IMG/VR virus record: IMGVR_UViG_3300026488_000021
Coordinates: 1-64,000 of that record
Reading direction: 5' to 3' (one strand)
DNA: 64,000 nt
Source: a virus
Shown: positions 1 through 64,000 of the stretch, piece after piece
How the letters are laid out: each line of letters starts with the position of its first letter
Numbering within the stretch: the first letter of the stretch is position 1
The notes under the pieces: generated by a model
Told to the model about the DNA's origin: nothing
Seen by the model: only the letters and a program-made list of their open reading frames with translations
The model's database searches: none
Program-made: the position numbers and the translations under genes

Positions 1-885
1 TAAAGCTTCGTGCTGTCCTTCTATCAACTCTTCTACTCATTGTTCTGGTCGTGTAATATAGCCTGCATAAAATAAAACTTTTTTGTAATTTAGTAAATAA
101 TCTGTAAAGCTTCTGTAAAGTTTCTTACCATGATGTTTTATTCATTTAGAATTAAGATAATCTATAATATCTTTTTTGTATTCTAGCTGTCAGTTTGCAA
201 ACATTTCTAAAGCTTGTTTTAAGTAAGTTGCTTCTGGTTCTTTGATTAGCAAAATTTTCTGGTCTTTTCATCCAATTTTTACATAATCTTTTTTGTATCA
301 TAAAGGTGCATCAGGCCAAGGATAGTAGCCTTGTAAAATCTTACTTTTAATTCAGTTCATAGTTCTAGCTTTAATTTTTGTTCTTTCATAACTTGCAACT
401 AAGTATTGGAAATTTTGGATAAATTTACCTTCATCAGTAGTAGTATCTGTTGGGTGCATAGTGTAAATAATTTTTGCACCAGTGGATTTTATTTTTTGAT
501 CTACTTCAAGAGTATCGATTAAGTTCTCACTTCTAGAAATTCTTGAAGCTTCAGTTGTAATAAAATATTTAATTTTAACTCACTTTTTATTTTCTTTTTC
601 TAGGAAATTTAAAGCATCAGATAAGCCTTTTCTTTCAAGTTTAGCACCAGAAATTCACTCATCTTTAAAAATTTTGACAACTTCTACATTGTTATTTAAA
701 GCTCGTTGCTGGCACATTTGAATTTGGCTTTCAATTCCGTGTCAATGCTTTGCTTGGTCTTCTGTAGAAACTCTAGCATAGATAATCCCATAAGTCTTAT
801 CTGGTGAATATTTATTATCGTCAGAAACAAGTCTTAAATTATCTAAATCTAACTTGAAATTTTGTTTTTTCTTGTTATTATTCAT
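1..885 (-). CDS. Large serine recombinase/integrase (3' end runs off the window)
   Basis: ATG at 885. Reads ...GIIYARVSTEDQAKH(TGA=G)HGIESQ...KDE(TGA=G)ISGAKLERKGL... (catalytic YARVS motif), then recombinase-domain FYAGYIT(CGA)PEQGVEELIEGQHEAL. Confidence 0.9.
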
Positions 886-1237
886 TGTGCTTAGTAATTA
901 AAAACTAAAAAACCATAGAACCTTTTGCACGGGGGTTCTTTTTTTTTACTAAAAAAACAATAAACAAAAAAAAGTAAATCTCAAACAAAAATAGTTCGGA
1001 CTAAATTTTAAAATTTTCATCGCAAAATTTTTGCCAGTGAATCTCCAAAGTGATTTCTGCTATTTGGTATAAAATTTCTAAAATAGTCTTGATTTCTTCT
1101 TCTGTGTATCAAGCTTGTTGTAGAATTTTAAAAGCCTTTTGGATTGTATTTTTGTTTAGATTTTCGTATAACATTTTAAAAAATCAGGAAATAACTTAAT
1201 TTTAGGAAAAATTTGGTTTTTGTGTCAAATTTAATGC

Positions 1238-1265
1238 TTGACTGAAAAGAAATAAAATTTATAAA
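1238..1265 (+). promoter_or_regulatory. sigma70-like promoter for the TA operon (TTGACT-16-TATAAA)
   Basis: Hexamers read directly upstream of ATG 1302. Confidence 0.45.
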
Positions 1266-1301
1266 TTGAGTAGTAAAAATTTAAATTGTAACTTTCTAAA
1301 A

Positions 1302-1790
1302 ATGGCAAAAAATGCTATGGATGTTGTAAAAGCTATCATTTTTAATTACATAAAAAAACAAGAGGAAAATAATATCCCTAAGGACCAATATGAATATCCA
1401 ACTCAATTGAAAATACAAAAGTTATTGTATTTTGCTCAAGCAGCATTTTTGAGTTTATTGAATAAGCCTGCTTTTAAAGAGGAAATAGAAGCTTGGCAGT
1501 ATTGACCTGTTGTAAGAGAAGTTTATAATGAACTAAAAAAATTTTGAAATAATCCTGTTAAATTTGACTCAGCTGATCTAAAAAAAGCTTATTCTAAGTT
1601 TTCAGATAAAGAAAAGGATATTATAAGTTTTATAAATGATACTTTTTGAAAATATTCTGCTTCTAAACTTGTGGAGATAACTCATAAGCATAAACCTTGG
1701 AAGGAAGCTTTTGAAAGAGATGAAACAGTTATTTCTAAGTCTACATTACAAAAATATTATAAGCCTTTATTTGAATTTGATCTAAAATAA
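1302..1790 (+). CDS. Panacea-domain (DUF4065/SocA-like) antitoxin
   Basis: TQLKIQKLLYFAQ...IEAWQY(TGA=G)PVV...KYSASKLVEITH..KPW hallmark motifs; 162 aa with TGA=Gly. Confidence 0.88.
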
Positions 1791-2236
1791 TGGGGTTTAG
1801 ATATAACGAGGAAATAGATTTTCCAAAAATTGTTGAGAATCCAGAGGAGAAAGTTGTAATAAGTTTAATTTGTTTAGCAGATGATTGAAAAAGTTTCTCG
1901 AAACAAAATGCAAATACAATAAAGGATTTTGTTAATTGGATAAGAAAACTTGAAGATATTACAGTTCAAGAATTTGTAAGTAGAAGTAGGGAGAAATGAT
2001 GATTTATAAAGGAACAAGAGAAACAACCAAATTATAAGTTTTTAAAATGATTAAGTAAAACCTTTAAAAATCATAAAATAAGGACTGTTGAAATCCAATG
2101 TTATAAGAATTCGAATTATTGACATTGTCATGTAGATAATAACAAATCCGGAAAACTTATAAGAGTTTTTGGAATATTAGTGTCGAATAAATTCTGTATT
2201 CTTGAGATAGATTGGAATTGAAAGAGAAATCATTAG
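1790..2236 (+). CDS. Putative cognate toxin (RelE-like RNase fold suspected)
   Basis: Translationally coupled (TAATG) to the Panacea gene; C-terminal HCHV...RVFGIL..NKFCILEIDWNG..NH pattern resembles RelE-like toxins. Confidence 0.55.
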
Positions 2237-2259
2237 CTGGTTTTTCCAGCTTTTTTTTT
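2235..2259 (+). terminator. Intrinsic terminator after TA pair
   Basis: AGCTGG-TTTTT-CCAGCT followed by a T run. Confidence 0.75.
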
Positions 2260-2352
2260 GAAAATTTTTTAAAGAATAATTCGAACTATTTTTACTTGAC
2301 TTTACTACTTTATTTTACTACTATTCTTATAATTTATTCTAGTTCGTAGAAT

Positions 2353-2865
2353 ATGAGAAAAAGAAAACTTTCTAAAAGAACTACAAAGAAAGAAAAAGTT
2401 GTAAGATATGATTGGGGAAGACTTTTTCAGGAATTTTTGTTTTCTGAATTTGTTTCAGTAAAAGATTTTTTGGTTTCTAAATGAATTTTAAAAGAAGATC
2501 AAAGACTTTCAGGAAATATGCAAACAAAAACAAAATGATGGGCTGAAGAAAAAAAGAAATTTTGGCAAGAAAAACTGGAAAATTTCGAACTAGATGAAAA
2601 ACAAAAACAAAAGTTTGGAATGGCTATTTATCAAGGTGTAGATGTTTTTGCAGAAATGCTAATTTATTATGCAAAAAAGCAAAGAGAAAAAATCAAAAAG
2701 TGAGATAAAGGAATTTATGTTAAGGAATTGGTGCAGTTTGGTAAATTATTAGAACATTTCCATAAAATCCCTTTGTGAACAGAAAACGATAATCAACAAG
2801 AAATTAAAGTAGAAAATCAAATATCTCTTAAAGACTTTTTACAAGAAATGAAGAAAAATGACTAA
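2353..2865 (+). CDS. Putative terminase small subunit (module 1)
   Basis: 170 aa, first gene of the packaging operon; basic N-terminus, YDW..LF.EF...GN..TKTKGW. Assignment mainly positional. Confidence 0.45.
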
Positions 2866-3289
2866 ATGAAGAAAAACTGTTAGAACAGCTTATAATCCTT
2901 ATAGAGAACTTTATAATTTTGTCTTTAAACTTATCTATTGCTTTGATTTAAAAAAATTTTTTAAGCAGTGAAAAATAAATATTCAATTTAAGGATAAGGT
3001 TATAAACCTTATCTATACCAAGCCGTTTGTAGAATTTTCGCAAGAAATCAGGCTAAATGCAAATAACAGAGAAGAAAAAGACAGGATAATTTATGCTATT
3101 CAAGAGTTTATTTTAAATGCCTATTACCTTTATGAACGAGATTGAAAACCTATGAAGTATAAGGATTTAGCTTGATTATTATTAGTTTCTCCACAAGCAG
3201 TAGATAACGAAATAAGACAAGAGATGCAAAAAGTAGCACAAAGAGCAAAAGAGCAATGAATTATAGTTGATTGAGTTAACACAGATTAA
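2858..3289 (+). CDS. Hypothetical protein with C-terminal HTH-like segment
   Basis: 143-aa open frame with TGA=Gly; MKYKDLAGLLLVSPQAVDNEIR resembles a sigma-region-4 type HTH. Confidence 0.5.
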
Positions 3290-3349
3290 AGAAAAGTTTA
3301 GAAAAATGAAGGTTTATCTAAAGAAAGTATTTAACTTTTTGAAAAAGAT

Positions 3350-4795
3350 ATGTATGAAAAAATAACAAAAGAGGATTTAGAATTTCTTATCCAAAACGAA
3401 GATAAAATTCCAGAAAGTTTACTACCACAGTATTTATACCGAAGGTGATTTTATGATTTTCAATTTTTCCAAGATTTTTTCTTTTCTCACTTACAAACCA
3501 TTAACTGAAAAAAAGTAAAACCTGCAAAATTTCATAAACAAATGGATAATGACTTAATGAGTGATAAAAACCTATTATGGATTATGTTTAGAATGTCTGG
3601 TAAAACAACAAAAGCCTTAATTTATATTATTTGGACTATTGTTTACAAACAAAGGTATTTTATTACTTTCTATGCTTTTGATAAGCAAAAAGCTACTGCT
3701 AAGATTTTCTGACTTGTAAGGGAGTTAGTAGAAAACCTAAAACTAAGAGCAGTCTATTGAGATATTTTCCCACAAAAGAAACTAACAAAAGACCAACTAC
3801 AAAAAAAGTCTATTGCAGAATTTATTACAACTAATTGAATTAAAGTAAAAGCACTTTGAATGTGAGAAAGCCCAAGATGAGAACTTCATATAACCGAAGA
3901 AGGTGCTTTTAGACCAGATTTGCTTTTGCTTGATGATATTGATGTTGAAAAATCTGTAAGTAATCCAAAGATTATTGACAAAAACTACCATTTTCTTAAA
4001 TCAGAAGTTTTTGGTTGATTAGGTTTTCAATCAAGAATTATTTTCTTAGGAAATATTATTAAACAAGATTGACTTGTCCCAAGATTTGAAAAAGAGTTTA
4101 AAAATAATCCTAACCGGATTGTAAGAAGACAACCTTTGATTGAAGATTGAAAAATAGTTTGGGAAGCTTTTACTTGGGAGAAAATAGAAGAACTTAGAAA
4201 AGAACAATGAGAAATAGCTTTTAATCAGAACTATTTACTTATTCCTTATGTAGACTGACAAATAATAATATGAAGAGAATATATCCAATACTATGATGTC
4301 CTACCTCCAAAACTTGAATACTATATTGGTATTGACCCTGCTATTTCCGAAAAAGAAACTTCTGATGATTTTGCTATTGTTATTTCTTGATATGATAGAA
4401 AAAGTAAAAACTACTATGTGGTGGAGGCAATAGCATTAAGATGAAAACAAAAAGAACCTTTCAAAGCAACCCAAACTATCAAGAACCTTTATCAGAAATA
4501 TAAGCCAAGATATGTGATAGTTGAAAGTGTAGCTTTCCAAAGAGTAATGGGGAAATTACTAAAAAATGAAGGTATAGCTGTAAAAGATATAAAAGCGACA
4601 AAAGATAAAATAACAAGGCTTAAAGAGAAACAATACTTGTTTGAACAACAAAGAGTTTTTTTCTCAAAAAATACGGAAGAGCTTGTAAACCAGCTAGTTA
4701 ACTTTCCAAATGTTCCACACGATGACCTTGTAGATGCTATGGTATATAGTCTAGAAGACCAAAGAAGAAGCTATGACGTGCTTTTAAGTTGATAA
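3350..4795 (+). CDS. terL: Terminase large subunit (module 1)
   Basis: Walker A FRMSGKTT, Walker B RPDLLLLDDID, IIFLGN coupling motif, nuclease IGIDPA and HDDLVDA; 481 aa. Confidence 0.92.
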
Positions 4796-4845
4796 AAACT
4801 AATAAAAAGTAAATTTATTTAGATTTATTTTACTAAAAATATTAA

Positions 4846-6228
4846 ATGCAAATCCAAATAGACCCAGCAATCCAAAAGGAAATAGAAAAAAGAAAACTTT
4901 TTGATAAGCTTTATAAAAATGATTTATCACATTTTTTAGAAGGGACTTTTAGAGAACAAATCTTTAATATTAAAAGTTTCCTTACGAAAGACCAAAGAAA
5001 AGATGAATTACTTTACATATCAGTTAACTTATCAAGCCTTATAGTTAAGAGTTTTGCTGATTTTTGTTTTTGAGACGGTCTAAAAATAGAATTATCGAAC
5101 TATCAAGAAGAATGGAAGGAAATAGAAGAAAACAACTATCTTGATAATGTATTTTATGGTGCTTTTATTAACCAGAGTAAAACTGGTTATTCTATTTTAA
5201 GAACAAGAAAAGAAAATGATGAGGTTATAATTGAAGAAATACCTTTTGACTATTATTATCCTACAATCTCTAATCTAGCACTTTGACAAGAACCAACAGA
5301 ACATACAATAGCAAGTTTTTATGTAGATGAAGATGGAAACCAAAAAGCAAATATCCAAAACTATAAACTACAAGAGAATTGAAAACGGCTTTTTACAGCT
5401 TGAACCTGAACCTTTGATTGACAGACAATAAATTTCGAAGAAATAACCTTACAAGAAGAACTAGATTTCTTACCAATTATAAGAATTGACAACCAAAAAA
5501 TAGCAGGGGAACTTTTTGGTAGAAGTGATTTAGAGGAAGTGCTAGACTTACTAGAAGAAATAAATGATAGAATAACCCAAATTTCTGTACAATTCATTAA
5601 ACACCTAAATGTAAAGATAGCTTTACCAGAAAGTATGTTAGAATGGATAGAAAGAGCAAAAGAGGAAGGAAAGATAAACTCCATTCAAGAACTTGATGTT
5701 ATTTGATTTAGTCAATGAGAACAAAAACCAGAGTTTATTGAAAATAAAAATATGCTTATAACTGATGCCTTAGATTATTTAGACAAACTTATAAAACTTA
5801 CAGCTAGTATAGTGCAAGTGCCTACAAGTTTCTTTGGTATAGAAGAGAAAGGTTGAGCTGAAAAAGTAGAAGCTTTAAGAATTAGAATGATGAGATTTCT
5901 AAAAAAAGTGGCAAGGAAACAAAGAATGTTTGAAAAAGGTTTAAAGGATTTAATAAAAAAGTCTTTAATGCTACAAGGTTATAATGTGGATAACTTAGAA
6001 ATTGATGTTAAATTCTCTGATTGAATACCTCAAACACTAGAACAGAAAGCAGAAATTTATCAAAACTTATATTTAAATTGATTAGTTTCAAAAGAAACAG
6101 CAATTAAAAAGATATTTGACCGGGATGATTTGTTTGTAAAAGAAGAATTAGCAAAGATAGAACAAGAAGACTTAGTAAATAAAGTAGTGCAATGACAAAG
6201 TATTTTACCAACTCTAAATAAACAATAA
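4846..6228 (+). CDS. Portal protein, SPP1 gp6-like (module 1)
   Basis: 460 aa directly after TerL; FGRSDLEEVLDLLEEIND and GLVSKETAIK motifs typical of this portal class. Confidence 0.8.
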
Positions 6229-6401
6229 TGGCTATTTATCAAAAAGTGAATTACAGACAAAAAATTATTGATAAGCTACCAGATACCATAGATAAGAAGA
6301 AATTTGCAAGATTGTATTTTTTAGGTTTATTCTACCTAGCTTTTGCAGTTATTATTTTACTATTTTCAATTTTATTGCCTTTTAAAATCTTATTTTTTTA
6401 G
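6228..6401 (+). CDS. Small membrane protein
   Basis: 57 aa with a hydrophobic C-terminal half; coupled to the portal stop. Confidence 0.55.
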   Translation: MAIYQKVNYRQKIIDKLPDTIDKKKFARLYFLGLFYLAFAVIILLFSILLPFKILFF

Positions 6402-7190
6402 ATGAAAGAATTAGATAAAAAGCTTTTACAATTATTTTTAGAAGCAGAAAAAGATATTTTACTTAAAGTAGAAACAGCTTTAAAGCAATGAAAGCAAATA
6501 ACAAGCTATAAAGCAGTTTTAGCTGATATACAAAATATTTTACAAAACCTTTGAGTAAATATTACAACCTGGGCTAATATAAGATTGCCTGAAAGTTATT
6601 TAGAAGGTGTAAACCTAGTAGATAAAAGTAGTGAAATCACAGATTTTCTAAAAGAAGAACATACAAAAGATGAATATGTAAATTTTATCTGAAACTATTT
6701 AGGGCAAATACATCTTGAAGCAGTAGAGAACTTAATTTCTGAAGGTATTGCTTATGCTAGCAATATTGTAGATTGAGTTTATAGAGGAGCTAGATGGAGC
6801 CTAGCAAAATGAAATGAAGTAGCAATCTTAGAAAAACTTGCAAAGTGAGAAATTGAAGGTGAAAGTTTACAAGAACTAAAACAAGAAGTGATAAAAACAC
6901 TAAAAGAAAAAGGATTGACTATAATGAAAGATAGAGGTTGAAAATCTTGGAGTTTATCTAGATATTGAGAAGTGGTAGTAAGAAGTGAGACAGCAAAAGC
7001 CTCTAATGCAGGAACTATAAATAGAGGAGTAGAAGTATGAATAACAAAATTTAAAAGAGTAGAAAAATTTGATTGCTGTGAAATATGTGCTCTACATAAT
7101 GGAGAGATTTGGGACGTAGCAAAACAAGGGCAACCACCTCTTATATATCATTCTAATTGTCGTTGATATTGGATACCTGTATTTGATTAA
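6402..7190 (+). CDS. Minor head protein, MuF/SPP1 gp7-like
   Basis: DRGGKSWSLSRYGEVVVRSETAKA...CCEIC..HNG...HSNCRG. Confidence 0.82.
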
Positions 7191-7255
7191 ACTTTTAGAT
7201 TGAAAAAAAATAAAAGTATTTAAAGTATTTTTGTTTTAAATCTTAAAATAATTAA

Positions 7256-7906
7256 ATGGAACAAAACAATTCAGTGCAAGCTGGTAGCACTGCTCAAAAC
7301 CAACCAGCAGTAGAAAACTCTGAACCAGTTAACTCTGGGACTGGGGAAGAGCAAGTAAAACAACCAGAGCAAACACAAGAACCACAAGAAGAGAAAAAAT
7401 ATAAAAACTGGATACCGCCAGAAAGATTTCAAGAGGTGATAGAACAAAAAAAGAAGTTGGAAGAAATGCTTAAACAAAAAGAAGAAATGGAACTAGCAGA
7501 GAAAGAAGAATTTAAGACTTTGTATGAAAAAGCAAAAGAGGAGTTAGAACAATATAAACCTTTAAGTGAAAAATTACAAAAATATGAAGAAGTTGTTAAA
7601 AATCTAGCAAATCAAGAGATAGAACAAGTAAAACAAGCAGTAGGTGAAGATAAATTTAATGAGCTTGTAGAATTGCTTGAACTAGATAAGTTAGAACCTT
7701 TACAATTAGTAGAGAAATTACCAAAAATTAAGAAACTTGCAGGTTTGACTAGTAAACCACAAGTAAGTTGAGGGCAACCAGTTCAAACAAATCAAACAGA
7801 TGAAAAAGCAGAATTTGAAATTTTAAAAAAGAAAGTAGCAAATCATACTGCTACTGGTGAGGAGTTGTTAAGGTATAAACAACTTATGGCAAAAATGTTT
7901 AACTAA
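7256..7906 (+). CDS. Capsid scaffolding protein (module 1)
   Basis: Acidic/Q-rich N-terminus, IPPERFQEV then coiled coil; immediately precedes the capsid gene. Confidence 0.75.
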
Positions 7907-7929
7907 ATTTAAATCTTAATTAAAAAGAA

Positions 7930-9072
7930 ATGTTTAAAATCAATGATTATCCATACTTAGCAGATAAAACAGGTGCAATTTTGCCTTTGACAGGAGGCGA
8001 TAAAACTATTTTAAATCTGTTTAGGATAGAAAAACCTATTCAATATGTATCAACCTATGAATGGTATACAACTAAGGCAAGAAGGTTAGAAGGGACAATT
8101 ACAGCAGATTGGGATGCTACAACAACAACAGGTTTAGCAATTAGTGCAGAATTAGCACAAACATTGTTTGCAAATACAATTTTAATGGTAGAAGATGAAT
8201 ATGTTAAAGTAAAAGCAGTTGATAAAACAGCAAATACTATTGATGTTTATAGAAGATGAGATTTAGGTTCAACAGCAGCAACACATTCCAATTGAACTAA
8301 AATATTTGTTATCTCAAATGCAGAAGTTGAAGGAGGAATTACAGCAGAAAATGTAATGTCAGAAAAAGTAAGATATGAAAACTTTATCCAAGAAATCACA
8401 GATAGATTGACTTTGTCTAAAAGAGCAGTTAATTCATCTTTGAAAGACTATGAAGATTTAGTTTTGGAAGAAAGGCAAGAAAAACTAGAAACTCAATTAA
8501 AGAAATTACAATTAAACTTGATTTATGGTAAACCATATAAACCAGCAGTAGGTGAAGCAGACCAATCAGCTTGGACAGCAGGTGGTGTAAAACACTATAT
8601 CACAACAGGTGGTGGTGTTATCTCAACAGGTGCACTTACACAAGACAACTTTGATGCTTTCTTAACAGAATTAGCAAATAGAGAAAGTGAAGTTGATGTT
8701 TTAATTGTAAATCCATTTGTAAAAACAAAGTTAGCAAAATTGGCTAACTATACAGAATACGTAGATGCACAACAACAAAATAAAGATGTTTATGCTGGTT
8801 ATAACTTATTAGGTTTTGTTTCAAATACTTTCAATGGTAGAATTTTGCAAGTTGTAAGCTCACCATTAGTAAAGACTAATGAAATCTTTGCAGTAAAAGC
8901 TGATTATTTGAGAGTATATCCAGTAAAAGATAGATTGACAGGAAATACTCAATTGTTCGACTTTGTAAAAGAAACAAATACATCATCAGCAGTATTGGAC
9001 GAAACTTTGAGAACTGTTTATACAACAGAAATCCAAAAACCAGATACAATGGGTATCTTTATTGTAAGCTAG
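7930..9072 (+). CDS. Major capsid protein (module 1), DUF5309/SU10-like with inserted beta domain
   Basis: The two track ORFs join through TGA into 380 aa; YEW, ENFIQEITD, AGGVKHYI motifs; follows the scaffold gene. Confidence 0.8.
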
Positions 9073-9094
9073 TTTTAAATCTTAATTTAATAAA

Positions 9095-9271
9095 ATGCTT
9101 GTAAGAATAACAAGAGAATGCCTTATTGAAGGTAAGACTTATAGAAAAGGACAGGTTGTAGAAGTAGAAAAATTTGTAGGAGTTTGTATGGAAAAAGTAG
9201 AAGACAAGAAGAAAGAAAAGGAAGAGGAAAAAAGGGAAGAAAAGAAAACAAAGAAAGGAGGTAAAAAATAA
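9095..9271 (+). CDS. Small K/E-rich head-associated protein
   Basis: 58 aa MLVRITRECLIEGKTYRKGQVVEV..., a typical post-capsid gene. Confidence 0.55.
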   Translation: MLVRITRECLIEGKTYRKGQVVEVEKFVGVCMEKVEDKKKEKEEEKREEKKTKKGGKK

Positions 9272-9286
9272 AAGCCTCCTTTTTTT
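9254..9286 (+). terminator. Intrinsic terminator closing head module 1
   Basis: AAAGGAGG...CCTCCTTT followed by a T run. Confidence 0.65.
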
Positions 9287-9345
9287 AAATTGAGAAAATG
9301 AAACTAAAATTATTATACAAGTGATTTAATTTTAAAATAAAAGCT

Positions 9346-10914
9346 ATGGCAAAAAGAAAACAACAAAATCAAAAATGAGGTGTTTTAATTCCAGTAATTA
9401 AATGAGGTTGAAACTGATGAGCTTCTTCTTTTATAGAATTAAATGATACACCTGGTTCTTTTTCTTGACAGGCAGGGAAAACGTTAAAAGTAAATGCATC
9501 AGAAGATTGATTAGAGTTTACACCTAATACAGGAACAGATGAAAAAGTATGACTTAATGCATTAGATGTACCTGGTTATTTGGAAGATAAAATAGATTGA
9601 AATACTATTAAATCAGATTGAACAAAAATATTAGTTGATTGAAGTGTATTAGATGTAAATAAAGTTGATGGCAAAGACGTTAATGACAATAAAATAGATA
9701 ATACTGCACTATGGACAGCTAAAAAGATTTGAGATGAACTTAATAAAAAAGTAGATAAAGTAGTATGAAAATGATTGTCTACAAATGATTTTACTGATGC
9801 TTATAAGAATAAATTAGACTGAATTGAAGATTGAGCTGAAAAAAATGTACAATCTGATTGGAACCAAATAGACAATACAAAAGATGATTATATAAAAAAC
9901 AAACCAGATTTATCTATTTATGAAGAAAAAGCAAACAAAGTATCATCTTGGCAAACTACACCAGACAATATTCATTATCCATCAGAAAAACTAGTTAAGG
10001 ATAATATAGACGATTTACAAAATAATAAAGCTGATAAAATCACTTCGTGAGTAGAAAATAATTTTGTTTCAATAGATAACACGTGAAACATAAAAGACAG
10101 TTGAAAGAAAGCAGATGATTTTGCAAATGCAACACATACACACAATTGGACTGATGTAAATAAAACTTGAAGTAAATTATCTGATATAGAAGATGTACCA
10201 GCTTATACAGGGAATGCAGGTAAGCTATTAGCTGTTAATAATACAGAAGACTGATTAGAATGGGTTGAGTGATGAGGTTGATGAGGTGGTTGATGATGAG
10301 GTTGATGAGGTGGTTGATGAACTATACCTAATAATCCATATGCAATATATAAACTTAATTGAGATTTAACAGACAGTAGTTGAAATTGAAGAGATTTAAC
10401 ATTGTATATTTGAACTCCAACTTATAAGACAGAGTGAGATATTACATATGTTGACACAAGAAGTAATAAAATTGCTACAAGAATGGATGGTGGTACCTTA
10501 CTAAACCAATGGACCTTTTATGTTAAATTAAGAGATGTTGGAACAAGTACTCGGCAAACCATCTTTGGTTGAGAGACTAATGATAATATTGCAGTTTCAA
10601 TATATAAAAGTAGTAATAAATATGTTATTAACTGATATAAATCTGGACACTGAACTCAATATTCCTATGCAAGTGATGTTAATGTAGATTGAAATTGGCA
10701 CAAATTAGCAATTAGTTATAACAATTGAACTATCAAAATATATATGGATTGACAATTTAAAGTCTCTAAGAGTTGAACTTTGGACTTTAATTGTAATACA
10801 TTCTTTTCTGATGAATATAATAGTGCGAATGAGCCTGCATCTTGAGAGTTTGATGATATAATTGTATACGATAGAGTATTAACAGATAGTGAAGCAAAAA
10901 GTTTAACAAGTTAA
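9346..10914 (+). CDS. Fibre/receptor-binding protein with C-terminal LamG/ConA-like domain
   Basis: 522 aa; fibre repeat modules (LNDTPGSFSGQAGK; GKGLSTNDFT..YKNKLDGIE; NVQSDWNQ), 17-Gly linker, LamG motifs DGNWHKLAISY...IYMDG...FDDIIVYDRVLT. Confidence 0.8.
10270..10320 (+). repeat. TGA/GGT codon run encoding Gly17 (24-nt unit duplicated)
   Basis: 11 TGA and 6 GGT codons in frame; unit TGATGAGGTTGATGAGGTGGTTGA at 10270 and 10294. Confidence 0.9.
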
Positions 10915-10940
10915 AATTTTATATTTTAAAAAAAATAATT

Positions 10941-11267
10941 ATGCCTAAAATTGAAGAAAATAAAGAATTGAAATATTTAATTCAAGCAGGAAATGATTTA
11001 TATCCTTGAAGATTTTTATGAGTTTTAGATTGAAAAATAATCTTGAAATGATGAGATAAAGTTGATGAAAATAAAGTAAATGAATATATAAAAAAAATTA
11101 AGAAAAAGGAAAATATTCTCTCAGTAGCAACACTAACAGACCAACTTAATTTAATTGCCTGAGTATTAGCAGAACAAATAGAGGCAAAACCAGTCAATGA
11201 AAGAACAGAGTTAGAAAAAAAATGATTAAAGATTTATAAGTCTATAATGAGGATTTTAAACCAATAA
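10941..11267 (+). CDS. Hypothetical protein (possible fibre chaperone)
   Basis: 108-aa open frame after the fibre gene. Confidence 0.55.
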
Positions 11268-11276
11268 ATTAATATT

Positions 11277-11645
11277 ATGAGGACTATAGAACAAATAGTA
11301 ACTGAAAATTGATATACAATAGAAGAATTAAAAGAATGTAAATATTGTAATTGATGTTGATGAAAGGGAGGGATTAATTTTGAATTACTTATAAAATCTC
11401 TCCCTTATTTTAAAAAAGATAAAGGTAAACAGTTATTAGAAGATTTACACTTGCTATGTAATATGCACGATATATGGTTTTATAAATGATGAAATCTTAT
11501 TGATTTTTTTGTTGTGAATCTTATATTTAGTGTATGAGTCTATAGATTGTTACATTGGACATTATTTATTGTTAGATTATTTCTCTTTGTAATATTATAT
11601 TTATTGTTAAATTTATTTGGAATAAGATATTTTAATAGGTGATAA
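11277..11645 (+). CDS. Phospholipase A2-like / DUF1353-like protein with hydrophobic C-terminus
   Basis: CNGCGG...LCNMHDIWFYKGG..D...N..F pattern (C-x-x-H-D). Confidence 0.65.
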
Positions 11646-11653
11646 GGTTAATT

Positions 11654-12259
11654 ATGGATGCGATTACAGCGTTACTTAATACAACACTATTGTATATTAA
11701 ACAAGCATTAAGTATGTTCCGGTTTAAAGTTATATTATCATTACTTGTAATTATTGCTTGATATATTCTAAACATGTATTACTCGCAACAAGTAGCAATA
11801 GATATGTTATTTATGTTTATGGTTATAGATTTTTTGTTATGATTTTGATTATCAATATATAATAAAACTACATCTAGTTTTAGGATGTGGATATGATTAG
11901 GGAAATTTATTGCATACTTTGTGGTCATATTCGTTTGATACGCCTTTGATATGATGATGTTTTGAGAACCAGTTCAATACTGAATGCACTACTTCTTTAT
12001 TGTATATCTCTGAATAACGGAATTAATTAGTATATGAGAACACTTACATACAATAGGTATTGACCTTCCGCTTATAAGAGATTTAAAGAAGATTCGTAAG
12101 GAAATGCAACACAAATCTGTTAGCGAGATTATATGAGATAAATTAGATTTTGTTTTACATCATAATTATAATAATAATGGCATTCAAAAAGGAGACTACG
12201 AGAAAAAGGGCTTCAAGGAAGACGCCAAAGAAAACATCAACAAAGACATCAAAAAATAA
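11654..12259 (+). CDS. Holin (phage holin family 4-like)
   Basis: Several TM segments; IDFLLG...SSFRM..GLGKFIAY...TELISIGEHL..IGIDLP. Confidence 0.8.
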
Positions 12260-12452
12260 AGTAGTTAAACTATGAAAGAAGACTATTAAAATTAAACACC
12301 CTTGAGCTACAGGTAATGCTTGTAGAAAAATGTGATATTCATCTTGATGTGACCCAAGATGTTTAAGTAAACTAAAAAAAAGGTGAGGTGTGTGGACCAA
12401 AAGAGCTGCACTGGCTAAATGATTATGTAAAATGAAGAAGAAAAGAAAATAA
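12177..12452 (+). CDS. Small very basic protein
   Basis: 91 aa, K/R-rich, IKHPGA...KRAALAKGL; overlaps the holin 3' end. Confidence 0.55.
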
Positions 12453-12473
12453 TTTATATTTTAACTATCTTTT

Positions 12474-13559
12474 ATGAGAAAAGCATTAATTAAAGCTTTA
12501 GAGGCTATAAAGAAAACTATATATAAACTAATAGATATTATTTTTAAAAAAGTTGAAGATGAGATGCCTGATGACTTATGAGCTAGATGGTATGGACCTA
12601 TGGAAGCAGATCCTAGAGACTTTAAAGTAGAGAATATTTTATGAAAGATAGATAAAAGCAAAATTAAGGATAATGTTGATTTACTTAAAGAAGCTGATAA
12701 TAAACTAGTACCAGTATATCAATGATGTGTTCCAAGTTGTACTGCTAGTGCTTTAACTAATTATATTACTTTACAGGAAGCCATTGAAAGAAATAAAAAA
12801 CTGGATTTTAAAGTAGAGATAGATTGAATTAAAGGTGCTAAAAGATTACGGAGTGAAATGGGACACAAATGGGTTTGTAAATGAGAACACGGTGATTATT
12901 TGGAACACGCATTAAAGTTAGTAAGGCATAATAAATTACTTGCTGAGATAACTTATTACAATCCGTTAAGCATTAAAGACGAATACTTATGAATTACAGG
13001 ATACGCTTATGCTAATGCTACAGCAGATAATATGAAATACTGGTTGAGTATGTGATATCCATTATACTTTGCCTTCAGAGGGAATAAGAATACTCGGACT
13101 GAGATGGCTTTATGAGAGATTAAAACTTACAACTTTACTCCTACTGGTTGACACGCAGTAACAGCTTATTGATATGATGAAGATTACTTGTATTTCATAA
13201 ATAGTTGGGAACCTAATGACTGAACTAAATATGAATGAGAATATGCAGTATTTAAAATAAAGTGGGGCTGATTAATGGAGATGGTTAGAAAATGATTAGC
13301 TAATTGGAGATTCTGGATTGTATACAATGTTGATGATAATTTAGATTCTTACAAAAGAAAAATGTTTGTGGATTATAAGATTAACGGAGAAACTGAACAA
13401 GGACAAGCTGTGAAATACTTTACCGAGAAAAAGATTATTAAGTGAGTTCCTAAGGAAGATTGAAGACGGCTTGAACCAAATAGACCTGTTACTAGACTAG
13501 AATTAATAGTTATTTTATATAGGTTCTTGAAAACTATAATTAATCAGGACAAGAGTTAA
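12474..13559 (+). CDS. Papain-like (C1) cysteine peptidase with C-terminal SLH domain
   Basis: DPRDF, catalytic QGCVPSCT (Gln/Cys), GGHAV (His), INSW (Asn); C-terminal IIKGVP..DG..LEPNRPVTRLELIVILYRF is SLH-like. Confidence 0.82.
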
Positions 13560-13573
13560 TCTCTTGTTTTTTT
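13549..13573 (+). terminator. Intrinsic terminator
   Basis: ACAAGAG-TTAAT-CTCTTGT followed by a T run. Confidence 0.7.
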
Positions 13574-13621
13574 AATTAAATTAAATATATTTTTTTTAGT
13601 TTATAATTTTATAAAATATGA

Positions 13622-16600
13622 ATGACTTGGTACAATCCACTAACTTGGTTTGATAATGAAACAAATAGTACAGAACAACAAAATAAAAAGGTACTAGATA
13701 CATTATTGGATTCACCGGAGTATAATGAATGATTTTTGAATTGGATAAATAACAGGATTGCAGATGTTACAAAACATATTCCAGTGTTAGATGAATATGC
13801 AAAAACTACCGCTGCTGAGAATATAGCGGAACAATTTGAGAAAGCTACTCAGCAGTTACCAGAAGTATTTAAAGCAAATAATATTACAGCTTATGATGTA
13901 TATAAATATTTAAATAATAAGCTAGATGATAAAGAATTAGAAAACAAAATTAAATGACTTGCTACACAATATGACATTTCTAAATTTAAAAATATAGTTC
14001 CAAATGCAGAAGAAAAATTAAAGCAAATGTGATATAAATGAGATATTATTGCAAAACTTTCCCCTGAAAAAATTATCTCTGAATATACAAAAGAACTTAC
14101 ACAATGAACAATATGAAAACAATTATCTGATTTAACTAACAAATGAGTAATAACAAAAAAAGAAGCTAATAATACGATGAATATAATGAAAGATTATATA
14201 AAAAGGCTAGCAGAAATAGATCTATCTATGAAGAAAAGTTTTTGAGATAGAACACCAGAAAAACTTAAATCTTGACTTAGAAATGTTCGTAATCTTATTA
14301 ACACATATTTGACAGCAGTTGTAGATAAGTTAAAAGAATATTGATGAGATTTTGAAAAAGTATCTAATGATGATGAATTAAATCAACTAGCATCACAAAT
14401 AGAAGATTGATTAAATTCTCTTAGGACACTATCTTCTTTACAAGGTATAGCAGATAAAGAATCAGTATTAGGGAAAATTAAAAGTTGAGCTTGAACTATT
14501 ATGTGATTTTTAAATACAGCAGTTCAGAAATGAGAGGAGTGATGGGCAGAACTGGTAAATGCTATTACTCCATATCATGTTGAATGGGGGAATAATTTAC
14601 AAGAAAGAATAGATCTTGCAGACAATAAATCAACACTTTACGATAAAGTAATGCAATGAGTTTGAAATACTATTGCTGACTTAGTTCCTTGAACTGTTTC
14701 AACAATTTTATGAATATGATGAGTATCGAAAGTAGCGGGAGCTACTGAAAAGATAAGCCCATTGTTATCTAAAACAATAAATGTTTTATGAACTAATGAA
14801 GCAATTAACTGAATTTTTAATCATTATTTTGATCCTGCACAAACTAGATTGACACAACAAACTGATATGTTATTCGATATTGCTGGTGAAGCTATAATGA
14901 ATCCTGCTTTATCTCTTATTTGACAGACAGGTAAGAAAATTTTAGGGTTAACAGAAAAAGATGCGTTAAAGAAATATTTAGATGATACAGAATTTATTAT
15001 TAAAGATAAAGATTGAAAACAAGTAAAAGTTAAATGAAATGAAGTATTTAAGAATTTATGAGATATAGAAGAATTTGCAAAGGCTAAATGAATAAGTGAT
15101 TATAACGCAATTAAAGATTTGTTTCAAAAATATATAGCTAAGCTTGATGAGTTGAATAAGAAAAAAAGTTGATTATTCAGCCCATTAGTTAAAATAACAA
15201 AGAAAGCAGTGTTAGAGGACATTAATAATTATCTTAAAAAAACTAATAGTAATCCAGTATTGTCCAAGGTACTTGATACTGTTATTAAAACTAATAACAG
15301 TAAAGCAATTGATAAAGTTTTTGATTATGTTAGTCAATCTGCAAAAGAATGGAGTGAGAGTGTTGATAAATATTTAAAAACTGCAAACAATTTAAGTGAT
15401 ATTAAAAACTTTTTAACACACTTAGACTTAAAGAAAACATTTTTGAAAAAAGTTTCTAATGACTTATCTGTCAAGAATTGAGACGTGATTAAGATAGCAA
15501 ATACTAATCCTATTCCAAAAGATTATGATTTTAAATTAAAGTATAATTTAAAAGAAGGAACGTTAGAAGATGATACATTCAGTAAAGTAATGTGAGATGC
15601 TGTTGAGTATGCTTATAAGAAATTTAATTGAAAACCTGTATCGTATGATGAATTTGTGGATACAATAGTATGATATTTCAAAAATGTATGAGAGGTAAGT
15701 AAACTTCCTAGGACATATCAAGATCTAATTAATAGGGTTGTAAAACAGTTGATAAAATGGAAAAAGGATAATGTATTAAGTTGAACTAAGATTCAATTAT
15801 TTAAAAATAAAAAATGAGCATTATGATTAACTGATAATACAAAAGATATTGTTAAAGTGAATACATTAAAAGAACTATACTGAAATAATCCTGAAAACTT
15901 TTTTATAGTATTATTCCACGAGCTAACACATAGAAAATGAGAAAACTTTTTTAGAAAAGTTACAGGTGAAAAAGTAACAAAGAGATTAGATGATATTTAT
16001 GAAAAAGCAGTTGCTGGGGTAAAGCAGTTAATACAAATAGCAGAGTGAGAACAAAAAAAAGATTTAGAGAAATTATTGAAAACAATTCTACAAAGTAAGG
16101 AAGAGTTTCTTGCTTATGTTATTTGAGAAATGATAGTAAGGTGAAATAAAAGCGATATCTTAGACAGATTATTGAAACAGTTATCTGATTTATGAATAGA
16201 TATAAAACAAGATGAACTTAATCTTTTTAAAGAAGCTATAAAGAAATATATTTCAAAAAGATTTTTCGTTGATAATCCAGATAAAGTAAATTGAGTATTA
16301 AAATTTGCTGCTAATATTGGTTTAATTATTAATAAATGATATAAAACTATAAAAAATTATTTTACAAATTTTGTAAAATTTAGAGATATCAAAGAACTAG
16401 AAAAAGCTATTGATATAATGACTGAAAAAGAATTTAATGATTTTGTAAGAAATATATTTGGTAGTAAATATCTAGCTTATAAGAATAAATACTGAATACC
16501 GGATAAGGATTTTAGAGAACTTGTTAGATTACAATTAAAATTATGATTATGATGAGAAAATGGATTAAAAGCTGCTGCTGTTTGGAATTATATTGATGAT

Positions 16601-17569
16601 TTAGTAACAGCATCAGTTAAAAAGAATTCTATACCAGATATTCCAGATTACTTCAAGAAATTATTTGATAATGATAGTCTATCAAAAATAGAACAACTAA
16701 GAGAGTTAGCTATTAAATATTATAATGAATGATTAAATGTAACAAATATAGCAAAAGAATTATGAAAAACAAAATTGTGAAAAACAGCAACGGAAGCACT
16801 TGCATTTATGTTAAAATCCCTTGCTGATGGGAAAATTGATAATATCACACTAAATACTGCTGCTTATTTGTGGAGTAGAGTTGTAGGAGACGATGTGTTA
16901 AAAACAATAAAAGCAAAGGAAGATTATTTATCAAAAGCTTTAAATTATATTACTAAAAAACTTTGAATAAAGAAATGAGATGATTCAATAAAATGATTAT
17001 TACAAAGTATGTGATATGATATAGATAATAGGTATATCAACAAATTTAAGAACACAAACTTTGATATTTGAATATGATTAAAAAACTGATGGATTACTAA
17101 AATAGCTAACATTGATAAGAATAAAGCAGAGGCATTAATTAAGGCTAATTATTATAGATTTAATCCTATTGTTGCTAGAAATTTAAATAAATGATTAGTT
17201 AAACAATATCCAGAACTTGCAAATCTAGATGAGAGGTTGTATACACAAGCTTTAAAGAACTATCAGTATGTTAAAAAGATCCCTATCCCTGTATGAACAA
17301 GAAAATATCCAGGAATAGAAAATAGGTTTTTAGCACCTTTGGTTGAAAAAGATGGTAAAAACATTATAGTAACAACAGATGACTGAGTAAAATATATATA
17401 TGATGAAAAGACCTGAAATATGATAAAACAGAACATTCCAGCAACAGAAATAATAAAACAGGAATATGAAAGTAATAGGTATTTAAAAATTAAGGATACT
17501 ATTGATTACTTAATTAGTGATGAAAAGTATGCAATGTTTAAAAATTTCAAAAAGGCTTTAAATTGTTAA
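13622..17569 (+). CDS. Giant protein A (~1315 aa), putative internal virion/ejection protein with zincin HExxH motif
   Basis: Start, track ORFs 13736 and 15209 and the stop share one frame with TGA=Gly (spot-checked, not every codon); FIVLFHELTH...EEFLAY near 15.9-16.1 kb. Confidence 0.65.
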
Positions 17570-17578
17570 GAATAATAA

Positions 17579-20500
17579 ATGGTTTGTGTTGATATTAAGA
17601 AATATATGTGAGACTTGTTCCCTTACTACAAAAGATTATGAGAAATGTCTGAGGAAGAAATGCAGACATTTCTTTCTTTATTAGAAAAGAAATGATATAC
17701 ACTTGAAAGTTTTTTAGATGAAGTAAGTAAAAAATTCCCAGAAACAAAAGACTATAATGATTATGTAGCTAAATGATATGAGATGTCTAAGATGATGAAG
17801 TCTAATATGTATGCATATATAAATAAAAATATTAAGAAGAATATGGTAGAAAATACAAAAAAGATGATAGAAAAAATAATAAATGAAAAAGATAAGATAA
17901 AAAGAGAACAATATATAAAGGAGCTTCAAAAAAATATTAAAAGGTGAGATGATGTCGCAAATTTATTTGATGAACTTGTAACAGATATTTCATTAAGTAA
18001 AGAAGAAAAACAGGAACTTACTAAGTTGTTTTATTGAGATACTGAATTAGAAAAATTATTACAAGATAAAGATATAAGATGATTGCAAAATTATTATAAA
18101 AATCTAGACAAAAAAGCTGCACAATATGATTTGGAGAATGCTGATGCTGCTCTAACCACATTAAACAGTCATACATATTTCCTAGAAAAAGTAAAAGATA
18201 AAATATTTTTTGCAGATAAAACTACGGTTGAAAGGAATACAAAAAGAATTTATAAAGATTGATTTAGAGATTTTTCTAATTTATATGATATCCGGAATGA
18301 AAGTAAATTTAAATATTGAGATATCCTAAACCAATTAAGAAAAGAGAATAAGACAGAAGAGTATAATATCTCTGAAATACTAAACCAGATAAATCAACAA
18401 AGATGAACAAATTATAAATTTGTATGATTTGTTAATAAAGATACTGCTCTTTTACAGGATTCTGAATGAAATGTTTTTGTAGTAAATACCTGAATGTTCC
18501 AACAAGATATCGATACAATCATAAATTACTTTTCTGCTGATATCGGTTGAGAATATTGAATGAAAGATTTTACACATGCAAAAGAAATAACAAAAAACAA
18601 ATTTTGAGAAGATATTGCTAACAATATTTCAGATGTAGAAAAAGTTGCATATATAGAAGAACAATATAAAGAATTAAAAAAGAGATTCGATGAGTGAAAA
18701 TTGTGAGACTTAACAAAAGAGGAGGTTCAAGAACTTATCAGTTGATTAGAGAAAGAAGCAGATAGTTTGATAGAAGATAACCTAATAAGATATACTGAAT
18801 TAGTTCATAAGTTTCCTGAGTATATAACTGGGAAGTTAGAACATAGATTTTGAGAAAATGTATTATCTACATTTTGAATTAATAGTTATTTAGTAAATTT
18901 ATTGTCTAACATTGAATTAATTGAAGAATATTCACCTGAATTAGCTACTATGATTAAGAAAATTTTAAGGGTTAATGAAACAAAAGTAAAGGATTTACAG
19001 ATAGATTTATTAAAAAAATTAAACACTTTAATTACAGAAAATCCTAAAATTGTAGATGAAATAGAGCAATACGAACCTATGATGGTAGTATTAGATACAT
19101 TACAAAAGAGAATAAAAAACTTAGAAACAGATAAATGAATAAAATTAGAGGATGAGTTTTATATGTATTATCAAAAAGAATTATTAAATTTAGATAATTA
19201 TGAAGATAAACTGATAAAATTTAAGAATTACATAAACCAATATTTAGAGAATATTGGTAAATGAGATTATAAGATTACAGATGAACAAATTATGGTTCAG
19301 AGGAATTTGTTCGAAAGGAGTAAAAATGCATTTTCAAAAGAATGATATGTTTGATATGCGTTCTTAAAATACTGAATTGATACTTCTATTAGAGTCCCAT
19401 TTAAATATAAAATTAAAACTGACTTACAGGTAATAACAAGAGAATTTGTAAAAGCTTATCCAAAGTTGGATGAAAATATATTATATGATAAGATAATAGA
19501 TATTTTTTCTAAAAACAAAAACTTAATTGTATGATTTAATAATCTTAGATCAACATTTGAACCTTTTGATAAAGCATACCAAGAATCTGTTTGAAGCCAA
19601 TATAGTTTGATAGATATATTACTACAAAAAGCTTGAATGAATGAAAACAATATTAAGAGAATCAAAGGGGATTTATATTGAAAATCAGTATTTTGAGATA
19701 ATAAATGGTATGAAGTAATTTGAATAATTAGAGACATTTATTATAAAACTTCTATGACATTATTTGGTGGTAAAGGTTTATCTATTGCTTTCCAGAACTT
19801 ATATACAATTCCTGAATCATTATCATTATATCAAATAAAAAATCCTTGACAATATAAGGAATTCTTAAATATATTAAATGAATTAAATAATCAAAAAATA
19901 AAAAAGAAATTAGAACAAGAAATATTCTCGCCATTAGAAAATGAGATTATAAAATATTCTGAAAATAACAAACTTACTTGGGATATTAGGATAGCAAATA
20001 AATTCAATTTATGGTTATACAAAATTCTTAAAAAATTTAATTTAAATAGTTTAGCTGATGCTGTATTAAACAAGAAACTTGTTCAGCAATTGAATTGAGT
20101 TATATTTAATCCTGCTGGTGTGGTAGATGAATTAGCTAAAAAAACTTTTGTTAAAGACAAAATATTTGACTATGTTCTTAACGATGCTTGAATTGATATG
20201 AATGAATTGAAATTATTAGTTGATAAAGCTAACAAATGAGATTTAGAAGCATTAGCTACAATTAATAAACTAATAGATGATGCGAATGAAAAAGCTTTGG
20301 TAGAATATACAAGATTGTATAAAGTTGCTTATCATGCAGGTTTAACTAGGAATTCGTTTTCTAGACATATCTTCTTAAATATATTCTCTTCTTGGTGAAG
20401 TAAAAAATTTGCGTCATATATGACAGACATATTTATTACACCTATTAGAGATGCTGCTACAATTTATAGAATAACTTGAAGTACAAAAGCAGCAACAGCT

Positions 20501-22492
20501 AGTTTATTTTCATCACTAGTTAAATCAAAAAGATTACAAGCAATTCTAAAACAATTATATATGGCTTCATTTTTAATATACAATATCCATAAAGATACAG
20601 AAGTTGACTGAGATGAAGTAAAAGCTATAAAAGAAGCACTAATCCCATTCCAAGCATTTCAATCGTTTGTTTTAACAAGAGCTATTGGTAAAGCTATTGA
20701 CTACTGACTTATAGCATACAAAGATGATGCTGATTTTTGAAAAACATTGTTATGGACTTTACACTGATTTTGACAAGCAGTATTTAGTAATTTTATGAAA
20801 GATGTAAAATACTTTTGACAATTAGTGTGACAACCAGCTATATATTTAGCTATGTGAAAAGATGACCAAGCTATTTACACATTCTTTTATAATCTTGTAA
20901 ATGCAGCAAATACTACATTATCGTATAATATGTTTGATCAATATAAATGAGTATATACAACAAGATTTGATAGTAAAACTAGATTGTGATTGTTAGAATG
21001 AGCCTTATGATTTCCATTAACAAAATGGTGAGAAGAGAAATGGGATCTTGTAAATGAGAACAAATATAAAGAGTTTTTAAAGAAATGAATGTCTAGTATA
21101 GTAAAGGATTATAAATTATCATTTTTATGAAGTTATTACGCAGCCAGTTATTCATATAAGTTTACTAAGCTATGACAACAATTAGATAGTGATGTTGACT
21201 TTAAAATAATGAAAGAAACTTGAGAAATTCCTGATAGTTTATTAGAAGATGATAAGAGTATAAATAAATTGTATAACTTTATAACAAAATCTGATTACTT
21301 ACAATGATGGAATCTGGAATGATGAACAACTGAATGGCAGTGAAAATTGTGATTAATATTTAATGAGCTACAAGAAAAATGATATGACCTAAATAAACTT
21401 ATTGTAATAGTTAATTCTAGTTTAATTAAGTGAGATACACAGACAGCATTAAAATTGCTAGCTTGATTAGACACAAAAGCAGGTGCAACTATGATTACAG
21501 CATATATGGCGCAAAAGGAATACCAATCATTAGTAAATAATTTAAAAACATCTTTGTGAGTTAAGAAAATATCTGATATACCACAAGACACATTAAGACA
21601 AATAAAAGTAAATATTATTAAAAAATACCTTCCTGTATTAGAATGATTAGATAAGCATTTACACTCAAAAGTATCATGATACTACATACAAAAAACATAT
21701 TGAGATAATAAAGACTTATATACAAATGATATTAAAAAAGATATGGAATTAGAGTTATTTGCAGAACTAATAGATTTACAAAAAACAGATTTTAATAATC
21801 AATTATTTACTAGTATCCCTGCTAAGTTATTGAGAGATACTGATAAAGAAAACTTCCAACCTATGTTAGATAGACTTTGGAATTTAATAGATAATTTATG
21901 AGTATCATCTACTACAAAGACTATTGCTAAAACTGCATTGTTATATGCAAATTTAAATAAGGTTAAGGATTTATTATTATCTAATCCAGATAAATATTGA
22001 CCTTACGTAAATAAACTTGCTGATTTAATTTGGGAAACAGACAAGAGAATTCAAGCTAATCCGGAAATATTAGAATGATTATTTTCAAACAATACAAAGG
22101 TAAAACCAAATAGATTTGGATTAGTAGATACAAAACCTGCTAAATTAGCTAGGCATATAAAGAAAGAGATTTCTAAACTAAAAGAGTTAACTTTAAAACT
22201 ACCGACATATAAACCAAAAGCATTCTCAAAAATTAAATATTCGGTATACAATCCTAAAACTTTAAAAACTAATATTAAAATAGATGCAAATAAAATCTGA
22301 ATTAGAAGAGAAAAATTGAAACCAATCAACCCAGGACAACTTAGAACTGAAATCCTTAGAACAAGAGAAAAATATATTAAAGCCAAAAGAGCTAGGAAAC
22401 CTAAAACAAAACCTGTTGGAAAAACATACAAGAAGACAAAACCAAATAAAGCAACTAGAACAAAAATTAAACCAAGTAGGGTTAACAGATAA
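17579..22492 (+). CDS. Giant protein B (~1637 aa), putative internal virion/ejection protein
   Basis: Start, track ORF 18902 and the stop share one frame (spot-checked); helical composition, hydrophobic stretch near 20.5-20.9 kb, very basic K/R/P-rich C-terminal ~120 aa. Confidence 0.62.
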
Positions 22493-22961
22493 TTTTACCT
22501 TTAAAAAATTAAAAGATCAAATATTTAATTCTATCAGGATAGCTCCTAATTGAGAAGCTATTCCTGATTTTCCTAATATGCTATCAGCAATTAAAATACG
22601 GAAAATCCTTAGATGATACCAAAAAAAAGGTCTAACTCTCGAAGACCTTTTATGATTGACTGATGAATTATCTAATAAGGCAAAAGTTCACATTTTATTA
22701 GATGAAATTTGATTAACCGATGAGGCTGTATTTGAACAATTAAAATATATTATGGAGAATGCTTATTTTGTTGTAAAAACTGAGGACTGATATGTAAAAG
22801 CTCCTGAAAATAAAACCATAAATATGGCTGTAAGAGAATATAGTCTGTTAAAAGATTACATCGAAGATGATACTATGAATGCTTTAAATTTGTTTAAAGT
22901 AGATAATCACAGATTACAAATAATCTTTTGAGATGAATTATCTCTTCCAGATTACCATTAG
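22416..22961 (+). CDS. Hypothetical protein with internal duplication (TerS-like module suspected)
   Basis: TTG start; two similar halves, L..VGLTD..F..LK...N...G.A.P and L..IGLTD..F..LK...N...G...AP. Confidence 0.45.
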
Positions 22962-23262
22962 GCTTCATCTGATAAAGGGATGAAGCTTTTTCTTTTTTAA
23001 AATAAACTAAAACAAAAGCATTTGGATACAATTCTTTTAGGTTACCTATTTGATGTTCTTTTAATAGTCTCTTAATATTTGTTTTTGAGGTTGGTGCTAC
23101 TTTCAATTCTACTGCTTTTATGTTTCATTTATATGATATAAATGTATCAAAGGGTTTTCTAACATTTCAAATATCTGGAATTTTATAAATCCATCATCAC
23201 ATTTGTCTTATTAGTTTAGTAAAAACAGCTTGAAAATCTTTTTCTTTTTCTATTGAAATCAT
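22894..23262 (-). CDS. PD-(D/E)xK nuclease, Holliday-junction resolvase/VRR-NUC-like
   Basis: EKDFQ...GGWIYKIPD...KPFD...AVELK...LKEHQIGNL. Confidence 0.8.
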
Positions 23263-23312
23263 TGATAAGTTTGTTATAAAATTTAAAGATATTTATTCCT
23301 TATAATAAAGAT

Positions 23313-23684
23313 ATGAAATACAATATTCAAGATTTAATTAAGAAAGCTGTATCATTAGAAAAAAGAATGATTGACAATAATAATAAACAAGCACTTATAG
23401 ATTATCTTAATTTGTTTACTCAGATAAAAACTATTGTTGAGGATTTAAGAGTTACTATGTTTACTGATTTCTTAGAGAATAATTGATTACAACAATTCTC
23501 AATGTTAAGAACTGACGATAATATCGCTACTGTTATTATTGCAGAATGAAGACCAAAAGAAATTGTAGATGCTGCTAAGAATTTTAGAAGATGTAAAATT
23601 TTGTTAGCAAGAATGCATAAGTTTATAGATGCATTACCAGATAGTTATTTAAAAGTAAATATAACAGATTTAGAAGTAAAATAG
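23313..23684 (+). CDS. Hypothetical protein
   Basis: 123-aa open frame. Confidence 0.55.
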
Positions 23685-23688
23685 TATA

Positions 23689-24192
23689 ATGCCAAAAACT
23701 TTAACAAAAGTGAAGAGAGAGATTATTGTTTTGAATAATGTTACCCATAAAGAAGAAATTATAAATCAATGATGAGTAACAAAATTTTTACAATTAGATG
23801 ACACTCCAAATTCTTTTTCTTGACAAGCTTGAAAAGTTGTAGTTGTTAAAGACACAGAAGATTGATTAGAATTTTCTTCTGCTAGCAATGTGAAAGAGTT
23901 GTGAGATTTAGAAGATGTGGATTTAACTTGAATACAAGATAAATTTATTTTAAAATATGATGCTAGTAGTTGAACTTGGAAAGTATCAGAGGATAAATCT
24001 GATAAATATTATGAACAAGAATTTACTGATGCTACTAGTGTAGATGTACCTCACAACCTTTGAAAGTATCCTTGTGTGATTATAATGGATACAACCTGAA
24101 TGGCTTTACAATGAGATATTCAATATGTAGATTTAAATAATGTGAAAATTTATTTTAACGAAGCGACTAGCGGGAAAGTAGTGTGTAATTAA
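23689..24192 (+). CDS. Virion fibre/decoration protein
   Basis: LDDTPNSFSGQAGK and LGDLEDV repeat modules; C-terminal HNLGKYP.V...D..G....GDIQY.D.N.V.I.F...SG domain. Confidence 0.7.
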
Positions 24193-24246
24193 TCTTGCCT
24201 GTGTAATAGTCACAGGCAGAATGTTTTATATCTTATAGTTATAGAA

Positions 24247-25257
24247 ATGGCAAGAAAATTCTTAGTTGATTTAGATCTAAACCAAAACCAGTTATTGAAC
24301 GGTGTTATTCATAAAGGAACATCTGAGCCAACATCAGCAGTTGAAGGACAAATTTTTTTCAATACATCGGAAGATAAGCTTAAAATTTATGATGGCTCTG
24401 CTTGGATTGTATTACAAGATAATGCTAGTGCATTATTATCAGATTTAAATGATACAGATATCCAATCTGTTGCAGATGCGCAAGTATTAATTTATAATTC
24501 ATCTACTGGTAAGTGGGAAAATAAAACTTTATCAGGGGATATATCAGTAGATAATACAGGAGCTGTTACAATTAATGATGGTGCGGTTCAATTTGATGAT
24601 ATTGATAGTAATGCCATCTCATCTGACTTAGCAAATGATGCTAGTTCTACAAAAGTAGCGAGAGCGGATGCTGTTAAGTCTTATGTTGATAACGCTGTTG
24701 CAACTACTGATGCATTCACACTTAAAGGTGAGATTGATGCTAGTACAAATCCAGATTATCCTGCTGCTGATGCTGGTGATGCTTATGTAATTAGTGTTGC
24801 TGGTAAAGTTGGTTGAACTAATGGTACACCTGTGGAAGTAGGTGATATGATTATCTGTAAGCAAGATGGAACTGCTAGTTGAGACGAGGCAACAGTAGGT
24901 GATAAGTGGATTAAGATACAAAGAAACACTGATTACGCTACAACTGATGTAATGGGTCTTGTTAAATTAGCTACACAAGCAGAAGCAGAAGCTAAATCTG
25001 ATACTCAAAAAGTAGTAACACCTGCTACATTAGTAAACTATACAAAAAGGTTTTCACAAGCATTTGGTAATACAACTGATACAAGTTATACAATTACACA
25101 TAACCTAGATAATAAGTTTGTAGTTGCTAAGGTTTATGATAGCTCAACAGGAGCAGAAGTTGAAACAGATATTACTTTGATTGATAATAATTCTTTAAGA
25201 GTAGATGTCTCAACAGCACCAGGCGATAATGCATTGACAATTGCTATAATTGGATAA
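24247..25257 (+). CDS. Virion fibre protein
   Basis: Track ORFs 24247 and 24952 join through TGA (336 aa); GLVKLATQAEA...VVTPATL fibre repeat, C-terminal ITHNL domain. Confidence 0.75.
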
Positions 25258-25265
25258 TAATTTAT

Positions 25266-25288
25266 AGGGGAGGTTTCTTCCTCCCTTT
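25266..25288 (+). terminator. Hairpin/terminator
   Basis: AGGGGAGG-TTTCTT-CCTCCCCT. Confidence 0.55.
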
Positions 25289-25324
25289 GAATTGTTGAAT
25301 ACTTTAATTGAATAATTCAAATTG

Positions 25325-25528
25325 ATGAAGAAACTTAACCCTATTGAGCTAAAAAAAATACAATCAACTGCACAAGCCGATAATTGATATGTAAAACTTT
25401 ATATAAAAGATGATGGAAATCTATATATACAAGACGAGAATTGAAATGAAAAGATGTTAGCTGTAAATGGAGAATTAGTTGATCTAAACACTAAGAAATA
25501 TATGTGGCTTATGAGTTTAAATAATTAA
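25325..25528 (+). CDS. Small structural/fibre-associated protein
   Basis: 67 aa; GYVKLYIKDDGNLYIQDENG beta-hairpin module. Confidence 0.55.
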
Positions 25529-25536
25529 TAACTAAG

Positions 25537-26172
25537 ATGAAACCAATTGTTTTAGAAAATTGATATTCATTAGTAGCTTCACTGTGAGAAGCTACAAATA
25601 GTAGCAATGTAAATTATTGTATATCATACAGTATAAGTTGAACTAGTTTTGAAGAAAAGATAGCTGTATGATGATTATCTAATACTAGCGATACTACACT
25701 ATTAGACAATCAAACTACAGATAAATATGTTATAGCTAACATATCGTTTTATAATGAAGACGATATTCAACATACTATTTATCTAAAAATTAATGATTGA
25801 ACTAATACATATACAATCGAAAAATATTGAATAAGTAATTGAGATAGTACCTGATGAGACTGAGCTTGAAACTGAGTAGATGAAAAGGTAAAAGCTGATA
25901 GTTGAGATCCTATTGCTTGATACTTGTCTGATAAAGTAGATTGAAATACTATTGAAGTTGATAGTAATAATCATAATATTAAAGTAGCACAAGCATATGA
26001 CGCTATATTAGTACATAAAAATTGAGATGAAACTATATGATGAAATAAGATATTTAGTAATAACCTAGAAATAAGCAATCCTTGATGATGACTTGTTCTT
26101 ACAGATAGTAATGGGAATAGGTATTTATTAAAAGTAGATGATAATGGAGATTTAGAACTTAATAGTCTATAA
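25537..26172 (+). CDS. Fibre-like structural protein
   Basis: DEKVKADSGD...GYLSDKVDG and VHKNGDETIGGNKIF fibre motifs. Confidence 0.65.
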
Positions 26173-27077
26173 TGTATGGTAGATTAAAAGCACAAAACTT
26201 CTACAAAACTACATTAGCTTCACAAATACCTGCCTGAGATCCTTCTGATACAACAGAGAAATCTTTCCAAGTATCAGAAGCTCCTGTTGGTAAAATGTGA
26301 TGGTTAATTGTAGATTTTGTAAATAATAAAAGAGAAATCATCTTTTATCATAATGTAAATTGAAATACAGTTTATTATTATGATTATAATAGACAATATC
26401 CGTCTTATACTCACGAGATTGGTAGTATAATACAAATGAATGATGTGGCTGAAATTATAAATCGGTTAAGTAATAATATAGATGATTTGTGATATATACA
26501 AAAGAAAACTTGATTAAACATACTGGTAAGATGAGGTATTGTATTCTGAAAGAATTGACCAATTGAAATATGAGATACAGAAATTATATTAGATGATAAT
26601 TCTACAAGTTATATTGTTGTTGATTTTAATGACAATTTAATTAAAAAAGTAGATAGTATAGAGGTTAATCATATACCATTAGCAAGAGTTGTGACAGCTT
26701 GATGAAATATTATAACAATTAATAATATTAAGTCTACTGTAAGATGATATATAACCTGGGATATGATAGATAAAAGCTGAAGTAAATTAAATGATATAGA
26801 AGATGTTGATGTTGATAGCGTCTCGGATTGAAAGGTGTTGATATATAATTGAGTATGAAATAAATGGCAAGCTGGCTGAAATGTTACATCTGAACATTTC
26901 ACTGATTTAATTGATACGCCAGGTGGGTATTCCGGTGAATGATGAAAGATGTTATATGTAATGCCTGATGAAAGTTGAATATGATTCACTAAGGATGTTA
27001 TTTTACAATGAGATGATTGAAATATTTATCAATTAAAAGTTAATTCTGACTGATTATTAGAATTACATTCTTTATAA
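26172..27077 (+). CDS. Tail/fibre structural protein
   Basis: N-terminal QNFYKTTL...REIIFY...THEIG..I pattern; SKLNDIEDV and FTDLIDTP repeat modules. Confidence 0.65.
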
Positions 27078-27090
27078 TTAAACAATTAAG

Positions 27091-28134
27091 ATGACTTTAA
27101 AAGGTATAAATGCTAGTGAATATAAAAGAAATTGAGTCGCTGAAATGCAACCTAATTGACTTATGGTGCTTAATAGTAATTGAGATGTAGAAGCACCTAG
27201 TGGTAAGAAGTTTGTTTGAGATGGGAGTGGATTAAGTAATATTCAAGCACAGACTTTTGTTTTTGGCGATTGAAGTGATTGAGATTTAATAATAACATCT
27301 TGAACTACTAATCTGAACTTAAATCAAGCTTATCAATTTTCTAGCATAAATATTGCTAGTGGTGCTACATTGTCGACAACAGATACAAACTGAAATATGC
27401 TAATTAAATGTAATTGAGATGTTCAAATCGATTGAGATATAGATTTAAATGGTAAGTCGTATTTAGACTTTAAGTCTCTATTTTGAATAGAAATTAGTTG
27501 ATGAATATGATGAACTGCTTGAAGATGATGATATTGATGAACTGTTGATGGTGGTGATGGAACTGGTGAATGATGACACTCATATATGGTATATACGAAT
27601 TACTACAGCAAAGATTGAGGTCAATGAAGTTGATGAGGTTGATGAGGGGCAGTAGACGAGGATGAACATTCAAATTGAGGAATCGGTACACTGACTACTG
27701 GTGGTAATTGATGAAGTGTTAGTGATGCAACTTGATGAAAGGGAGGTGACCCAGGTGAAAGATGATTAGCTTGATGAGGACTTGTACTTAATTGTAAGAA
27801 TATAGAATTGAATGGTAATATATATCTGAATTGAGAAGACTGATGAAATTGAGAAAATGGTACAAATTGAACTAGAAGTAGTACATACGAGACTAATGCT
27901 GGTGGTTGATGAGGTGGTTGAGGTAGTGGTTGATGAGGTGGTTGATTTTTTATACTTTTTACACCCAAAGATATTACATTAAGTAATATTTATGTTAATT
28001 GAGGTAATTGATGAATAGGTGGTCTATGATGACAATGAACTGCTGGAAGTGATTCTAACTGAGATAATTGATGAGATTGACAAGCTGGTGCTAATGGGAA
28101 TATTAAATTTATAAATGTAAATAAATTATTCTAA
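27091..28134 (+). CDS. Glycine-rich fibre/receptor-binding protein
   Basis: FGDGSDGDL, then long Gly-rich tracts mostly encoded by TGA; 347 aa. Confidence 0.75.
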
Positions 28135-28404
28135 ATGCATATAGAACTATTATTTAATAACGAGTTCATAGTCTGACTTAGAACTAATTGGCATAATCCT
28201 AAAAATCCCCCCAAACCAGAGAATGTCTATAATCTACCTGCTAGTGAGGTTAAAAGACTTATAGAATTTTTAGCAGGTAGACCTGTTGTAAAATGTTTGG
28301 ATAATGAAAAACCAGACTTTGAATATCATAATCTAAAATTAAGAGCACTTGATTTAGGTAATGTAAAAGCTTTAAAATCGGTTAAAAGATATTTAGATAA
28401 ATAA
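28135..28404 (+). CDS. Hypothetical protein
   Basis: 89-aa open frame. Confidence 0.5.
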
Positions 28405-28415
28405 TTTTTCAAAAA

Positions 28416-28892
28416 ATGTTCTACTGAATTAAAAATTGAAAAGTGTTTATTATAAGTGAAGAGAAAACAAAAGTAAAAGTAGATAAATGGGTAGAAAGTG
28501 ATGTAGTCAATTGAGTTTATGAAGATTGAAAAATTGTACCAAAAGAAGAAAGTGAAGAATACAAAAAACAAATGGAAGAATATAAACAAAAAATGTTAGA
28601 AGAAGAAATACAAAAAATAAATAAATGTTTTGACAAAACAATTAAAGATTATATTAAGGCCTACCCAGAAATGGAAGTAGAAACCTGGGAGACAAAGAGA
28701 GTAGAAGCTGAAAAAGTACTAGCTTGACAAGAAAGTGAATATCTAAACAAGCTAGCAGAAGCAAAAGGTGTAGATGTTAAAGAACTAGCCAAAAAAATAA
28801 AAGAGAAAGCAGATGCTTATGCTGATATGTATACTAAACTAGAAGCTGAAAAAGATAAAAAAATAGAAGAGTTAAAACAAAAACTTAAATAG
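28416..28892 (+). CDS. Tail-fibre assembly/chaperone-like protein
   Basis: YP..E.ETW..K..EA......L..LAEAKG.....LA.KI..KA..Y pattern, seen in fibre-adjacent phage proteins. Confidence 0.6.
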
Positions 28893-28913
28893 GGCAACCG
28901 CCCTATGATTAAA

Positions 28914-28941
28914 TTGAAAAATAAAGACAAATGACTATACT
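28914..28941 (+). promoter_or_regulatory. sigma70-like promoter TTGAAA-16-TATACT
   Basis: Near-consensus hexamers upstream of ATG 28983, after hairpin 28889-28906. Confidence 0.55.
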
Positions 28942-28982
28942 ACCACATATAGTGGTAGTTTATTTTTTTATATACATACATA

Positions 28983-30449
28983 ATGAAACACGATAGAGAA
29001 GTCTTATTGCGCGTAAAAGAGTTAAACGAACAAGGATACAAATCTAAAGAAATTAAAAAAATAATTGAAGAAGAATTATGAATTGTTGTTAGTGATAGAA
29101 CAGTGAGATGGTGGTTAAAAAATAAAATTGATGAACTTGAAAACGATTTAAAAAAGTTAAATGATGAAATAGAAAGCAGACAGACATTTGAGATTATAGA
29201 GAATGAAGATTGAAGTGTAGACATTGTAATGTATAGGAAAGTATGAGAAGAAAAACATAGGTATGTGTTTCCGTTAGAATTAATAGTTAATATATTTAAG
29301 GATTATTCTAGATATGGATGAAATCTATCTTGATTACAAGTTCAAAGGAAATACAACTTAAAACCTGAAGCTTGGCAATTACTTAAGAATAGATTAAACT
29401 TGTACAAAGATAGTGATGTAATTCCTGATTGGGCGTTGGAATATGTAGAATGAAAATGGTGAGAGGATAAGGTTGAAGAAGTGATTAGAGATGTAACATA
29501 TGAAGCTGTACAGAATAAATACAAGAATAAATTAGTAAAACAATATGAAAGACAAAAAGATAGAGAATACGAGAAAGCTATCAAAAAACTATATGACTTA
29601 GAGGAGTTTTTATGAATGTTAAAAGAATACCTGGAATCTTATAACCCTGAGAAAATTATTACAGCTGAAGATTTAAACAAACTACACAGACAAAACTTAG
29701 ATAAACATAATAACGATACATTATATACTGCAATAACTGATATACATATCGGTAAAGAAGATACAGATAAAATTATAGAAAGAATAAAACAGGTTACCGA
29801 ATATGTTTGTAATAGACCAGAAAGAAATGTTAAGTTGTTTATATTATGAGACATACTTGAAACTATTGTAAGATGATGAATGCATGTATGACAGACAGAT
29901 GATATGGATTGACCATATGGATTTGATTTGATAATGAAAACTGTTGAAGTATTTGAAGAGATGTTTGTTAGAATATATAGCAGTTGAAAGAAACTAGATG
30001 TATATGGTATAACTTGAAATCACGATCGTATTGGTCAAAAAGATAGCTTTGAATATACAGGGTGACTTATTATTTATGAAATGATAAGAAGATGACTGCA
30101 ACAACTAGAAATAGAAATTAACTATCTAAGAGAAGTTTGGAATACAGTAGAGACAGATGATTTTACCTTTATACTTCAACATTGACATATTTGATGAACT
30201 AAGAGAAGATTGTCTGATATACTATGGGAATATGGGAACTCACAGAAATATAATATCTTACTTCAAGGTCATATACATTCTTGAGTACTTGAAGAATGAA
30301 ATAGAAAATGAATGAGGATTATTGTGCCATCGCTAGCTGGTGATTGAATGTACAATAAAGCCTTATGAATCAGTAGTAGCACCTGATTTGTAGTAATTAA
30401 AAAATGAATTAAAGATAAGCCCGAGGTGAGTTTTATTTATTTAGATTAA
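28983..30449 (+). CDS. Calcineurin-like metallophosphoesterase with N-terminal HTH
   Basis: TDIHIG, LGD, GNHDR, HGH and GHIH motifs; 488 aa. Confidence 0.85.
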
Positions 30450-30452
30450 TAG

Positions 30453-30704
30453 ATGAAAACAATAAAAATAAGAGATTATGTAAACTGAGCAAAGGTAGTG
30501 TGAAGTTGGGAAACTTGAAAAAAGATTAGAGAAGACATTGACAAATACGACAAGGCCATACTTGATTTCGAGTGAATAGAAACTACATGTACTGCTGTAT
30601 TTAATAATATGTTATACGACTTTGATAAAATAAAAGATAAAGTTAAATTTAAAAACTGTAATGATTATATTAAAAAAATTATAATAGAAGTAATTAATTT
30701 ATAA
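30453..30704 (+). CDS. STAS-like (DUF4325-type) protein
   Basis: GS.ETGKKIREDI......LDFEGIE....F.N.... Confidence 0.6.
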
Positions 30705-30721
30705 CTTTAAATAATTATAAA

Positions 30722-31099
30722 ATGGAGTTAAATCTAAACCTATCTTCCTGAAGATTAATAGAATACAACTCAGATAAGGAACAACTAAGTTTGTTGGAGA
30801 TAGATAAAAACGAAGATTGAAATGAAGAATTAAATGTGTCGACATATAATACTGATGATGTGTCAGATCTAACTGACTTGATATATGATTTAACATATGA
30901 GATGTATGATAAGTATTGAGAAAATTATTATGTTATAAAGTGATGCTGACATAAGTTAGAATGTGAATGATACTGAGACAAGAAAAATAAAAGGTGAGTA
31001 TTATTAAATATCTGAAGGTTGTTATATGAATATTGGAATTGAGAATATGATGAAAACGAGACTATAAGTTATATAAAAAAAGAATTAAGCTCTGACTAG
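30722..31099 (+). CDS. Hypothetical acidic protein
   Basis: 125-aa open frame ending at the terminator. Confidence 0.5.
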
Positions 31100-31114
31100 A
31101 CGTCAGAGTTTTTT
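31090..31114 (+). terminator. Intrinsic terminator ending the + strand arm
   Basis: CTCTGAC-TAGAC-GTCAGAG followed by T6. Confidence 0.75.
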
Positions 31115-31122
31115 ATTTAAAT

Positions 31123-31149
31123 AAAAAAACCTTGCCGCGATGGCAAGGT
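31123..31149 (-). terminator. Intrinsic terminator ending the - strand arm
   Basis: Minus strand ACCTTGCC-ATCGC-GGCAAGGT followed by a T run. Confidence 0.75.
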
Positions 31150-31316
31150 ATCGCCTGGACTCATACTGAGCACACAGGACTTTTGCATAGATTGCTGGGG
31201 CCTCACGCCAGCGTAGTGTAGCAGAGCCTGTTACTTTATTGCCTTGGCTAGTAGGCGAACAGGATACTACACTTTCGGGGAGACCTCCTCGCTAGCCACA
31301 GCTCCCCAAGACCTGT
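31128..31316 (-). ncRNA. Putative structured ncRNA (~190 nt, multiway junction with 7-bp kissing loops)
   Basis: GC-rich intergenic island; four stems and complementary loops UGGCUAG/CUAGCCA; a G-U pair fits the minus strand only. Confidence 0.65.
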
Positions 31317-31326
31317 ATTTATATAA

Positions 31327-31578
31327 TTATTCTTTTTTCTTTTTCAAGTCTTTTTGTTTTTTCTCGTATTCCCTTTTTATTTTTTCCTCCAATTCCATTG
31401 TAAGCGATTCCTCTAATTCCGCTACAAATTGTCAGTACGATTTAGCTTCTTGAATCAATGAAGATACAACGTTGTATGCATCCAAACCATAACCTTTTAA
31501 AGCCATGTTCATAAGTTCTTGGATCAATCTAAATCCTTGTTCGTTTACAATGATGATTGGTTGTTCTTGTGTATTCAT
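31327..31578 (-). CDS. Hypothetical protein
   Basis: 83 aa, MNTQEQPIIIVNEQG... Confidence 0.55.
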
Positions 31579-31752
31579 GTTATATTATTAATTTATAAAA
31601 GCAATATAATAACCAGCTATAAGCTGGCGAAAAGAGATTAGAAGAAGAGAATGTGATTGTTGACACAGGTTTACTTTTGTATTCTTTCTTTAAATAGAAG
31701 GGTTCCTTGGATTAGCTAGTTAGATTAGAATGATAGAAACTTGATAGAAATA

Positions 31753-31826
31753 CGGAGCTGACGGGATTCGAACCCGCGACCTCCTGCGTGACAGGCAGGC
31801 GTTCTAGCCAGCTGAACTACAGCTCC
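31753..31826 (-). tRNA. tRNA-Asp (GUC), CCA not encoded
   Basis: GGAGCTG acceptor, D-arm, CCTGC-CTGTCAC-GCAGG anticodon arm, GGTTCGAATCC T-loop, discriminator G. Confidence 0.95.
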
Positions 31827-31856
31827 ATAATGTAGGGATATACCCTACAAAATAAT

Positions 31857-32111
31857 TTACCTAATCATTTTATTAAAGAATCAAATCAAATCATCAAATG
31901 AATTTATCTCAATAACTTCAACATCTGGATTAGGTTTATCTTCACCATCTGTGTACGGATCTTCTTTATTAGTACAGTGTTCAATTAACTTACTTCTTAA
32001 CTCCCTAAAGAACATATCCCAGAATGTATTCCCGTCTTTGAATTTATCATGGTATACTTTAGACCAGATTCTCATTTCTTTAATTACTTGATTGATTTGT
32101 TTGTTTGTCAT
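31857..32111 (-). CDS. Hypothetical protein
   Basis: Track ORF extended through TGA to TAA. Confidence 0.55.
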
Positions 32112-32544
32112 TATTATTATTTAACGAATAAAATAATAAGTATTGCCTATCTTTATAACTTCACTATCCTCAGTTCAGTATCAATAATTAAGTGGTCAAG
32201 TAAATTGTCAAGTATTTGATTTAATTCAATTAAAATATAAATATTCTCAAGATTCTCATAGATTGTCAATATAGAAAGTAGATCATTCTTGAACATCTTG
32301 TAATTTTCTAATACTATTAATTCATATACTACAATATATTTCAACAGAAGTATTATTAATTAAATAAGTATAATCATCTTTTAGAATTAATGTTTTAGCT
32401 ATAACTTCATGTATATTCAACTCATATCTTATTATTATATCTATTAACTTCATTTTATATACTTTATTATCTACTTTACATATATATAAATTATCTAGTC
32501 ATTTATATATACCTTTATATTTTTCATAAGCTTCTATAAGTTCT

Positions 32545-32979
32545 TTATAATCCATTGTTGTTTTTAGGATATAAATATTCATTCTCTATTCAGTTTATTT
32601 TTTTTATTCAAAGCTTTTTAAACTCCTCTCTATATTTATCAGAGTTAAACAAAGCATCTAACGAAATTAAATCTCAGTTATCTAGTTCAACAAAGAATGA
32701 AGCTCTATCTTCATCATATATAACTGTTCAATAATATGTACCATGTTTTCAATCTAGTAATTCTACTCAGAATGCTATTATATCTCATTCATATATATCC
32801 TTATTATTTTTATCTTGAAATCAAGTAAACAATAATATTTCATAGTCTTGTCTTAATTCATTATCTTTATTAGATACTATTATTGACCATAGCAATCAAG
32901 GATTTACATTCACAAGATCTTTTCACTTGTATACTTTTTTTGTAGCTTTCTCAAATAGAGCTAGTTTAAAGTTTTCCAT
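32545..32979 (-). CDS. YopX-family protein
   Basis: FTGFQDKNNKDIYEGDII motif. Confidence 0.75.
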
Positions 32980-33625
32980 TTATTTGTTATTTATCTTATA
33001 AATTTCGTATATTAAATTATACAATCCTTCTACATCGTTTTCGTTATTACATACAAATTGTCAACCTGTATCTAAATTTTTTCACATAATATTATATTTA
33101 TATATATGTCATCATAACATATTTTCTCATTCATTTATTACATATATATCCATATTGTATCAGTTATCACATTTCAATGACAACATTTCTTTTGTCTTAA
33201 TTATTCCTTTTAGTTGATTTTTAAATGATTCTTTATTTAGCATTTTATATTATACATAATTAAATAGTTAAGTAACTATTATTTAAGTTTAGGTAAGTTA
33301 AAGAGGCATTCTAATACTACATATATCTCTCAGGCAGATAAAAATATGAGACTTACTACTTCAAATATTCGTTGGAATCAGTATATAATTATCATAAATG
33401 GTGTTATAAATACATGAATAATTATTCATATTATGCTTAGTATTGTATATCTAATTAGTAACCATATATATTGTAGATATCTATTTTTTCAAGATAAATA
33501 CATTGTATATGAATAACTCCCCCAAGACCACTCACTTGGTTTTAAGAAATCAGTCAATCAATATACAGTCCATCAATAATATGTAATTTTACACGATCTT
33601 TTAGACATTTTAATTTATTTATTTT

Positions 33626-34189
33626 CTAAAATCAAATTCATCTCCAACTTCTCTTCCACATATCTATGAAATAAATAGCCTGTTGTAATCTATCTGCAAT
33701 ACTTCAATGTAAAGTCCTGATTGTTAGTTTATTGTTTTGAGAATAAGCGTTATGTAACTCTTCTAAAACCCTCTTGTTTACTCCTCTCCTAAGTTCTTCG
33801 TTTGTATGTCTTACTCAATCATTTTCTATCTCAAACTCAATTGGTAGATAGAAAATAATGTCATATAAATATGGTGAATATTTTCTAACTATCTTTTTAA
33901 TATTCTCATCATCACAATATGCTGGTATAAGATTAATTGGAGTATCTGTTATTAAGTCGTCATACTTTCACGCAACGGCTAATGTTGTATGGACTAACCA
34001 TCTTTGATAATCTAGTTTTTGTTCTTCTGTATGTTTATTGAAATCAAATGACAGAAGTTCTGCTAATTCTCTTTCAGTGTTGATATCTAAGTGTATTTTA
34101 TCTCAGTATACTCTTTCATATTTTTCTTTAAGTTGATAAGCTAACGTAGTCTTTCAAGTTGAGAAAGCTCAAACAATTCCTATCTTCAT
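33626..34189 (-). CDS. P-loop kinase/ATPase (AAA_28/NadR-like)
   Basis: MKIGIVGAFSTGKTTLA...YDIIFYLPIEFEIENDGVR. Confidence 0.8.
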
Positions 34190-34194
34190 TTGTC

Positions 34195-34638
34195 TTAGTT
34201 AGAATTTAAATATCAACCAGTTGAACCAAACCCTCATTGTCTTTCCGTTACATTTTCTTTTTCCCAATTATCATACAAATTCTTATCAACTAATTTAATT
34301 AGTTCACAATCATCTCATATAACTTCCATCTGTGCAATCCTTTCTCATCTCTTAATTTCCACTGGGGTATCTGTAAAGTTATATAACATAGCCTTAGCTT
34401 CGTTTCTATAATCTGCATCTATAATACCAACACTATTTGCAAGCATCAATCCTTTCTTTAAAGGTAGACTACTTCTGACATACAGTTTCCAAGCGAAATC
34501 TGTTTTAATACCAAGTCATACCAATTTAACTTCACCTGGATTAATTACTACGTTCTCAGCAGATTTTAAATCTAAACATAAACTATTAGATGTTCCTTTC
34601 ATAGGTAATAAGTTTTCATCATAACTAATTACTTTCAT
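34195..34638 (-). CDS. dut: Trimeric dUTPase
   Basis: LDL, RSSL, NSVGIIDADYR, GERIAQ and ERQGGFGSTG motifs. Confidence 0.92.
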
Positions 34639-35805
34639 AATCTTTTCTTTTAAAAACTAAATCTTCCCGAATAGGGGAAACAAACTTAACCTCAACAGCG
34701 GACGGTAGATAATTCCACCAATTCTTTGGTTTTTTTCAAAATGTATCAGTAAATTTAGTATATCATGGCATTTTTAAGATAATGTTCCCGTTTCCGTCAT
34801 ACACATATCAAGTATACATATATCTATCTCAATGAGTTCATTTTCATCTTTGTGCTAATTCTTGTATTAGTTTTTTTGTAATTTTGAGTTCCTTTACTCA
34901 TTTTTTCCTCATTAACATACATACATAAGAAGCTAGTCATCACCTTGTTAAATTAGTACCAGCTACCAATTCATTTATTGTTTTGTCTCATATTATATAT
35001 CTATTCCCTGTTGGTCATTTAACCATCTTAATTGTTTTTCATACATTTTGTGCTAATATATCAATTGCTCTTACAAACATTGCTCTGGGTTTAATTTAAA
35101 TATGTAAATACTTTATCAATATTTGGTTCTCTATTATTCGCTTTTGCTGACAATATTTCCAAGAATGCTAATCTCAACAAATCTTCTGGAAGCATTGTCA
35201 TACCTAATATTCCTTTCATAACTCACAATATTTTATCTTTATCTTGATTTCAAAAGTACATATATCAAATAGTAGCTATCATATATTCTATTATTCATTC
35301 TAACACTTTTCCAATATCTTTATTATACCAGCATTGTATAATCATATTTCTATATTTATCCATATCTTGTTCATATTTTTTTAACAATTGTTTTGTATTT
35401 CAATCTTTATTTTTTTCTAAAAACTCAGTTGTTTTATCAAGTAAATCATCCCAATACAAAGTATCAATCACTTCTTTCTTTTTATCAGCATAAATATTAC
35501 CCAATGCTTTTTCTAATTCTTTATTCATTATTTATTTTTAAGGTATAAATATATTTGTCTCTTTGCAAAATAAGTCATCAATAATTTTAATTCATCTAGT
35601 TTTTTAATTTTACGTTTTCAGATTTTACTATACTCCTCATCTAAATTAGTTACTGCTCTATTATATTCTTTTTCAGAATACTTTCTTAATCTTTTTTCTA
35701 AATCCCAAAAAATATCACAATATTTTTTAATAGCTTTACCAAGTAAATGATTAGATATATTTACATTATCTTTAAGAAATCTTTTAAAAGCATTTGCATC
35801 TGCTA

Positions 35806-36492
35806 CTAACATAATCAATTATCTTTAAATCGTAAAGATGTTTCTTTTACATCCGTTCATAAGTATATAGAAACAAAATGGAATGGATTTCAATGCGCCC
35901 TTCATTTAGAAGAAAAGTCAGTAACTATATTTTGCGTAGTATTAGCTCTCCATCAGTCTGTCCATCTTCAATGCTCATATAAGGCATAAGTATCATATCA
36001 AACCTTTTTATATTCTATTCACAATTTATCTAATACAGATAAGATTGGTATTCTTTTTAAATCTTCAATATCAGGTAAATCTATTTTTTCTCACTTAATA
36101 ATCACTGGTTTATATTCTTTTTTTCTAGGGAAGCATTCCTCATAAATATCAGATAACTCAACATAAGGTTCAATCCTTTCAAAATCTACTACATATTTAG
36201 ATGTATTTGCTATAAATAATATGTTTTCTACTTCTTGTAAATCAAGATTATGTTTTTTTCTTATATTCTGTATATTTTCTTCTATCCACTTTTTGATTTC
36301 TTCAACTATTTCTTCCTGTGTTTTTTCTATTAACAAACAGGATAATCAATCTTGTTCGTATATTATATAATCTATTTGCTGTCATCGGTTAGATATTTTG
36401 TCATTATGTCTCTCTACTATTCTTTGTAATACCTTCTTAGGTGCTCTTATTAATTTATATTTCACACAATCTGGTAGCTCTGAAAAATACAT
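35806..36492 (-). CDS. Hypothetical replication protein with primase N-terminal-like C-terminal domain
   Basis: IPILSVLDKLG...TDFSSKGRAHGNPFHFV..YLG.....SL(CGA)FK resembles the DnaG N-terminal helical pattern, without the Cys ligands. Confidence 0.5.
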
Positions 36493-36508
36493 TGCTCTAT
36501 ATTAGTAT

Positions 36509-36958
36509 TTAAAATTCAACCTCTTCAAGTTCTATATCTTCATCTTGGATTTCATCTTTATAAGAGAATTTAAATTTGAAATATATTTCATCATTTTTAT
36601 TTCTCTTTTTCTCAATATTACACCAATATTCATCATTATATTTAAAAGCACAAGACACACCATCTTCCCTAATAAATTTCCAAATTACATATTCTTGTCA
36701 TCATACTTTTATTTTTCATAAAGCTTTTTTATTCTCTTGAAATATCAACTCAGCATCTTTATGTCAGTCTGGTGTAGCCAATTTAAATTTATAAATAATC
36801 TCTTCTCAATAATCTCATTTTCTTCTATCAGTTAGATCATCTTTATCTACTGTGGTAATCTTTACTACTTTTTTATAACCATCTAATGGTTGTCAGTTAA
36901 AATCTTTATCAAATTCTTTTTCCCAAATTTTGTTAAATGTTGTTTTAGTTTCTGTCAT
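36509..36958 (-). CDS. Putative ssDNA-binding protein
   Basis: 149 aa, beta-rich, acidic tail DEIQDEDIELEEVEF; lies in the replication cluster. Confidence 0.4.
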
Positions 36959-37347
36959 AATATTGTTTTATTAAATAAAATATAAATCATTTTATAAATT
37001 TTGTAGCTCTATAATCAACCCATCATCTTGTACTTACAACATCCTCTAATTTTATATGCATATCATCCTTCTTAACTTTATTTTTAAGGTAGTTCCCAAA
37101 TTTAACAAGATTAGTATCTGTAAAATATGGATTCGGAATATATCTATTAGTAAGATGTCTTTTATGTATCTTAATATATAGTTTTCAATTTTCTTTATAA
37201 AATCTAACAGCCAATCAAATTTCTTCGCTTTTTTTTTGAAGCCACTTATTTCTATATTGCAAAGATTTTCAGGTAAGGTTTCCTAATGATTTTATAAACT
37301 CTTTTGGCTCTAATGTAATTAACTCTCTTAAATTCATCTTGTATTAA

Positions 37348-39582
37348 TTAATTTATAAACTCGTACATGAATGCTTGCCAAAGTCTATTTTTGTAATTTG
37401 CTAAGTATCTAAATAAATATTGAACAATCCATTCAGTTCTTTTATCTCTTTCTTTTAATAATCTGCTTATGTTTATAACAATATTTTGGTTTTCACTTGT
37501 ATCATCTTTAACTAATTGTTTAATAGCTTGAATAGCATGATGCTTACTTCCAAGTTCTTCTGGAATATATAAATCGATAGTCACCTCTTCACCAACATCT
37601 CATCTTATATTGATTGACTGTTCCTTTTTATTATACAAGATAGTTTTTACAAAAAACTCTTTTAATTCATCTTTACCCTCAATAATAGCTCTATGTATTT
37701 TTGATGTTTTCTCTATGATAGTTTCAAGTTCTTCCTTAGAGAATACTTTGTAAATATCATTAACAATCCTTAACCAAGCATAGTTATTATCTATTCTAGC
37801 TTCTCAATTATCAATCCAATCTTTATATTTAGATAAGTCAACATCTTTCACTTTATCCCACATATCTGCAAGAACAGATTTTCAATTAAGACTTTTTCTG
37901 ATTTTCTTATAAGTCTCTTTATCTGTATGTAATGATTTATCTAATTGAACATAGATAGATCTATTCATAACAGACATATACTTTGGTGCTTTCTCTCAAC
38001 CAATAACAACAGGAGATAACATATTGTATGTAACAACACTTTGATCTGCTCTACCTTTCTTTGCATCTTTTTCATTATAAACTCATCTTAACATTTCTTC
38101 TATTTCAGATGAGATATTTCAAGTAAACTCATCAAAGAATATTGGCGCATAATCTCATAACTCATTTTGAACTGCAAATGTTCTTGTTCCTTCTAATGTC
38201 ATTGCTCTTGGTTGAATTGTTACATTTCCATCTTTTATTGGCGTAGGTGACAATCCCACAAGTTTCATCATCATTTGTATAGTTTCAGTTTTACCTGATT
38301 CAGTAAATCAGATAACCTGTAAGATTGGTGTTGGTATTCATTGCTGGAATAAATCCTTTTTAAGGAAAGCTCATAAGAACCATAGGAATATAATATAGTG
38401 ATAAGGTTCTCTTAAATATCACTTCATAATTTTCTTTGCTTCTTGTATAGTTATTTGTTCTCAAATAGTAGTAGCATATTTAGGAGCAAATACTTTAAAT
38501 TCTTCATCTGTATCTTTATACAACATCTGTCATCAATGGACAAATATTTTTTTTTCTAGATCAATTCAATTATGTTCTACAATTTTAAACTCAGGTATAT
38601 TATCTTCATCTATCCATTGGTCTAGTGCTGAATAAAACATTTGAAATGTTTTTCAAGTCGTCATCATTCTTATTCATTGTCATCATAATCTTTTATTGAA
38701 ATGGTCTGTATTCTGATAATATGGGAAGATAATATCTCATTCGAAGTAGTAGTATCTTTTCTTAATATCAGTAATCACATTATTTAAGACATCGTAATTA
38801 GACTCATACCATCCTACCAGTTTCAACGGTTTATCAATAATTACACTTTCAACTTCTGCATCTCAATTTGTTTTAATTGAATATACTCCGTCTTTTCTAA
38901 ATTCTATTTTATGTGTATCACTGATATTATACATATAATAGATATCTGTCTCTTCTATACCATCTATTCAGAATTGCTGTAATAACTTATTCAGTTTTGT
39001 AATACTTCATTTAGCAAGTCTATACAAACAATCAAACACATTTCAAGATATATTGTCATCTTTATTTCTTATATCTAAGACAATTCCTAGTTCATTAGAT
39101 ACAAATACTTCTTGATTTTCTATCTCATCAACAAACAATTTCGCACCTACATCCTCTGGTAAAATAAGAGAATTAACTTTCTCTTTAAGTTCTGCTAAAT
39201 CTCAATTTAATTCTAAATCTTTACTTATAAGTTGTAAAGCTTTCGATAATATTGACAAGTCTTTTATAGAAGGTTCTGTATTCTTTATTGTTAAGTCATA
39301 CACTTCTTTCTTCCATTCTCATATTTTAATCTTCCCTCAATTATCAACCTGCCATCATATTAACTTCCACCGATTTGGTTTGATGTTTTTAGTTAACTTC
39401 TGTATCACAGTATCCTTATTAGAAATTATTGCCTTCTTATTTCAGAATTCTCAAACTACATTAAAGATAGGTAGATCTATTGCTTCCTTAGAAATCTTTC
39501 TAAGCAAAATTCCATTATCAATGAAAGCATATTTTGCTTTATCTTTAATAGTAGTTTTTCAATCTTTATCTAAGTATTTCAT
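37348..39582 (-). CDS. Replicative P-loop helicase (DUF927/primase-helicase type)
   Basis: 744 aa; Walker A GFTESGKT, Walker B IFFDEF, LRGVYN...KGRADQ, Arg-finger-like VMNRSI. Confidence 0.75.
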
Positions 39583-40161
39583 AACTTAGCTGTTATTCAA
39601 TAAATCATTCTCTATTTACATCTGTTATAATTCAAACATATTCAGCATCTGTATTTATTTTTTCTCAATTTTTAAGTCAATATACTCTTCATTGTTTGTC
39701 TCTTACTAAAATTACGGATTTTAAGTCACATACAGCAATACCATTCCTAAATGTATGTACTCAATAATTTGTCATTCTGTTCATGTCAAATCCTTTTGCA
39801 GCTTCTGTATATTCTTCTATACTTGCTTTTATTATTTGTGGTTCATTATTTTTTTTATTTTCAAGCTTTTTAATCTTTTCATTCAGACTCTTCAAAGAAA
39901 GTTTCTCTGCCATTGTTTTTTTTGTTACCATATAAATAAGCAACTATTGGACTAAATCATCTTTTACTAATATCTAAAAACAGATCTGTCATCTTATCGT
40001 AAAACTCTATACCTTCTTTCTTTCAATACTTTCTAATACTCTCTTCTAATAAGAATTGTGGTTTACCAGCAAATCTAATTAGGATATTGTTTTCAGAATT
40101 CTTAAAATAAATTCAATTGTCATCAACATATGTTTTAAAATAGATTTTCATCTTGCTCTTG

Positions 40162-41511
40162 TTATATATTAAATAGTTCTTTAATATCTTCCTTCTTTTT
40201 ATATTGATTTTTAATTTCTTCTGCAAGTGATTTTAATTGTATAGATTTTTCTATATCAATCAAGTAATTCTTATATTTTTTTATTTCTATGTCTCACCAC
40301 ATTTCTTTATAAGCTTTCATTCTTTCTCTTACTTGCGAGTATAAATTCCCATCCTGGAAATCATAATATTCTGGATTCTCTGAACCTCTTAGTATTCTTC
40401 CAATAGCTTGTTTTACTTGTGCCTTAAATTTTACGAACATAAAGTAAAAAGCTGTATCTAATGGAGGATGATCAAATCAAGTTCCTACTGACTGATAAGT
40501 TGCAACCATTACTCATTTTTTTTCTGTCAATTCTTTTAATATTTCTTCTCTTTTCTTTTTACTAACTTTTCAAGTATAAGCAGCAGCAGAGATTCAAAGT
40601 TTATTTAATGCAACTGCTATTCACTCAGCTATATCAGTTCTATCTACAAATATTATTCACATATTTCTGTCTCATCTTTTCATTACATCTTCAACTAAGA
40701 ATAAGAAGTGAGCTAATCTTTCTGTATCCCAATACATTGTATCGACCAAGTCCTGCCAGTCAACAGCATTATAAGATTTACTAAACTTATAATAATAAAC
40801 CTCAGGATTTTTAGGTCGTATTCAACTGTCGATATATACATTATTAAACATTTTAAATAATGCTTCTGAGGGAAAATTATTTAACTCTGGGGTTCAAGTA
40901 AATCAATATACTTTGTCATACTTATATTGACAGAAGAAATGTATTCTGTTTCTTGTGGTAAACTGCATATGTATCTCATCTATTAGTACTTGTTTGTAAA
41001 TACTATCTAGTGATAACTTCTCCCAATACATATCAAAGGATCTTGAAACAATAATAAGAACCTTAGGAGGATTAGTTCTACTAAACTTATCCTTATTAAA
41101 TATTTCTACTTCAATTCACAATCATTTAAACTTCTCGTATAATCATTTTGCAATCTCTGTCTTCGGTGCAATAACTAAGGTATGTCAAGAATATACCTTA
41201 GCTATCGCAGCCATCATATAACTTTTCCCTGACCCCACACCTGATAAAAGAAGTCAATAATTATATTTCAATAATTTCTCAACTGCTTCTTTTTGTTTAG
41301 GTCTAAGAAAATCTGGTAGTTGTATACTATCTTTAGTTTCTTTTTCTATCCCAAATGTCCTTGGTAAAATATATGTATTGCTTCATCTTTTTTTTTCAAA
41401 AAGTTTAAGCTGTTTAGGTCGCGCTTCATTAAATGGATTTTGCTCTTTAAATATTAGCTCTTTTGGTAACTCAAAACTTAAAACTTTATCTCAGATTCTG
41501 TAATATTTCAT
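40162..41511 (-). CDS. SF2 DExH helicase (UvsW-like)
   Basis: LRPKQKEA, GVGSGKS, IDEIH, GFTGTP, GFDHP, QAIGRILR. Confidence 0.9.
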
Positions 41512-42224
41512 TCCTCTACATTAAGTTTAAATAATGGACATTTCTCTTTTAATTCACAGAAATGACACATTCTATTTTGTTTAGGTTCATAATCATCAAA
41601 GTCTTGTGAGTTTTGATATTCTATAACTACTTTTTTAATTTTCTTTAAACAGTCTTCTTTTGTAAATTCTCTTTCAAACTCCTTTAAACTTGCACTACTT
41701 TTCTTTTCGAGAACTACATATCTAAACTTAGCTTTATTAAATCAAAAGTATTCCATAGCCAAATATGAGTATACTGTTGATTGTAAACTTTCATTCCAAA
41801 TATCATCTCATTCATACCAATTCTTATTATTAGATGTTTTCCAGTCTATGATTAAGAGTTCTTGACTTTGTCAAGAATCTCTTATAGCAACCAAATCTGC
41901 TGTTCAAGTAATCCATGTATTCTCTATTTTTTTTACAAATGGAATTTCTGTATAGACAAAGTTATAGACATTGTCTATTTGTTGTCTATATTGAATAACT
42001 TTATCTGCAAGCTTGTCTATTATTTTTTTAGTTTTCAAGTCTGGATTTATTTCTTTCGAATACCAGTCTATCATCTCTTTCTTACTTTCTGGATGTCTAC
42101 TTACAAAGTGAATTAAATCTCATAAAGCACTCACTTCTATTGGTATATTTACTTCTCAATATTTAAACTTATATGGACAAGTATTATAGATAGACAAGCT
42201 TGTAGTTCTTATTTGATTAGTCAT
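41478..42224 (-). CDS. PD-(D/E)xK exonuclease, Cas4/RecB-like
   Basis: CPYK...GDLIH...GTADL...IDWKT...Q..VY...C.FC..K..C (four-Cys cluster). Confidence 0.85.
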
Positions 42225-42795
42225 TACAATTATTAAATTTATAAATCTCATTTCAATACACATCTCGTCCTTTAGGTTTACATCTTGCAAATACCTCTAT
42301 CTTCTTTAAATTAGGATACATAATATCTAAGTTCTCTCTAACCTTATCAGGCTTTCTACTATGTTCTCTTATAGGCTCTGCTATGATTTGATTTATCATA
42401 GGTTTAGCAGGTTTAAATCTTCATCCATTCTTTCACTTAATTCATATTAATACTAGTTCCACATTACTAGCTGTATAATATCAGGGATTAATCCTATAAC
42501 TTCAATCTTTATTTATTTTTACCCATGTAAAAGCTACAGTTTTATAAACAAATCACCAATACTTCATAAGTTCAATAGCAAAATCAAGTCTAGGACATGT
42601 AGCCCACATAAACATTATACAGTCTTTATTTGCCAGACTACTTATAACATTCTTAAAGTTTAGTAGTTCTTCATCTCTCATAAGAGGATAGTGTTTCATA
42701 GCTCATCCTCAAAACTTTATTTTATTTTTTCTTTCTCATCAAGTTTTCCTAGAATTATACCACCAAGGTGGATCAATATAAATCAAGTCATACAT
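42217..42795 (-). CDS. MT-A70 family N6-adenine methyltransferase
   Basis: YDLIYIDPPW, HYPLM, FMWAT, FTWVK, EHSRKP, EVFAR..KG(CGA)DVYGNE. Confidence 0.92.
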
Positions 42796-43103
42796 TATTT
42801 AATCTCTTTTACTTGTAAATAAGCTGTCTCTTTTTCTTCTAAATATTCTTCTGCTCATTCTTTAACTAATGCTTTTGTATCGATTACAATTTTAACAGCA
42901 TCTGGATATTTTCTCTTTACTTCTAATTCATCTATATCTGGTTTTAATTTATAAGAAAGTCTTACTACTTTCTTTACAATAAAATTGTCGACCTTTTCTT
43001 CTTCAATTCCTTCTTGAAGAAGCTCAGCTTCAAGTTGTTTTATTTCTTCTTGAAGCTGTTTCAATTGTTGTTTTTTTTCTACTAATAATTTTAGTTTATT
43101 CAT
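42795..43103 (-). CDS. Hypothetical coiled-coil protein
   Basis: Track ORF extended through TGA to TAA. Confidence 0.55.
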
Positions 43104-43105
43104 AT

Positions 43106-43771
43106 CTATTTTTTATCAGATAAAGCTTTTCTCCATTCGTCTGCAATCTTCTTTAGTTCTTCTGTATTTACTTTTCATTTTTCTATTAACTGTTTTAGAT
43201 TATTTTCTTTAGCCCATTGTTGTCTCACTATCTCAAACTCTTCAACTGTCTTAGGATTCTTAGTTGCAATATATTCTGCAAAGTCTGCTACATAATCTTT
43301 ATCTGTATTATCAACAATTTTCTCAGCTTTCTTCTCAACTTCTTCAAATGTTTTTTCAATAGCTTCTTCCTCTTGTGGGAATTCGAAGATCTTAGCTACA
43401 TATTTTAATGCATCTTTAAATGCTCTAGCCCTCAATCTTGATATCCCACCATACAATCCGTCACTAAGTAATGTTTTACTAGTAAGATTCAAAGCACCTA
43501 ATCCTTCAAACACTCTTCAATCTTTTAATGTAATAACACAAGTTTGTAGCAAAGCCACAGCTGAATTAGAACTAGCCAATTTTTCGACTGGTTTAAATTC
43601 AACTCTTTCTAGGATATCTAACTGTCTTGCTATATCTCTAATAAATTTTACATCAACATATTCTTGTCATTTAAAATCCTTCTTTAGAATATCAGTTGGT
43701 AGATATTCATTTATTGAATACTCTTTTCCTTCAATAATTACCTTAGTTGTAGTAGCTTTTTTTGTAGCCAT
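43106..43771 (-). CDS. Putative ssDNA-annealing recombinase (Rad52/Sak-like)
   Basis: GQEYVDV...CVITL.DG...EG.G...ARAFKDALK; close to the exonuclease gene. Confidence 0.55.
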
Positions 43772-43779
43772 TATTATTT

Positions 43780-46700
43780 AGTTTAAGATTTAAAATATTT
43801 TTCATAAGCTTTTTTAGGAATTTTGTTCCCATATTTTTTCTTGTAATAATAATACATCTGATCTCAGATGTACTTAATAGCCTTGTGTTTAGGTGGTAGT
43901 TCTACTAAATTATCTTCTATAAGATAATCTTTAATATCAAGTCAAAGTTCTTCTACCATTTTTTTAATCCTCTTAAACACTTTGTCTGTAAAATACTTAA
44001 CTCTTTTATCTTTAAGAACCTGATAAGACAATCAGTACTTTCAATAAACCTCACCTAATGTCTTACCAAGTTCAATTACTTTCTTTTTTACATCTTTTGT
44101 AAGTGTATCTGTATCAACCTTTGTAAGCATTCTTATTCTTATTATTTACAATTTAAATAGTATCATTTATTAAATCTTTTATAATTATTTTTAACCAGGT
44201 TATATCTTCTCTTAAACAATCATCATATTCTAGTTCATTCAATTTTAATATATCTAGAACATTTACTTCTTTACTATTCAAAAGACTTAATAATTTTTCT
44301 GGACAGTTAAATTTGTCTTTATCCCGCTCTATAATTTGCTCTACATTAACCCTCATTTTAATTTAGTTATTAGATAAAAAAGTTTCCCAACTCTTTCATA
44401 AAAACTCTTTTCTCTTTTTGAGATATATTTCATAATCTTTTTTATTACTAACCTCATACATTACAACATCATTCGCAAAGATGTTATAATATCTGTTCCA
44501 ATCTCATCTAACTTTTATCATTTTTGCATCTACTTCTACTAAGTGTTGATAGTTTATCATCTCGATTTTACTTTATAATATAAATATTTTCACATATAAA
44601 TAAAGGATTTTACAGCTGAACTAAACAATGTTTTTAAAGCTGTAAAGAACTTGTCTTGCTCTTGTATCCATTTTTTTTGATAATCTTTTCTTAAAGTGTA
44701 ATCTATAAATGTCATTTTAATAATTATTAGGAATTAAATTCTTTCAATCTCAATACTTACCTTTGGTATTTCATCCTTCTCAATTGGAAGTTCCTTTTCT
44801 ATGAACTGATAAATTTTCTCGTTCAAATCATCTATGAACTGGTCTCTTATTTCTCTTAGTGTATAAGTGTTGTCATCAGGTCATTTATATACACCATCAG
44901 GCAACATATCATCATCAGTATACTGACTTTGGAACCAATCCCAGTATTCATATAAGGCTTTTTGTAATCTTAATTCTGGTGTCATTTTTATTTTATAAAG
45001 AAATAAATAAAAGGTCAAACCAACATACAAATAAGTCAAACTACACTTATTAATTGTCCTTGCTTAAATATCATATCGTCCTCATATCATATCCCAATTT
45101 TCATCAATAAATCTCCAATAAATACACAGATTAGAAATCCAATTTCCATTAATATTATTTGTAGCATTTTTATTTAGTTATAGAATAAATACTTCTAAGT
45201 AGGAACCAATATTCCTTTTCTCAGTATAAACTTATGTATTCTTGTTTTAATTTTTCGTCTTCAGGATTTTGTTGTATTCTTTCTTTTAAATCTAACCTAG
45301 CTACGAATCTAGCTAGGTCCTCTGACAAACCTAATTCTTTTGCTCTTTCATATGTCATTTTAATTACTTTGAAAATCTAAAAGTATCTATATATCTTATT
45401 TTAACTTTAATCAGAAACCAGTTTTATGTAGCATCCTGTGTGTGTATCATTATTTATATGTAAAATATAATTTCATTTACTCTCTAATATTTTCTTTACA
45501 TCTTCTTTTTTTAATTTCCTTACTTCTTTAAGTAAAAAAGGTTCAAGCTCTCTAAGTTCTCATTTATATTTTATTTTAACTTTTTTAGAGAACTCCTTTC
45601 ATAGAATATATGAGTTATACAATTTTTTTAGTAACTCACATATAAAATTATAATTATATTCATAGTAAATGTAATTTATTCTTATTTTCTTAATTTTAGT
45701 ATTAGGATTAAGTAGTCTAGATATAGTATGTAAATCTCAATCTTCGTTAATTAAATAAAAATCCGTTAGAGCAATTATACTATAATCCTTGTCATCTATA
45801 AGTAATGCCTGATCAAAGAAACATCAAAATTCATTAAATGCAGTTATATATTTTCCTATATCCATTTTTCAAATTTATTATGTTGTAAAAGTACTTTTAT
45901 CTCTTCTCATGTTAAATATTTCTTTATTTTCTTTTCTAATTTATTTTTTAATTTTTTAAAGATATTTATTTTCATATCTAAAAAAGAAATCTCAGTAACA
46001 CTAGATATTATTTGAGAAGTTCATTCAAAGTCAACACCACTTAACCCTACACTTAAATCTAAAATAAATAATCTTTTTGTGTTTATTCTATCCAATTCTT
46101 GTATTAATTCATCATATTTATGTCTATATGTATCAACGTATGCTAAGAATATTTTAGCATATGTTTCTATTTCTCCTATATCTCGATCAACTTCATAAGT
46201 GGGTATATTTAATTTATATTCAGTTTCTTTAGGACTAACTAGCTTTAAACATCATTTATTTAAAGATAATCAACTACTTGAATAGTATCAATTATCCTCT
46301 TTAATTTTGTATGTTACAAAGTTTTCTTTTCTAAATAAAATATGTTTTTTACTACATATTCCTTGATAAGAATATCAATATTTTGTAAGTTCATAATCTA
46401 TATAATCATTATATTTATCTAATAGTTTAATTACGTCTGGAATTATATCCGTTTTTTTAATATAATAGTCTAATTTAAATATTAACTTCATATTACTCAT
46501 TTTTTATTCTTTTAAATCAAATAAAATTCCCCAATCTTTTTTACATTCTACCAAACATCTCTCTGCATCTGACTTATACATAAACATTATTCCATCAATA
46601 GTCATAGCTGTTTCTAGGATGATCTCTAATTCATTAGTATCCTTATAATAGGCTACCCTATATCATCAATGATAAGTTCAATCTTCATCCCTATTAAGTC

Positions 46701-49700
46701 ATAATAGAGCTTTATTCTTCCAAATCCATCTTTTAATTCTTGCTAATGCTTTCCTTTTTCTTAATTCTTTTTCTGCTTCCTCTTCTGTTAAAAAAACATT
46801 TCACATTTCTAATCTTCTTTCGAATCCGCTTCATAACAATCAATCAACATCAATTATCTCTCATCTATCATTAATATAAAAGTATGCCCCACGATTTTTT
46901 AATTCATAGATACTTTTGGGTGTCTCCTCCACCTCTTCTAACCATCAATTATATTCTAGTTCTGTAATCATCCTTTCTAATATTCATAATAAATGCTCAT
47001 CAACAGTTTGAAAGGATGGAGTTGTGTTATCACTACATTCCTCAAAATATACATCTCAATCTTCATATACTATTATGTCTCAAGCTTTTGCTCCAGGCAA
47101 GTCCTTTAATAATTTAAATTTTTTCATTTGTTTATTTAATTAAGTTATAAAATTATTATTTTCTTATCTAGGATTTCATATTAAATGGTCAAGTAATAAT
47201 TATTTTTTCATCATCAAAGATTAATACTTCTCATTTTATGTATTCTGTTGGATTAAATTCATCGTCTAATCGTTGTCAAGTAGATGGTTGTTTATATAGT
47301 GTTAACAAGAATTGTCAATCAATATTATATACTTTATATCTTTCAAGGTTAGCATCTTCTAGCAATGCATCGAAGACTCCTTGTGATATAAATTCATTAT
47401 CCATTTTTTTTAACTGTTTAATAATGTATACTTTCTTTATTAAGTCAAATTTAAAATAGTCAAGTAATTCAAGTAATGTTCCTTTGTGTAACATTAGTTT
47501 ATTTTGTTAAAAAATTAAACACATAATTGAAGTGTCTCCATCAGTTCGGACAATGATATCTATACATTCCCGAACTAGCTTCTTCAGTACAATATCTACT
47601 CAAAGATGGTCTTCAGTTTAAGCTGTAGAAAAATCTAGCTCAACCTTTCCATCTCCAGGTATACCAGTATTTGGTATACCTTGACAACCAATCGTCTAGA
47701 TTTTCTGATAGGTTTTTGAAACCGTATACTTTAACTCACATACATTGACCTTTCCAACAGTGCTTGAATCCTCAACTTTCAGCCATAGCTATTCAAGCAG
47801 TAACTATAATACAATTTTCTACACTTCAAGTTATTATCCACTTCTTGCATTTATTGATAACGAGTGAAGATTCATAATCACTAAATCAAAGCTGCCTCAT
47901 TCAGTTGTATAATTCAACTGCTCTTTCTCACCAGCAGTATCACCATACAACTTTTTTACATCCAAGCGGTTCGTAGTTGTATGCTTTAGTTTGAACCGCT
48001 CAGATAATGATTAATACAATTCCGCTAGCTACTAGTAGTGTAGCTAGCCAGGTTAGGTTCTTACTCATGTTGTTTTTGTTTATTTTTTAAAAGCTTAAAG
48101 ATATTATTCATTTTTCTATTTTTTGTTTTGCTTCTTCAATTTTTTTTATAGAGTATCATTCATCTTGCAATTTCTTTACAATACAATCCCAATCTCCTCA
48201 ACATTCTTTCTCTGCTGTAAGATACTCTGCTAGACTTACCTGATAATAATCATCCTTTTTTAAATATATAGTTAAAAAGATAAATAACAAATCACTTCAA
48301 TAATTTATTCTTATTTCTTTATTATTCCAACTACACTTAGATAAAGCTAACTTCATGTTGTTTTCCACGTCATTGTTAGCTCTCATAGCTAATTTTTTAA
48401 TACAATTCTTTTTATTTAAACCTTGTAAATCTTTAGTATACCATAACATTGTTGCGTGATACATATCAACTAATAGATATTCCTTGTATTCTTTTTTAGG
48501 AATATATTTTCAGTCCATAACTATCTTTATTCATTTTTTATTTACATAATCTGTAATATAATCTAGAATTATTTCTGCAGCTTTTTCGTTTATATTATAC
48601 ATTTTTTTTATTTTTAATTTTAAAATTCTTCTATTAACTTAAACAAATCTATTAACTTTATCCTTCATGTTTTTGTTTCTATATAAACCCTTAATCAAGG
48701 GTATCTGTGCACATCCTCACTATATTCTCAATCTAGTTTATCCATCAGTGCTACAAATCTATCTTCCATCTTAAAGACATCTGTACTTGAATATACATCA
48801 TCTGAGAAAATAAAGCTTCAGTCTGCTTCAATTATCATTTCTCTTTTACCAGTATCATAACGTTTTAGTTTTACTTCGTATTCTACTTCCTTTTGTAACT
48901 CTTCCTTAGTGTATTTTTTTGTAAATAGTCAAGGAATAATATAACTTTCTCAATCTTTACTTTTTTGAGGAATTATAGATTTATCTACAAATGCTAAAGT
49001 CATATTTATTTATTTAGAATGTAAAATATTTTTAATAGCTATCTTAAGATAGCTTATCTCACAAGTAGCAGGGGTCATATCGTATACTCTTTTTAAATAT
49101 TTTACTACTTGTGGCAGGATACCTTTTTCTTTACAAAAGGTATATAATTCTTGTTTAGTCATCTGTCTAGTAAATTAAAAATTAAAAAGATTTTCTAGTT
49201 TTAACCAACTGTTGAAGGATATCTCTTAAAACATGTTCTTCAACGGTTGTTATAGTCCATCACTTTTCTTTTAGTTTTTCTTGTAGTTTTGTTATTAAGT
49301 TTAAATCTTGAGCTGTTTTTAACATTTCATTATAGTTTTTATTTTCTAACATTTTTTTCTTTTTAATAAGTAAAAATATCTTCAGGTCGTTTATATTCTC
49401 AATCAGGTTCTGCTCATTCTACTAAATCTATATAATCGTCTTCATCTTTAAATTTTACTTTAAGTATACCCCGTTTAATAAATGCATCTTCTATATCGTC
49501 TATAGTTTTTCAGTATTCTTCTAATTTCTCAAGTATTCTTTCTCAATCAAAATCTACATAACATTTATATTCAGCTGATATACCTTCAGCTTTGCTTGAT
49601 TGTATTTCTTTCAACATTTCTTTTATATTCATTTTTTTTATTTAATTAAATTATAAAATTCTTTAAAACAATTATATTTTCTACTAAATTTCACTTCTTC

Positions 49701-50960
49701 ACAACCTATGATTTCCAATAATCTTTTACAGTTTTCGATGTTTCTTCATTGATTAAGAAGCTCAAATTTAAACTCATCTATTAACTTAACACATCAATTT
49801 TTAGCTTCATACACGTCAATTTGATAAACTCAACAATTCACAATTCTATCTAATAACTCAACATCTCTACTTTCAAACTTATCAAATACAAGTACTACTC
49901 CTAGATGATATTCTACATCATATGTTTTATTGTTTTTACTTTTAACTCACCATCATTTTTTATCCGAATAAGTGATGGTTATTTCATCGTCTTCAAGTTT
50001 TATTTTCTTTTTATTTGTTATAATTGCTATGTCTTCTAATTCAGGACTTATTGGTTTGTCTTCCGACCAAATAGCAACAAGTCCAGCTTCTTTCAACTCT
50101 TTTTTAAATCCTTCTGACTGGTTTTTAAGTAAAAAAAACTTTTGATTTATTTTTTTATAAGTAATTATTTTCATTTTTATTTTTAAATTTAAGAATTAAA
50201 AACACCAGCACTTGCTGTATCTAGTAGTAGCTGGTCTTCAAGGATTTTTAGCAGGTCTTGTCTTAGACCTGCTTTTTTTGCTACTTTAACGGCTTCTTTT
50301 AACTCTTCTACTGTTCAATACAAACAAATGTTTTCTATTGCTTGGTTCACCAACCAAGCATCTTTACTTGTAAGATTTTCAATTTGCTTCTTAATATTCA
50401 TTTTTTTATTTTAAGAAATAAATATTATAGTTTATAAACTAAATTTATAGTTTAAATTATGAAGTTCTTTATCAGCATATTCATCAATTACATTATATAT
50501 ACCATCCTCTATTGCCCATCTCGGAGTTCACCCAGTAAATTTTATATCTACATAAGGAACTGTATACTCCTTATCTTCATCTTCGTTTTCTACTTTTTCT
50601 GCTATATAACTAATAAGTTTATTCAATGTTTTAGTATAATCAATTTTTCAATCTATTGTGTATCCTTTTAGATTTACCTTTTCTTCTTCATTAATCTGTT
50701 CTATGATTTCTTCTAATACATTCTCTCTTGCAATCTGAAATATTCTTTCTAAAACATCCATCCTTAAATCATTAAGATAGATATATACACTTTTTATCAT
50801 TACTTTTTTTAATTAAGAAATAAAAACTGGTACTATCTATTTATATAGTACCAAAAGCCGTGCTTCTTGCAATAAGTCAGAAGCCGGCTCCTTCACTCTT
50901 TATCTAAGCCATATTTTAATAGGGCTTTAATAAGCCTCTTAATCCTTCTAAGTTGTTTCA
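43780..50960 (-). other. Dense cluster of short, co-oriented early genes, mostly hypothetical
   Basis: Roughly 20 short minus-strand frames with AT-rich leaders, e.g. 44153-44356, ATG at 47128 (MKKFKLLKDLPGAKAG), 49003 and 50174; no families recognised apart from 47499-48068. Confidence 0.7.
47499..48068 (-). CDS. Membrane-anchored lysozyme-like protein
   Basis: N-terminal TM/signal (WLATLLVASGIVLIIIGA); IAMAESGG...CMGVK...F....D.W...Y..Y resembles the muramidase/GH73-like catalytic Glu region; Cys-rich. Confidence 0.5.
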
Positions 50961-51036
50961 TTTTTTTTATTTATAAAATATAAAAAACCTGGAATCTCTA
51001 AATTAAAGAAATTAATCTACGTAGAACTTAGCTTCT

Positions 51037-51339
51037 CTAACTTCCCGCTCGTCTGCAAGGCACGCACATACCTGCTTTTCGAGCTGCTAAGTCCTGGGCT
51101 TCTTCATAATTAGAAGCCCGAATTAAATCGTTCAGTTGTAGCACACCTTGGTGATAAGCTACAACATGATATGGACGCAAGATTTCTGCGTCCATAAACT
51201 TTTTAGCAAATTCAACAGCTTCCTCATAGCTGTTGAATTCTTTTTCAAAGTCAGCAACCCTTCCTGATGGGTTGTTATTATCCTCAAAGTAAGGGTCGTA
51301 AGTATAGACCCTTACTTTATATTTTTTAAATTCTTTCAT
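51037..51339 (-). CDS. First gene of the early arm, hypothetical
   Basis: Track ORF of 100 aa with a repeated F/A.S.YEEA motif; contains three CGA/CGG codons. Confidence 0.65.
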   Translation of the reverse strand: MKEFKKYKVRVYTYDPYFEDNNNPSGRVADFEKEFNSYEEAVEFAKKFMDAEILRPYHVVAYHQGVLQLNDLIRASNYEEAQDLAARKAGMCVPCRRAGS

Positions 51340-51360
51340 TTTTTTATTTTTAAAGAATAA

Positions 51361-51950
51361 AATATAAAAACACGATAAGTCGTGCTTTTATATTTGCGGT
51401 CGACTATATTTTTTTCTGGAGCCTCGACCGCAAGGCTCAACAGGAGTCTTTTTTGTTTAACCGGTGTTTCCCCTCACCGGTAAAACCACCCGTGTAAATA
51501 TATTTAATCCAAGAGGCGAGCCAGGCGGTGCTTTGAACTCGCCCCTTGTTGAATTTAGTTTTTATCCTATCTCGAGCTATAACCAGTAGGCAACTACTCC
51601 TACTGGAAACGCTCGACCACTCGCCCCGTCGGTCCGTTGCTCGTCCACACCAACCAAGCGTAAGCTACGCTACACGCCCAGCCGGTGCTTCATCCAAGCT
51701 GTCCCCCGCTTCGGGGCGGTGGATGCGGAGCCGGAGCCCCGCTAATGTTAAATATCTACCCTTTTAACTGATAAGCAAGGGGTAGGACCAGCCGTCCTTG
51801 CTTACCAGCCCAGCCCAGGAATTGAAACCTATAGGCTGGTAGCAGGTTTTAGCCCCTGCTAGGGCTTTATAAGTATTACGGCTTAATACCGTAACACTAT
51901 CAAGGAACTTCGTTTTAGCCCCTCCGTCGGGGTATCCGTTCCCTGATGCT
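51361..51950 (-). ncRNA. Putative large structured ncRNA or 5' leader (~590 nt) with serial pseudoknots
   Basis: GC-rich island composed almost entirely of stems; the stem mismatches examined become G-U pairs on the minus strand; promoter upstream and U-rich hairpin at the 3' end. Confidence 0.72.
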
Positions 51951-51956
51951 GTTAGT

Positions 51957-52005
51957 AGTATAATCATTTTTTTAAAATTTTCAAGACTTTTTTAAAAAAA
52001 TGATT
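51957..52005 (-). promoter_or_regulatory. Promoter TTGAAA-16-TATACT with a 16-bp perfect inverted repeat flanking its -35 box
   Basis: -35 at 51984-51979, -10 at 51962-51957; AATCATTTTTTTAAAA (51962-51977) / TTTTAAAAAAATGATT (51990-52005). Confidence 0.65.
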
Positions 52006-52256
52006 TAGATTGTATAGAAGGAGTTTTAATAAAAGCCTTATTGAAGCTGGTTTTTAGGTGTTATACAATGTAAAAAAAATAAAAATTAAATTATAGGTAT
52101 GTAAAAAAAATAATGAAATATGTTTCATAATGCGTAAAATTTTGAAATTATAAATTTTTATAGGTATAAAAAAAAAAAATAAAATTTTACATTGTATAGT
52201 GGTTTAAACCCTAGTATATATGGGGTTTCTCAAAGATGGGGTCTATACAATCTAAA
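52004..52256. repeat. Two inverted copies of a composite 72-bp site flanking a 109-bp AT-rich spacer
   Basis: TTTAGATTGTATAGA-N13-AAA(G/C)CC-N11-GG(T/G)TTT-N7-TATACAATGTAAAA at 52004-52075 and inverted at 52185-52256. Confidence 0.85.
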
Positions 52257-52885
52257 CGTTTTTGTGTAAAAGAGAATTGAAAGATTTAAAAGGTTATTAT
52301 AGAGACACTAGATGTATAATAAGTAATTAGACATACTTAAAATAAAAAAGTAAGATAAAAAAGGATTGAAAAAGTTAAAAAGAGAGTTTGAATTTTTTTG
52401 ATTTTTTAAAAAATTTTTCTTCATCTATTAGTTTAGTTTACATAAAATATAATTTATGTAAAGTAGACCGGGGGGGTGCGGGGGGGGTGGCGCGCACCGC
52501 ACAGGACGCGTGTAAAGCAGACCGCAGGTTAAACCTAGAATGTAGGGCTAAGGTCTGAAAAGTATAGGAAGAAACTTTGTGAAATTGAAAATCTCGCAAG
52601 TTTGATGTGCTGTAAGGTGTATCTATCGTCAGCAACCAAAAAACTTTAAAATTTGAAAAAATCGTAATGAAAGTATGCGGGGTTTCGGCGTCAATTTTAC
52701 CCTAAAATTTTGTAGGGCTAGCTTGTCTACCCCAAGCCTTACCCAACCGTTGTGTCGCTGCGCCGCTTCTTTGTTGTCTTCATTGTTTTCTTTCCGCTTG
52801 TTTGTCCGCTAATAATACAGCTTTCCTCTTCTTTCTTCGGGGGCGCCCCTCCCCAAGGTACTTCTTTTTTGTAGGGCTTATCCAA

Positions 52886-52948
52886 TTCCCTCCTAAAAAC
52901 CTTCCGATTAAACAACCTTCCCTCCCAAACCTCCGATTAAACAACCTT
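52886..52948 (+). repeat. Imperfect ~30-nt tandem duplication
   Basis: TCCGATTAAACAACCTT at 52903 and 52932, each preceded by TTCCCTCC. Confidence 0.8.
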
Positions 52949-53185
52949 AAACCTACTAATTAAGGATTTAAACCTCTAACTTAAAACCTAAACTTACACT
53001 TACTAATTTAAATAAACTTACTAACATTACTAACTTAATCATTTTAGTATATAAACAATTTTAACTAAATACTAACAAACTCAATTTAATAAAATAAGTA
53101 AAAATACTAAGAATATTATTTTAATCAGAATATTCTTTTACTAAGAATAGTAAAACTCAAATTATACTAAAAAGCTAAGATAATC

Positions 53186-53213
53186 TTGAAACTAAACTGA
53201 ATATAATTATAAT
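53186..53213 (+). promoter_or_regulatory. sigma70-like promoter TTGAAA-16-TATAAT for module 2
   Basis: Near-consensus hexamers upstream of ATG 53248. Confidence 0.6.
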
Positions 53214-53247
53214 GTTAGTATATTTATAATTTAAGTAAATTACTAAA

Positions 53248-53796
53248 ATGAGAATTCAAGCAAAGACAACAGATAATATTTTGATTGAATTGAGTAAAGC
53301 ATTTGGTTGAACAAAATGATTAGAATACTATATTGAGTATTTAAAGAAATGAACAACAGGGAGTGAGGTAGCTGATATGTACTTGGAGAGCAAATGATTA
53401 ACAAAAGGGAACACTAGTGTTTTATCAGAAGAAAAGTTAAAAGAACAAATAAAGAAGGAATACGAAGAGAAAATGAGGAAACTTGAAGAGCAAGATGAGG
53501 AGATTATAGAGAGGTTGGAGTGAGAGATTAGTAGATTACAAGAGAAGATTGAGTATTTAGAAAAAGCTGAACCTGCTTATGATTGTGATAAAGTTATAAT
53601 ATCATTAGCTAATAAATTAAGACAAGCTTATAATTATGCTGTTAGGTTATCAGATAATAAAGAGGATTGAAGTAGATATGAAAGAGATGCTAGGCTGTTG
53701 AAGAAGGAATTTGAGAAGAAATTTTGAGTGGATATAGAGAATTATGACGAACCGATCGAGGAATTAGTAAAAAATTTTAAAGAGTTAAATAAGTAA
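53248..53796 (+). CDS. Coiled-coil protein upstream of TerL (possible TerS)
   Basis: 182-aa open frame; function inferred from position only. Confidence 0.5.
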
Positions 53797-53797
53797 T

Positions 53798-56700
53798 ATG
53801 TTAGCATTAAAACTACACGATTTAAAAAACTGAGTAATTTACCATCCACATCCTTTAAAGAACCCGTTAGCTTGGGACAAGGAGGATTTTGTATTTTATG
53901 ATAAGAGAGTTGATAAATTACTAAAATGGAAGTTAAGATATCTTTATAATAATTGAAATCCTAAGATTGTAAAGAAAGAAATAGAAATATTAAATACTAC
54001 GTATACATTGGAAGAGTTAGAAGTTCCTAAAAACATTCCTGAAGATATAAAAGTTATTTTACAAGAGTTTGAAGACACAAAAAAAGAGTATATAGCAGAT
54101 GCTGTTAAAAAAAAACTATATGGAGATTTAGAATATACAATAGCGGTTGAACTTCTTATTAGTGAGAAAAAATGAATTAAATTAGAAAATGTTGATAAAA
54201 ATAATTTGGAATATTTGTTTTCGCTACCGTTTAAAACTTTTTATAAGCAAGCTAAAAGATTGATTGATAGATGAGAAATTACTAATACAGATTTAGATAA
54301 TATTGTTATTAAAAAAACATCTAAATATTATTATAATCCTAAACTACCAGTCCCTTATATACCACTATTAGCAAGAGAACATGTTTACACACCAGATTGA
54401 AATCCTTGGAATCCGAAACTTGGTCAGATATATTATTTGTATCATGAAGTTGAAAATACGGTTAACTTATTATTATCAAAAAGACAATATGGTAAAGGAG
54501 GGTATGTATCATTAAAATGATTTCAATATAGAATGGCTGATTGAACATTTAAAAAGGCTAAGGATATAAAAGTCTGAGATAAGTTATTAGCTTCTGATAA
54601 AAGGTGATATACTAACGTAGTTGGCATATCTCTCACAAAAGAACCTGTTTATAAAATTACTCTTTCTAACTGAGCTTATTATTATGCTACTACAGAACAT
54701 CAACATGTAACTGCTGAGAATTATAAAAATTGAAAGTTTGTTTGACCTTATAAAAATACAGTTGAACTTCAAAAATGAGACTTTATACCTTATATGCATA
54801 ATATAGAGATTAAGTGAAAACATGAGAATATTTATAAAATGAAATTATTGTGATATTGGTTGTGAGATTGAACAGTTGCTAGTGATAGTTATGTAAACAC
54901 AATGTCTTTAGAAATTAGTTGCTGAACTAATCAAGCTTATATAGATAAGCTTATTCAATATGCTAAATATTTGTGATTAAAAGCAAGAGTGGAGTTAGAT
55001 ACTAGAAAACAAAATCATTGTGTACATATATACTGATTTGATAATATGAAAGATATTTATAAAAATAAAAGTTGAACTAAATATATTCCTAATTTTGTGT
55101 TTGGATTAGATAAAGAATGAAAGCGAGCTGTGATAGAATGATTATTATGAAGTGATTGATATATACAGATAAAACACAACTGAGTTGTTACAATAGAGTA
55201 CTGTAGTAAATCTGAAGAACTTATTAGAGGATTGCAAATATTGTTAGCAGATGTTTGAGTGTTGTCAAATATTAAAAGCAGATTTATGAAAACGAATTTT
55301 AATAAACATAAATGATGAGATACCTATTGGTATTTGTATATTACAGATAGACAAAGTGTTTTAGATATATTTGAACACACAAATCTTGATCACAAGCTTA
55401 ATTATGAAGATGCTTATAATATTATTACAACAAACACTAAATTATCCAATTCTAAACATTCTATAATTCCTATGATTGCAAAAGAAGAACAGAAACAAGT
55501 AATATCGTGGGAAGAAAAAGTTAGATTAGGAATTAGAAATATTCAGTATAATTTCCAAAGACGGAAAGCTCCTTACTACTGATTAGAACACTGGTTAAAA
55601 TATCATTGGGTTAGAGTAGAAAGTATTGAAAAGATAGGAGAGGAAGAAGTTATACATATACAAGTGGATTGAGATAATTTGTTATGGACAGGATGAGTTT
55701 TAACACATAATTCACTTCTTACTACCTTAATTGCATTTCAGCATTTAATGATGGATTGAGAGAATTCTATACTATATTTGGTTGAGGCTGAAAATAAAAT
55801 ACTTCCAATCATGCAATATTTTGAAAGAGGTTTAAAGAAATATAAGCAGGCTTGAATTTTTTCTATGTCAAAAAATGATTATACTATAACTTGTAAAATA
55901 ACTGGTAATGTATTAAAGTTTATGTCAGCATGAAGTAGGACTGGTGTTAAAGGATATTCTTTTAAAAAGGTAATAATTGATGAAGCTGATTACATAAGTG
56001 ACGATGTATTCTTTTCTTTAATTCCAATATTTAATAAACCTGGTGGTAAATTTTATGCGGTATCAACAGTAGCGTTTGATGTTAAATGAGGTTCAACTTG
56101 GTTTTATGATTTGGCTAAAGATATAGAACTAGGATTAAATAAAATGATTTGAGACATTCCATCACAAGCACTAACAATCACTCTGTATGAAGATGAGTGA
56201 GTTACAAAGCAACAATTACAGATGTTTGAGATAATCCGTAAAAGAGATCCAGATCGTTTTTTGTGAGATTACATGTGTATTAGGTGAGATCAAGATACAT
56301 TGTGGGATAAAAATAAATTGATTAGCCCTATTAGTTCAGATGAATATAAAAAGAAGAATGTAATAAATGTCTTAATTTCTCTGGATCCAGCTAAAAAATA
56401 TGACTATGGTGGATTGGTTGTTAGTTATATTATTGAAGAAGACTGAAAAAATTATATAGTTCCAGTAGTAGCTGATGAGTTAGAAAAGATGGAATATTAT
56501 CAACAAATAGAGATTGTTAAAAAATATGTAGATTTGGCTTTAATAAATCAATTCCCAGTTAATGTTATTATAGACGAAACTGGTGTTTGAGCTGCTGTAT
56601 CAGAAATGTTAAAGCAACAAATACCAAATGCACACTTAATTAAATTGATGTATACCGCAGGGAATAATATTACAGAAAAAAATGGAGCTATTTATGTTCC

Positions 56701-57004
56701 TAAGAAAGAATTAGTTGATACATTATCAACACTTGCATCAGAATGAGAGGTTAAAATTCCGTATGATTTAAAGAATTTGATAGAACAGCTTGATACTTAT
56801 AGGTATGTAAATGGGAAATACGAAGCTATTACTTGACATGATGATGTGATAGAAAGTTTTTTGAATACAACATTTATTTATAATTATAAACTAAAAAAAC
56901 ACTTGAAATTATTTTGAACATCTGTAAACTGACAAACAGATGATATCATAACAATACCTCCGCCTAGTCAAACTAGACAAAGATTAAGAAAGTTTCTTTA
57001 TTAA
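53798..57004 (+). CDS. terL: Terminase large subunit (module 2), intein-containing, long N-terminal extension
   Basis: Walker A KRQYGK|...|S split by the intein, Walker B VIIDEA, AVST motif, nuclease SLDPAKKYD, IDETGVG, GHDD; 1068 aa precursor. Confidence 0.88.
54497..55711 (+). mobile_element. Intein with LAGLIDADG homing endonuclease (~405 aa) in the TerL Walker A motif
   Basis: MADG.FKKAKDIKVGDKL (block A), ATTEH (block B), LLGYWLGDG and IEGLLGSDG (LAGLIDADG), VLTHN|S C-terminal junction. Confidence 0.88.
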
Positions 57005-57017
57005 ATAAACCATCGCG

Positions 57018-58868
57018 ATGGAATTTAAAGATTTACAAAATGTAGTTAGTTATTACGAAGAAAGTATATTCCCGGCTTTCTTGGATTATTATAAAAAATA
57101 CTATTGAGACTTATCAGAAAGAAAACAATATATAAAAGACTGGCAAGCTAATGAGCCGGCTAAAATTCTGGCTAGAATAGTTGATACTTTTTGGTCGAGA
57201 ATATACGATAATCAATTTAGATTTTATGTTTCGCCTAATAGACAAAAAGATGTTCAAACAGCGAAAGCAGTACAGAATCTGTTAGTTTGGGCTATACAAG
57301 TTTCAAATTTGAAACGTAAATTTTTTAATTCTGCTAAGGATGCTTTAATTACTTGAGAAGGATACGGTAGGGTTAAATATACAATTAAAAAAGATAAGGT
57401 TTCATATTTTAATCCTAAATCTGGTAAGAAAGAATTTTATATTAAGAATGTAGAATACCCTGATTACGTGTATATTTCACCATTTAACATTATGGTGGAT
57501 CCAACAGCACAAGGATTCGAAAGCGCTAGATATGTAGTTGCTAGAAGACTGATGACTGAGGATCAAATTAAAAAAGAATATTCTGTTCTTACTGGTGAGA
57601 TTAAATGATTAGAAAAACTGAAAGACGAGGAGGTTGCTCAATATTTGTATACAACAGATTGGTTAGCTTTAAAAAACCAAGCTTTATATAATTCGTCTGT
57701 ATCTGATCCTGTAACTGACGACACAGTGCAATTTGATCCAAATAAATATTTTGAAGTTATAGAATATTGGGAGGCAGATAGGCTTATAATTTGGGTAAAT
57801 TGATATAAAATTTATGATTGAGAAAATCCATTACCAATTAAGACATTACCATTTATTCAAATAACTTATAATCAAGAACCTTGAACTCCTAGGTGAATTG
57901 GGTTATGATTTCAATTAAAACATATAGAGGAAGTTTGAACTGCTGTAATAAATGCATTTCTAGATGATATGAAATTAAAAACTACACCAGTCTATAAGAA
58001 AAGAATTTGATTAAATACAATTAAGTGATTAAATACTGAGCTAGATATTGAACCAGGTATGACAATTCCAGTAGAAGATCCAAATGATTTGTTAGTTATG
58101 GAACTTGGTAGACTTAATTATGATTTACAAAATATGTACCAGTTCTTATTAAATGAAGCTATGATGATAGCTGGTGTGAATGATATTGTAATGTGATGAC
58201 CTTTAATGAAAGTTGATAGAAGTGCTACAAGTTCAGCGGGTAGAATAGAAAGTTTTAAAGCTAGAACTTTAAACTTTTTTGATAGTATAAACCAATCTTT
58301 ATGAAAGATTGCTGAACTATGGCTAGGTATGATTATAGCTTATAATCAAGGTAAGAAATTTGAATATAAAATATTTGATGAACAACAAAAGAAAACTATT
58401 TTTCAGAATATAAAACTTGAAGATATAGAATGACAATTTGATGTTATATTTGATACACAGCAATTAAAATCAGCGATGAGAGATGTAGCTTTACAAAAGA
58501 AACTAAACTTCTTGCAAGTTGCTGCTCAGTTAGCAGTTGATCCAGTTACACAACAACCAATTGTTAACTTAAAGAAATTGGTTGAGAAAATTTGATACGA
58601 TTTGGACCTACCTGATGTATTGTATGAAAATAAAGAAGAACCTAAAAGAAAAACTAAGTTACAACAACCTATACAAAATCAAGAAAAACCACAGGTACAG
58701 GAACAACCACAGTCACAACCACAACAAGAAAATACAGAACAGTTAGTTAATCAACTTATAAATGCTGTTAATGAATGAGTAGAAGAACCAGTTGAGAATC
58801 CAAATCCAGAGGATGCTCAGATACAACAACAATTGTTAGCTACTGCTTTAAATGCTAATGCTTGATAA
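57018..58868 (+). CDS. Portal protein, podovirus (P22/SU10-like) type (module 2)
   Basis: 616 aa after TerL; DALITGEGYG, ISPFNIMVDP, EVIEYW, LPFI...PRGIG, SAT; Q/E-rich tail. Confidence 0.82.
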
Positions 58869-59083
58869 TGTTATTTAAAGATATACAAATTAAATTTGAG
58901 ATTGAACCTACGAATCTAGAACAATATGTAAATCAAGAATGTTTTGATGAATTTGTAAAGTTTGTAAGGAATTATATGATAGATAAAATTAATAAATCTG
59001 AATATGAAAAAGCGGATGTCGCAAAAGAAATTCTATCTACACTTTATTATTTAAAGTGAAAAAAGTCTTGACTTTCTATTTAG
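58868..59083 (+). CDS. Small hypothetical protein
   Basis: Coupled to the portal stop; extended through TGA. Confidence 0.5.
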
Positions 59084-59137
59084 TTTTTTTATAACCCTTA
59101 ATGATAAGGGCTTTTTATTATATTAGGGATATTACAA

Positions 59138-60007
59138 ATGGTTAAAATTAAAGATATGGAACAAATGTTTGATATTGAAAACGAACAAACTAAGGAACCA
59201 ACAATTGAACCTGAAACAGTAGAAGAAGCAGAAGATATGGAAGATGAGAAATTAATAAATGCAATGTTTGGTTTAGAAGAAGAACCTGAGGTAGAAGAAG
59301 ATAATAATGTAGAAGAAGAGAATAATAATGTAGAAGAAAAAAATAACAATATAGAAGAGGAACCTACTGTGGAGAATGTTCAAAAAGAAGATAATGAAGA
59401 ATCAGAATTAAATACTAACGAAGGGCAAGAGCAAGGGGGAACAGAAGAAGAAAAACCAGTTGAGAATTTGATTGAAGATTTACTTTCTGACGCAGAGAAA
59501 ATTGGTGGTGAAGAAGTAGATGCAGCTGCACAAGAAGTTCAAGATGCGATTGATGAGGGCGCGCCACAAGACGAAATCTTACAGAAGTTAGCTGAGCTTG
59601 AAGAAGCTTTGGCTAACGAGACTTTAACAAATGAAACTTTATCTAAGGAAAAAGAACAACTTATTCAGAGAATATCTGAATTGCAAGACAAACTTGCAGA
59701 ATACGAAATGAAAAGCTATGAGTATGGAACAATTGAAAAAGCTTTGGAGGAAGATCCAAGTTTAAAATGATTTGTAAAGATTTTAGCTTATTATAAGCTA
59801 GATCCAAATAAAGTTGGGAAGGAGAGATTAATTTCAGCTCTTGATAATCTAACTCAATCTGAGTTCGGAGTTTCTATTAAATCTCTTCTTGACCAAAAAG
59901 CGAAAGAAGAAAATAAGAAAATGACTATGGGAGAAGAAAAAACTCCTATTGAAATAAATGTGTCAACTGACACAGAAAATCCTATTGAGGATATGTTTGA
60001 TATTTAA
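59138..60007 (+). CDS. Capsid scaffolding protein (module 2)
   Basis: Very acidic, coiled coil, precedes the capsid gene; internal VEE(E)NNN repeats at ~59290-59360. Confidence 0.72.
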
Positions 60008-60029
60008 TTTATTTGGTAAATAATTAAAA

Positions 60030-61358
60030 ATGGCTAACTTATTGACAAAACTACAAGATAAACAAGGTATTGGTTTGTATTCACAATTGATTGCAAAACA
60101 AAGAAGTCCGTTTATGTCTGATATACTATTTGGACAAGATATTAACGATCCGTCTTCTACATTGTCTTTTAAAGGGATTTTATTACAAAAGACAACAACA
60201 AAAGACGGTAAATCAGTAGAATGGAGATTGATTTCAGCTAATGAGGATTATTCTACTCTTGCTGCAAATGCTGCTGCTGGTGCTACATCTATTGATGTAG
60301 TTGATGCTACTCCATTCTCAATTGGTGATGATATTGAAGTTGGAACAGGTACTGCAAATGCAGAAAGAAAATATGTTACTGCTATTACTGGTAATACATT
60401 AACATTGGATTCTGCATTAGCTAATGATCATTCTGCTGGTGATCAAGTATTGTCTATAACACACGCAAAAGGTGTTGGTGAAGTAGCAGATAAAGGACAA
60501 GGTGTATGGACAGATGATACAGAATCAAACTTCTTCCAAACATTTGATGCTGTACTGGAAGTAACAAAGGATGAATTAAATGCTCATATTATGGCTGGTT
60601 CTGGTGCTTTTAATATTTCTATGAAACAAGCACTAAGTCAAAAACAAATTGATGCTGGTATTGATAATTATTTAAAATTGGAATTTATTAGAGTATTTGG
60701 TTATGATATTCTTAGAAGTGTAGAAAATGCATTCTGGAGTGGTAGAAAAGCTGAAATAAATGTTGGTGGTAAATTAAGAAGATTTACTGGTGGTTTTGAA
60801 GAATATAAAACAACTGATGAAACAATTGATGCTTCTACTTTGACAGATAAGGAATTGTTTGATAAAATTGTTTCTCACATTTATGATGTAGAAAACTTAG
60901 CATCATCAATTAATGCTAACGAAGTTGTAGTTGTATGCAATAATGCGTTCTTCAAAAAATTCTTGACATTACAACCATCTGGTATTGCATTACCTGAAAA
61001 ACCAACAAAAGATGGTTATAGATTAACAGAAATTATGTTAGGAAACAAAACATATCAAGTATATTACTCTCCTGCTTTGGATAAATTAACAGCTAATAAT
61101 CCAACAGTTGGTAGATTGTATGTATTCCCAAAAGATACAATTGCTGCTAAAACAAGAGAATATACAGATGTAGATGCTAAACAATTGAAGGCTGTTAAGG
61201 GTGGTCCAGATATTAAAGTTACATATGATCCAACTGCTCAAGCTGCTGGTGATGTATGGAGATTCTACTTTATGTATGAAGTTGCATTCATCTTTGGTGC
61301 ATATACACCAAATAAGGCATTGGATGTTTATAGAAAAATTACAGTTACAAATATCTAA
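60030..61358 (+). CDS. Major capsid protein (module 2), DUF5309/SU10-like with inserted beta domain
   Basis: 442 aa; VEW, SNFFQTF, VENAFWSG, RFTGG; follows the scaffold gene and has its own terminator. Confidence 0.85.
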   Translation: MANLLTKLQDKQGIGLYSQLIAKQRSPFMSDILFGQDINDPSSTLSFKGILLQKTTTKDGKSVEWRLISANEDYSTLAANAAAGATSIDVVDATPFSIGDDIEVGTGTANAERKYVTAITGNTLTLDSALANDHSAGDQVLSITHAKGVGEVADKGQGVWTDDTESNFFQTFDAVLEVTKDELNAHIMAGSGAFNISMKQALSQKQIDAGIDNYLKLEFIRVFGYDILRSVENAFWSGRKAEINVGGKLRRFTGGFEEYKTTDETIDASTLTDKELFDKIVSHIYDVENLASSINANEVVVVCNNAFFKKFLTLQPSGIALPEKPTKDGYRLTEIMLGNKTYQVYYSPALDKLTANNPTVGRLYVFPKDTIAAKTREYTDVDAKQLKAVKGGPDIKVTYDPTAQAAGDVWRFYFMYEVAFIFGAYTPNKALDVYRKITVTNI

Positions 61359-61364
61359 TTATAG

Positions 61365-61391
61365 AATACAGCCTAACCGGCTGTATTTTTT
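61365..61391 (+). terminator. Intrinsic terminator after capsid 2
   Basis: AATACAGCC-TAACC-GGCTGTATT followed by a T run. Confidence 0.8.
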
Positions 61392-61453
61392 CTATTGAAA
61401 AAAATATTTATTTCTTTACTGTAATAGGTAGGTTTATAATTTATTAACAAATT

Positions 61454-62053
61454 ATGATAAAAAGTAATCAAACTGTTTGAAGTTTTATTCAACAGGTAGC
61501 TATGATGGTTAATGAAATAGTATCATCAAATATGTTTAATGATAATTTTTGGATTTCGATTTTGAATTGGAGTATGAACTATATTTATTGATATCATAAA
61601 TGGAGTTGGAATATTTATTATGAAGAGGTAGATGTAATAAATTATGAAGCAGAAGTTACTTATCCTATTCAGGAAATTATTGAAGTTATTGACGATTTAT
61701 GAAATTTATATATTCAATGAGAGTATAAGCCAGACACTGGTGTATTTGTTAAAAAATGAAATAAATTGTATTTTAATAATGACTTTGTAGGAAATAAAAT
61801 TACAGTGGCATATAGAAGATGGTTTATTCCGTATACTGTAAATGATATGTCATCTACATTAGATATTCCAGCACAGTTAGAATGACCATTAGCTAGTTTA
61901 ATGCAGTTTAGAATTACACCGATTTGGTTGTGAGAGTGAAGTTGAGGTATGATGAATAATTACTTACAGATTGCAATAAATGAGTTAAATCAATTTAGAC
62001 AAATTGATACATATGAAGAAGCTCAAAGACCTTTAAACCCTAAGAGGAGATAA
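61454..62053 (+). CDS. Putative head-tail adaptor (tail tubular A-like)
   Basis: 199 aa after the capsid gene; ILN....I...HKWSW...LDIP pattern; position. Confidence 0.55.
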
Positions 62054-63801
62054 TGGCTATACAACAATTGGATATAAGACCACAAGAATGATTTAATCAG
62101 ATTTATAGTGAATTAGTGAATAATGAAATTGTAAATACTCCTTACAATAAAGATTATTCATCTAAATTTTTCTTTTTTAAAAAGAGAAAGTGAATAAAAG
62201 AGTATAAGAGAAAAGATGGTTATGGTTTTTTAGATTATGCTGTGTACACTGATAATAATTGAAATAAAGAGTTCTTCCTGACTAGAAGACAATCAGACAA
62301 TGCTTATGTAATATTTGATTGAGATTTGAATCAAGTTCTAGAAATTTCTGAGTGATGAATTTGTGATAGATTTTATTCGGTATTATGATGAGGAGAGAGT
62401 AGATATGACAATTGAACTGTGTCTAGTTCAGATGCAACTCATATTACTGATAATTCTAAAAATTGGAGTAATAATGAATTAGCTGGTTATTATGTTTATA
62501 TAGATGATTGAACTGGTGCTTGACAACTTAGACAAATATTGTCTAATACTTCTGATACCATCGAGGTAAGTTGATGGAGTGCTAATCCTTGAAGTTGAGC
62601 TAGTTATGTGATATATACTAGTTTAGTAGACAATATAGTTGTTCCATATAATAATTGAGCCTATATATTTGATTGAGAACAATGGTATGACTCTGCTGTG
62701 TTTTCTTGATATAAAATAAAATGAATGGAGGTTTGGAATAGTAGGTTATGGTATGCTACTGGGAATCAAATAATATATTCTGATGAATGAGATTATTATT
62801 TTTCTCCTGCTGGGAATGAGCTATTTATTTCAAATCTTGATATAAATAATTTATATTGATTTTGAAATTATTTATTTGTTACTACACCTAAAAGTATTTG
62901 AGTTGTGTATAAGGGATTCTCTACAACAGATTGAACTCCGTTTTTCATAATTAAAGAAGGGGTGTCACAAGTATGAGTTAAAAATAGGTTTGGGATTTGA
63001 AGATATAGGGATGTACTTTACTTTGTATCGTCGGATCTAAGATTGTATTCACTAGGAGTAACCATGCTTGGAGAGGAAACAGTTTTTAAGTTTCAAGATA
63101 ATTGAACATTGCCTTCAAATTTTATTGAAAAATACTATGATAAAGATATAAAACTTTATAGTGATATAAATTATTTGTATTTATTTTGTATAGATGGTGG
63201 TAAGACAAAAGAAATATATTATAATGATTTGTACAAAGGATGGTTGAATAATGAGTATATGGTAAAGATTAATAGTAAAAAATTATTATTATCGCAGGAA
63301 TATGTGCTATGAGATTGATTTGTTTGAACCAGAGAGTGATATAAAGATTTAGACGCTACTTATTGACAAAAGATTAGATGTGTAGTTGGTGAGCCTGATA
63401 TATTTATGTGGAAAGATATTAAATATGTTAATATTTTGTTGTGAAAGAGTGATTATATACAGAACTGAATCTTAACAGTTACATCACATATCTGAAATAA
63501 GAAAGTAGAAAGAAAAATAGATTTAGCGAGAACTTGATATATTTCAGATATGTGAGATATTATAGAGAACACATACTGAAGTACATTAATTTGATATCCA
63601 TTATTTGGTTGAGATTTAGGGTATTTAAGTGAATATATATCTGATATTGATATTATTCAAGTTTGATTAAATATGACTTGACAACTAATTGAATTTACAA
63701 TTGATACAGGTGAATGAGATAATTGAATATTTTATGGTGGTATGATGGTATATTATAATTTGTTAAACCCTAAATTAAAATATTATAGAAACATTATTTA
63801 A
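62053..63801 (+). CDS. Putative tail nozzle/stabilisation protein (P22 gp10/T7 gp12-like)
   Basis: 582 aa, beta-propeller-like composition (WNSRLW, IIYSD, LYFVS); podovirus gene order. Confidence 0.55.
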
Positions 63802-63818
63802 TTAATAAAAATTGTAAA

Positions 63819-64000
63819 ATGACAATACAAGAATATTATAATAGACTTGCTAATATGTCAGGAGAAGAGTTGTATAAAAAAATCAGACAAAAATATTGAG
63901 ATGTATCCTGATTTGCGTTAGCATATAATAAAGCTTTAAATAATTATGCAGGAGCAGATAAAGATAAATATAGAGATTTGATAAGTAAGATTGAAGCAAA
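63819..64000 (+). CDS. Start of next structural gene (truncated by the window)
   Basis: ATG at 63819, open to the window end. Confidence 0.5.

Follow-up and report, generated by a model that had tools for sequence, protein, structure and literature searches.

A hydrothermal-vent phage contig predicted to read CGA and CGG as tryptophan on top of UGA as glycine

Application of Codetta to bacterial genomes predicted that the Absconditabacteria (SR1) use a genetic code in which UGA specifies Gly and CGA and CGG (together CGR) specify Trp, and CGG may also be a Trp codon in some Gracilibacteria (Shulgina and Eddy, eLife 2021, PMC8629427). The same study reported phages with a predicted AGG=Met assignment from the samples that yielded AGG-recoded Bacilli (PMC8629427). 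Phages and prophages of Absconditabacteria and Gracilibacteria using code 25 have also been described (Liu et al., mBio 2023, PMC10746230), although only codes 11 and 25 were compared, by coding density, and CGA and CGG are not mentioned. Phages with recoded stop codons (TAG as Gln or TGA as Trp) that infect standard-code hosts differ from their hosts in code and frequently encode suppressor tRNAs, release factors or aminoacyl-tRNA synthetases (PMC10746230). We found no report in the literature of phages using the published CGA/CGG=Trp host code.

The phage contig described here very probably uses UGA for Gly and CGA and CGG for Trp, the code predicted for Absconditabacteria, as judged from sequence comparisons. 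The original prediction of this double recoding cited the bacterial precedent accurately, and three lines of evidence support it: codon-by-codon comparison with relatives, the columns of large homolog sets, and a Codetta-like control across all codons. As in the Absconditabacteria, GC content is low (28% here and 26–38% there), CGR is rare, AGA is the main Arg codon and UGG is kept, but the user of the code is a phage without decoders, from a hydrothermal vent, rather than a bacterium. It resembles the AGG=Met phages in following a host sense-codon reassignment without a decoding tRNA of its own, and differs from them in codon, amino acid and host phylum, and in having a stop-codon layer, which they lack. 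In-frame TGA is dense here as in the phages of Liu et al. (PMC10746230), with which it probably also shares a host group, and like the stop-recoded phages it has a non-standard code; unlike the latter it has none of their decoding factors and appears to mirror its host.

Contig, codon usage and the base code

The contig is an 82 kb IMG/VR record from a hydrothermal-vent metagenome (CheckV completeness 75%), and the window, the whole stretch of DNA analysed here, is its first 64 kb, with a GC content of 27.9%. Caudoviricetes hallmarks include Pfam Terminase_6C in two genes, SPP1_portal, P22_portal/SU10_portal, SU10_MCP and a MuF-like minor capsid protein. There are 76 long open reading frames (ORFs) under table 25 and 13 under table 11, so in-frame UGA is a sense codon. 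The proposed rarity of CGA and CGG is borne out, with 15 and 14 occurrences respectively among 18,149 ORF codons in the window (0.8 per 1000 each), beside 183 TGG, 437 AGA, 92 AGG, 11 CGT, one CGC and 799 in-frame TGA codons; CGR makes up about 14% of the Trp codons in the phage contig. The public protein record of the contig uses TGA as Trp and is 96% identical to the table 25 translation.

A small Codetta-like calculation on four genes agrees with NCBI table 25 (SR1/Gracilibacteria) at 50 of the 51 codon types with at least three columns each, TGA among them, and the sole exception is CGA, decoded as Trp and not Arg. TGA (50 columns) decodes as Gly with Trp 40.9 ln units behind, TGG as Trp (14 columns), AGA as Arg (46) and AGG as Arg (7), in line with the expectation that TGG remains Trp and TGA is Gly. 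When CGR is pooled, Trp is best and Arg lies 6.5 ln units lower, even though CGR-bearing relatives are printed with Arg. Table 25 departs from this in keeping CGA and CGG as Arg, which places Arg at the Trp sites at residue 256 of the first terminase large subunit (TerL1) and residue 177 of MT-A70.

Positions of individual CGR codons

Ten of the 29 CGR codons in the window (seven CGA and three CGG, the latter a small sample) are testable, and all ten lie at Trp or aromatic positions and none at Arg or Lys.

42265–42267, minus strand: CGA, residue 177 of the MT-A70 methyltransferase (ORF 42217–42795), in the C-terminal G-W motif
4115–4117, plus strand: CGG, residue 256 of TerL1 (ORF 3350–4795)
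3440–3442, plus strand: CGA, residue 31 of TerL1
3137–3139, plus strand: CGA, residue 94 of ORF 2858–3289
5386–5388, plus strand: CGG, residue 181 of the SPP1-type portal (ORF 4846–6228; Pfam SPP1_portal)
6121–6123, plus strand: CGG, residue 426 of the same portal
703–705, minus strand: CGA, residue 61 of a serine recombinase (ORF 1–885, which runs off the contig)
49–51, minus strand: CGA, residue 279 of the serine recombinase
41419–41421, minus strand: CGA, residue 31 of an SF2 helicase (ORF 40162–41511)
40816–40818, minus strand: CGA, residue 232 of the SF2 helicase

The coordinates from which the reassignment was first proposed (42265, 4115, 703, 49, 10552 and 35830) are all correct, and its central observation, that CGA and CGG occupy Trp or aromatic columns, holds for these ten codons, with controls and far above chance. 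At MT-A70 residue 177, within the Pfam match (residues 2–181), 119 homologs have W 103 times, R seven, F six and G never. The control columns of the same gene are W 110 and R 9 at a TGG codon (residue 91) and R 117 at an AGA codon (residue 171), and its TGA columns, with G about 100 and W about 15, differ from the residue 177 profile. By this comparison the CGA column matches the TGG columns of the gene and not its AGA or TGA columns. A PDB alignment for MT-A70 ends five residues before the CGA codon.

TerL1 residue 256 could be followed at the codon level in 109 loci, in which the column contains TGG in 46 (41 recoded and five standard-code), CGA in 36, CGG in eight and TTT or TTC in 13, with no AGA, AGG, CGT or CGC; the standard-code loci have TGG or TTY. 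Database proteins show W 72 and R 20 here, and this split, like that at MT-A70, arises because CGR is mistranslated as Arg. Residue 31 of TerL1 is W in the homolog P0002 and Y in P0003, and is variable and hydrophobic in distant relatives. An apparent Arg column at this residue was rejected, as it arises only when CGA is translated as Arg, and a true Arg adjoins it; in the alignment of relatives CGR was masked as X beforehand, which avoids a pull toward Arg columns.

The closest relative, L094, has 73% TerL identity and is itself without CGA and CGG. Among 2,733 codon pairs aligned between the two, the five CGR codons of the phage contig lie opposite TGG four times (including those at 3137, 3440 and 5386) and TAT (Tyr) once, at 6121. 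The 96 AGA, AGG and CGT codons of the contig correspond in L094 to R 61 times, K 16 times and TGG once, and the 26 TGG codons to W 15, Y three and F two times; the enrichment at CGR is significant against Arg codons (Fisher p=6e-6) and against all non-Trp codons (7e-10).

The remaining testable codons are in more variable columns. Recombinase residue 61 is Y 66, W 23, R 23, F 19 and H 6 among 150 representatives and F, Y and M in three PDB chains, and the AGA residues 38, 85, 115 and 118 of the same protein are R in 143–150 of the 150. For recombinase residue 279 and both helicase residues the comparison is with protein-level database translations only, where a printed W can be a TGA codon: residue 279 is Y 67, F 10, S 10 and K 9, with W printed in the closest relative (76% identity); helicase residue 31 in close relatives (41–64% identity) is W 4, Y 2, F 1 and R 1, with no K or G; and helicase residue 232 is W 5 and R 3 in close relatives and L, V, F, A or S in distant ones, again with no K or G. 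With TerL1, the helicase or capsid 2 as a single-protein query, IMG/VR gave no matches, a scan with the helicase alignment gave only distant ones, and the helicase is missing from 40 TerL-related viral records; tblastn against GenBank phages found helicases at 25–33% identity only, and nothing for a 744-aa protein.

The other CGR codons comprise fourteen in credible ORFs, for which we did not find homologs that could be aligned and that offered usable DNA or a standard-code sequence (including the LamG codon at 10552 and that at 35830), and those of two atypical segments. Searches of PHROGs and a protein atlas gave no matches for other CGR-bearing ORFs.

10552, 11720, 12849, 13095, 13467, 18293, 26463, 34667 and 39370: CGG codons in credible ORFs, recorded with their context
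33369, 35830, 36385, 46183 and 47270: CGA codons in credible ORFs, recorded with their context
51037–51339, minus strand: atypical 100-codon ORF with CGA at 51049 and 51079, CGG at 51118, CGT at 51175 and no TGA
55124–55564, plus strand: CGA at 55124 and CGG at 55562, in an intein/LAGLIDADG insert of the second terminase gene, TerL2 (ORF 53798–57004; Pfam LAGLIDADG_3 and intein)

The ORF at 51037–51339 has a basic-looking C-terminal context, a GC-rich 3' end (0.42) and outlier codon usage, and no relatives in Pfam, PHROG or the protein atlas; it may be partly non-coding, and the GC-rich island at 50.5–53.8 kb has no Rfam match. In the intein, the sole alignment, to PI-SceI (19 bits, weak), places CGA-55124 opposite Arg only when a gap is opened and the codon is written as R. 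As for CGT, which had been placed at conserved Arg in the MuF and phosphoesterase proteins, the sole relative has Asn (AAT) at the MuF site and the Pfam MuF match stops before it; neither protein has a PDB match, and the phosphoesterase scores just below the Pfam cut-off.

Related loci and alternative readings

A hundred related TGA-recoded loci were classified by their CGR columns: CGR is Trp in 44, Arg in 13, absent as CGA and CGG in six and unclear in 37. In the 44 Trp loci, the column fractions are W.43 and R.03 at CGA (557 columns), W.46 and R.03 at CGG (102 columns), and R.50 at CGT and.51 at CGC; for the relatives taken together, TGA columns have a G fraction of.50. In 24 of the 44, CGA and CGG together exceed UGG (two such loci have 65+2 to 14 and 87+4 to 21), which goes beyond the host genome of Shulgina and Eddy, in which CGR only approaches UGG (PMC8629427). 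The six relatives free of CGA and CGG (L094 and five others) could be analogous to those phages of Liu et al. that avoid the recoded codon and fit two codes.

A mixed or partial state, in which CGR decoding is ambiguous or inefficient, or only one of two co-assembled genomes has the recoding, or horizontally acquired genes retain Arg-meaning CGR, is the best placed of the alternatives and still unlikely. Two head modules are present on the contig, together with an exact repeat of 503 bp at which assembly could have crossed over (CGG 10552 lies inside the repeat, with identical sequence at 67811), the ORF at 51037–51339 is a codon usage outlier, and Shulgina and Eddy caution that experiments are needed to rule out ambiguity (PMC8629427). 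However, both putative components contain tested Trp-type CGR codons (at 49–6121 and at 40816–42265), and the depths of the contigs assembled from X1, a sequencing run of the source vent sample, are even across the repeat (16–19, with 30.9 for the repeat piece), which fits one molecule. The proposal that both ends of the window share the code stands for TGA and, for CGR, at 49–6121 and 40816–42265.

That CGA and CGG still mean Arg, with the placements in Trp columns being real Trp-to-Arg substitutions or chance, we consider very improbable. CGR does mean Arg in the 13 related TGA-recoded loci noted above and in all standard-code loci, and the ORF at 51037–51339 and CGA-55124 of the intein look Arg-compatible. 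Against this, the ten testable codons all fall outside Arg and Lys columns, two are in near-invariant Trp columns of essential motifs (in TerL1 and MT-A70), and L094 has TGG opposite four of five CGR codons but only one of 96 true Arg codons. An artefact, in which TGG shows up as CGG through T-to-C errors of sequencing or assembly or through editing of C to U in the RNA, is barely credible. A single transition does separate TGG from CGG, but half of the codons are CGA, editing of which would give UGA (Gly) although CGA occupies Trp columns without Gly (MT-A70), the pattern is repeated in 44 independent loci from many samples, and the contigs of X1 itself reproduce the sequence with 0–1 differences. 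Among the 40 read-level differences listed, of 1,247, none falls on a CGR codon.

On the favoured reading, CGR is a minor Trp codon, scattered through structural and replication genes and including invariant Trp sites of TerL and MT-A70. The contig would represent one phage genome, or possibly two co-assembled phages, in the Absconditabacteria-predicted code, with UGA as Gly, CGA, CGG and UGG as Trp, AGA and AGG as Arg, and, going by the relatives, CGU and CGC as Arg.

Decoding by the host and implications

ARAGORN identified a single tRNA on the 82-kb contig, and no tRNA reading CGA, CGG or UGA in either the window or the whole contig, so decoding of these codons must come from the host.

31752–31827, minus strand: tRNA-Asp(GTC), the only tRNA on the contig

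This tRNA-Asp is only about 80–84% identical to tRNA-Asp genes of the metagenome-assembled genomes (MAGs) and is not host-diagnostic. The MAGs into which related contigs were binned belong to Absconditabacterales, Gracilibacteria and Patescibacteria. Two MAGs that hold related CGR=Trp contigs have the predicted host tRNAs: both G041 and G042 have a tRNA(UCG), and G042 also a tRNA(CCG), with A1:U72 and G73 and with tRNA-Trp(CCA) as nearest tRNA. In a control MAG with CGR as Arg (G045), the tRNA(UCG) has G1:C72, A73 and a GGAAG D-loop. The Absconditabacteria likewise have tRNA(UCG)/(CCG) with G73 and no A20, together with a tRNA(GCG) for CGU and CGC, a set seen here in the MAGs of related contigs. 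The tRNA features agree with the identity rules of Shulgina and Eddy (PMC8629427), in which Trp identity goes with G73, A/G1:U72 and the lack of A20. We propose that the phage would rely on host tRNA(UCG) and tRNA(CCG) bearing Trp identity elements and charged by the host TrpRS, with UGA read by a host tRNA-Gly(UCA); that its own host has these Trp-type tRNAs, and that Trp is actually inserted, we infer. A host of Absconditabacterales type is plausible, with indirect links that run through the MAGs of related contigs. The suggestion that the code acts as a strong host-range barrier is conjectural; toward standard-code hosts the 799 in-frame TGA codons would dominate any such barrier, and CGR would come into play chiefly among code-25 hosts, some of which take it as Arg and others as Trp.

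Tables 4, 11 and 25 all mistranslate the proteins of this phage. Every public translation of the contig is wrong at CGR, as are those of 44 or more related loci from viruses or metagenomes, with Arg for Trp, often at invariant Trp residues of TerL, MT-A70 and portal, and some are also wrong at every TGA. In host prediction, the reading of CGR separates phages of CGR=Trp from those of CGR=Arg code-25 hosts, which TGA alone cannot do. Tentatively, the three states of these terminase-related UGA=Gly phages (CGR as Arg, none, and CGR as Trp) may record the codon-capture path of their hosts, possibly driven by selection moving Trp off UGG, since tRNA-Gly(UCA) can wobble-read UGG; in that case relatives free of CGA and CGG, such as L094, would be generalists that cross between CGR=Arg and CGR=Trp hosts. 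With this contig, the range of the predicted CGA/CGG=Trp code comes to include a virus from a hydrothermal vent, and related phages in three states, some of them CGA-dominant for Trp, provide a dense data set for codon-capture and ambiguous-intermediate models.

CGA and CGG codons in homolog columns

The contig (G000) is a linear IMG/VR virus record of 82,022 bp, the window being its initial 64 kb, with a GC content of 27.9% and a CheckV completeness of 75%. Among public runs, a hydrothermal-vent metagenome is the top holder (0.99 of sampled words) and probably the source of the contig; three further vent runs from separate studies have lower shares. ORFs of at least 100 aa number 13 under table 11 vs 76 under table 25, in which TGA is read as Gly. 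Pfam matches comprise two terminases (one with an intein), two portals, an SU10-type capsid and a MuF-like protein, together with a holin, an SF2 helicase, a PD-(D/E)XK nuclease, MT-A70 and a serine recombinase.

CGA (15), CGG (14), CGT (11) and CGC (1) are scarce among the 18,149 codons of window ORFs, which include AGA 437, AGG 92, TGG 183 and TGA 799 times. The coordinates cited in the original prediction, that CGA and CGG (CGR) occupy Trp or aromatic columns, all proved correct on re-check; CGA-42265 lies in the MT-A70 ORF (42217–42795) and not in the overlapping nuclease ORF.

A protein search with TerL1 (3350–4795) gave relatives up to 69% identical, and a TerL alignment gave 172 loci drawn from collections of viruses, genomes and metagenomes, 116 of which were left after de-duplication. 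The nearest locus, L094, has a TerL 73% identical, 2,733 codon pairs alignable with the contig and no CGN codons. We masked CGA and CGG as X before alignment, which prevents a pull toward Arg. CGA-3137, CGA-3440, CGG-4115 and CGG-5386 are then opposite TGG, and CGG-6121 is opposite TAT. As controls, 96 unambiguous Arg codons aligned with R 61, K 16 and TGG 1, and 26 TGG codons with W 15, Y 3 and F 2. CGR codons thus match TGG in 4/5 cases vs 1/96 for Arg codons (Fisher p=6e-6), and are not distinguished from TGG codons (p=0.62).

Usable homologs were available for 10 of the 29 in-window CGR codons, and for none of the other 19. At TerL1 residue 256 (CGG-4115), 109 loci have TGG 41 times plus 5 in standard-code loci, CGA 36, CGG 8 and TTT/TTC 13, with AGA, AGG, CGT and CGC all at zero. 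MT-A70 residue 177 (CGA-42265) is W 103, R 7, F 6 and G 0 in 119 homologs, a profile matched by the gene's own TGG columns (residue 91: W 110, R 9); R occupies its AGA columns (117 at residue 171). Some database entries render TGA as W, so the TGA columns are an important control; these show G about 100 and W about 15, and residue 177, having no G, is therefore not a Gly/TGA column. The minority R in conserved-W columns is the product of CGR=Trp relatives after standard translation.

In 150 homologs of the serine recombinase, the column of residue 61 holds Y 66, W 23, R 23 and F 19 (F, Y and M in PDB chains) and that of residue 279 Y 67 and F 10; the four invariant Arg positions are all AGA (R in 143–150 of 150). 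At the protein level, where a database W may be TGA, close relatives of the helicase have W, Y, F or R at residue 31 and W (five) or R (three) at residue 232, with K and G absent from both. CGA-55124, in the intein, aligns weakly opposite an Arg of PI-SceI.

We then summed log column probabilities per codon type over four homolog alignments (mini-Codetta). Fifty of 51 codon types with at least 3 columns agree with table 25, TGA (G), TGG (W), AGA and AGG (both R) among them; the sole exception is CGA, which is called W, and CGG (one column) is also W. For pooled CGR, W is top, with L 4.8 and R 6.5 ln units behind, a conservative score because CGR-bearing relatives are counted as R. These alignments and the L094 codon pairs bear out the proposed Trp/aromatic placement and support CGR=Trp layered on UGA=Gly; CGA and CGG very probably encode Trp in this contig.

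Public copies of the proteins (P0001, P0115, P0132) render TGA as Trp and are 94–96% identical to the table-25 translation (96% for TerL1), so that about 4% of residues are wrong, CGR sites being extra.

Contig assembly and regions of unusual composition

The contig contains two unrelated head-packaging modules:
2353–9072: module 1, with TerL1, SPP1-type portal and SU10 capsid
53248–61358: module 2, with intein-bearing TerL2 and P22/SU10-type portal

An intein carrying a LAGLIDADG homing endonuclease splits TerL2 (53798–57004): the Pfam matches are LAGLIDADG_3, Intein_splicing and Hom_end, and those in PDB are PI-SceI and the gp41-1 intein. A 1.6-kb repeat of 91.5% identity (9659–11276 and contig 66906–68537) has an exact 503-bp core (10288–10790 and 67547–68049), and in L094 the equivalent of G000 2.9–9.1 kb (module 1) is directly joined to that of the 68.6–72.1 kb neck genes. 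The two modules, the repeat and this jump in gene order make it possible that the assembly crossed over between two phages. Depth in the source run is 16–19, even on either side of the repeat, and 30.9 for the repeat piece, a pattern that fits one molecule. Whichever assembly holds, both parts of the contig carry tested Trp-type CGR codons.

TGA is nearly avoided in genes that are probably highly expressed, among them those for the capsid and a scaffold-like protein. This paucity relative to the genome mean suggests that UGA=Gly is disfavoured in highly expressed genes.

TGA codons per gene (genome mean, 44 per 1000)
60030–61358: 0
59138–60007: 1
7930–9072: 2
7256–7906: 1
24247–25257: 2

The codon usage of ORF 51037–51339 (minus strand) also differs from that of the rest of the phage: its 100 codons include 3 CGR and 1 CGT, TGA is absent where about 4 would be expected, and its 3' end is GC-rich. 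No relatives were found in Pfam, PHROGs or the atlas. An island at 51400–53000 reaches a GC of 0.60 in this 28% GC genome, with abundant CGN triplets in spurious ORFs; it has no Rfam match at E<=0.01, and a structured RNA, or an origin region separating divergent gene blocks, is the probable explanation.

Decoding states and tRNAs among relatives

Among 100 non-redundant TGA-recoded loci, CGR is Trp in 44 and Arg in 13 (GC 0.33–0.43), with no call for 37; CGA and CGG are absent from six (GC 0.24–0.30), and are Arg in standard-code loci. Pooled over the 44 Trp-type loci, CGA is W.43 and R.03 (557 columns) and CGG W.46 and R.03 (102), with CGT R.50, CGC R.51 and AGA R.52. CGR outnumbers TGG in 24 of them (L147, L163, L166, L035, L085 and 19 others), as in L147 (CGA+CGG 65+2 vs TGG 14), L166 (87+4 vs 21) and a further locus (63+2 vs 11). 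The six loci without CGA/CGG (L094, L003, L039, L047, L060, L071; 2,800–6,500 codons) have zero or almost zero CGT/CGC, and could be compatible with both CGR=Arg and CGR=Trp hosts or merely reflect very low GC. In seven loci (L038, L044, L045, L048, L051, L088, L090) every frame shows a several-fold depletion of TAA/TAG trinucleotides alongside very frequent TGA, leaving three or more frames open under table 25.

Over its full length the contig encodes a single tRNA, tRNA-Asp(GTC); with no decoder of its own, the phage must rely on host tRNAs for CGR. Some related contigs belong to MAGs with Absconditabacterales, Gracilibacteria or Patescibacteria labels, and two MAGs with Trp-type contigs (G041, G042) yielded full tRNA sets. 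Each has tRNA(GCG), tRNA(UCU), tRNA(CCU), tRNA(UCA), tRNA-Trp(CCA) and tRNA(UCG), with tRNA(CCG) additionally in G042. The UCG/CCG tRNAs have A1:U72 and G73, do not have the D-loop context GGA(A/T) seen in the Arg tRNAs, and most closely match tRNA-Trp(CCA) (64–71% identity), with which tRNA(CCG) shares the whole D-arm. Shulgina & Eddy's criteria for Trp are G73 and not A20 (PMC8629427). A73 is present in the GCG and CCU tRNAs and in the UCU tRNA of G041 (the G042 UCU read-out is off register), and tRNA(UCG) of a control MAG with an Arg-type contig (G045) has G1:C72, A73 and a GGAAG D-loop. The Trp-like tRNAs anticipated for the hosts are therefore present in MAGs holding related Trp-type contigs.

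A probable phage user of a known code

A code with UGA=Gly and CGA/CGG=Trp is already on record for Absconditabacteria (PMC8629427) and was re-found in later screens. Phage Codetta runs in that study concern the AGG=Met case only; CGA and CGG go unmentioned in a study devoted to Absconditabacteria/Gracilibacteria phages, whose comparison was between codes 11 and 25 (PMC10746230). Since full-text literature searches found no report of phages with CGR=Trp, it is the phage as a user that is new and the code itself that is known. Such a code may form a host-range barrier: TGA codons would dominate the barrier to standard-code hosts, and the effect of CGR would be chiefly to separate code-25 hosts from one another.

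Follow-up and report, generated by a model that had tools for sequence, protein, structure and literature searches.

This locus raises the question of how two unrelated head-packaging modules come to lie on a single viral contig. The stretch analyzed here (the window) comprises 64,000 nucleotides, positions 1 to 64000 of an 82,022-bp viral contig (IMG/VR record IMGVR_UViG_3300026488_000021) from hydrothermal-vent metagenomes. A preliminary description of the window had offered three readings, namely (a) a tail-less, capsid-forming satellite that borrows the tail of a podophage, (b) one phage able to build two particle types, and (c) prophages in tandem or a chimeric assembly with its joint in homologous fibre modules. 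Our analysis of the whole contig and its relatives favors the last of these, and the contig probably represents two separate, ordinary phages of a host using genetic code 25, joined along the path of an assembler and not in a physical molecule.

The genetic code of the contig is code 25 (TGA=Gly). Only 24 ORFs of at least 100 aa were found under table 11 versus 105 with TGA as a sense codon, and a single ORF contains 57 TGA codons in a Gly-rich context. The GC content is 0.26 to 0.29 across the contig and the tetranucleotide correlation between its parts is r = 0.6 to 0.8. The value for A against C1 (0.82) compares with 0.58 to 0.80 against chunks of B, and A and C were not convincingly separable from B by tetranucleotide or Gly-codon usage. 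Circularity beyond the window had also been considered, and we found no terminal repeats at the contig ends. The overall order is A-R1-B-R2-C:

Segment A, 1-9.3 kb: siphovirus integrase, toxin-antitoxin pair and head module
Repeat copy R1, 9298-11645, plus strand: 538-aa lectin-domain fibre-like protein, 108-aa ORF, 122-aa ORF
Segment B, 11.5-66.9 kb: podovirus unit, ca. 57.25 kb with one repeat copy
Repeat copy R2, 66906-68817: second copy of the R1 cassette
Segment C, 68.8-82 kb, past the window end: siphovirus neck, tail tube, tape measure, Dit and fibres

Both head modules proved to be real. The first (module 1), with its left neighbors, has the following features:

1-885, minus strand: N-terminal part of a serine recombinase (integrase; PF00239 Resolvase, 4e-28), the gene extending beyond the contig start
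1266-2236, plus strand: putative toxin-antitoxin pair, a SocA/Panacea antitoxin-domain protein (1266-1790; PF13274, 5e-25) and a 148-aa partner
2858-9271, plus strand: head/packaging module with TerS candidate, TerL, portal, 57-aa ORF, MuF, scaffold candidate, major capsid protein (MCP) and 58-aa ORF
2858-3289, plus strand: TerS candidate, 143 aa, a conserved neighbor of TerL
3350-4795, plus strand: TerL (phrog_38, 7e-72)
4846-6228, plus strand: portal (phrog_533, 2e-30)
6402-7190, plus strand: MuF-type minor head protein (phrog_4611, 2e-23)
Between MuF and MCP, plus strand: scaffold candidate, assigned by position only
7930-9072, plus strand: MCP1 (PF17236, 5e-18)
About 9252-9286, plus strand: terminator-like hairpin behind the capsid operon (in the RNA fold, a GGAGG/CCUCC stem with a U-run after it)

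TerL, portal, MuF/gp7-type protein and MCP thus stand in the SPP1-like morphogenesis order, as the preliminary description had listed them, and the serine integrase to their left and the terminator behind the capsid operon were likewise borne out. Other parts of that list held only in part. The portal is a portal, but its SPP1 type found no backing, the one match in the PDB being weak (9d94, E 0.0012). In the toxin-antitoxin pair the antitoxin-domain protein stood, while the 148-aa partner had no significant match. The ORF first taken for TerS (2353-2865) had no match either. The hairpin had escaped a simple terminator scan because its loop is 11 nt long. In tblastn against GenBank phages, TerL1 gave only matches of ca. 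25% identity.

The statement that module 1 lacks connector, tail tube and tape-measure genes is correct inside the 64-kb window but not for the contig, where genes from connector to tape measure span 70198 to 76651, just beyond the window end, and the neck and tail genes as a whole 70198 to 80407. They encode a head-tail adaptor (SPP1 gp15-like connector; phrog_4931, 9e-12; DUF3199, 8e-9), a Neck1/tail completion protein (phrog_5), a major tail protein (MTP; phrog_807, 9e-13), a 925-aa tape-measure protein (TMP; phrog_12798, 1e-41), Dit (phrog_33, 4e-11; SPP1_Dit) and a fibre with a BppL_N domain; the SPP1-like tail set from connector to Dit is complete. Judged by these genes, A and C appear to form one temperate SPP1-like siphovirus (phage 1). 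Together with one repeat copy they already amount to about 24.8 kb, open at both contig ends, and this siphovirus part of the contig contains no lysis, lysogeny-control or replication module.

A metagenomic relative, a 34,453-bp JGI contig (L002) whose MCP is 78 to 79% identical to MCP1, shows the arrangement of such a phage. Segment A is collinear with it at 50 to 79% protein identity (TerL 73%, portal 72%, MuF 55%, MCP 79%). After the MCP, L002 has a variable cassette of ca. 3 kb followed by homologues of positions 68586 to 76651 of our contig (125-aa protein 49%, 280-aa protein 61%, adaptor 59%, MTP 78%, TMP 53%), podovirus genes being absent between head and tail. Removal of the repeat-bounded unit from our contig restores exactly this gene order, A-(cassette)-C.

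Segment B, in turn, is organized as two arms:

11639-31099, plus strand: continued late arm with holin (PF05105, 5e-18), 361-aa ORF, two giant proteins of 1315 and 1637 aa, fibre cluster (23689-28134, fibre-type PHROG matches) and 488-aa phosphoesterase-like protein
31752-31827, minus strand: tRNA-Asp (GTC; ARAGORN), where the two arms converge
31857-51339, minus strand: early/replication arm with AAA_28, 744-aa protein, SF2 helicase, PD-(D/E)XK nuclease, MT-A70 methylase, dUTPase and YopX (Pfam and PHROG scans)
51340-53247, no strand: divergent control region between the arms, ORF-poor and GC-rich (0.35-0.38, composition profile)
53248-64000, plus strand: podovirus head-neck module (module 2) with 182-aa ORF, TerL with intein, portal, 73-aa ORF, scaffold candidate, MCP, adaptor and 582-aa nozzle candidate, running past the window to 66547 and then into R2
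53798-57004, plus strand: TerL (Terminase_6C plus LAGLIDADG intein)
57018-58868, plus strand: portal (P22_portal PF16510, 1e-16; SU10_portal PF23899, 1e-10)
After the 73-aa ORF, plus strand: scaffold candidate, assigned by position only
61454-62053, plus strand: adaptor, 199-aa ORF, with the predicted fold of podovirus adaptors

The podovirus portal and adaptor announced for this module were both recovered. The adaptor model (pLDDT 82) had podovirus adaptors as its top Foldseek matches (E 7e-8 to 5e-4), with KHP30 7wmp_m, SU10 7z4b, N4 9lc0, crAss001 7qog and T7 gp11 7box at probability 1.00, so that a P22/SU10/T7-type portal and a tail adaptor fold are both present in B. The 442-aa ORF (MCP2) is predicted to be an HK97-type capsid protein, since a homologue carries PF17236; its structure model is poor (pLDDT 46), yet the structural matches were only capsids, which lends weak support. 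The profiles of MCP1 and MCP2 are unrelated (hhalign probability, 2.6%). No family and no PDB sequence match was found for the nozzle candidate, and PDB sequence searches with the adaptor, MCP2 and the portal gave nothing significant either, nor did tblastn of MCP2 against GenBank phages. The 744-aa protein had no family assignment in Pfam or PHROG, and Rfam detected no family at E≤0.1 over 50.8 to 53.3 kb. Neither tail tube nor TMP families were found among the scanned ORFs of B, and the giant proteins are putative ejection/internal proteins. Scans of ca. 75 ORFs (Pfam/PHROG, many of them without assignment) detected no integrase, recombinase, HTH repressor or partition genes. From its gene content, B with one repeat copy would be a podovirus of about 57.25 kb without a detectable integrase (phage 2), with one late arm (TerL-portal-MCP-adaptor, followed by fibre cassette-holin-giant proteins-fibres) and one divergent early/replication arm.

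Relatives were found for both phages. Those of MCP1 are on contigs of 34,453, 14,512, and 1,684 bp, and those of MCP2 and the second portal on one 54,253-bp contig carrying both, a length close to the 57.25-kb repeat period, as well as on shorter ones. Among the relatives found, each holds one head module and never both. Viral contigs gave nothing in single-protein scans with MCP1 and portal 2 or in alignment scans with MCP2 or the adaptor, and genome contigs gave nothing in alignment scans with MCP1 and MCP2.

The joints between the two phages are the direct repeats at 9659-11508 (R1) and 66906-68817 (R2), 86.8% identical over 1.9 kb, in agreement with the homologous fibre modules named in reading (c). 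The 538-aa protein of R1 has a Laminin_G_3 domain (4e-13), both 538-aa ORFs are intact, and the encoded protein pairs are 90.5% (538 aa), 84% (108 aa), and 57% (122/125 aa) identical. Within the repeats lies an identical core:

10288-10790, plus strand: 503 bp, 100% identical in R1 and R2 by alignment, candidate crossover or mis-join node

The near-exact stretch around this core measures 703 bp (10288-10990), whereas the flanks of the core are 77 to 94% identical between the copies. An exact 34-mer of the core had no match in viral contigs. Since the core is identical in both copies, part of the lectin-domain fibre cassette appears to have been exchanged very recently between two morphologically different phages, which would imply co-infection of the same host.

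Depth was taken from the Logan contigs of four runs (X1 to X4), X1 being the probable source run, in which one contig reaches 879 bp to the left of our contig start. There, 10288-10990 forms a 703-bp contig of its own with a depth of 30.9, compared with 16 to 19 in its flanks; the assembly breaks on both sides and no contig of the run bridges the core. A coverage step between A and B, proposed as a diagnostic in the preliminary description, was not seen, the two being equal within noise (16.1 to 19 versus 18.6). In runs X2 and X4, A and B are both represented by pieces whose depth is similarly low, while the eight longest pieces listed for X3 all fall within A or R1 and were not counted as evidence on B. 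Joints with sides of 20 to 25 nt among the Logan contigs were low-complexity noise. Equal depth of A and B is what a single molecule would give, a point weakened by the fact that coverage-guided assemblers mis-traverse only at similar depths.

The assembly reading accounts for this pattern as follows. The path would enter the shared core from the siphovirus, circle the podovirus loop of the graph once, re-enter the core and leave into the siphovirus tail, giving A-R1-B-R2-C; phage 2 would then be circular. As in other loop chimeras, the exact shared node exceeds the usual k-mer size and insert, has summed depth and is unbridged, but the depth difference between the joined genomes is absent. 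In favor of an artefactual join, no repressor or integrase was found in B, which makes it hard to explain how B could be carried stably as a passenger prophage. Before any use in taxonomy, genome-size statistics or host prediction, the 82-kb record should probably be divided into a podovirus of ca. 57 kb and an incomplete siphovirus.

The second explanation, which we consider the less probable, is a real cointegrate of Campbell type, in which a circular podovirus recombined at the identical core into a resident siphovirus prophage, leaving a 57-kb passenger between hybrid repeat copies. A single crossover, whether between two circles or between a circle and a prophage, would produce exactly this topology. 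Direct homologous repeats flank the insert, both 538-aa ORFs have survived, and both contig ends lie in the siphovirus, with the integrase at the left end. The equal depth in X1 and the joint occurrence of A- and B-like pieces in X2 and X4 also fit. However, equal depth is a precondition of a coverage-guided mis-join as well, and outside the original assembly no contig reaches across the core. A molecule of more than 82 kb matches neither parental size (relatives of 34 and 54 kb), and since neither integrase nor repressor nor partition genes were detected in B, an integrated copy would be expected to be unstable or lethal. It is only tentatively that we consider an apparently virulent, integrase-less podophage of a code-25 (Gracilibacteria/Absconditabacteria-type) host lodged in a temperate siphophage prophage, one copy per prophage ("piggy-back lysogeny"). 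A physical join would make the contig a natural example of passenger lysogeny mediated by recombination. Classical lambda genetics knows Campbell-type integration, through general recombination, into a resident prophage, and the likeness lies in a circular genome held between two direct homologous copies inside another prophage. The classical partners, however, are closely related temperate phages, whereas here a siphovirus is paired with a podovirus that has no detectable integrase, with one cassette in common and a putative linkage.

The remaining two readings are effectively refuted. The tail-less satellite, similar to a cf-PICI, making capsids from module 1 and borrowing the podophage tail, suited the window, where the module lies beside an integrase and a toxin-antitoxin pair, ends in a terminator-like hairpin and has no tail genes. 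It is now very improbable, given the full siphovirus neck and tail at 70.2 to 80.4 kb of the same contig, matching L002, in which the module carries its own tail genes directly after the head genes; the refuting condition on such tail genes in the preliminary description thus turned out against this reading. Moreover, known neck architectures suggest that a podovirus adaptor and nozzle would not dock to a head of SPP1 type once gp15-like and Neck1 connectors have completed it, and the satellite size of about 10 to 20 kb is exceeded by A, C and one repeat (about 24.8 kb) and by the 34,453-bp relative. Equally hard to credit is one large phage (>82 kb) with two head and two tail systems and two particle types, for which the single contig, orientation scheme and genetic code and the similar composition could be cited, but similar composition is expected of phages of one host, relatives have one system each, excision of the repeat-bounded unit gives back the gene order of the relative exactly, and the core is unbridged at double depth. 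A false lead is thereby removed, the contig offering neither a first CPR-phage satellite nor a dual-capsid phage.

Set against known systems, the contig resembles the code-25 phages and prophages of Gracilibacteria and Absconditabacteria (Liu et al. 2023, PMC10746230) in its dense in-frame TGA codons read as Gly and in the temperate equipment of integrase, portal and terminase; it differs in coming from hydrothermal-vent samples. The gene order and families of A and C are those of SPP1-like siphoviruses (MuF, DUF3199 gp15-like protein, Neck1, MTP, TMP and SPP1_Dit), without implying a portal specifically of gp6 type. They differ in very low protein identities (TerL ca. 25% to cultured phages), an MCP belonging to Pfam SU10_MCP, a variable fibre-like cassette between MCP and connectors, and genetic code 25. 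Segment B is similar to podoviruses with SU10/N4/KHP30/T7-type adaptors and P22/SU10-type portals in its portal Pfam families, its adaptor fold and the giant proteins downstream, with no tube or TMP family detected in the ORFs scanned, and differs in having no sequence-level relative among GenBank phages, a LAGLIDADG intein in TerL, code 25 and a nozzle that is only a candidate. Finally, chimeric contigs between coexisting viruses with shared regions have been documented (Roux et al. 2017, PMC5610896). Our contig has in common with them two coexisting viruses sharing a highly similar region longer than the k-mer size, a crossing at that region, the summed depth of the shared node and a known gene order once the loop is removed. 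Here, however, the genomes are equal in depth, so the coverage-step diagnostic fails, and the copies are only 87% identical outside the 503-bp core, so they are real and distinct.

The two head modules noticed on this contig both exist, with a terminase large subunit (TerL), a portal, and a major capsid protein (MCP) found in each, and they probably belong to two phage genomes, a siphovirus (segments A, 1-9.3 kb, and C, 68.8-82 kb) and a podovirus (segment B, 11.5-66.9 kb). The window is positions 1-64,000 of one virus record 82,022 bp long, in which no terminal repeats were found.

Head, neck, and tail genes of the contig, in contig coordinates
3350-4795, TerL, module 1
4846-6228, portal, module 1
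6402-7190, MuF-type minor head protein, module 1
7930-9072, MCP (MCP1; PF17236), module 1
53798-57004, TerL, 1,068 aa, split by a Hint/LAGLIDADG intein, module 2
module 2, portal, P22/SU10-type
60030-61358, MCP, 442 aa, HK97-type, module 2
70198-70620, head-tail adaptor (phrog_4931, DUF3199), segment C
segment C, Neck1/tail completion protein
72184-72948, major tail protein, segment C
between major tail protein and tape measure, two chaperone-sized ORFs
73874-76651, tape measure, 925 aa (phrog_12798, 1e-41), segment C
segment C, Dit (phrog_33/SPP1_Dit)
after Dit, Tal-sized ORF
segment C, 573-aa fibre (BppL_N)
after the 573-aa fibre, Kelch-repeat protein

Profile matches bear out the TerL, portal, MuF, and (for module 1) capsid labels of the preliminary description, while its TerS, scaffold, and nozzle are candidates by position only. 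Comparison of the two MCP profiles gave no detectable relationship. A 52%-identical homologue of the 442-aa capsid protein carries PF17236; the protein itself gave a poor structure model, whose structural matches were all capsids or encapsulins.

Next to module 1 are a serine recombinase gene, cut off by the left end of the contig, and a gene for a SocA/Panacea antitoxin-domain protein, and a terminator-like hairpin (ca. 9252-9286) is found 3' of the capsid operon. The module had been described as lacking connector, tail tube, and tape measure, but a classic siphovirus neck and tail is present on the same contig past the window end, after 458-, 99-, and 289-aa ORFs and a second pair of 538- and 108-aa ORFs. 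The sole close MCP1 relative with gene context, a 34,453-bp JGI metagenome contig (L002; GC content of 24%), has, in this order, TerS-like (54% protein identity), TerL (73%), portal (72%), MuF (55%), scaffold (52%), and MCP (79%) genes, a variable cassette of ca. 3 kb including a fibre-like 330-aa ORF, and homologues of our 125-aa (49%), 280-aa (61%), adaptor (59%), 110-aa (63%), and 132-aa (60%) proteins, major tail protein (78%), and tape measure (53%). The natural order of the siphovirus lineage is therefore A-cassette-C; relative to L002, our contig has 57 kb of other DNA inside the cassette.

This DNA is segment B; its period, one copy of the repeat included, is ca. 57.25 kb. Its plus-strand late operon would be continuous if the segment closed on itself, beginning with TerL, portal, MCP, adaptor, a 582-aa ORF, and three ORFs, followed by a fibre cassette, holin, a 361-aa ORF, giant proteins of 1315 and 1637 aa, and a fibre cluster that has fibre-domain pieces in common with the distal siphovirus tail proteins. 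The predicted fold of the 199-aa adaptor ORF (model pLDDT 82) matches podovirus tail adaptors (KHP30, SU10, N4, crAss001, and T7 gp11). TerL reaches 1,068 aa because of the inserted Hint and LAGLIDADG homing-endonuclease intein, and its TerL homology is limited to residues ca. 690 to 1020. The intein (ca. 54.5-55.7 kb; LAGLIDADG_3, 2e-16; Intein_splicing; Hom_end_hint) interrupts the ATPase domain.

The single minus-strand early arm encodes helicase, PD-(D/E)XK nuclease, MT-A70, AAA ATPase, dUTPase, and YopX. The arms converge at a tRNA-Asp and diverge from a GC-rich control region (51.3-53.2 kb); positions 51340-53247 have few ORFs and a GC of 0.35-0.38 (background, 0.27), and an Rfam scan there returned no family at E ≤ 0.1. 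A 744-aa ORF (37348-39582, minus strand) in the middle of the replication arm has no Pfam or PHROG match and, from its position, may be a divergent polymerase or primase. One small ORF within 31857-51339 weakly matched RNA_pol_Rpb1_3 (6e-5, batch Pfam scan). A 207-aa early protein (46504-47127, minus strand; weak DUF7399 match) is 43% identical to one from the L002 early region (3-566), and is another module common to both phage lineages.

The joints of segment B are direct repeats (9659-11508 and 66906-68817; 86.8% identity over 1.9 kb). They span a gene for a 538-aa protein that ends in a concanavalin-A-like lectin domain (90.5% identity, the first ca. 95 residues excepted), together with a 108-aa ORF and the larger part of a 122/125-aa ORF; a holin-type gene lies 3' of each copy. 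Identity is 77-94% in the left part, 100% in a 503-bp core (10288-10790 and 67547-68049), and to its right 98% to ca. 10950, then 85-88%, dropping to 66-71%. Run X1, a hydrothermal-vent metagenome and the probable source (99% of sampled words present), has Logan contigs tiling the first 20 kb of the window.

Depth of Logan contigs in run X1
1-2684, depth 19
2695-7151, depth 16.1
7229-9829, depth 16.8
9834-10317, depth 18.1
10288-10990 (core), depth 30.9
10961 onward, depth 18.6

The core, at 30.9 versus 16.1-19 around it, is therefore a collapsed two-copy node, at summed depth in this independent assembly, and it is bridged by no contig from outside the original assembly. A Logan contig of this run reaches 879 bp past the left end, where the serine integrase gene (1-885) is cut off, so the rest of this gene, and possibly an att site or host junction, is recoverable from the reads.

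The assembly graph, A to core to C with a loop from core through B and back, is the same for one molecule or two. We consider it probable that the join is an assembly artefact, in which a linear A-repeat-C genome and a circular B-repeat genome would have been traversed as one; chimeras of this type have been described (PMC5610896). Each resolved genome agrees with its relatives in order and size. Homologues of the segment B MCP (50%) and portal (58%) occur together on one 54,253-bp contig, the longest of the lineage, and MCP1 relatives are on other contigs. Nor is it apparent how the podovirus could be carried silently: no integrase, recombinase, partition, or HTH-repressor family was found among ca. 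75 of its ORFs. A real recombination cointegrate, a single A-repeat-B-repeat-C molecule, is possible but unlikely. It is favored by the depths of A and B, equal within noise in run X1; however, this is weaker evidence than it seems, because a coverage-following assembler mis-traverses only at matching depths. With the neck and tail in place, the proposed tail-less satellite is very improbable, as is, to the same degree, one phage building two particle types.

Under either one molecule or two genomes, the identical core within diverged flanks is real. It records that two phages, which must share a host, recently exchanged a host-recognition cassette.

Almost no long ORFs exist in the window under table 11, and those of ≥100 aa rise from 24 to 105 once TGA is sense. 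TGA makes up to 16% of codons in some ORFs, within Gly-rich context. The 347-aa protein at 27091-28134 (27% glycine) has 57 TGA codons, all glycine, and its fibre-like N terminus is 44% identical to that of the siphovirus Kelch-repeat protein (81123-81896). TGA is nearly avoided in both capsid genes (two in 7930-9072, none in 60030-61358; elsewhere 46-66% of Gly codons), perhaps as a result of selection on genes with high expression. From the ORF gain and the Gly-rich context we infer that the window uses code 25 (TGA=Gly). L002 is likewise TGA-recoded, and code 25 is used by Gracilibacteria, Absconditabacteria, and the phages and prophages known from them (PMC10746230).

Follow-up and report, generated by a model that had tools for sequence, protein, structure and literature searches.

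A previously uncatalogued structured RNA gene, so far confined to one narrow phage lineage, at the meeting point of two converging gene arms

Genomic context of the RNA gene

The stretch of DNA analysed here (hereafter the window) covers positions 1 to 64,000 of an IMG/VR record of 82 kb, for which a completeness of 75% is estimated. Under translation table 11 long ORFs are nearly absent from the window, and 45 ORFs of at least 150 aa, organised in three arms, emerge once TGA is translated as sense. In individual ORFs TGA reaches a share of 16% of all codons, which fits glycine (table 25) rather than tryptophan. The host probably belongs to the Absconditabacteria or Gracilibacteria. Large-terminase and portal genes are encoded by the phage, while a search with its probable capsid protein as query recovered zero viral relatives.

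The leftward arm (approximately 50.2 to 31.3 kb) encodes, among others, a helicase, a nucleotide kinase-like protein and a YopX protein, and it closes with an ORF of 83 aa (31578-31327, TGA-sense translation). The final genes of the converging rightward arm code for an exonuclease (28983-30449), a DUF4325 protein and a 125-aa ORF that has its stop codon at 31099 and a terminator of its own. The RNA gene sits mid-genome, at the exact point where these two arms meet, and one gene away from tRNA-Asp (31827-31752), the only tRNA of the phage. As originally predicted, it is a structured non-coding RNA of the minus strand, located past the stop codon of the last leftward ORF (31327) and with no gene after it: the downstream region is occupied by the convergent plus-strand genes ending at 31099, and no credible minus-strand ORF was found between 31122 and these genes with TGA-sense translation. 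All features of the locus are compiled in Table 1.

Table 1. Coordinates, strand and supporting evidence of the features in and around the RNA gene (positions in the window; paired strands are separated by a slash)
Feature	Position	Strand	Evidence
RNA gene (G+C-rich body, 3' hairpin, terminator, U-run)	31122-31316	-	G+C island, fold z-score, variants in X2, X4 and X5
P1, predicted closing stem ACAGG/CCUGU	31316-31312 / 31178-31174	-	pairs present
P2 hairpin GGGGAG/CUCCCC, 19-nt loop	31277-31307 (31307-31302 / 31282-31277)	-	pairs checked, compensatory changes in X2
UGGCUAG in P2 loop, one partner of the proposed 7-bp loop-loop helix	31292-31298	-	exact complement of 31251-31245
P3 long hairpin (P3a 8 bp, P3b 6 bp, P3c 4 bp)	31215-31273	-	pairs checked, also in MFE fold
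CUAGCCA in P3 terminal loop, other partner of the proposed helix	31245-31251	-	duplex of -9.7 kcal/mol
P4, predicted hairpin GCUGG/CCAGC, 9-nt loop	31194-31212	-	pairs checked; sole change is G31201>A in the loop (X2, X4, X5)
Variable single-stranded linker between P4 and 3' domain	31181-31193	-	variant changes at 31191, at 31185 and after 31183
Conserved 3' hairpin G.CCUG.G.GCU / AGU.C.CAGG.C, variable tip	31153-31180	-	identity with L004
Intrinsic terminator, 8-bp stem, loop AUCGC, U7	31122-31149 (stem-loop 31149-31129)	-	loop base A31141>C in X2, X4 and X5
Promoter-like element TTGAAA (31347-31342), 16-nt spacer, TATATA (31325-31320)	31320-31347	-	homologous to L004 copies
Upstream edge of cassette, recombination joint common to two relatives	31354	.	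X2 and X4 contigs

Composition, folding and family searches

The G+C content rises to 53.6% over positions 31125-31316, in comparison to 27.9% for the window, and is there similar to that of the nearby tRNA gene. A 206-nt region spanning the RNA was more stable than 199 of its 200 dinucleotide shuffles (z-score -2.4). Each pair of the helices, loops and terminator listed in the original prediction is present base for base on the minus-strand RNA. This model was scored in its nested form at -50.1 kcal/mol, to which the loop duplex adds about -9.7 kcal/mol, while the minimum free energy (MFE) fold reaches -72.5 kcal/mol and is a different one: GGGG (31307-31304) is paired with CCCC (31200-31197), and GCUAGCG of the P2 loop with CGCUGGC (31213-31207), i.e. 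with the 5' strand of P4. The stem of P2 can be extended by U31308.G31276 and U31309-A31275. P3 is interrupted by two internal loops (one 2x4, one 1x8) and capped by an 8-nt terminal loop (ACUAGCCA), of which all bases except one are engaged in the 7-nt complementarity with the P2 loop. The two 7-nt loop sequences are partly palindromic. A 7-nt Watson-Crick complement between the loops arose in only 67 of 20,000 loop shuffles (0.3%), and a chance origin of this complementarity is unlikely.

The Rfam check proposed together with the original model was carried out, and the RNA fits none of the families. With Rfam 15 at gathering scores, tRNA-Asp alone was matched in the whole window; at E ≤ 10 over positions 30600-32000 the tRNA model was recovered at 31753-31826 and nothing meaningful was found over the RNA. 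Riboswitch families (lysine, purine, cobalamin, SAM and others) gave zero matches even at E ≤ 10, the covariance models of ROOL, GOLLD and manA were unmatched both at gathering score and at E ≤ 10, and so was the phi29 pRNA model (RF00044), at gathering score and at E ≤ 10 over 30600-32000. A second RNA, said to bracket the leftward arm at its other side (about 51.4-51.95 kb), was likewise unmatched in Rfam.

Sequence searches were equally negative. The RNA had no blastn match in 50,697 phage records, pattern scans of viral contigs (3' segment, both loops together, P2 loop, P3 apex) returned 0 matches each, and the 3'-segment pattern scan of genome contigs also returned 0. Covariance model R1 detected zero paralogues in the 82-kb record and zero matches in the L003 record or in L004 (two related loci, see below), and a protein-database search for variants with the translated antisense ORF over the loops yielded nothing. 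This is a previously uncatalogued structured RNA gene, so far confined to one narrow phage lineage.

Natural variants and covariation

Logan contigs of four other runs, belonging to three studies, were compared with the window over positions 30400-32600. Two of the four runs are recorded as hydrothermal-vent metagenomes, and the RNA is carried by three of these four runs: on the X2 contig (1095 nt, spanning 30453-31354), the X4 contig (648 nt, spanning 31150-31354) and the X5 contig (202 nt, spanning 31062-31261). The most divergent variant is that of X2, for which 34 of 45 differences were listed, and the variant evidence represents essentially one divergent lineage.

Among the differences listed, at least 13 substitutions of X2 fall within the 143-nt body. 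Three base pairs are changed on both sides in a compensatory manner, namely 31305-31279 (G-C to A-U) and 31303-31281 (A-U to G-C) in P2, and 31270-31218 (G-C to A-U) in P3a. In addition, G31276>A turns the U31308.G wobble into a U-A pair, C31315>U leaves a U.G in place of a C-G pair in P1, and the terminal pair of P2 (31307-31277) is disrupted, from G-C to U.U. The remaining four changes, together with a 1-nt insertion, are located in the P4 loop and in the linker ahead of the 3' domain; in this linker positions 31191 and 31185 are substituted in X2, X4 and X5 alike, and one nucleotide is inserted behind 31183.

The significance of these changes was evaluated by simulation, scored on the original model, which had been fixed before any variant was seen. 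When 13 substitutions were placed at random, at least three compensatory pairs were obtained with p ~3e-4, and at least four pairs hit on both sides with p ~5e-6. The X2 substitutions also break the GGGG/CCCC helix of the MFE fold, so that the MFE structure of the window drops from -72.5 to -54.1 kcal/mol when imposed on the variant. Taken together, the compensatory changes and the broken MFE helix indicate that P2 and P3a are real, selected helices and that the P2 of the original model is preferred over its thermodynamic alternative. Helices kept by compensatory substitutions in homologues, the generic criterion for a structured RNA, were thus found for P2 and P3a. At least four haplotypes retain the element, and their changes are mostly found in loops, linkers or matched pairs.

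The gene, its strand, the terminator, P2 and P3a are thereby established, and the other parts of the model are inferred. Among the listed differences, P3b, P3c, P4 and the loop-loop helix have zero informative changes, and covariation is also absent from P1. The two loops are unchanged among the differences listed; with the divergence observed, 14 positions free of change would be expected in 26% of cases, and their invariance is therefore evidence neither for nor against a loop-loop helix. The P2 and P3 loops most likely pair with each other, and we favour a contact inside a single molecule over one that joins two molecules.

Promoter-like element and cassette behaviour

The promoter-like element lies inside the segment 31354-31317, which is retained by relatives. 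Its -10 hexamer is an imperfect match, ending in A instead of T. Two copies of TTGAAA-N16-TATATT with the same AATAATTATAT core as in the window are present in L004, one ahead of a tRNA pair and the other ahead of the L004 version of the RNA. In the window, TTGAAA-N15-17-TATANT was observed seven times (1.8 expected), and the copies at 28914, 51984 and 53186 head units starting at 28983, ~51.95 kb (minus strand) and 53248, respectively. These observations support a putative independent transcription unit with a predicted start near 31314. None of the sequencing runs listed as containing the stretch is recorded as RNA.

The upstream side of the gene is variable. On the X2 contig position 31354 is joined to 31628, and the 83-aa ORF is replaced by 26 nt that, on the minus strand, form a terminator-like arrangement (a 6-bp hairpin followed by a T-run). 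On the X4 contig 31354 is joined to 31863, and both the 83-aa ORF and the tRNA-Asp gene are missing. In the window no terminator is found between the 83-aa ORF and the RNA. Contig depth over the body equals that of the flanks, and judged by this depth the body is not a multicopy mobile element. Several related phages have the RNA as a separate cassette.

The 3' domain and the closing stem

Using the exonuclease as a handle, one close locus (L004, in metagenome contigs) and one distant locus (L003, in viral contigs) were found, and none in genome contigs; the exonuclease proteins are 84% and 30% identical to that of the window, respectively. The order of elements in L004 is tRNA-Tyr, tRNA-His, a promoter copy, a short A+U-rich stretch, AAGUCCUGUGUGCU...GUCCAGGCGAUAC and a different terminator. 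AAGUCCUGUGUGCU...GUCCAGGCGAUAC is identical at 27 of 27 positions to window positions 31182-31148, whereas the DNA of the exonuclease gene is only 84% identical. The consensus of the shared 3' segment gives an imperfect hairpin of 9 bp whose tip is variable, and zero differences were listed in this hairpin for X2, X4 and X5. The G+C-rich body was not found in L004 by covariance model R1, and the presence of the 3' hairpin without it suggests that the body is dispensable for the L004 phage.

This conserved hairpin has consequences for the closing stem. The pairs of P1 are present as originally proposed, yet its CCUG (31178-31175) is also used by the 3' hairpin, where it pairs with CAGG (31157-31154). 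Because of this competition, and since a start near 31314 would shorten it, no helix of the model is weaker than P1; instead of a four-way junction, the RNA may form hairpins arranged in a row. The additional pairing suggested between GCGAU, just ahead of the terminator, and the terminator loop AUCGC was not supported: A31141>C is uncompensated in X2, X4 and X5, and the counterpart is absent in L004.

Coding potential and antisense targets

The sequence AGGAGGU in the P2 loop was considered as a ribosome-binding site or a decoy thereof and rejected, as Shine-Dalgarno-like motifs are nearly absent upstream of the phage genes; the sole start codon after it is a GUG, directly followed by UAG. A peptide of 23 codons starting at AUG 31188 and running through the 3' hairpin was also discarded, its codon 2 being UAA in X2, X4 and X5, with a 1-nt insertion thereafter. 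From these sequences we judge the RNA to be non-coding. With respect to antisense activity, the translation-start regions of 103 phage ORFs paired with the loops or the 3' segment no better than with shuffled queries, and no stretch complementary to the RNA was found elsewhere in the 82-kb genome.

Resemblance to tRNA-Asp

P2 and tRNA-Asp have two ordered blocks in common, GGAGCTGT and AGGAGGTC, and both 8-mers were chained in five of 5000 shuffles, a resemblance that was noticed after the fact. The D-loop heptamer of the tRNA, TGGCTAG, sits between these two blocks, and CUAGCCA of the P3 loop is its reverse complement. In terms of tRNA parts, P2 follows the order of GGAGCUGU (acceptor strand plus U8), UGGCUAG (D-loop) and AGGAGGUC (variable region), and the G after the P2 stem resembles the discriminator G73. 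Unlike a tRNA, the RNA is devoid of anticodon arm, T-arm and CCA context. Gapped local alignment of the whole body was marginal (13 of 500 shuffles), the similarity of the L004 tRNA-Tyr and tRNA-His to the RNA was not above that of shuffles, and the block common to P2 and tRNA-Asp diverges in the X2 variant. A tRNA or tmRNA identity was dismissed: ARAGORN predicted none at its default or 80% threshold, and at 60% it gave an implausible model with a 74-nt intron. A tRNA-like hairpin would nevertheless fit the location of the RNA in a slot that can hold tRNA genes.

Comparison with known RNA systems

The species I and II RNAs of phage T4 offer a parallel, being small stable phage-encoded RNAs that lie among or beside tRNA genes and have no assigned function. 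Transcription of the T4 tRNA cluster stops after the species I RNA gene (PMC2330249); similarly, the RNA described here is the last unit ahead of a terminator, and tRNA genes fill its slot in L004. The T4 RNAs are cut from a tRNA precursor, whereas this one has an apparent promoter of its own, and host and genome type differ. Its fold probably differs from theirs as well.

The phi29 pRNA is also phage-encoded, of similar size and equipped with two mutually complementary loops, which pair over 4 nt and between molecules. Its gene is found at the genome end of small (~20 kb) terminal-protein podoviruses, near early genes. In contrast, the RNA gene studied here is located mid-genome, in an 82-kb record with terminase-type packaging genes. 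The analogy with pRNA that had been drawn from the loops thus does not extend to family membership, considering the missing Rfam match at E ≤ 10, the different genome type and the mid-genome site.

Complementary loops are known from other contexts. Watson-Crick pairs between the loops L2 and L3 hold neighbouring hairpins together in purine and lysine riboswitches, and in ColE1 RNA I/RNA II a 7-nt loop is fully engaged in a kissing helix. The present RNA differs from these by having no downstream gene and no family match, and by the very unequal lengths of P2 and P3, which imply that P3 must bend for the loops to come into contact. The phage-associated manA RNA (< 200 nt) is instructive with regard to the location of such contacts: its complementary loops, seemingly intramolecular, proved to be intermolecular kissing contacts through which it assembles (10.64898/2026.07.01.735769). 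ROOL, GOLLD and OLE assemble as homo-oligomers (PMC12286853). Our RNA resembles manA, ROOL and GOLLD in being phage-associated and structured, and departs from them by its simpler and different architecture.

Possible functions of the RNA

It appears reasonably probable to us that the locus is a gene in its own right and specifies a small, highly structured RNA of about 170-190 nt, which is non-coding and would fold compactly. Transcription would proceed from its own TTGAAA-N16-TATATA element, starting near 31314, and the transcript would fold into the three G+C-rich hairpins P2, P3 and P4, followed by the conserved 3' hairpin and, at the end, the terminator. The complementary 7-nt loops of the neighbouring P2 and P3 would pair, with P3 bending at its 1x8 internal loop so that its tip is folded back to the level of the short P2. 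The outcome would be a compact, nuclease-resistant particle. We conjecture, with low certainty, that this particle would act through its shape and serve some protein of host or phage as decoy or scaffold. One candidate partner would be a protein that recognises tRNAs, in view of the blocks common to P2 and tRNA-Asp, the tRNA genes in the L004 slot and the lack of an antisense target in the phage.

A base-pairing regulatory small RNA is an unlikely alternative. Here the 3' hairpin region (31180-31148) and the terminator would constitute a module acting on host mRNAs, as a seed or a chaperone-binding site, and the G+C-rich 5' body would be accessory or stabilising. The 3' segment is indeed the most conserved part, being preserved at 27 of 27 nt in L004 despite a different A+U-rich 5' part and terminator, and being free of listed differences in X2, X4 and X5; furthermore, small regulatory RNAs typically show this arrangement of a short RNA between promoter and terminator. 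However, the selection on P2 and P3a would be left unexplained, phage translation-start regions pair no better than shuffled queries, and a complementary stretch is lacking elsewhere in the 82-kb genome. We give less credit to a role in cis, in which the hairpin stack would form the 3' end of the leftward operon, protect it from 3' exonucleases and insulate the convergent units. The RNA lies exactly where the two arms converge and, in the window, transcripts reading through the 83-aa ORF would end in it, as no terminator intervenes. Yet in relatives the upstream gene differs or is absent while the cassette and its promoter-like element are kept, in X2 the cassette is immediately preceded by a terminator-like hairpin, the 3' hairpin alone suffices for L004, and protection requires neither 190 nt nor complementary loops. 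It is still harder to see the locus as the functionless remnant of a decaying tRNA array, which would have inherited its G+C content and hairpins from tRNA fragments. The P2 blocks, ordered as in tRNA-Asp, the reverse complement of the D-loop heptamer in the P3 loop and the tRNA-Tyr and tRNA-His genes in the L004 slot would be accounted for in this way, but compensatory substitutions show continuing selection on P2 and P3a, at least four haplotypes keep the element with their changes placed in loops, linkers or matched pairs, and the L004 tRNAs are no more similar to the RNA than shuffles.

Two further readings concern the loops and the terminator. In a packaging RNA of the phi29 type, or in some other RNA that assembles with itself, each molecule would use its P2 loop to bind the P3 loop of its neighbour, and dimers, rings or cages would result. 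The perfect 7-nt complementarity, which uses all P3-loop bases but one, and the behaviour of manA, ROOL, GOLLD and OLE noted above speak for such an RNA, which we regard all the same as very improbable: the pRNA, manA, ROOL and GOLLD models are unmatched at E ≤ 10, the body is absent in L004, pairing within and between molecules would look the same in the loop sequence, and, for the phi29 type in particular, the phage exceeds 82 kb, has large-terminase genes and does not carry the RNA at a genome end. The narrower proposal of loop pairing between molecules, with head-to-tail self-assembly of the ~180-nt RNA into a closed dimer, ring or cage, is a long shot, if a slightly better one. A riboswitch or attenuator acting on the terminator would be suggested by the multi-helix, aptamer-like body followed by a terminator, and by the choice of CCUG (31178-31175) between the 5' end (P1) and CAGG (31157-31154). 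We consider it next to impossible. The lack of any same-strand gene downstream makes a cis-riboswitch unlikely, as the original prediction had argued; riboswitch families are unmatched, and the GCGAU/AUCGC pairing, which L004 does not have, is one pair short in three runs, with no compensating change.

Significance

Phage-encoded structured RNAs without an assigned function are few, and they have repeatedly proved to be unusual machines, as exemplified by the pRNA motors and by manA, ROOL and GOLLD. The length of the RNA allows it to be synthesised directly, probed chemically and imaged by cryo-EM, and it comes from a phage group that has a TGA-sense code and a hydrothermal-vent habitat and is nearly without experimental handle. 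If pairing between molecules were true, it would be a very small new member of the natural RNA-only assemblies (pRNA, manA, ROOL, GOLLD), and one coming from an altered-code phage of a candidate-phyla-radiation bacterium. The combination of a tRNA-gene slot and a tRNA-Asp-like hairpin may be a lead towards a tRNA-related conflict between host and phage.

Organization of the locus

Small cassettes, namely an 83-aa ORF, tRNA genes and the RNA, make up the leftward arm at its 3' end in mosaic fashion, and their sharp joints often adjoin copies of a promoter-like element, TTGAAA-N16-TATAT(T/A). Where this arm meets the rightward one, two separate intrinsic terminators, one on each strand, stand back to back with 17 nt between them, the plus-strand one overlapping the last codons of a 125-aa acidic ORF. 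This ORF was found in all relatives seen with the G+C-rich 5' part (body) of the RNA, i.e., the window and contigs from the sequencing runs X2, X4, and X5, while the DUF4325 (STAS-like) ORF occurs in most carriers of the body and is skipped by one X4 contig; L004, a closely related metagenome contig that has the RNA's 3' hairpin without the body, has neither ORF. With so few relatives, which moreover are not independent of one another, a functional link between the RNA body and these ORFs is only a possibility.

Features of the locus and of the leftward arm
Feature	Position	Strand	Remark
DUF4325 (STAS-like) ORF and 125-aa acidic ORF	30453-31099	+	
Intrinsic terminator	31087-31111	+	convergence point
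Intrinsic terminator	31129-31149	-	convergence point
Sharp cassette joints	window 31354, 31628, 31863; L004 1700-2010		gain/loss of cassettes among relatives
tRNA-Asp(GUC)	31752-31827	-	
tRNA-Tyr(GUA) and tRNA-His(GUG)	L004 1754-1921	-	same locus
G+C-rich stretch, ~590 nt	51361-51950	-	head of leftward arm
TTGAAA-N15-17-TATANT	28914, 51957-51984 (-), 53186, 24060, 26563		window

The ~590-nt G+C-rich stretch had no Rfam match at E ≤ 5 and does not contain UGGCUAG/CUAGCCA, the complementary loop motifs of the RNA hairpins P2 and P3.

Transcription and translation signals

TTGAAA-N15-17-TATANT is enriched in the window (7 found vs. 1.8 expected) and is found where the main transcription units begin; it is therefore probably the promoter consensus recognised in the phage's host. 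Shine-Dalgarno-like motifs are nearly absent upstream of the start codons of the 103 ORFs in the 82-kb record (GGAGG 0, AGGA 3), which suggests SD-independent initiation in both phage and host.

tRNA genes

The tRNA-Asp is the sole tRNA of the 82-kb phage, and together with the two tRNAs of L004 it falls within the GUN-anticodon (queuosine) group (3/3). Anticodon nucleases of the colicin E5 type have this group of tRNAs as their substrates. This may hint at counter-defence by tRNA replacement, rather than codon supply.

Follow-up and report, generated by a model that had tools for sequence, protein, structure and literature searches.

The GC-rich stretch at the head of the leftward early/replication block of a hydrothermal vent phage specifies a previously unclassified large structured phage RNA, which is a new candidate at the family level. 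The preliminary description of this DNA had proposed that a large structured non-coding RNA, as yet uncharacterised, is encoded on the minus strand at the head of that block, and our analysis supports the proposal. The window analysed here comprises bases 1–64000 of an IMG/VR virus record that is 82 kb long and derives from the metagenome of a hydrothermal vent. Read with table 11, it contains only 7 stop-to-stop open frames of at least 150 codons, compared with 54 such frames spanning 53.7 kb when TGA is read as sense. TGA codons are abundant in the glycine-rich ORFs of the window, and the phage therefore uses code 25 (TGA = glycine). Its host is presumably a bacterium with TGA as glycine, belonging to the candidate phyla radiation and of the Gracilibacteria/Absconditabacteria type. 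The genome GC content is 27%, and the ~595-nt stretch, with ~50–55% GC, is by far its richest GC island.

Two further observations concern the genes of this phage. In-frame TGA is absent from 60030–61358, a 442-codon gene after the portal and scaffold genes that is likely the major capsid gene, and from 51037–51339, with 18–57 such codons in the neighbours; genes that are highly expressed or expressed first may avoid the recoded codon. An intein that contains a LAGLIDADG homing-endonuclease domain splits the large terminase (53798–57004); the long form also occurs in the related phage L002 (1062 aa), and the related phage L006 has an intein-free terminase of 636 aa.

The transcription unit and its surroundings

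A strong predicted promoter and a predicted terminator bracket a minus-strand RNA of ~595 nt, from 51950 to ~51352; the start, the end and the efficiency of the terminator are all sequence predictions, and no RNA sequencing run was found to carry the sequence. A promoter just upstream and a U-rich hairpin at the end had been described before, and the program scan recovered both (Table 1), with the predicted transcription start near 51950. The pattern CTTGAAA-N15-19-TATAMT occurs at only two sites in the 64-kb window, namely the promoter of the RNA and a second site, oriented the opposite way, that serves the terminase operon. Scanning and inspection revealed no promoter in the interval from the terminator to the 100-aa gene, and therefore the downstream genes must be read through the RNA. 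The 100-aa gene has no family match, and the proteins neighbouring the RNA matched no toxin or defence families.

Table 1. Predicted elements of the minus-strand RNA in 5′ to 3′ order, followed by features of the surrounding locus
Feature	Position	Strand	Description	Basis
Sigma-70-like promoter	51957–51985	minus	CTTGAAA-N16-TATACT	program scan, 10/12 matches
5′ hairpin	51899–51947	minus	10-bp outer stem, inner CCCC/GGGG hairpin, then CUAAAAC	MFE
Hairpin	51872–51898	minus	11 bp, AUUAA loop	MFE, centroid
PK4	51840–51866	minus	compact H-type; GCCC/GGGC crossed with UAGCAG(G)/(C)CUGCUA, loop UAAAA	
Hairpin	51810–51839	minus	7 bp + 3 bp, UUUCAAUU loop	MFE
PK3 stem	51756–51809	minus	13–14-bp hairpin, 15-nt loop	MFE, pairing check
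Hairpin	51725–51742	minus	7 bp, UCCG tetraloop	MFE, centroid
Central multi-helix domain	51617–51722	minus	includes 16-bp G-U-rich arm	MFE, strand-specific stability
Hairpin	51572–51616	minus	6 + 2 + 8 bp	MFE, pairing check
PK2	51485–51548	minus	11–12-bp stem 51548–51537/51521–51510; loop 51529–51522 pairs with 51492–51485 (8 bp)	
Hairpin	51460–51481	minus	7 bp, ACCGGUG/CACCGGU	MFE, pairing check
PK1	51395–51438	minus	GAGCC/GGCUC (5 bp) crossed with perfect 9-bp helix UGCGGUCGA/UCGACCGCA	
Intrinsic terminator	51352–51395	minus	16-bp stem (core GCACGA-CUUA-UCGUGU) and U-rich tail	program scan
First protein gene downstream of the RNA	51037–51339	minus	100 aa	
Leftward gene block	31857–51339	minus	includes MT-A70 methylase, PD-(D/E)XK nuclease and helicase	
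Divergent gene-free region	51340–53247		1.9 kb; leftmost 600 nt are the structured stretch	
Packaging block after the divergent region		plus	TerS-like gene, intein-bearing TerL, portal	
tRNA-Asp	31752–31827		sole tRNA of the window, 19.5 kb from the RNA	

The stretch holds no credible ORF and is non-coding. Under code 25, the longest ORFs within it are 67 and 79 aa, of which the 67-aa frame begins upstream of the predicted transcription start. The exact ORFs of the region are absent from a collection of 15 billion proteins, and phmmer found no homologs of the 79-aa frame. A translated search against 1.84 billion representatives returned one match, to 36 residues of a 2,144-aa protein in which ten stretches were matched; we read it as spurious.

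Searches for known RNA families were negative throughout. The preliminary description had suggested a covariance scan against Rfam as its check. With Rfam 15 there was no match at the gathering threshold in the whole window, and with relaxed filters no family matched at E ≤ 10 in the 2.1-kb and 621-nt segments. ARAGORN found no tmRNA or tRNA at the RNA, and blastn in distant mode gave no match in 50,697 phage records and 72,556 plasmids. Exact-pattern scans for the RNA returned zero hits in viral, genome and metagenome contig collections, and a look-up of its sequence words recovered this genome alone. Possible antisense targets in the rest of the window were limited to AT-rich 10–14-mers, with no extended complementarity.

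The remainder of the divergent region carries several features of its own. Immediately upstream of the RNA promoter lies an AT-rich block (52004–52256) with perfect inverted repeats (52062–52075/52185–52198) and the repeated motif TATACAAT(G/C)TAAA, which looks like an operator or an origin. Further upstream, runs of G7 and G8 occur within GACCGGGGGGGTGCGGGGGGGGTGGCGCGC at 52457–52530, flanked by the direct repeat TGTAAAG(T/C)AGACCG (54 nt apart) and showing no excess RNA folding; this may be a DNA-level site, a packaging signal or a G-quadruplex. The motif GCCCTACA occurs three times on the minus strand (52541–52548, 52711–52718 and 52870–52877; 0.33 expected) and also upstream of leftward genes in relatives (four times in L006 and once in L002), and could serve as a phage-specific promoter or bind a protein. 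A C-rich segment at 52880–52950, with a direct repeat of CCGATTAAACAACCTT, lies upstream of the terminase promoter.

Fold of the RNA and compensatory changes

The stretch folds far more stably than expected by chance, and more so as the minus-strand transcript. The minus strand of 51340–51990 reaches −264.8 kcal/mol (z −10.4 vs shuffles) and the plus strand −216.8 kcal/mol (z −7.7). When the GC-rich core alone was shuffled, the z-scores were −9.25 for minus and −5.11 for plus, and the central domain (51606–51745) is stable on the minus strand only (z −4.1 vs +0.13 for plus). The MFE structure of the minus strand contains 23 G–U pairs, compared with 11 for the plus strand. As a control, the neighbouring GC-rich segment 52430–53000 gave a z of about 0 on both strands. 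The RNA comprises about a dozen helical elements, and its 5′ and 3′ ends are unpaired with each other in the MFE structure. Every helix of the preliminary description was recovered where it had been placed, and its observation that A–C mismatches on the plus strand become G–U pairs on the minus strand holds for the PK2 stem, the PK3 stem and one mismatch of the terminator stem.

The RNA has at least one, and probably three, H-type pseudoknots. Tertiary helices were tested by loop shuffling. PK1 is above chance (p = 0.0025), as is PK4 (p = 0.0055), and PK2 reaches p = 0.018 if only the near flank is used, compared with 0.21 for a 60-nt flank. The candidate pairing of the PK3 loop with GGGUAG at 51756–51761 is not above chance (p = 0.38). 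Of the serial H-type pseudoknots proposed at the outset, PK1 thus stands, PK2 and PK4 are plausible, and PK3 is no more than a candidate.

A natural variant, X2, carries substitutions that bear on these helices. X2 is a variant of the phage found in Logan contigs of an independent 2025 metagenome run. It is 98% identical over 51595–51762 (3 differences in 168 nt), where conservation is highest among the pieces listed for the 6-kb region, and 89% identical over 51339–51591, and 145 nt of the adjacent protein gene fail to align at 80%. The RNA in X2 is conserved at least as well as the flanking coding DNA. The substitutions analysed are 18 of 28, lie between 51377 and 51534, and represent one variant and the 3′ third of the RNA only. 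Among these 18, both partners are replaced in five modelled pairs, and pairing persists in four of them; with 18 positions placed at random, five double hits arose in 2 of 200,000 trials (P about 1e-5). In the long helix of PK1, the pairs 51398/51429 and 51400/51427 swap Watson–Crick pairs, and 51399/51428 becomes a G–U that pairs on the minus strand only. In the loop–flank helix of PK2, 51485/51529 changes from U–A to C–G, and the change at 51488 turns G–U into G–C. A change at 51386 in the terminator yields G–U on the minus strand and A–C on the plus strand; of the changes or mismatches, three pair on the minus strand only. The double change at 51396/51431, together with a lone substitution at 51432, removes the outermost two pairs from the 9-bp helix of PK1. 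The first loop, of one nucleotide, thereby becomes longer, which makes steric sense for an H-type knot. The double substitutions that still pair support PK1 and the PK2 loop–flank helix, and this support is real but narrow. The preliminary description had set a conserved ORF against a conserved fold; the X2 substitutions fall in compensating pairs instead.

Related phages without the RNA

On the available sequence comparisons, the RNA is an accessory insert specific to its lineage, placed between a promoter and a gene that are both conserved, because relatives keep the promoter or the downstream gene and lack the RNA. The related vent phages L002–L007 were recovered by portal-protein alignment. 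Portal or capsid searched singly found no related loci, and the portal alignment found nothing in genome contigs. The closest portal relatives (P0003–P0008) are 61–75% identical and come from ENA/Logan contigs; the portal is 61–65% identical in L002 and L003 and 57% in L006. The promoter is kept at 93% identity in L002 and 81% in L003 over 27–29 nt. In both phages, a small ORF follows within ~35 nt and the GC-rich island is absent. These small ORFs were considered as homologs of the 100-aa gene and rejected (E 0.9). L006 carries an ortholog of the 100-aa gene at 6214–6480 (56% identity, E 3e-30), preceded by operator-like repeats and a short leader, with the RNA absent. The alignment of the 100-aa gene had no match in viral contigs, and G001 (the L007 phage) gave no match.

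L006 also has features that stand apart from this question. About 10 copies of the palindromic TTTGTATACAAA lie over 280 nt (6720–7000) upstream of the 100-aa gene ortholog, an array that resembles iterons or operators. A 520-nt GC-rich structured island occurs at 4350–4870 on the minus strand (−259.8 kcal/mol, z −11.9; plus strand −222.3 kcal/mol); an AT-rich terminator hairpin divides it. A tRNA-like domain (z −5.4) makes up the final 135 nt. It has a 7-bp acceptor stem and a canonical T arm (CCGGG-UUCGAAU-CCCGG), and two long hairpins stand where the D and anticodon arms would be. ARAGORN and Rfam do not recognise this domain, and an exact-pattern scan of viral contigs for the tRNA-like end returned zero hits. 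The similarity between the RNA of the window and this island is not significant. The island was rejected as an occupant of the RNA's slot, since it lies ~1.3 kb further into the leftward block than the 100-aa ortholog.

Possible roles and likeness to known RNAs

The RNA may be a trans-acting accessory product in its own right, i.e., a scaffold, a decoy or a self-assembling particle, a reading that we hold with moderate confidence. Host RNA polymerase would transcribe it first on the leftward arm, ahead of the early/replication genes, and most transcripts would stop at the terminator, so that the folded ~595-nt RNA would accumulate as a discrete species, with PK1 stacking on the terminator hairpin to cap its 3′ end. 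That it would be made first after entry, as proposed earlier, follows from the promoter and the gene content only by inference. Transcripts that pass the terminator would supply the downstream genes, and the RNA would act in trans rather than being needed in cis by the operon. The trans-acting role is favoured because relatives have the same promoter or downstream gene and no RNA. The same relatives count against a cis-acting leader, which would work by attenuation, by put/EAR-like antitermination or by shielding the polycistronic mRNA from 5′ decay: the promoter of L002 and L003 runs straight into a gene, and the L006 ortholog of the downstream gene does without the RNA. A length of 595 nt and ~12 helices are also far above the needs of known antiterminator RNAs, and inspection of the sequence and folds found no upstream segment complementary to the terminator core, i.e., no alternative antiterminator pairing. 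A leader is therefore rather unlikely in our judgement. It stays alive because no promoter separates the terminator from the first gene, leaving promoter, structured RNA, terminator and first gene in uninterrupted order. PK1 moreover adjoins the terminator stem, and its A-rich third loop (15 nt) is 92% complementary over 13 nt to the U-tail region.

The remaining explanations are less probable still. Decoys against host immunity, with hairpin-plus-tag units mimicking CRISPR repeats in the manner of an RNA anti-CRISPR or a solitary repeat unit, or with pseudoknots mimicking antitoxin RNA, would suit an RNA that is predicted to be transcribed first. Two copies of the motif AGGGGCUAAAAC are present, one in the 51899–51947 hairpin and one in PK4, and two units consist of a CCCC/GGGG hairpin followed by CUAAAAC, 66 nt apart. 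The segment 51945–51912 aligns end to end with Rfam CRISPR-DR10, at a sub-threshold 14.5 bits vs a cut-off of 39 and an E-value of 0.74 even in a 131-nt search, and the two units are alike only over ~12 nt plus a stem. ToxI-type antitoxins are tandem ~36-nt repeats beside a toxN-like endoribonuclease gene; no tandem repeats were found inside 51352–51950, nor a toxN-like gene nearby, so the type III ToxI analogy drawn earlier is not supported. Even with the type III-A and V-A systems reported from Gracilibacteria (PMC10746230) counted in its favour, an immunity decoy of this kind is improbable. We consider a replication primer, a G-cluster-rich RNA held in a persistent R-loop beside the AT-rich symmetric site, to be very improbable. 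ColE1 RNA II and T4 origin transcripts are R-loop primers, and RNA II is similar in length to the RNA of the window, whose transcript contains seven GGGG runs and more G than C; the symmetric block lies just upstream, and the cumulative GC-skew minimum falls at the RNA. However, the GC skew follows gene orientation and is hence uninformative, the compensatory changes indicate a folded RNA and not a hybrid, and absence from close relatives would be odd for an origin component. The chance is slighter again that the RNA is a very divergent ROOL, GOLLD, tmRNA, RNase P RNA or group I or II intron. Its size and pseudoknot richness are ROOL-like and its serial pseudoknots tmRNA-like, but the negative Rfam and ARAGORN searches, together with the lack of an acceptor/T-arm closure, a tag ORF or an interrupted host gene, largely refute this explanation. 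Equally slight is the chance of a DNA-level element (for packaging, recombination or binding) or of GC-rich filler with incidental hairpins. The stretch does lie in the 1.9-kb divergent region beside the terminase operon, which holds repeats and G-runs, but its folding is strand-asymmetric with G–U in place of A–C, its compensatory changes include one that works only as a minus-strand G–U, and the adjacent GC-rich DNA folds no better than chance.

Beyond the trans-acting accessory RNA that we prefer, a bolder version is put forward only tentatively, and we think it unlikely: the RNA could represent a new class of large, pseudoknot-rich, immediate-early RNAs of CPR phages, a factor made of RNA only that serves host takeover or counter-defence and is present as an optional cassette. 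Such an RNA would sequester a host nuclease or Cas protein via its repeat-like hairpin-plus-tag units, or self-assemble like ROOL and GOLLD, and it would parallel, as an RNA, the protein inhibitors that phages express first, such as T7 Ocr. The predicted first-transcribed position and the patchy presence in relatives fit accessory host-takeover or anti-defence cargo, a category that would, if this is confirmed, extend to large RNAs. A second stand-alone promoter–RNA–terminator unit of the same phage was counted as a precedent for the cassette reading. It lies at 31135–31345 on the minus strand (RNA 31316–31135), ~430 nt from tRNA-Asp, with a CTTGAAA-type promoter, a ~180-nt GC-rich fold (z −4.4 on minus vs −2.6 on plus), a strong terminator (ACCUUGCC...GGCAAGG and U7) and no Rfam match at gathering. 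Large intricate RNAs without a protein partner are rare, and ROOL, GOLLD, OLE and raiA form RNA-only assemblies; we found no structured RNAs described from the code-25 host group (Gracilibacteria/Absconditabacteria type). The new candidate is well delimited, with a predicted start, stop and strand and partial covariation, and its ~595 nt suit in vitro transcription, chemical probing and cryo-EM.

The RNA shares individual traits with several known systems. The put RNA of phage HK022 and the EAR RNA of Bacillus are cis-acting processive antiterminators of ~65–120 nt; the RNA of the window resembles them as a promoter-proximal folded RNA upstream of a terminator, and differs in its length of ~595 nt and in being dispensable in relatives. 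Like tmRNA, it is GC-rich within an AT-rich genome and strings H-type pseudoknots together; unlike tmRNA, it lacks a tRNA-like end-joining domain and a tag reading frame, and neither ARAGORN nor Rfam gives a hit. Like GOLLD (RF01998), it is a large, ornate, phage-borne RNA, but it does not match the GOLLD model with its conserved 3′ domain, has no adjacent or embedded tRNA, and is shorter than typical GOLLD RNAs, which exceed 800 nt. ROOL and GOLLD are RNA-only homo-oligomeric nanocages, and ROOL usually lies beside tRNA islands in phages and prophages. The preliminary description had placed the RNA in the size range of the ROOL/GOLLD type, whose covariance models went unmatched. The likeness to ROOL (RF03087), a phage and prophage RNA of ~580–660 nt with multiple pseudoknots and no known protein partner (bioRxiv 10.1101/2024.12.08.627333), consists in the ~595 nt, the ~12 helices and the supported PK1, PK2 and PK4. 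The differences are the lack of a covariance-model match even at E ≤ 10, a position directly behind an early promoter and ahead of protein genes rather than at a tRNA island, with the sole tRNA 19.5 kb away, and the host range, as its carrier is a hydrothermal vent phage that reads TGA as Gly. The RNA is thus an orphan of the ROOL/GOLLD kind and a member of neither family.
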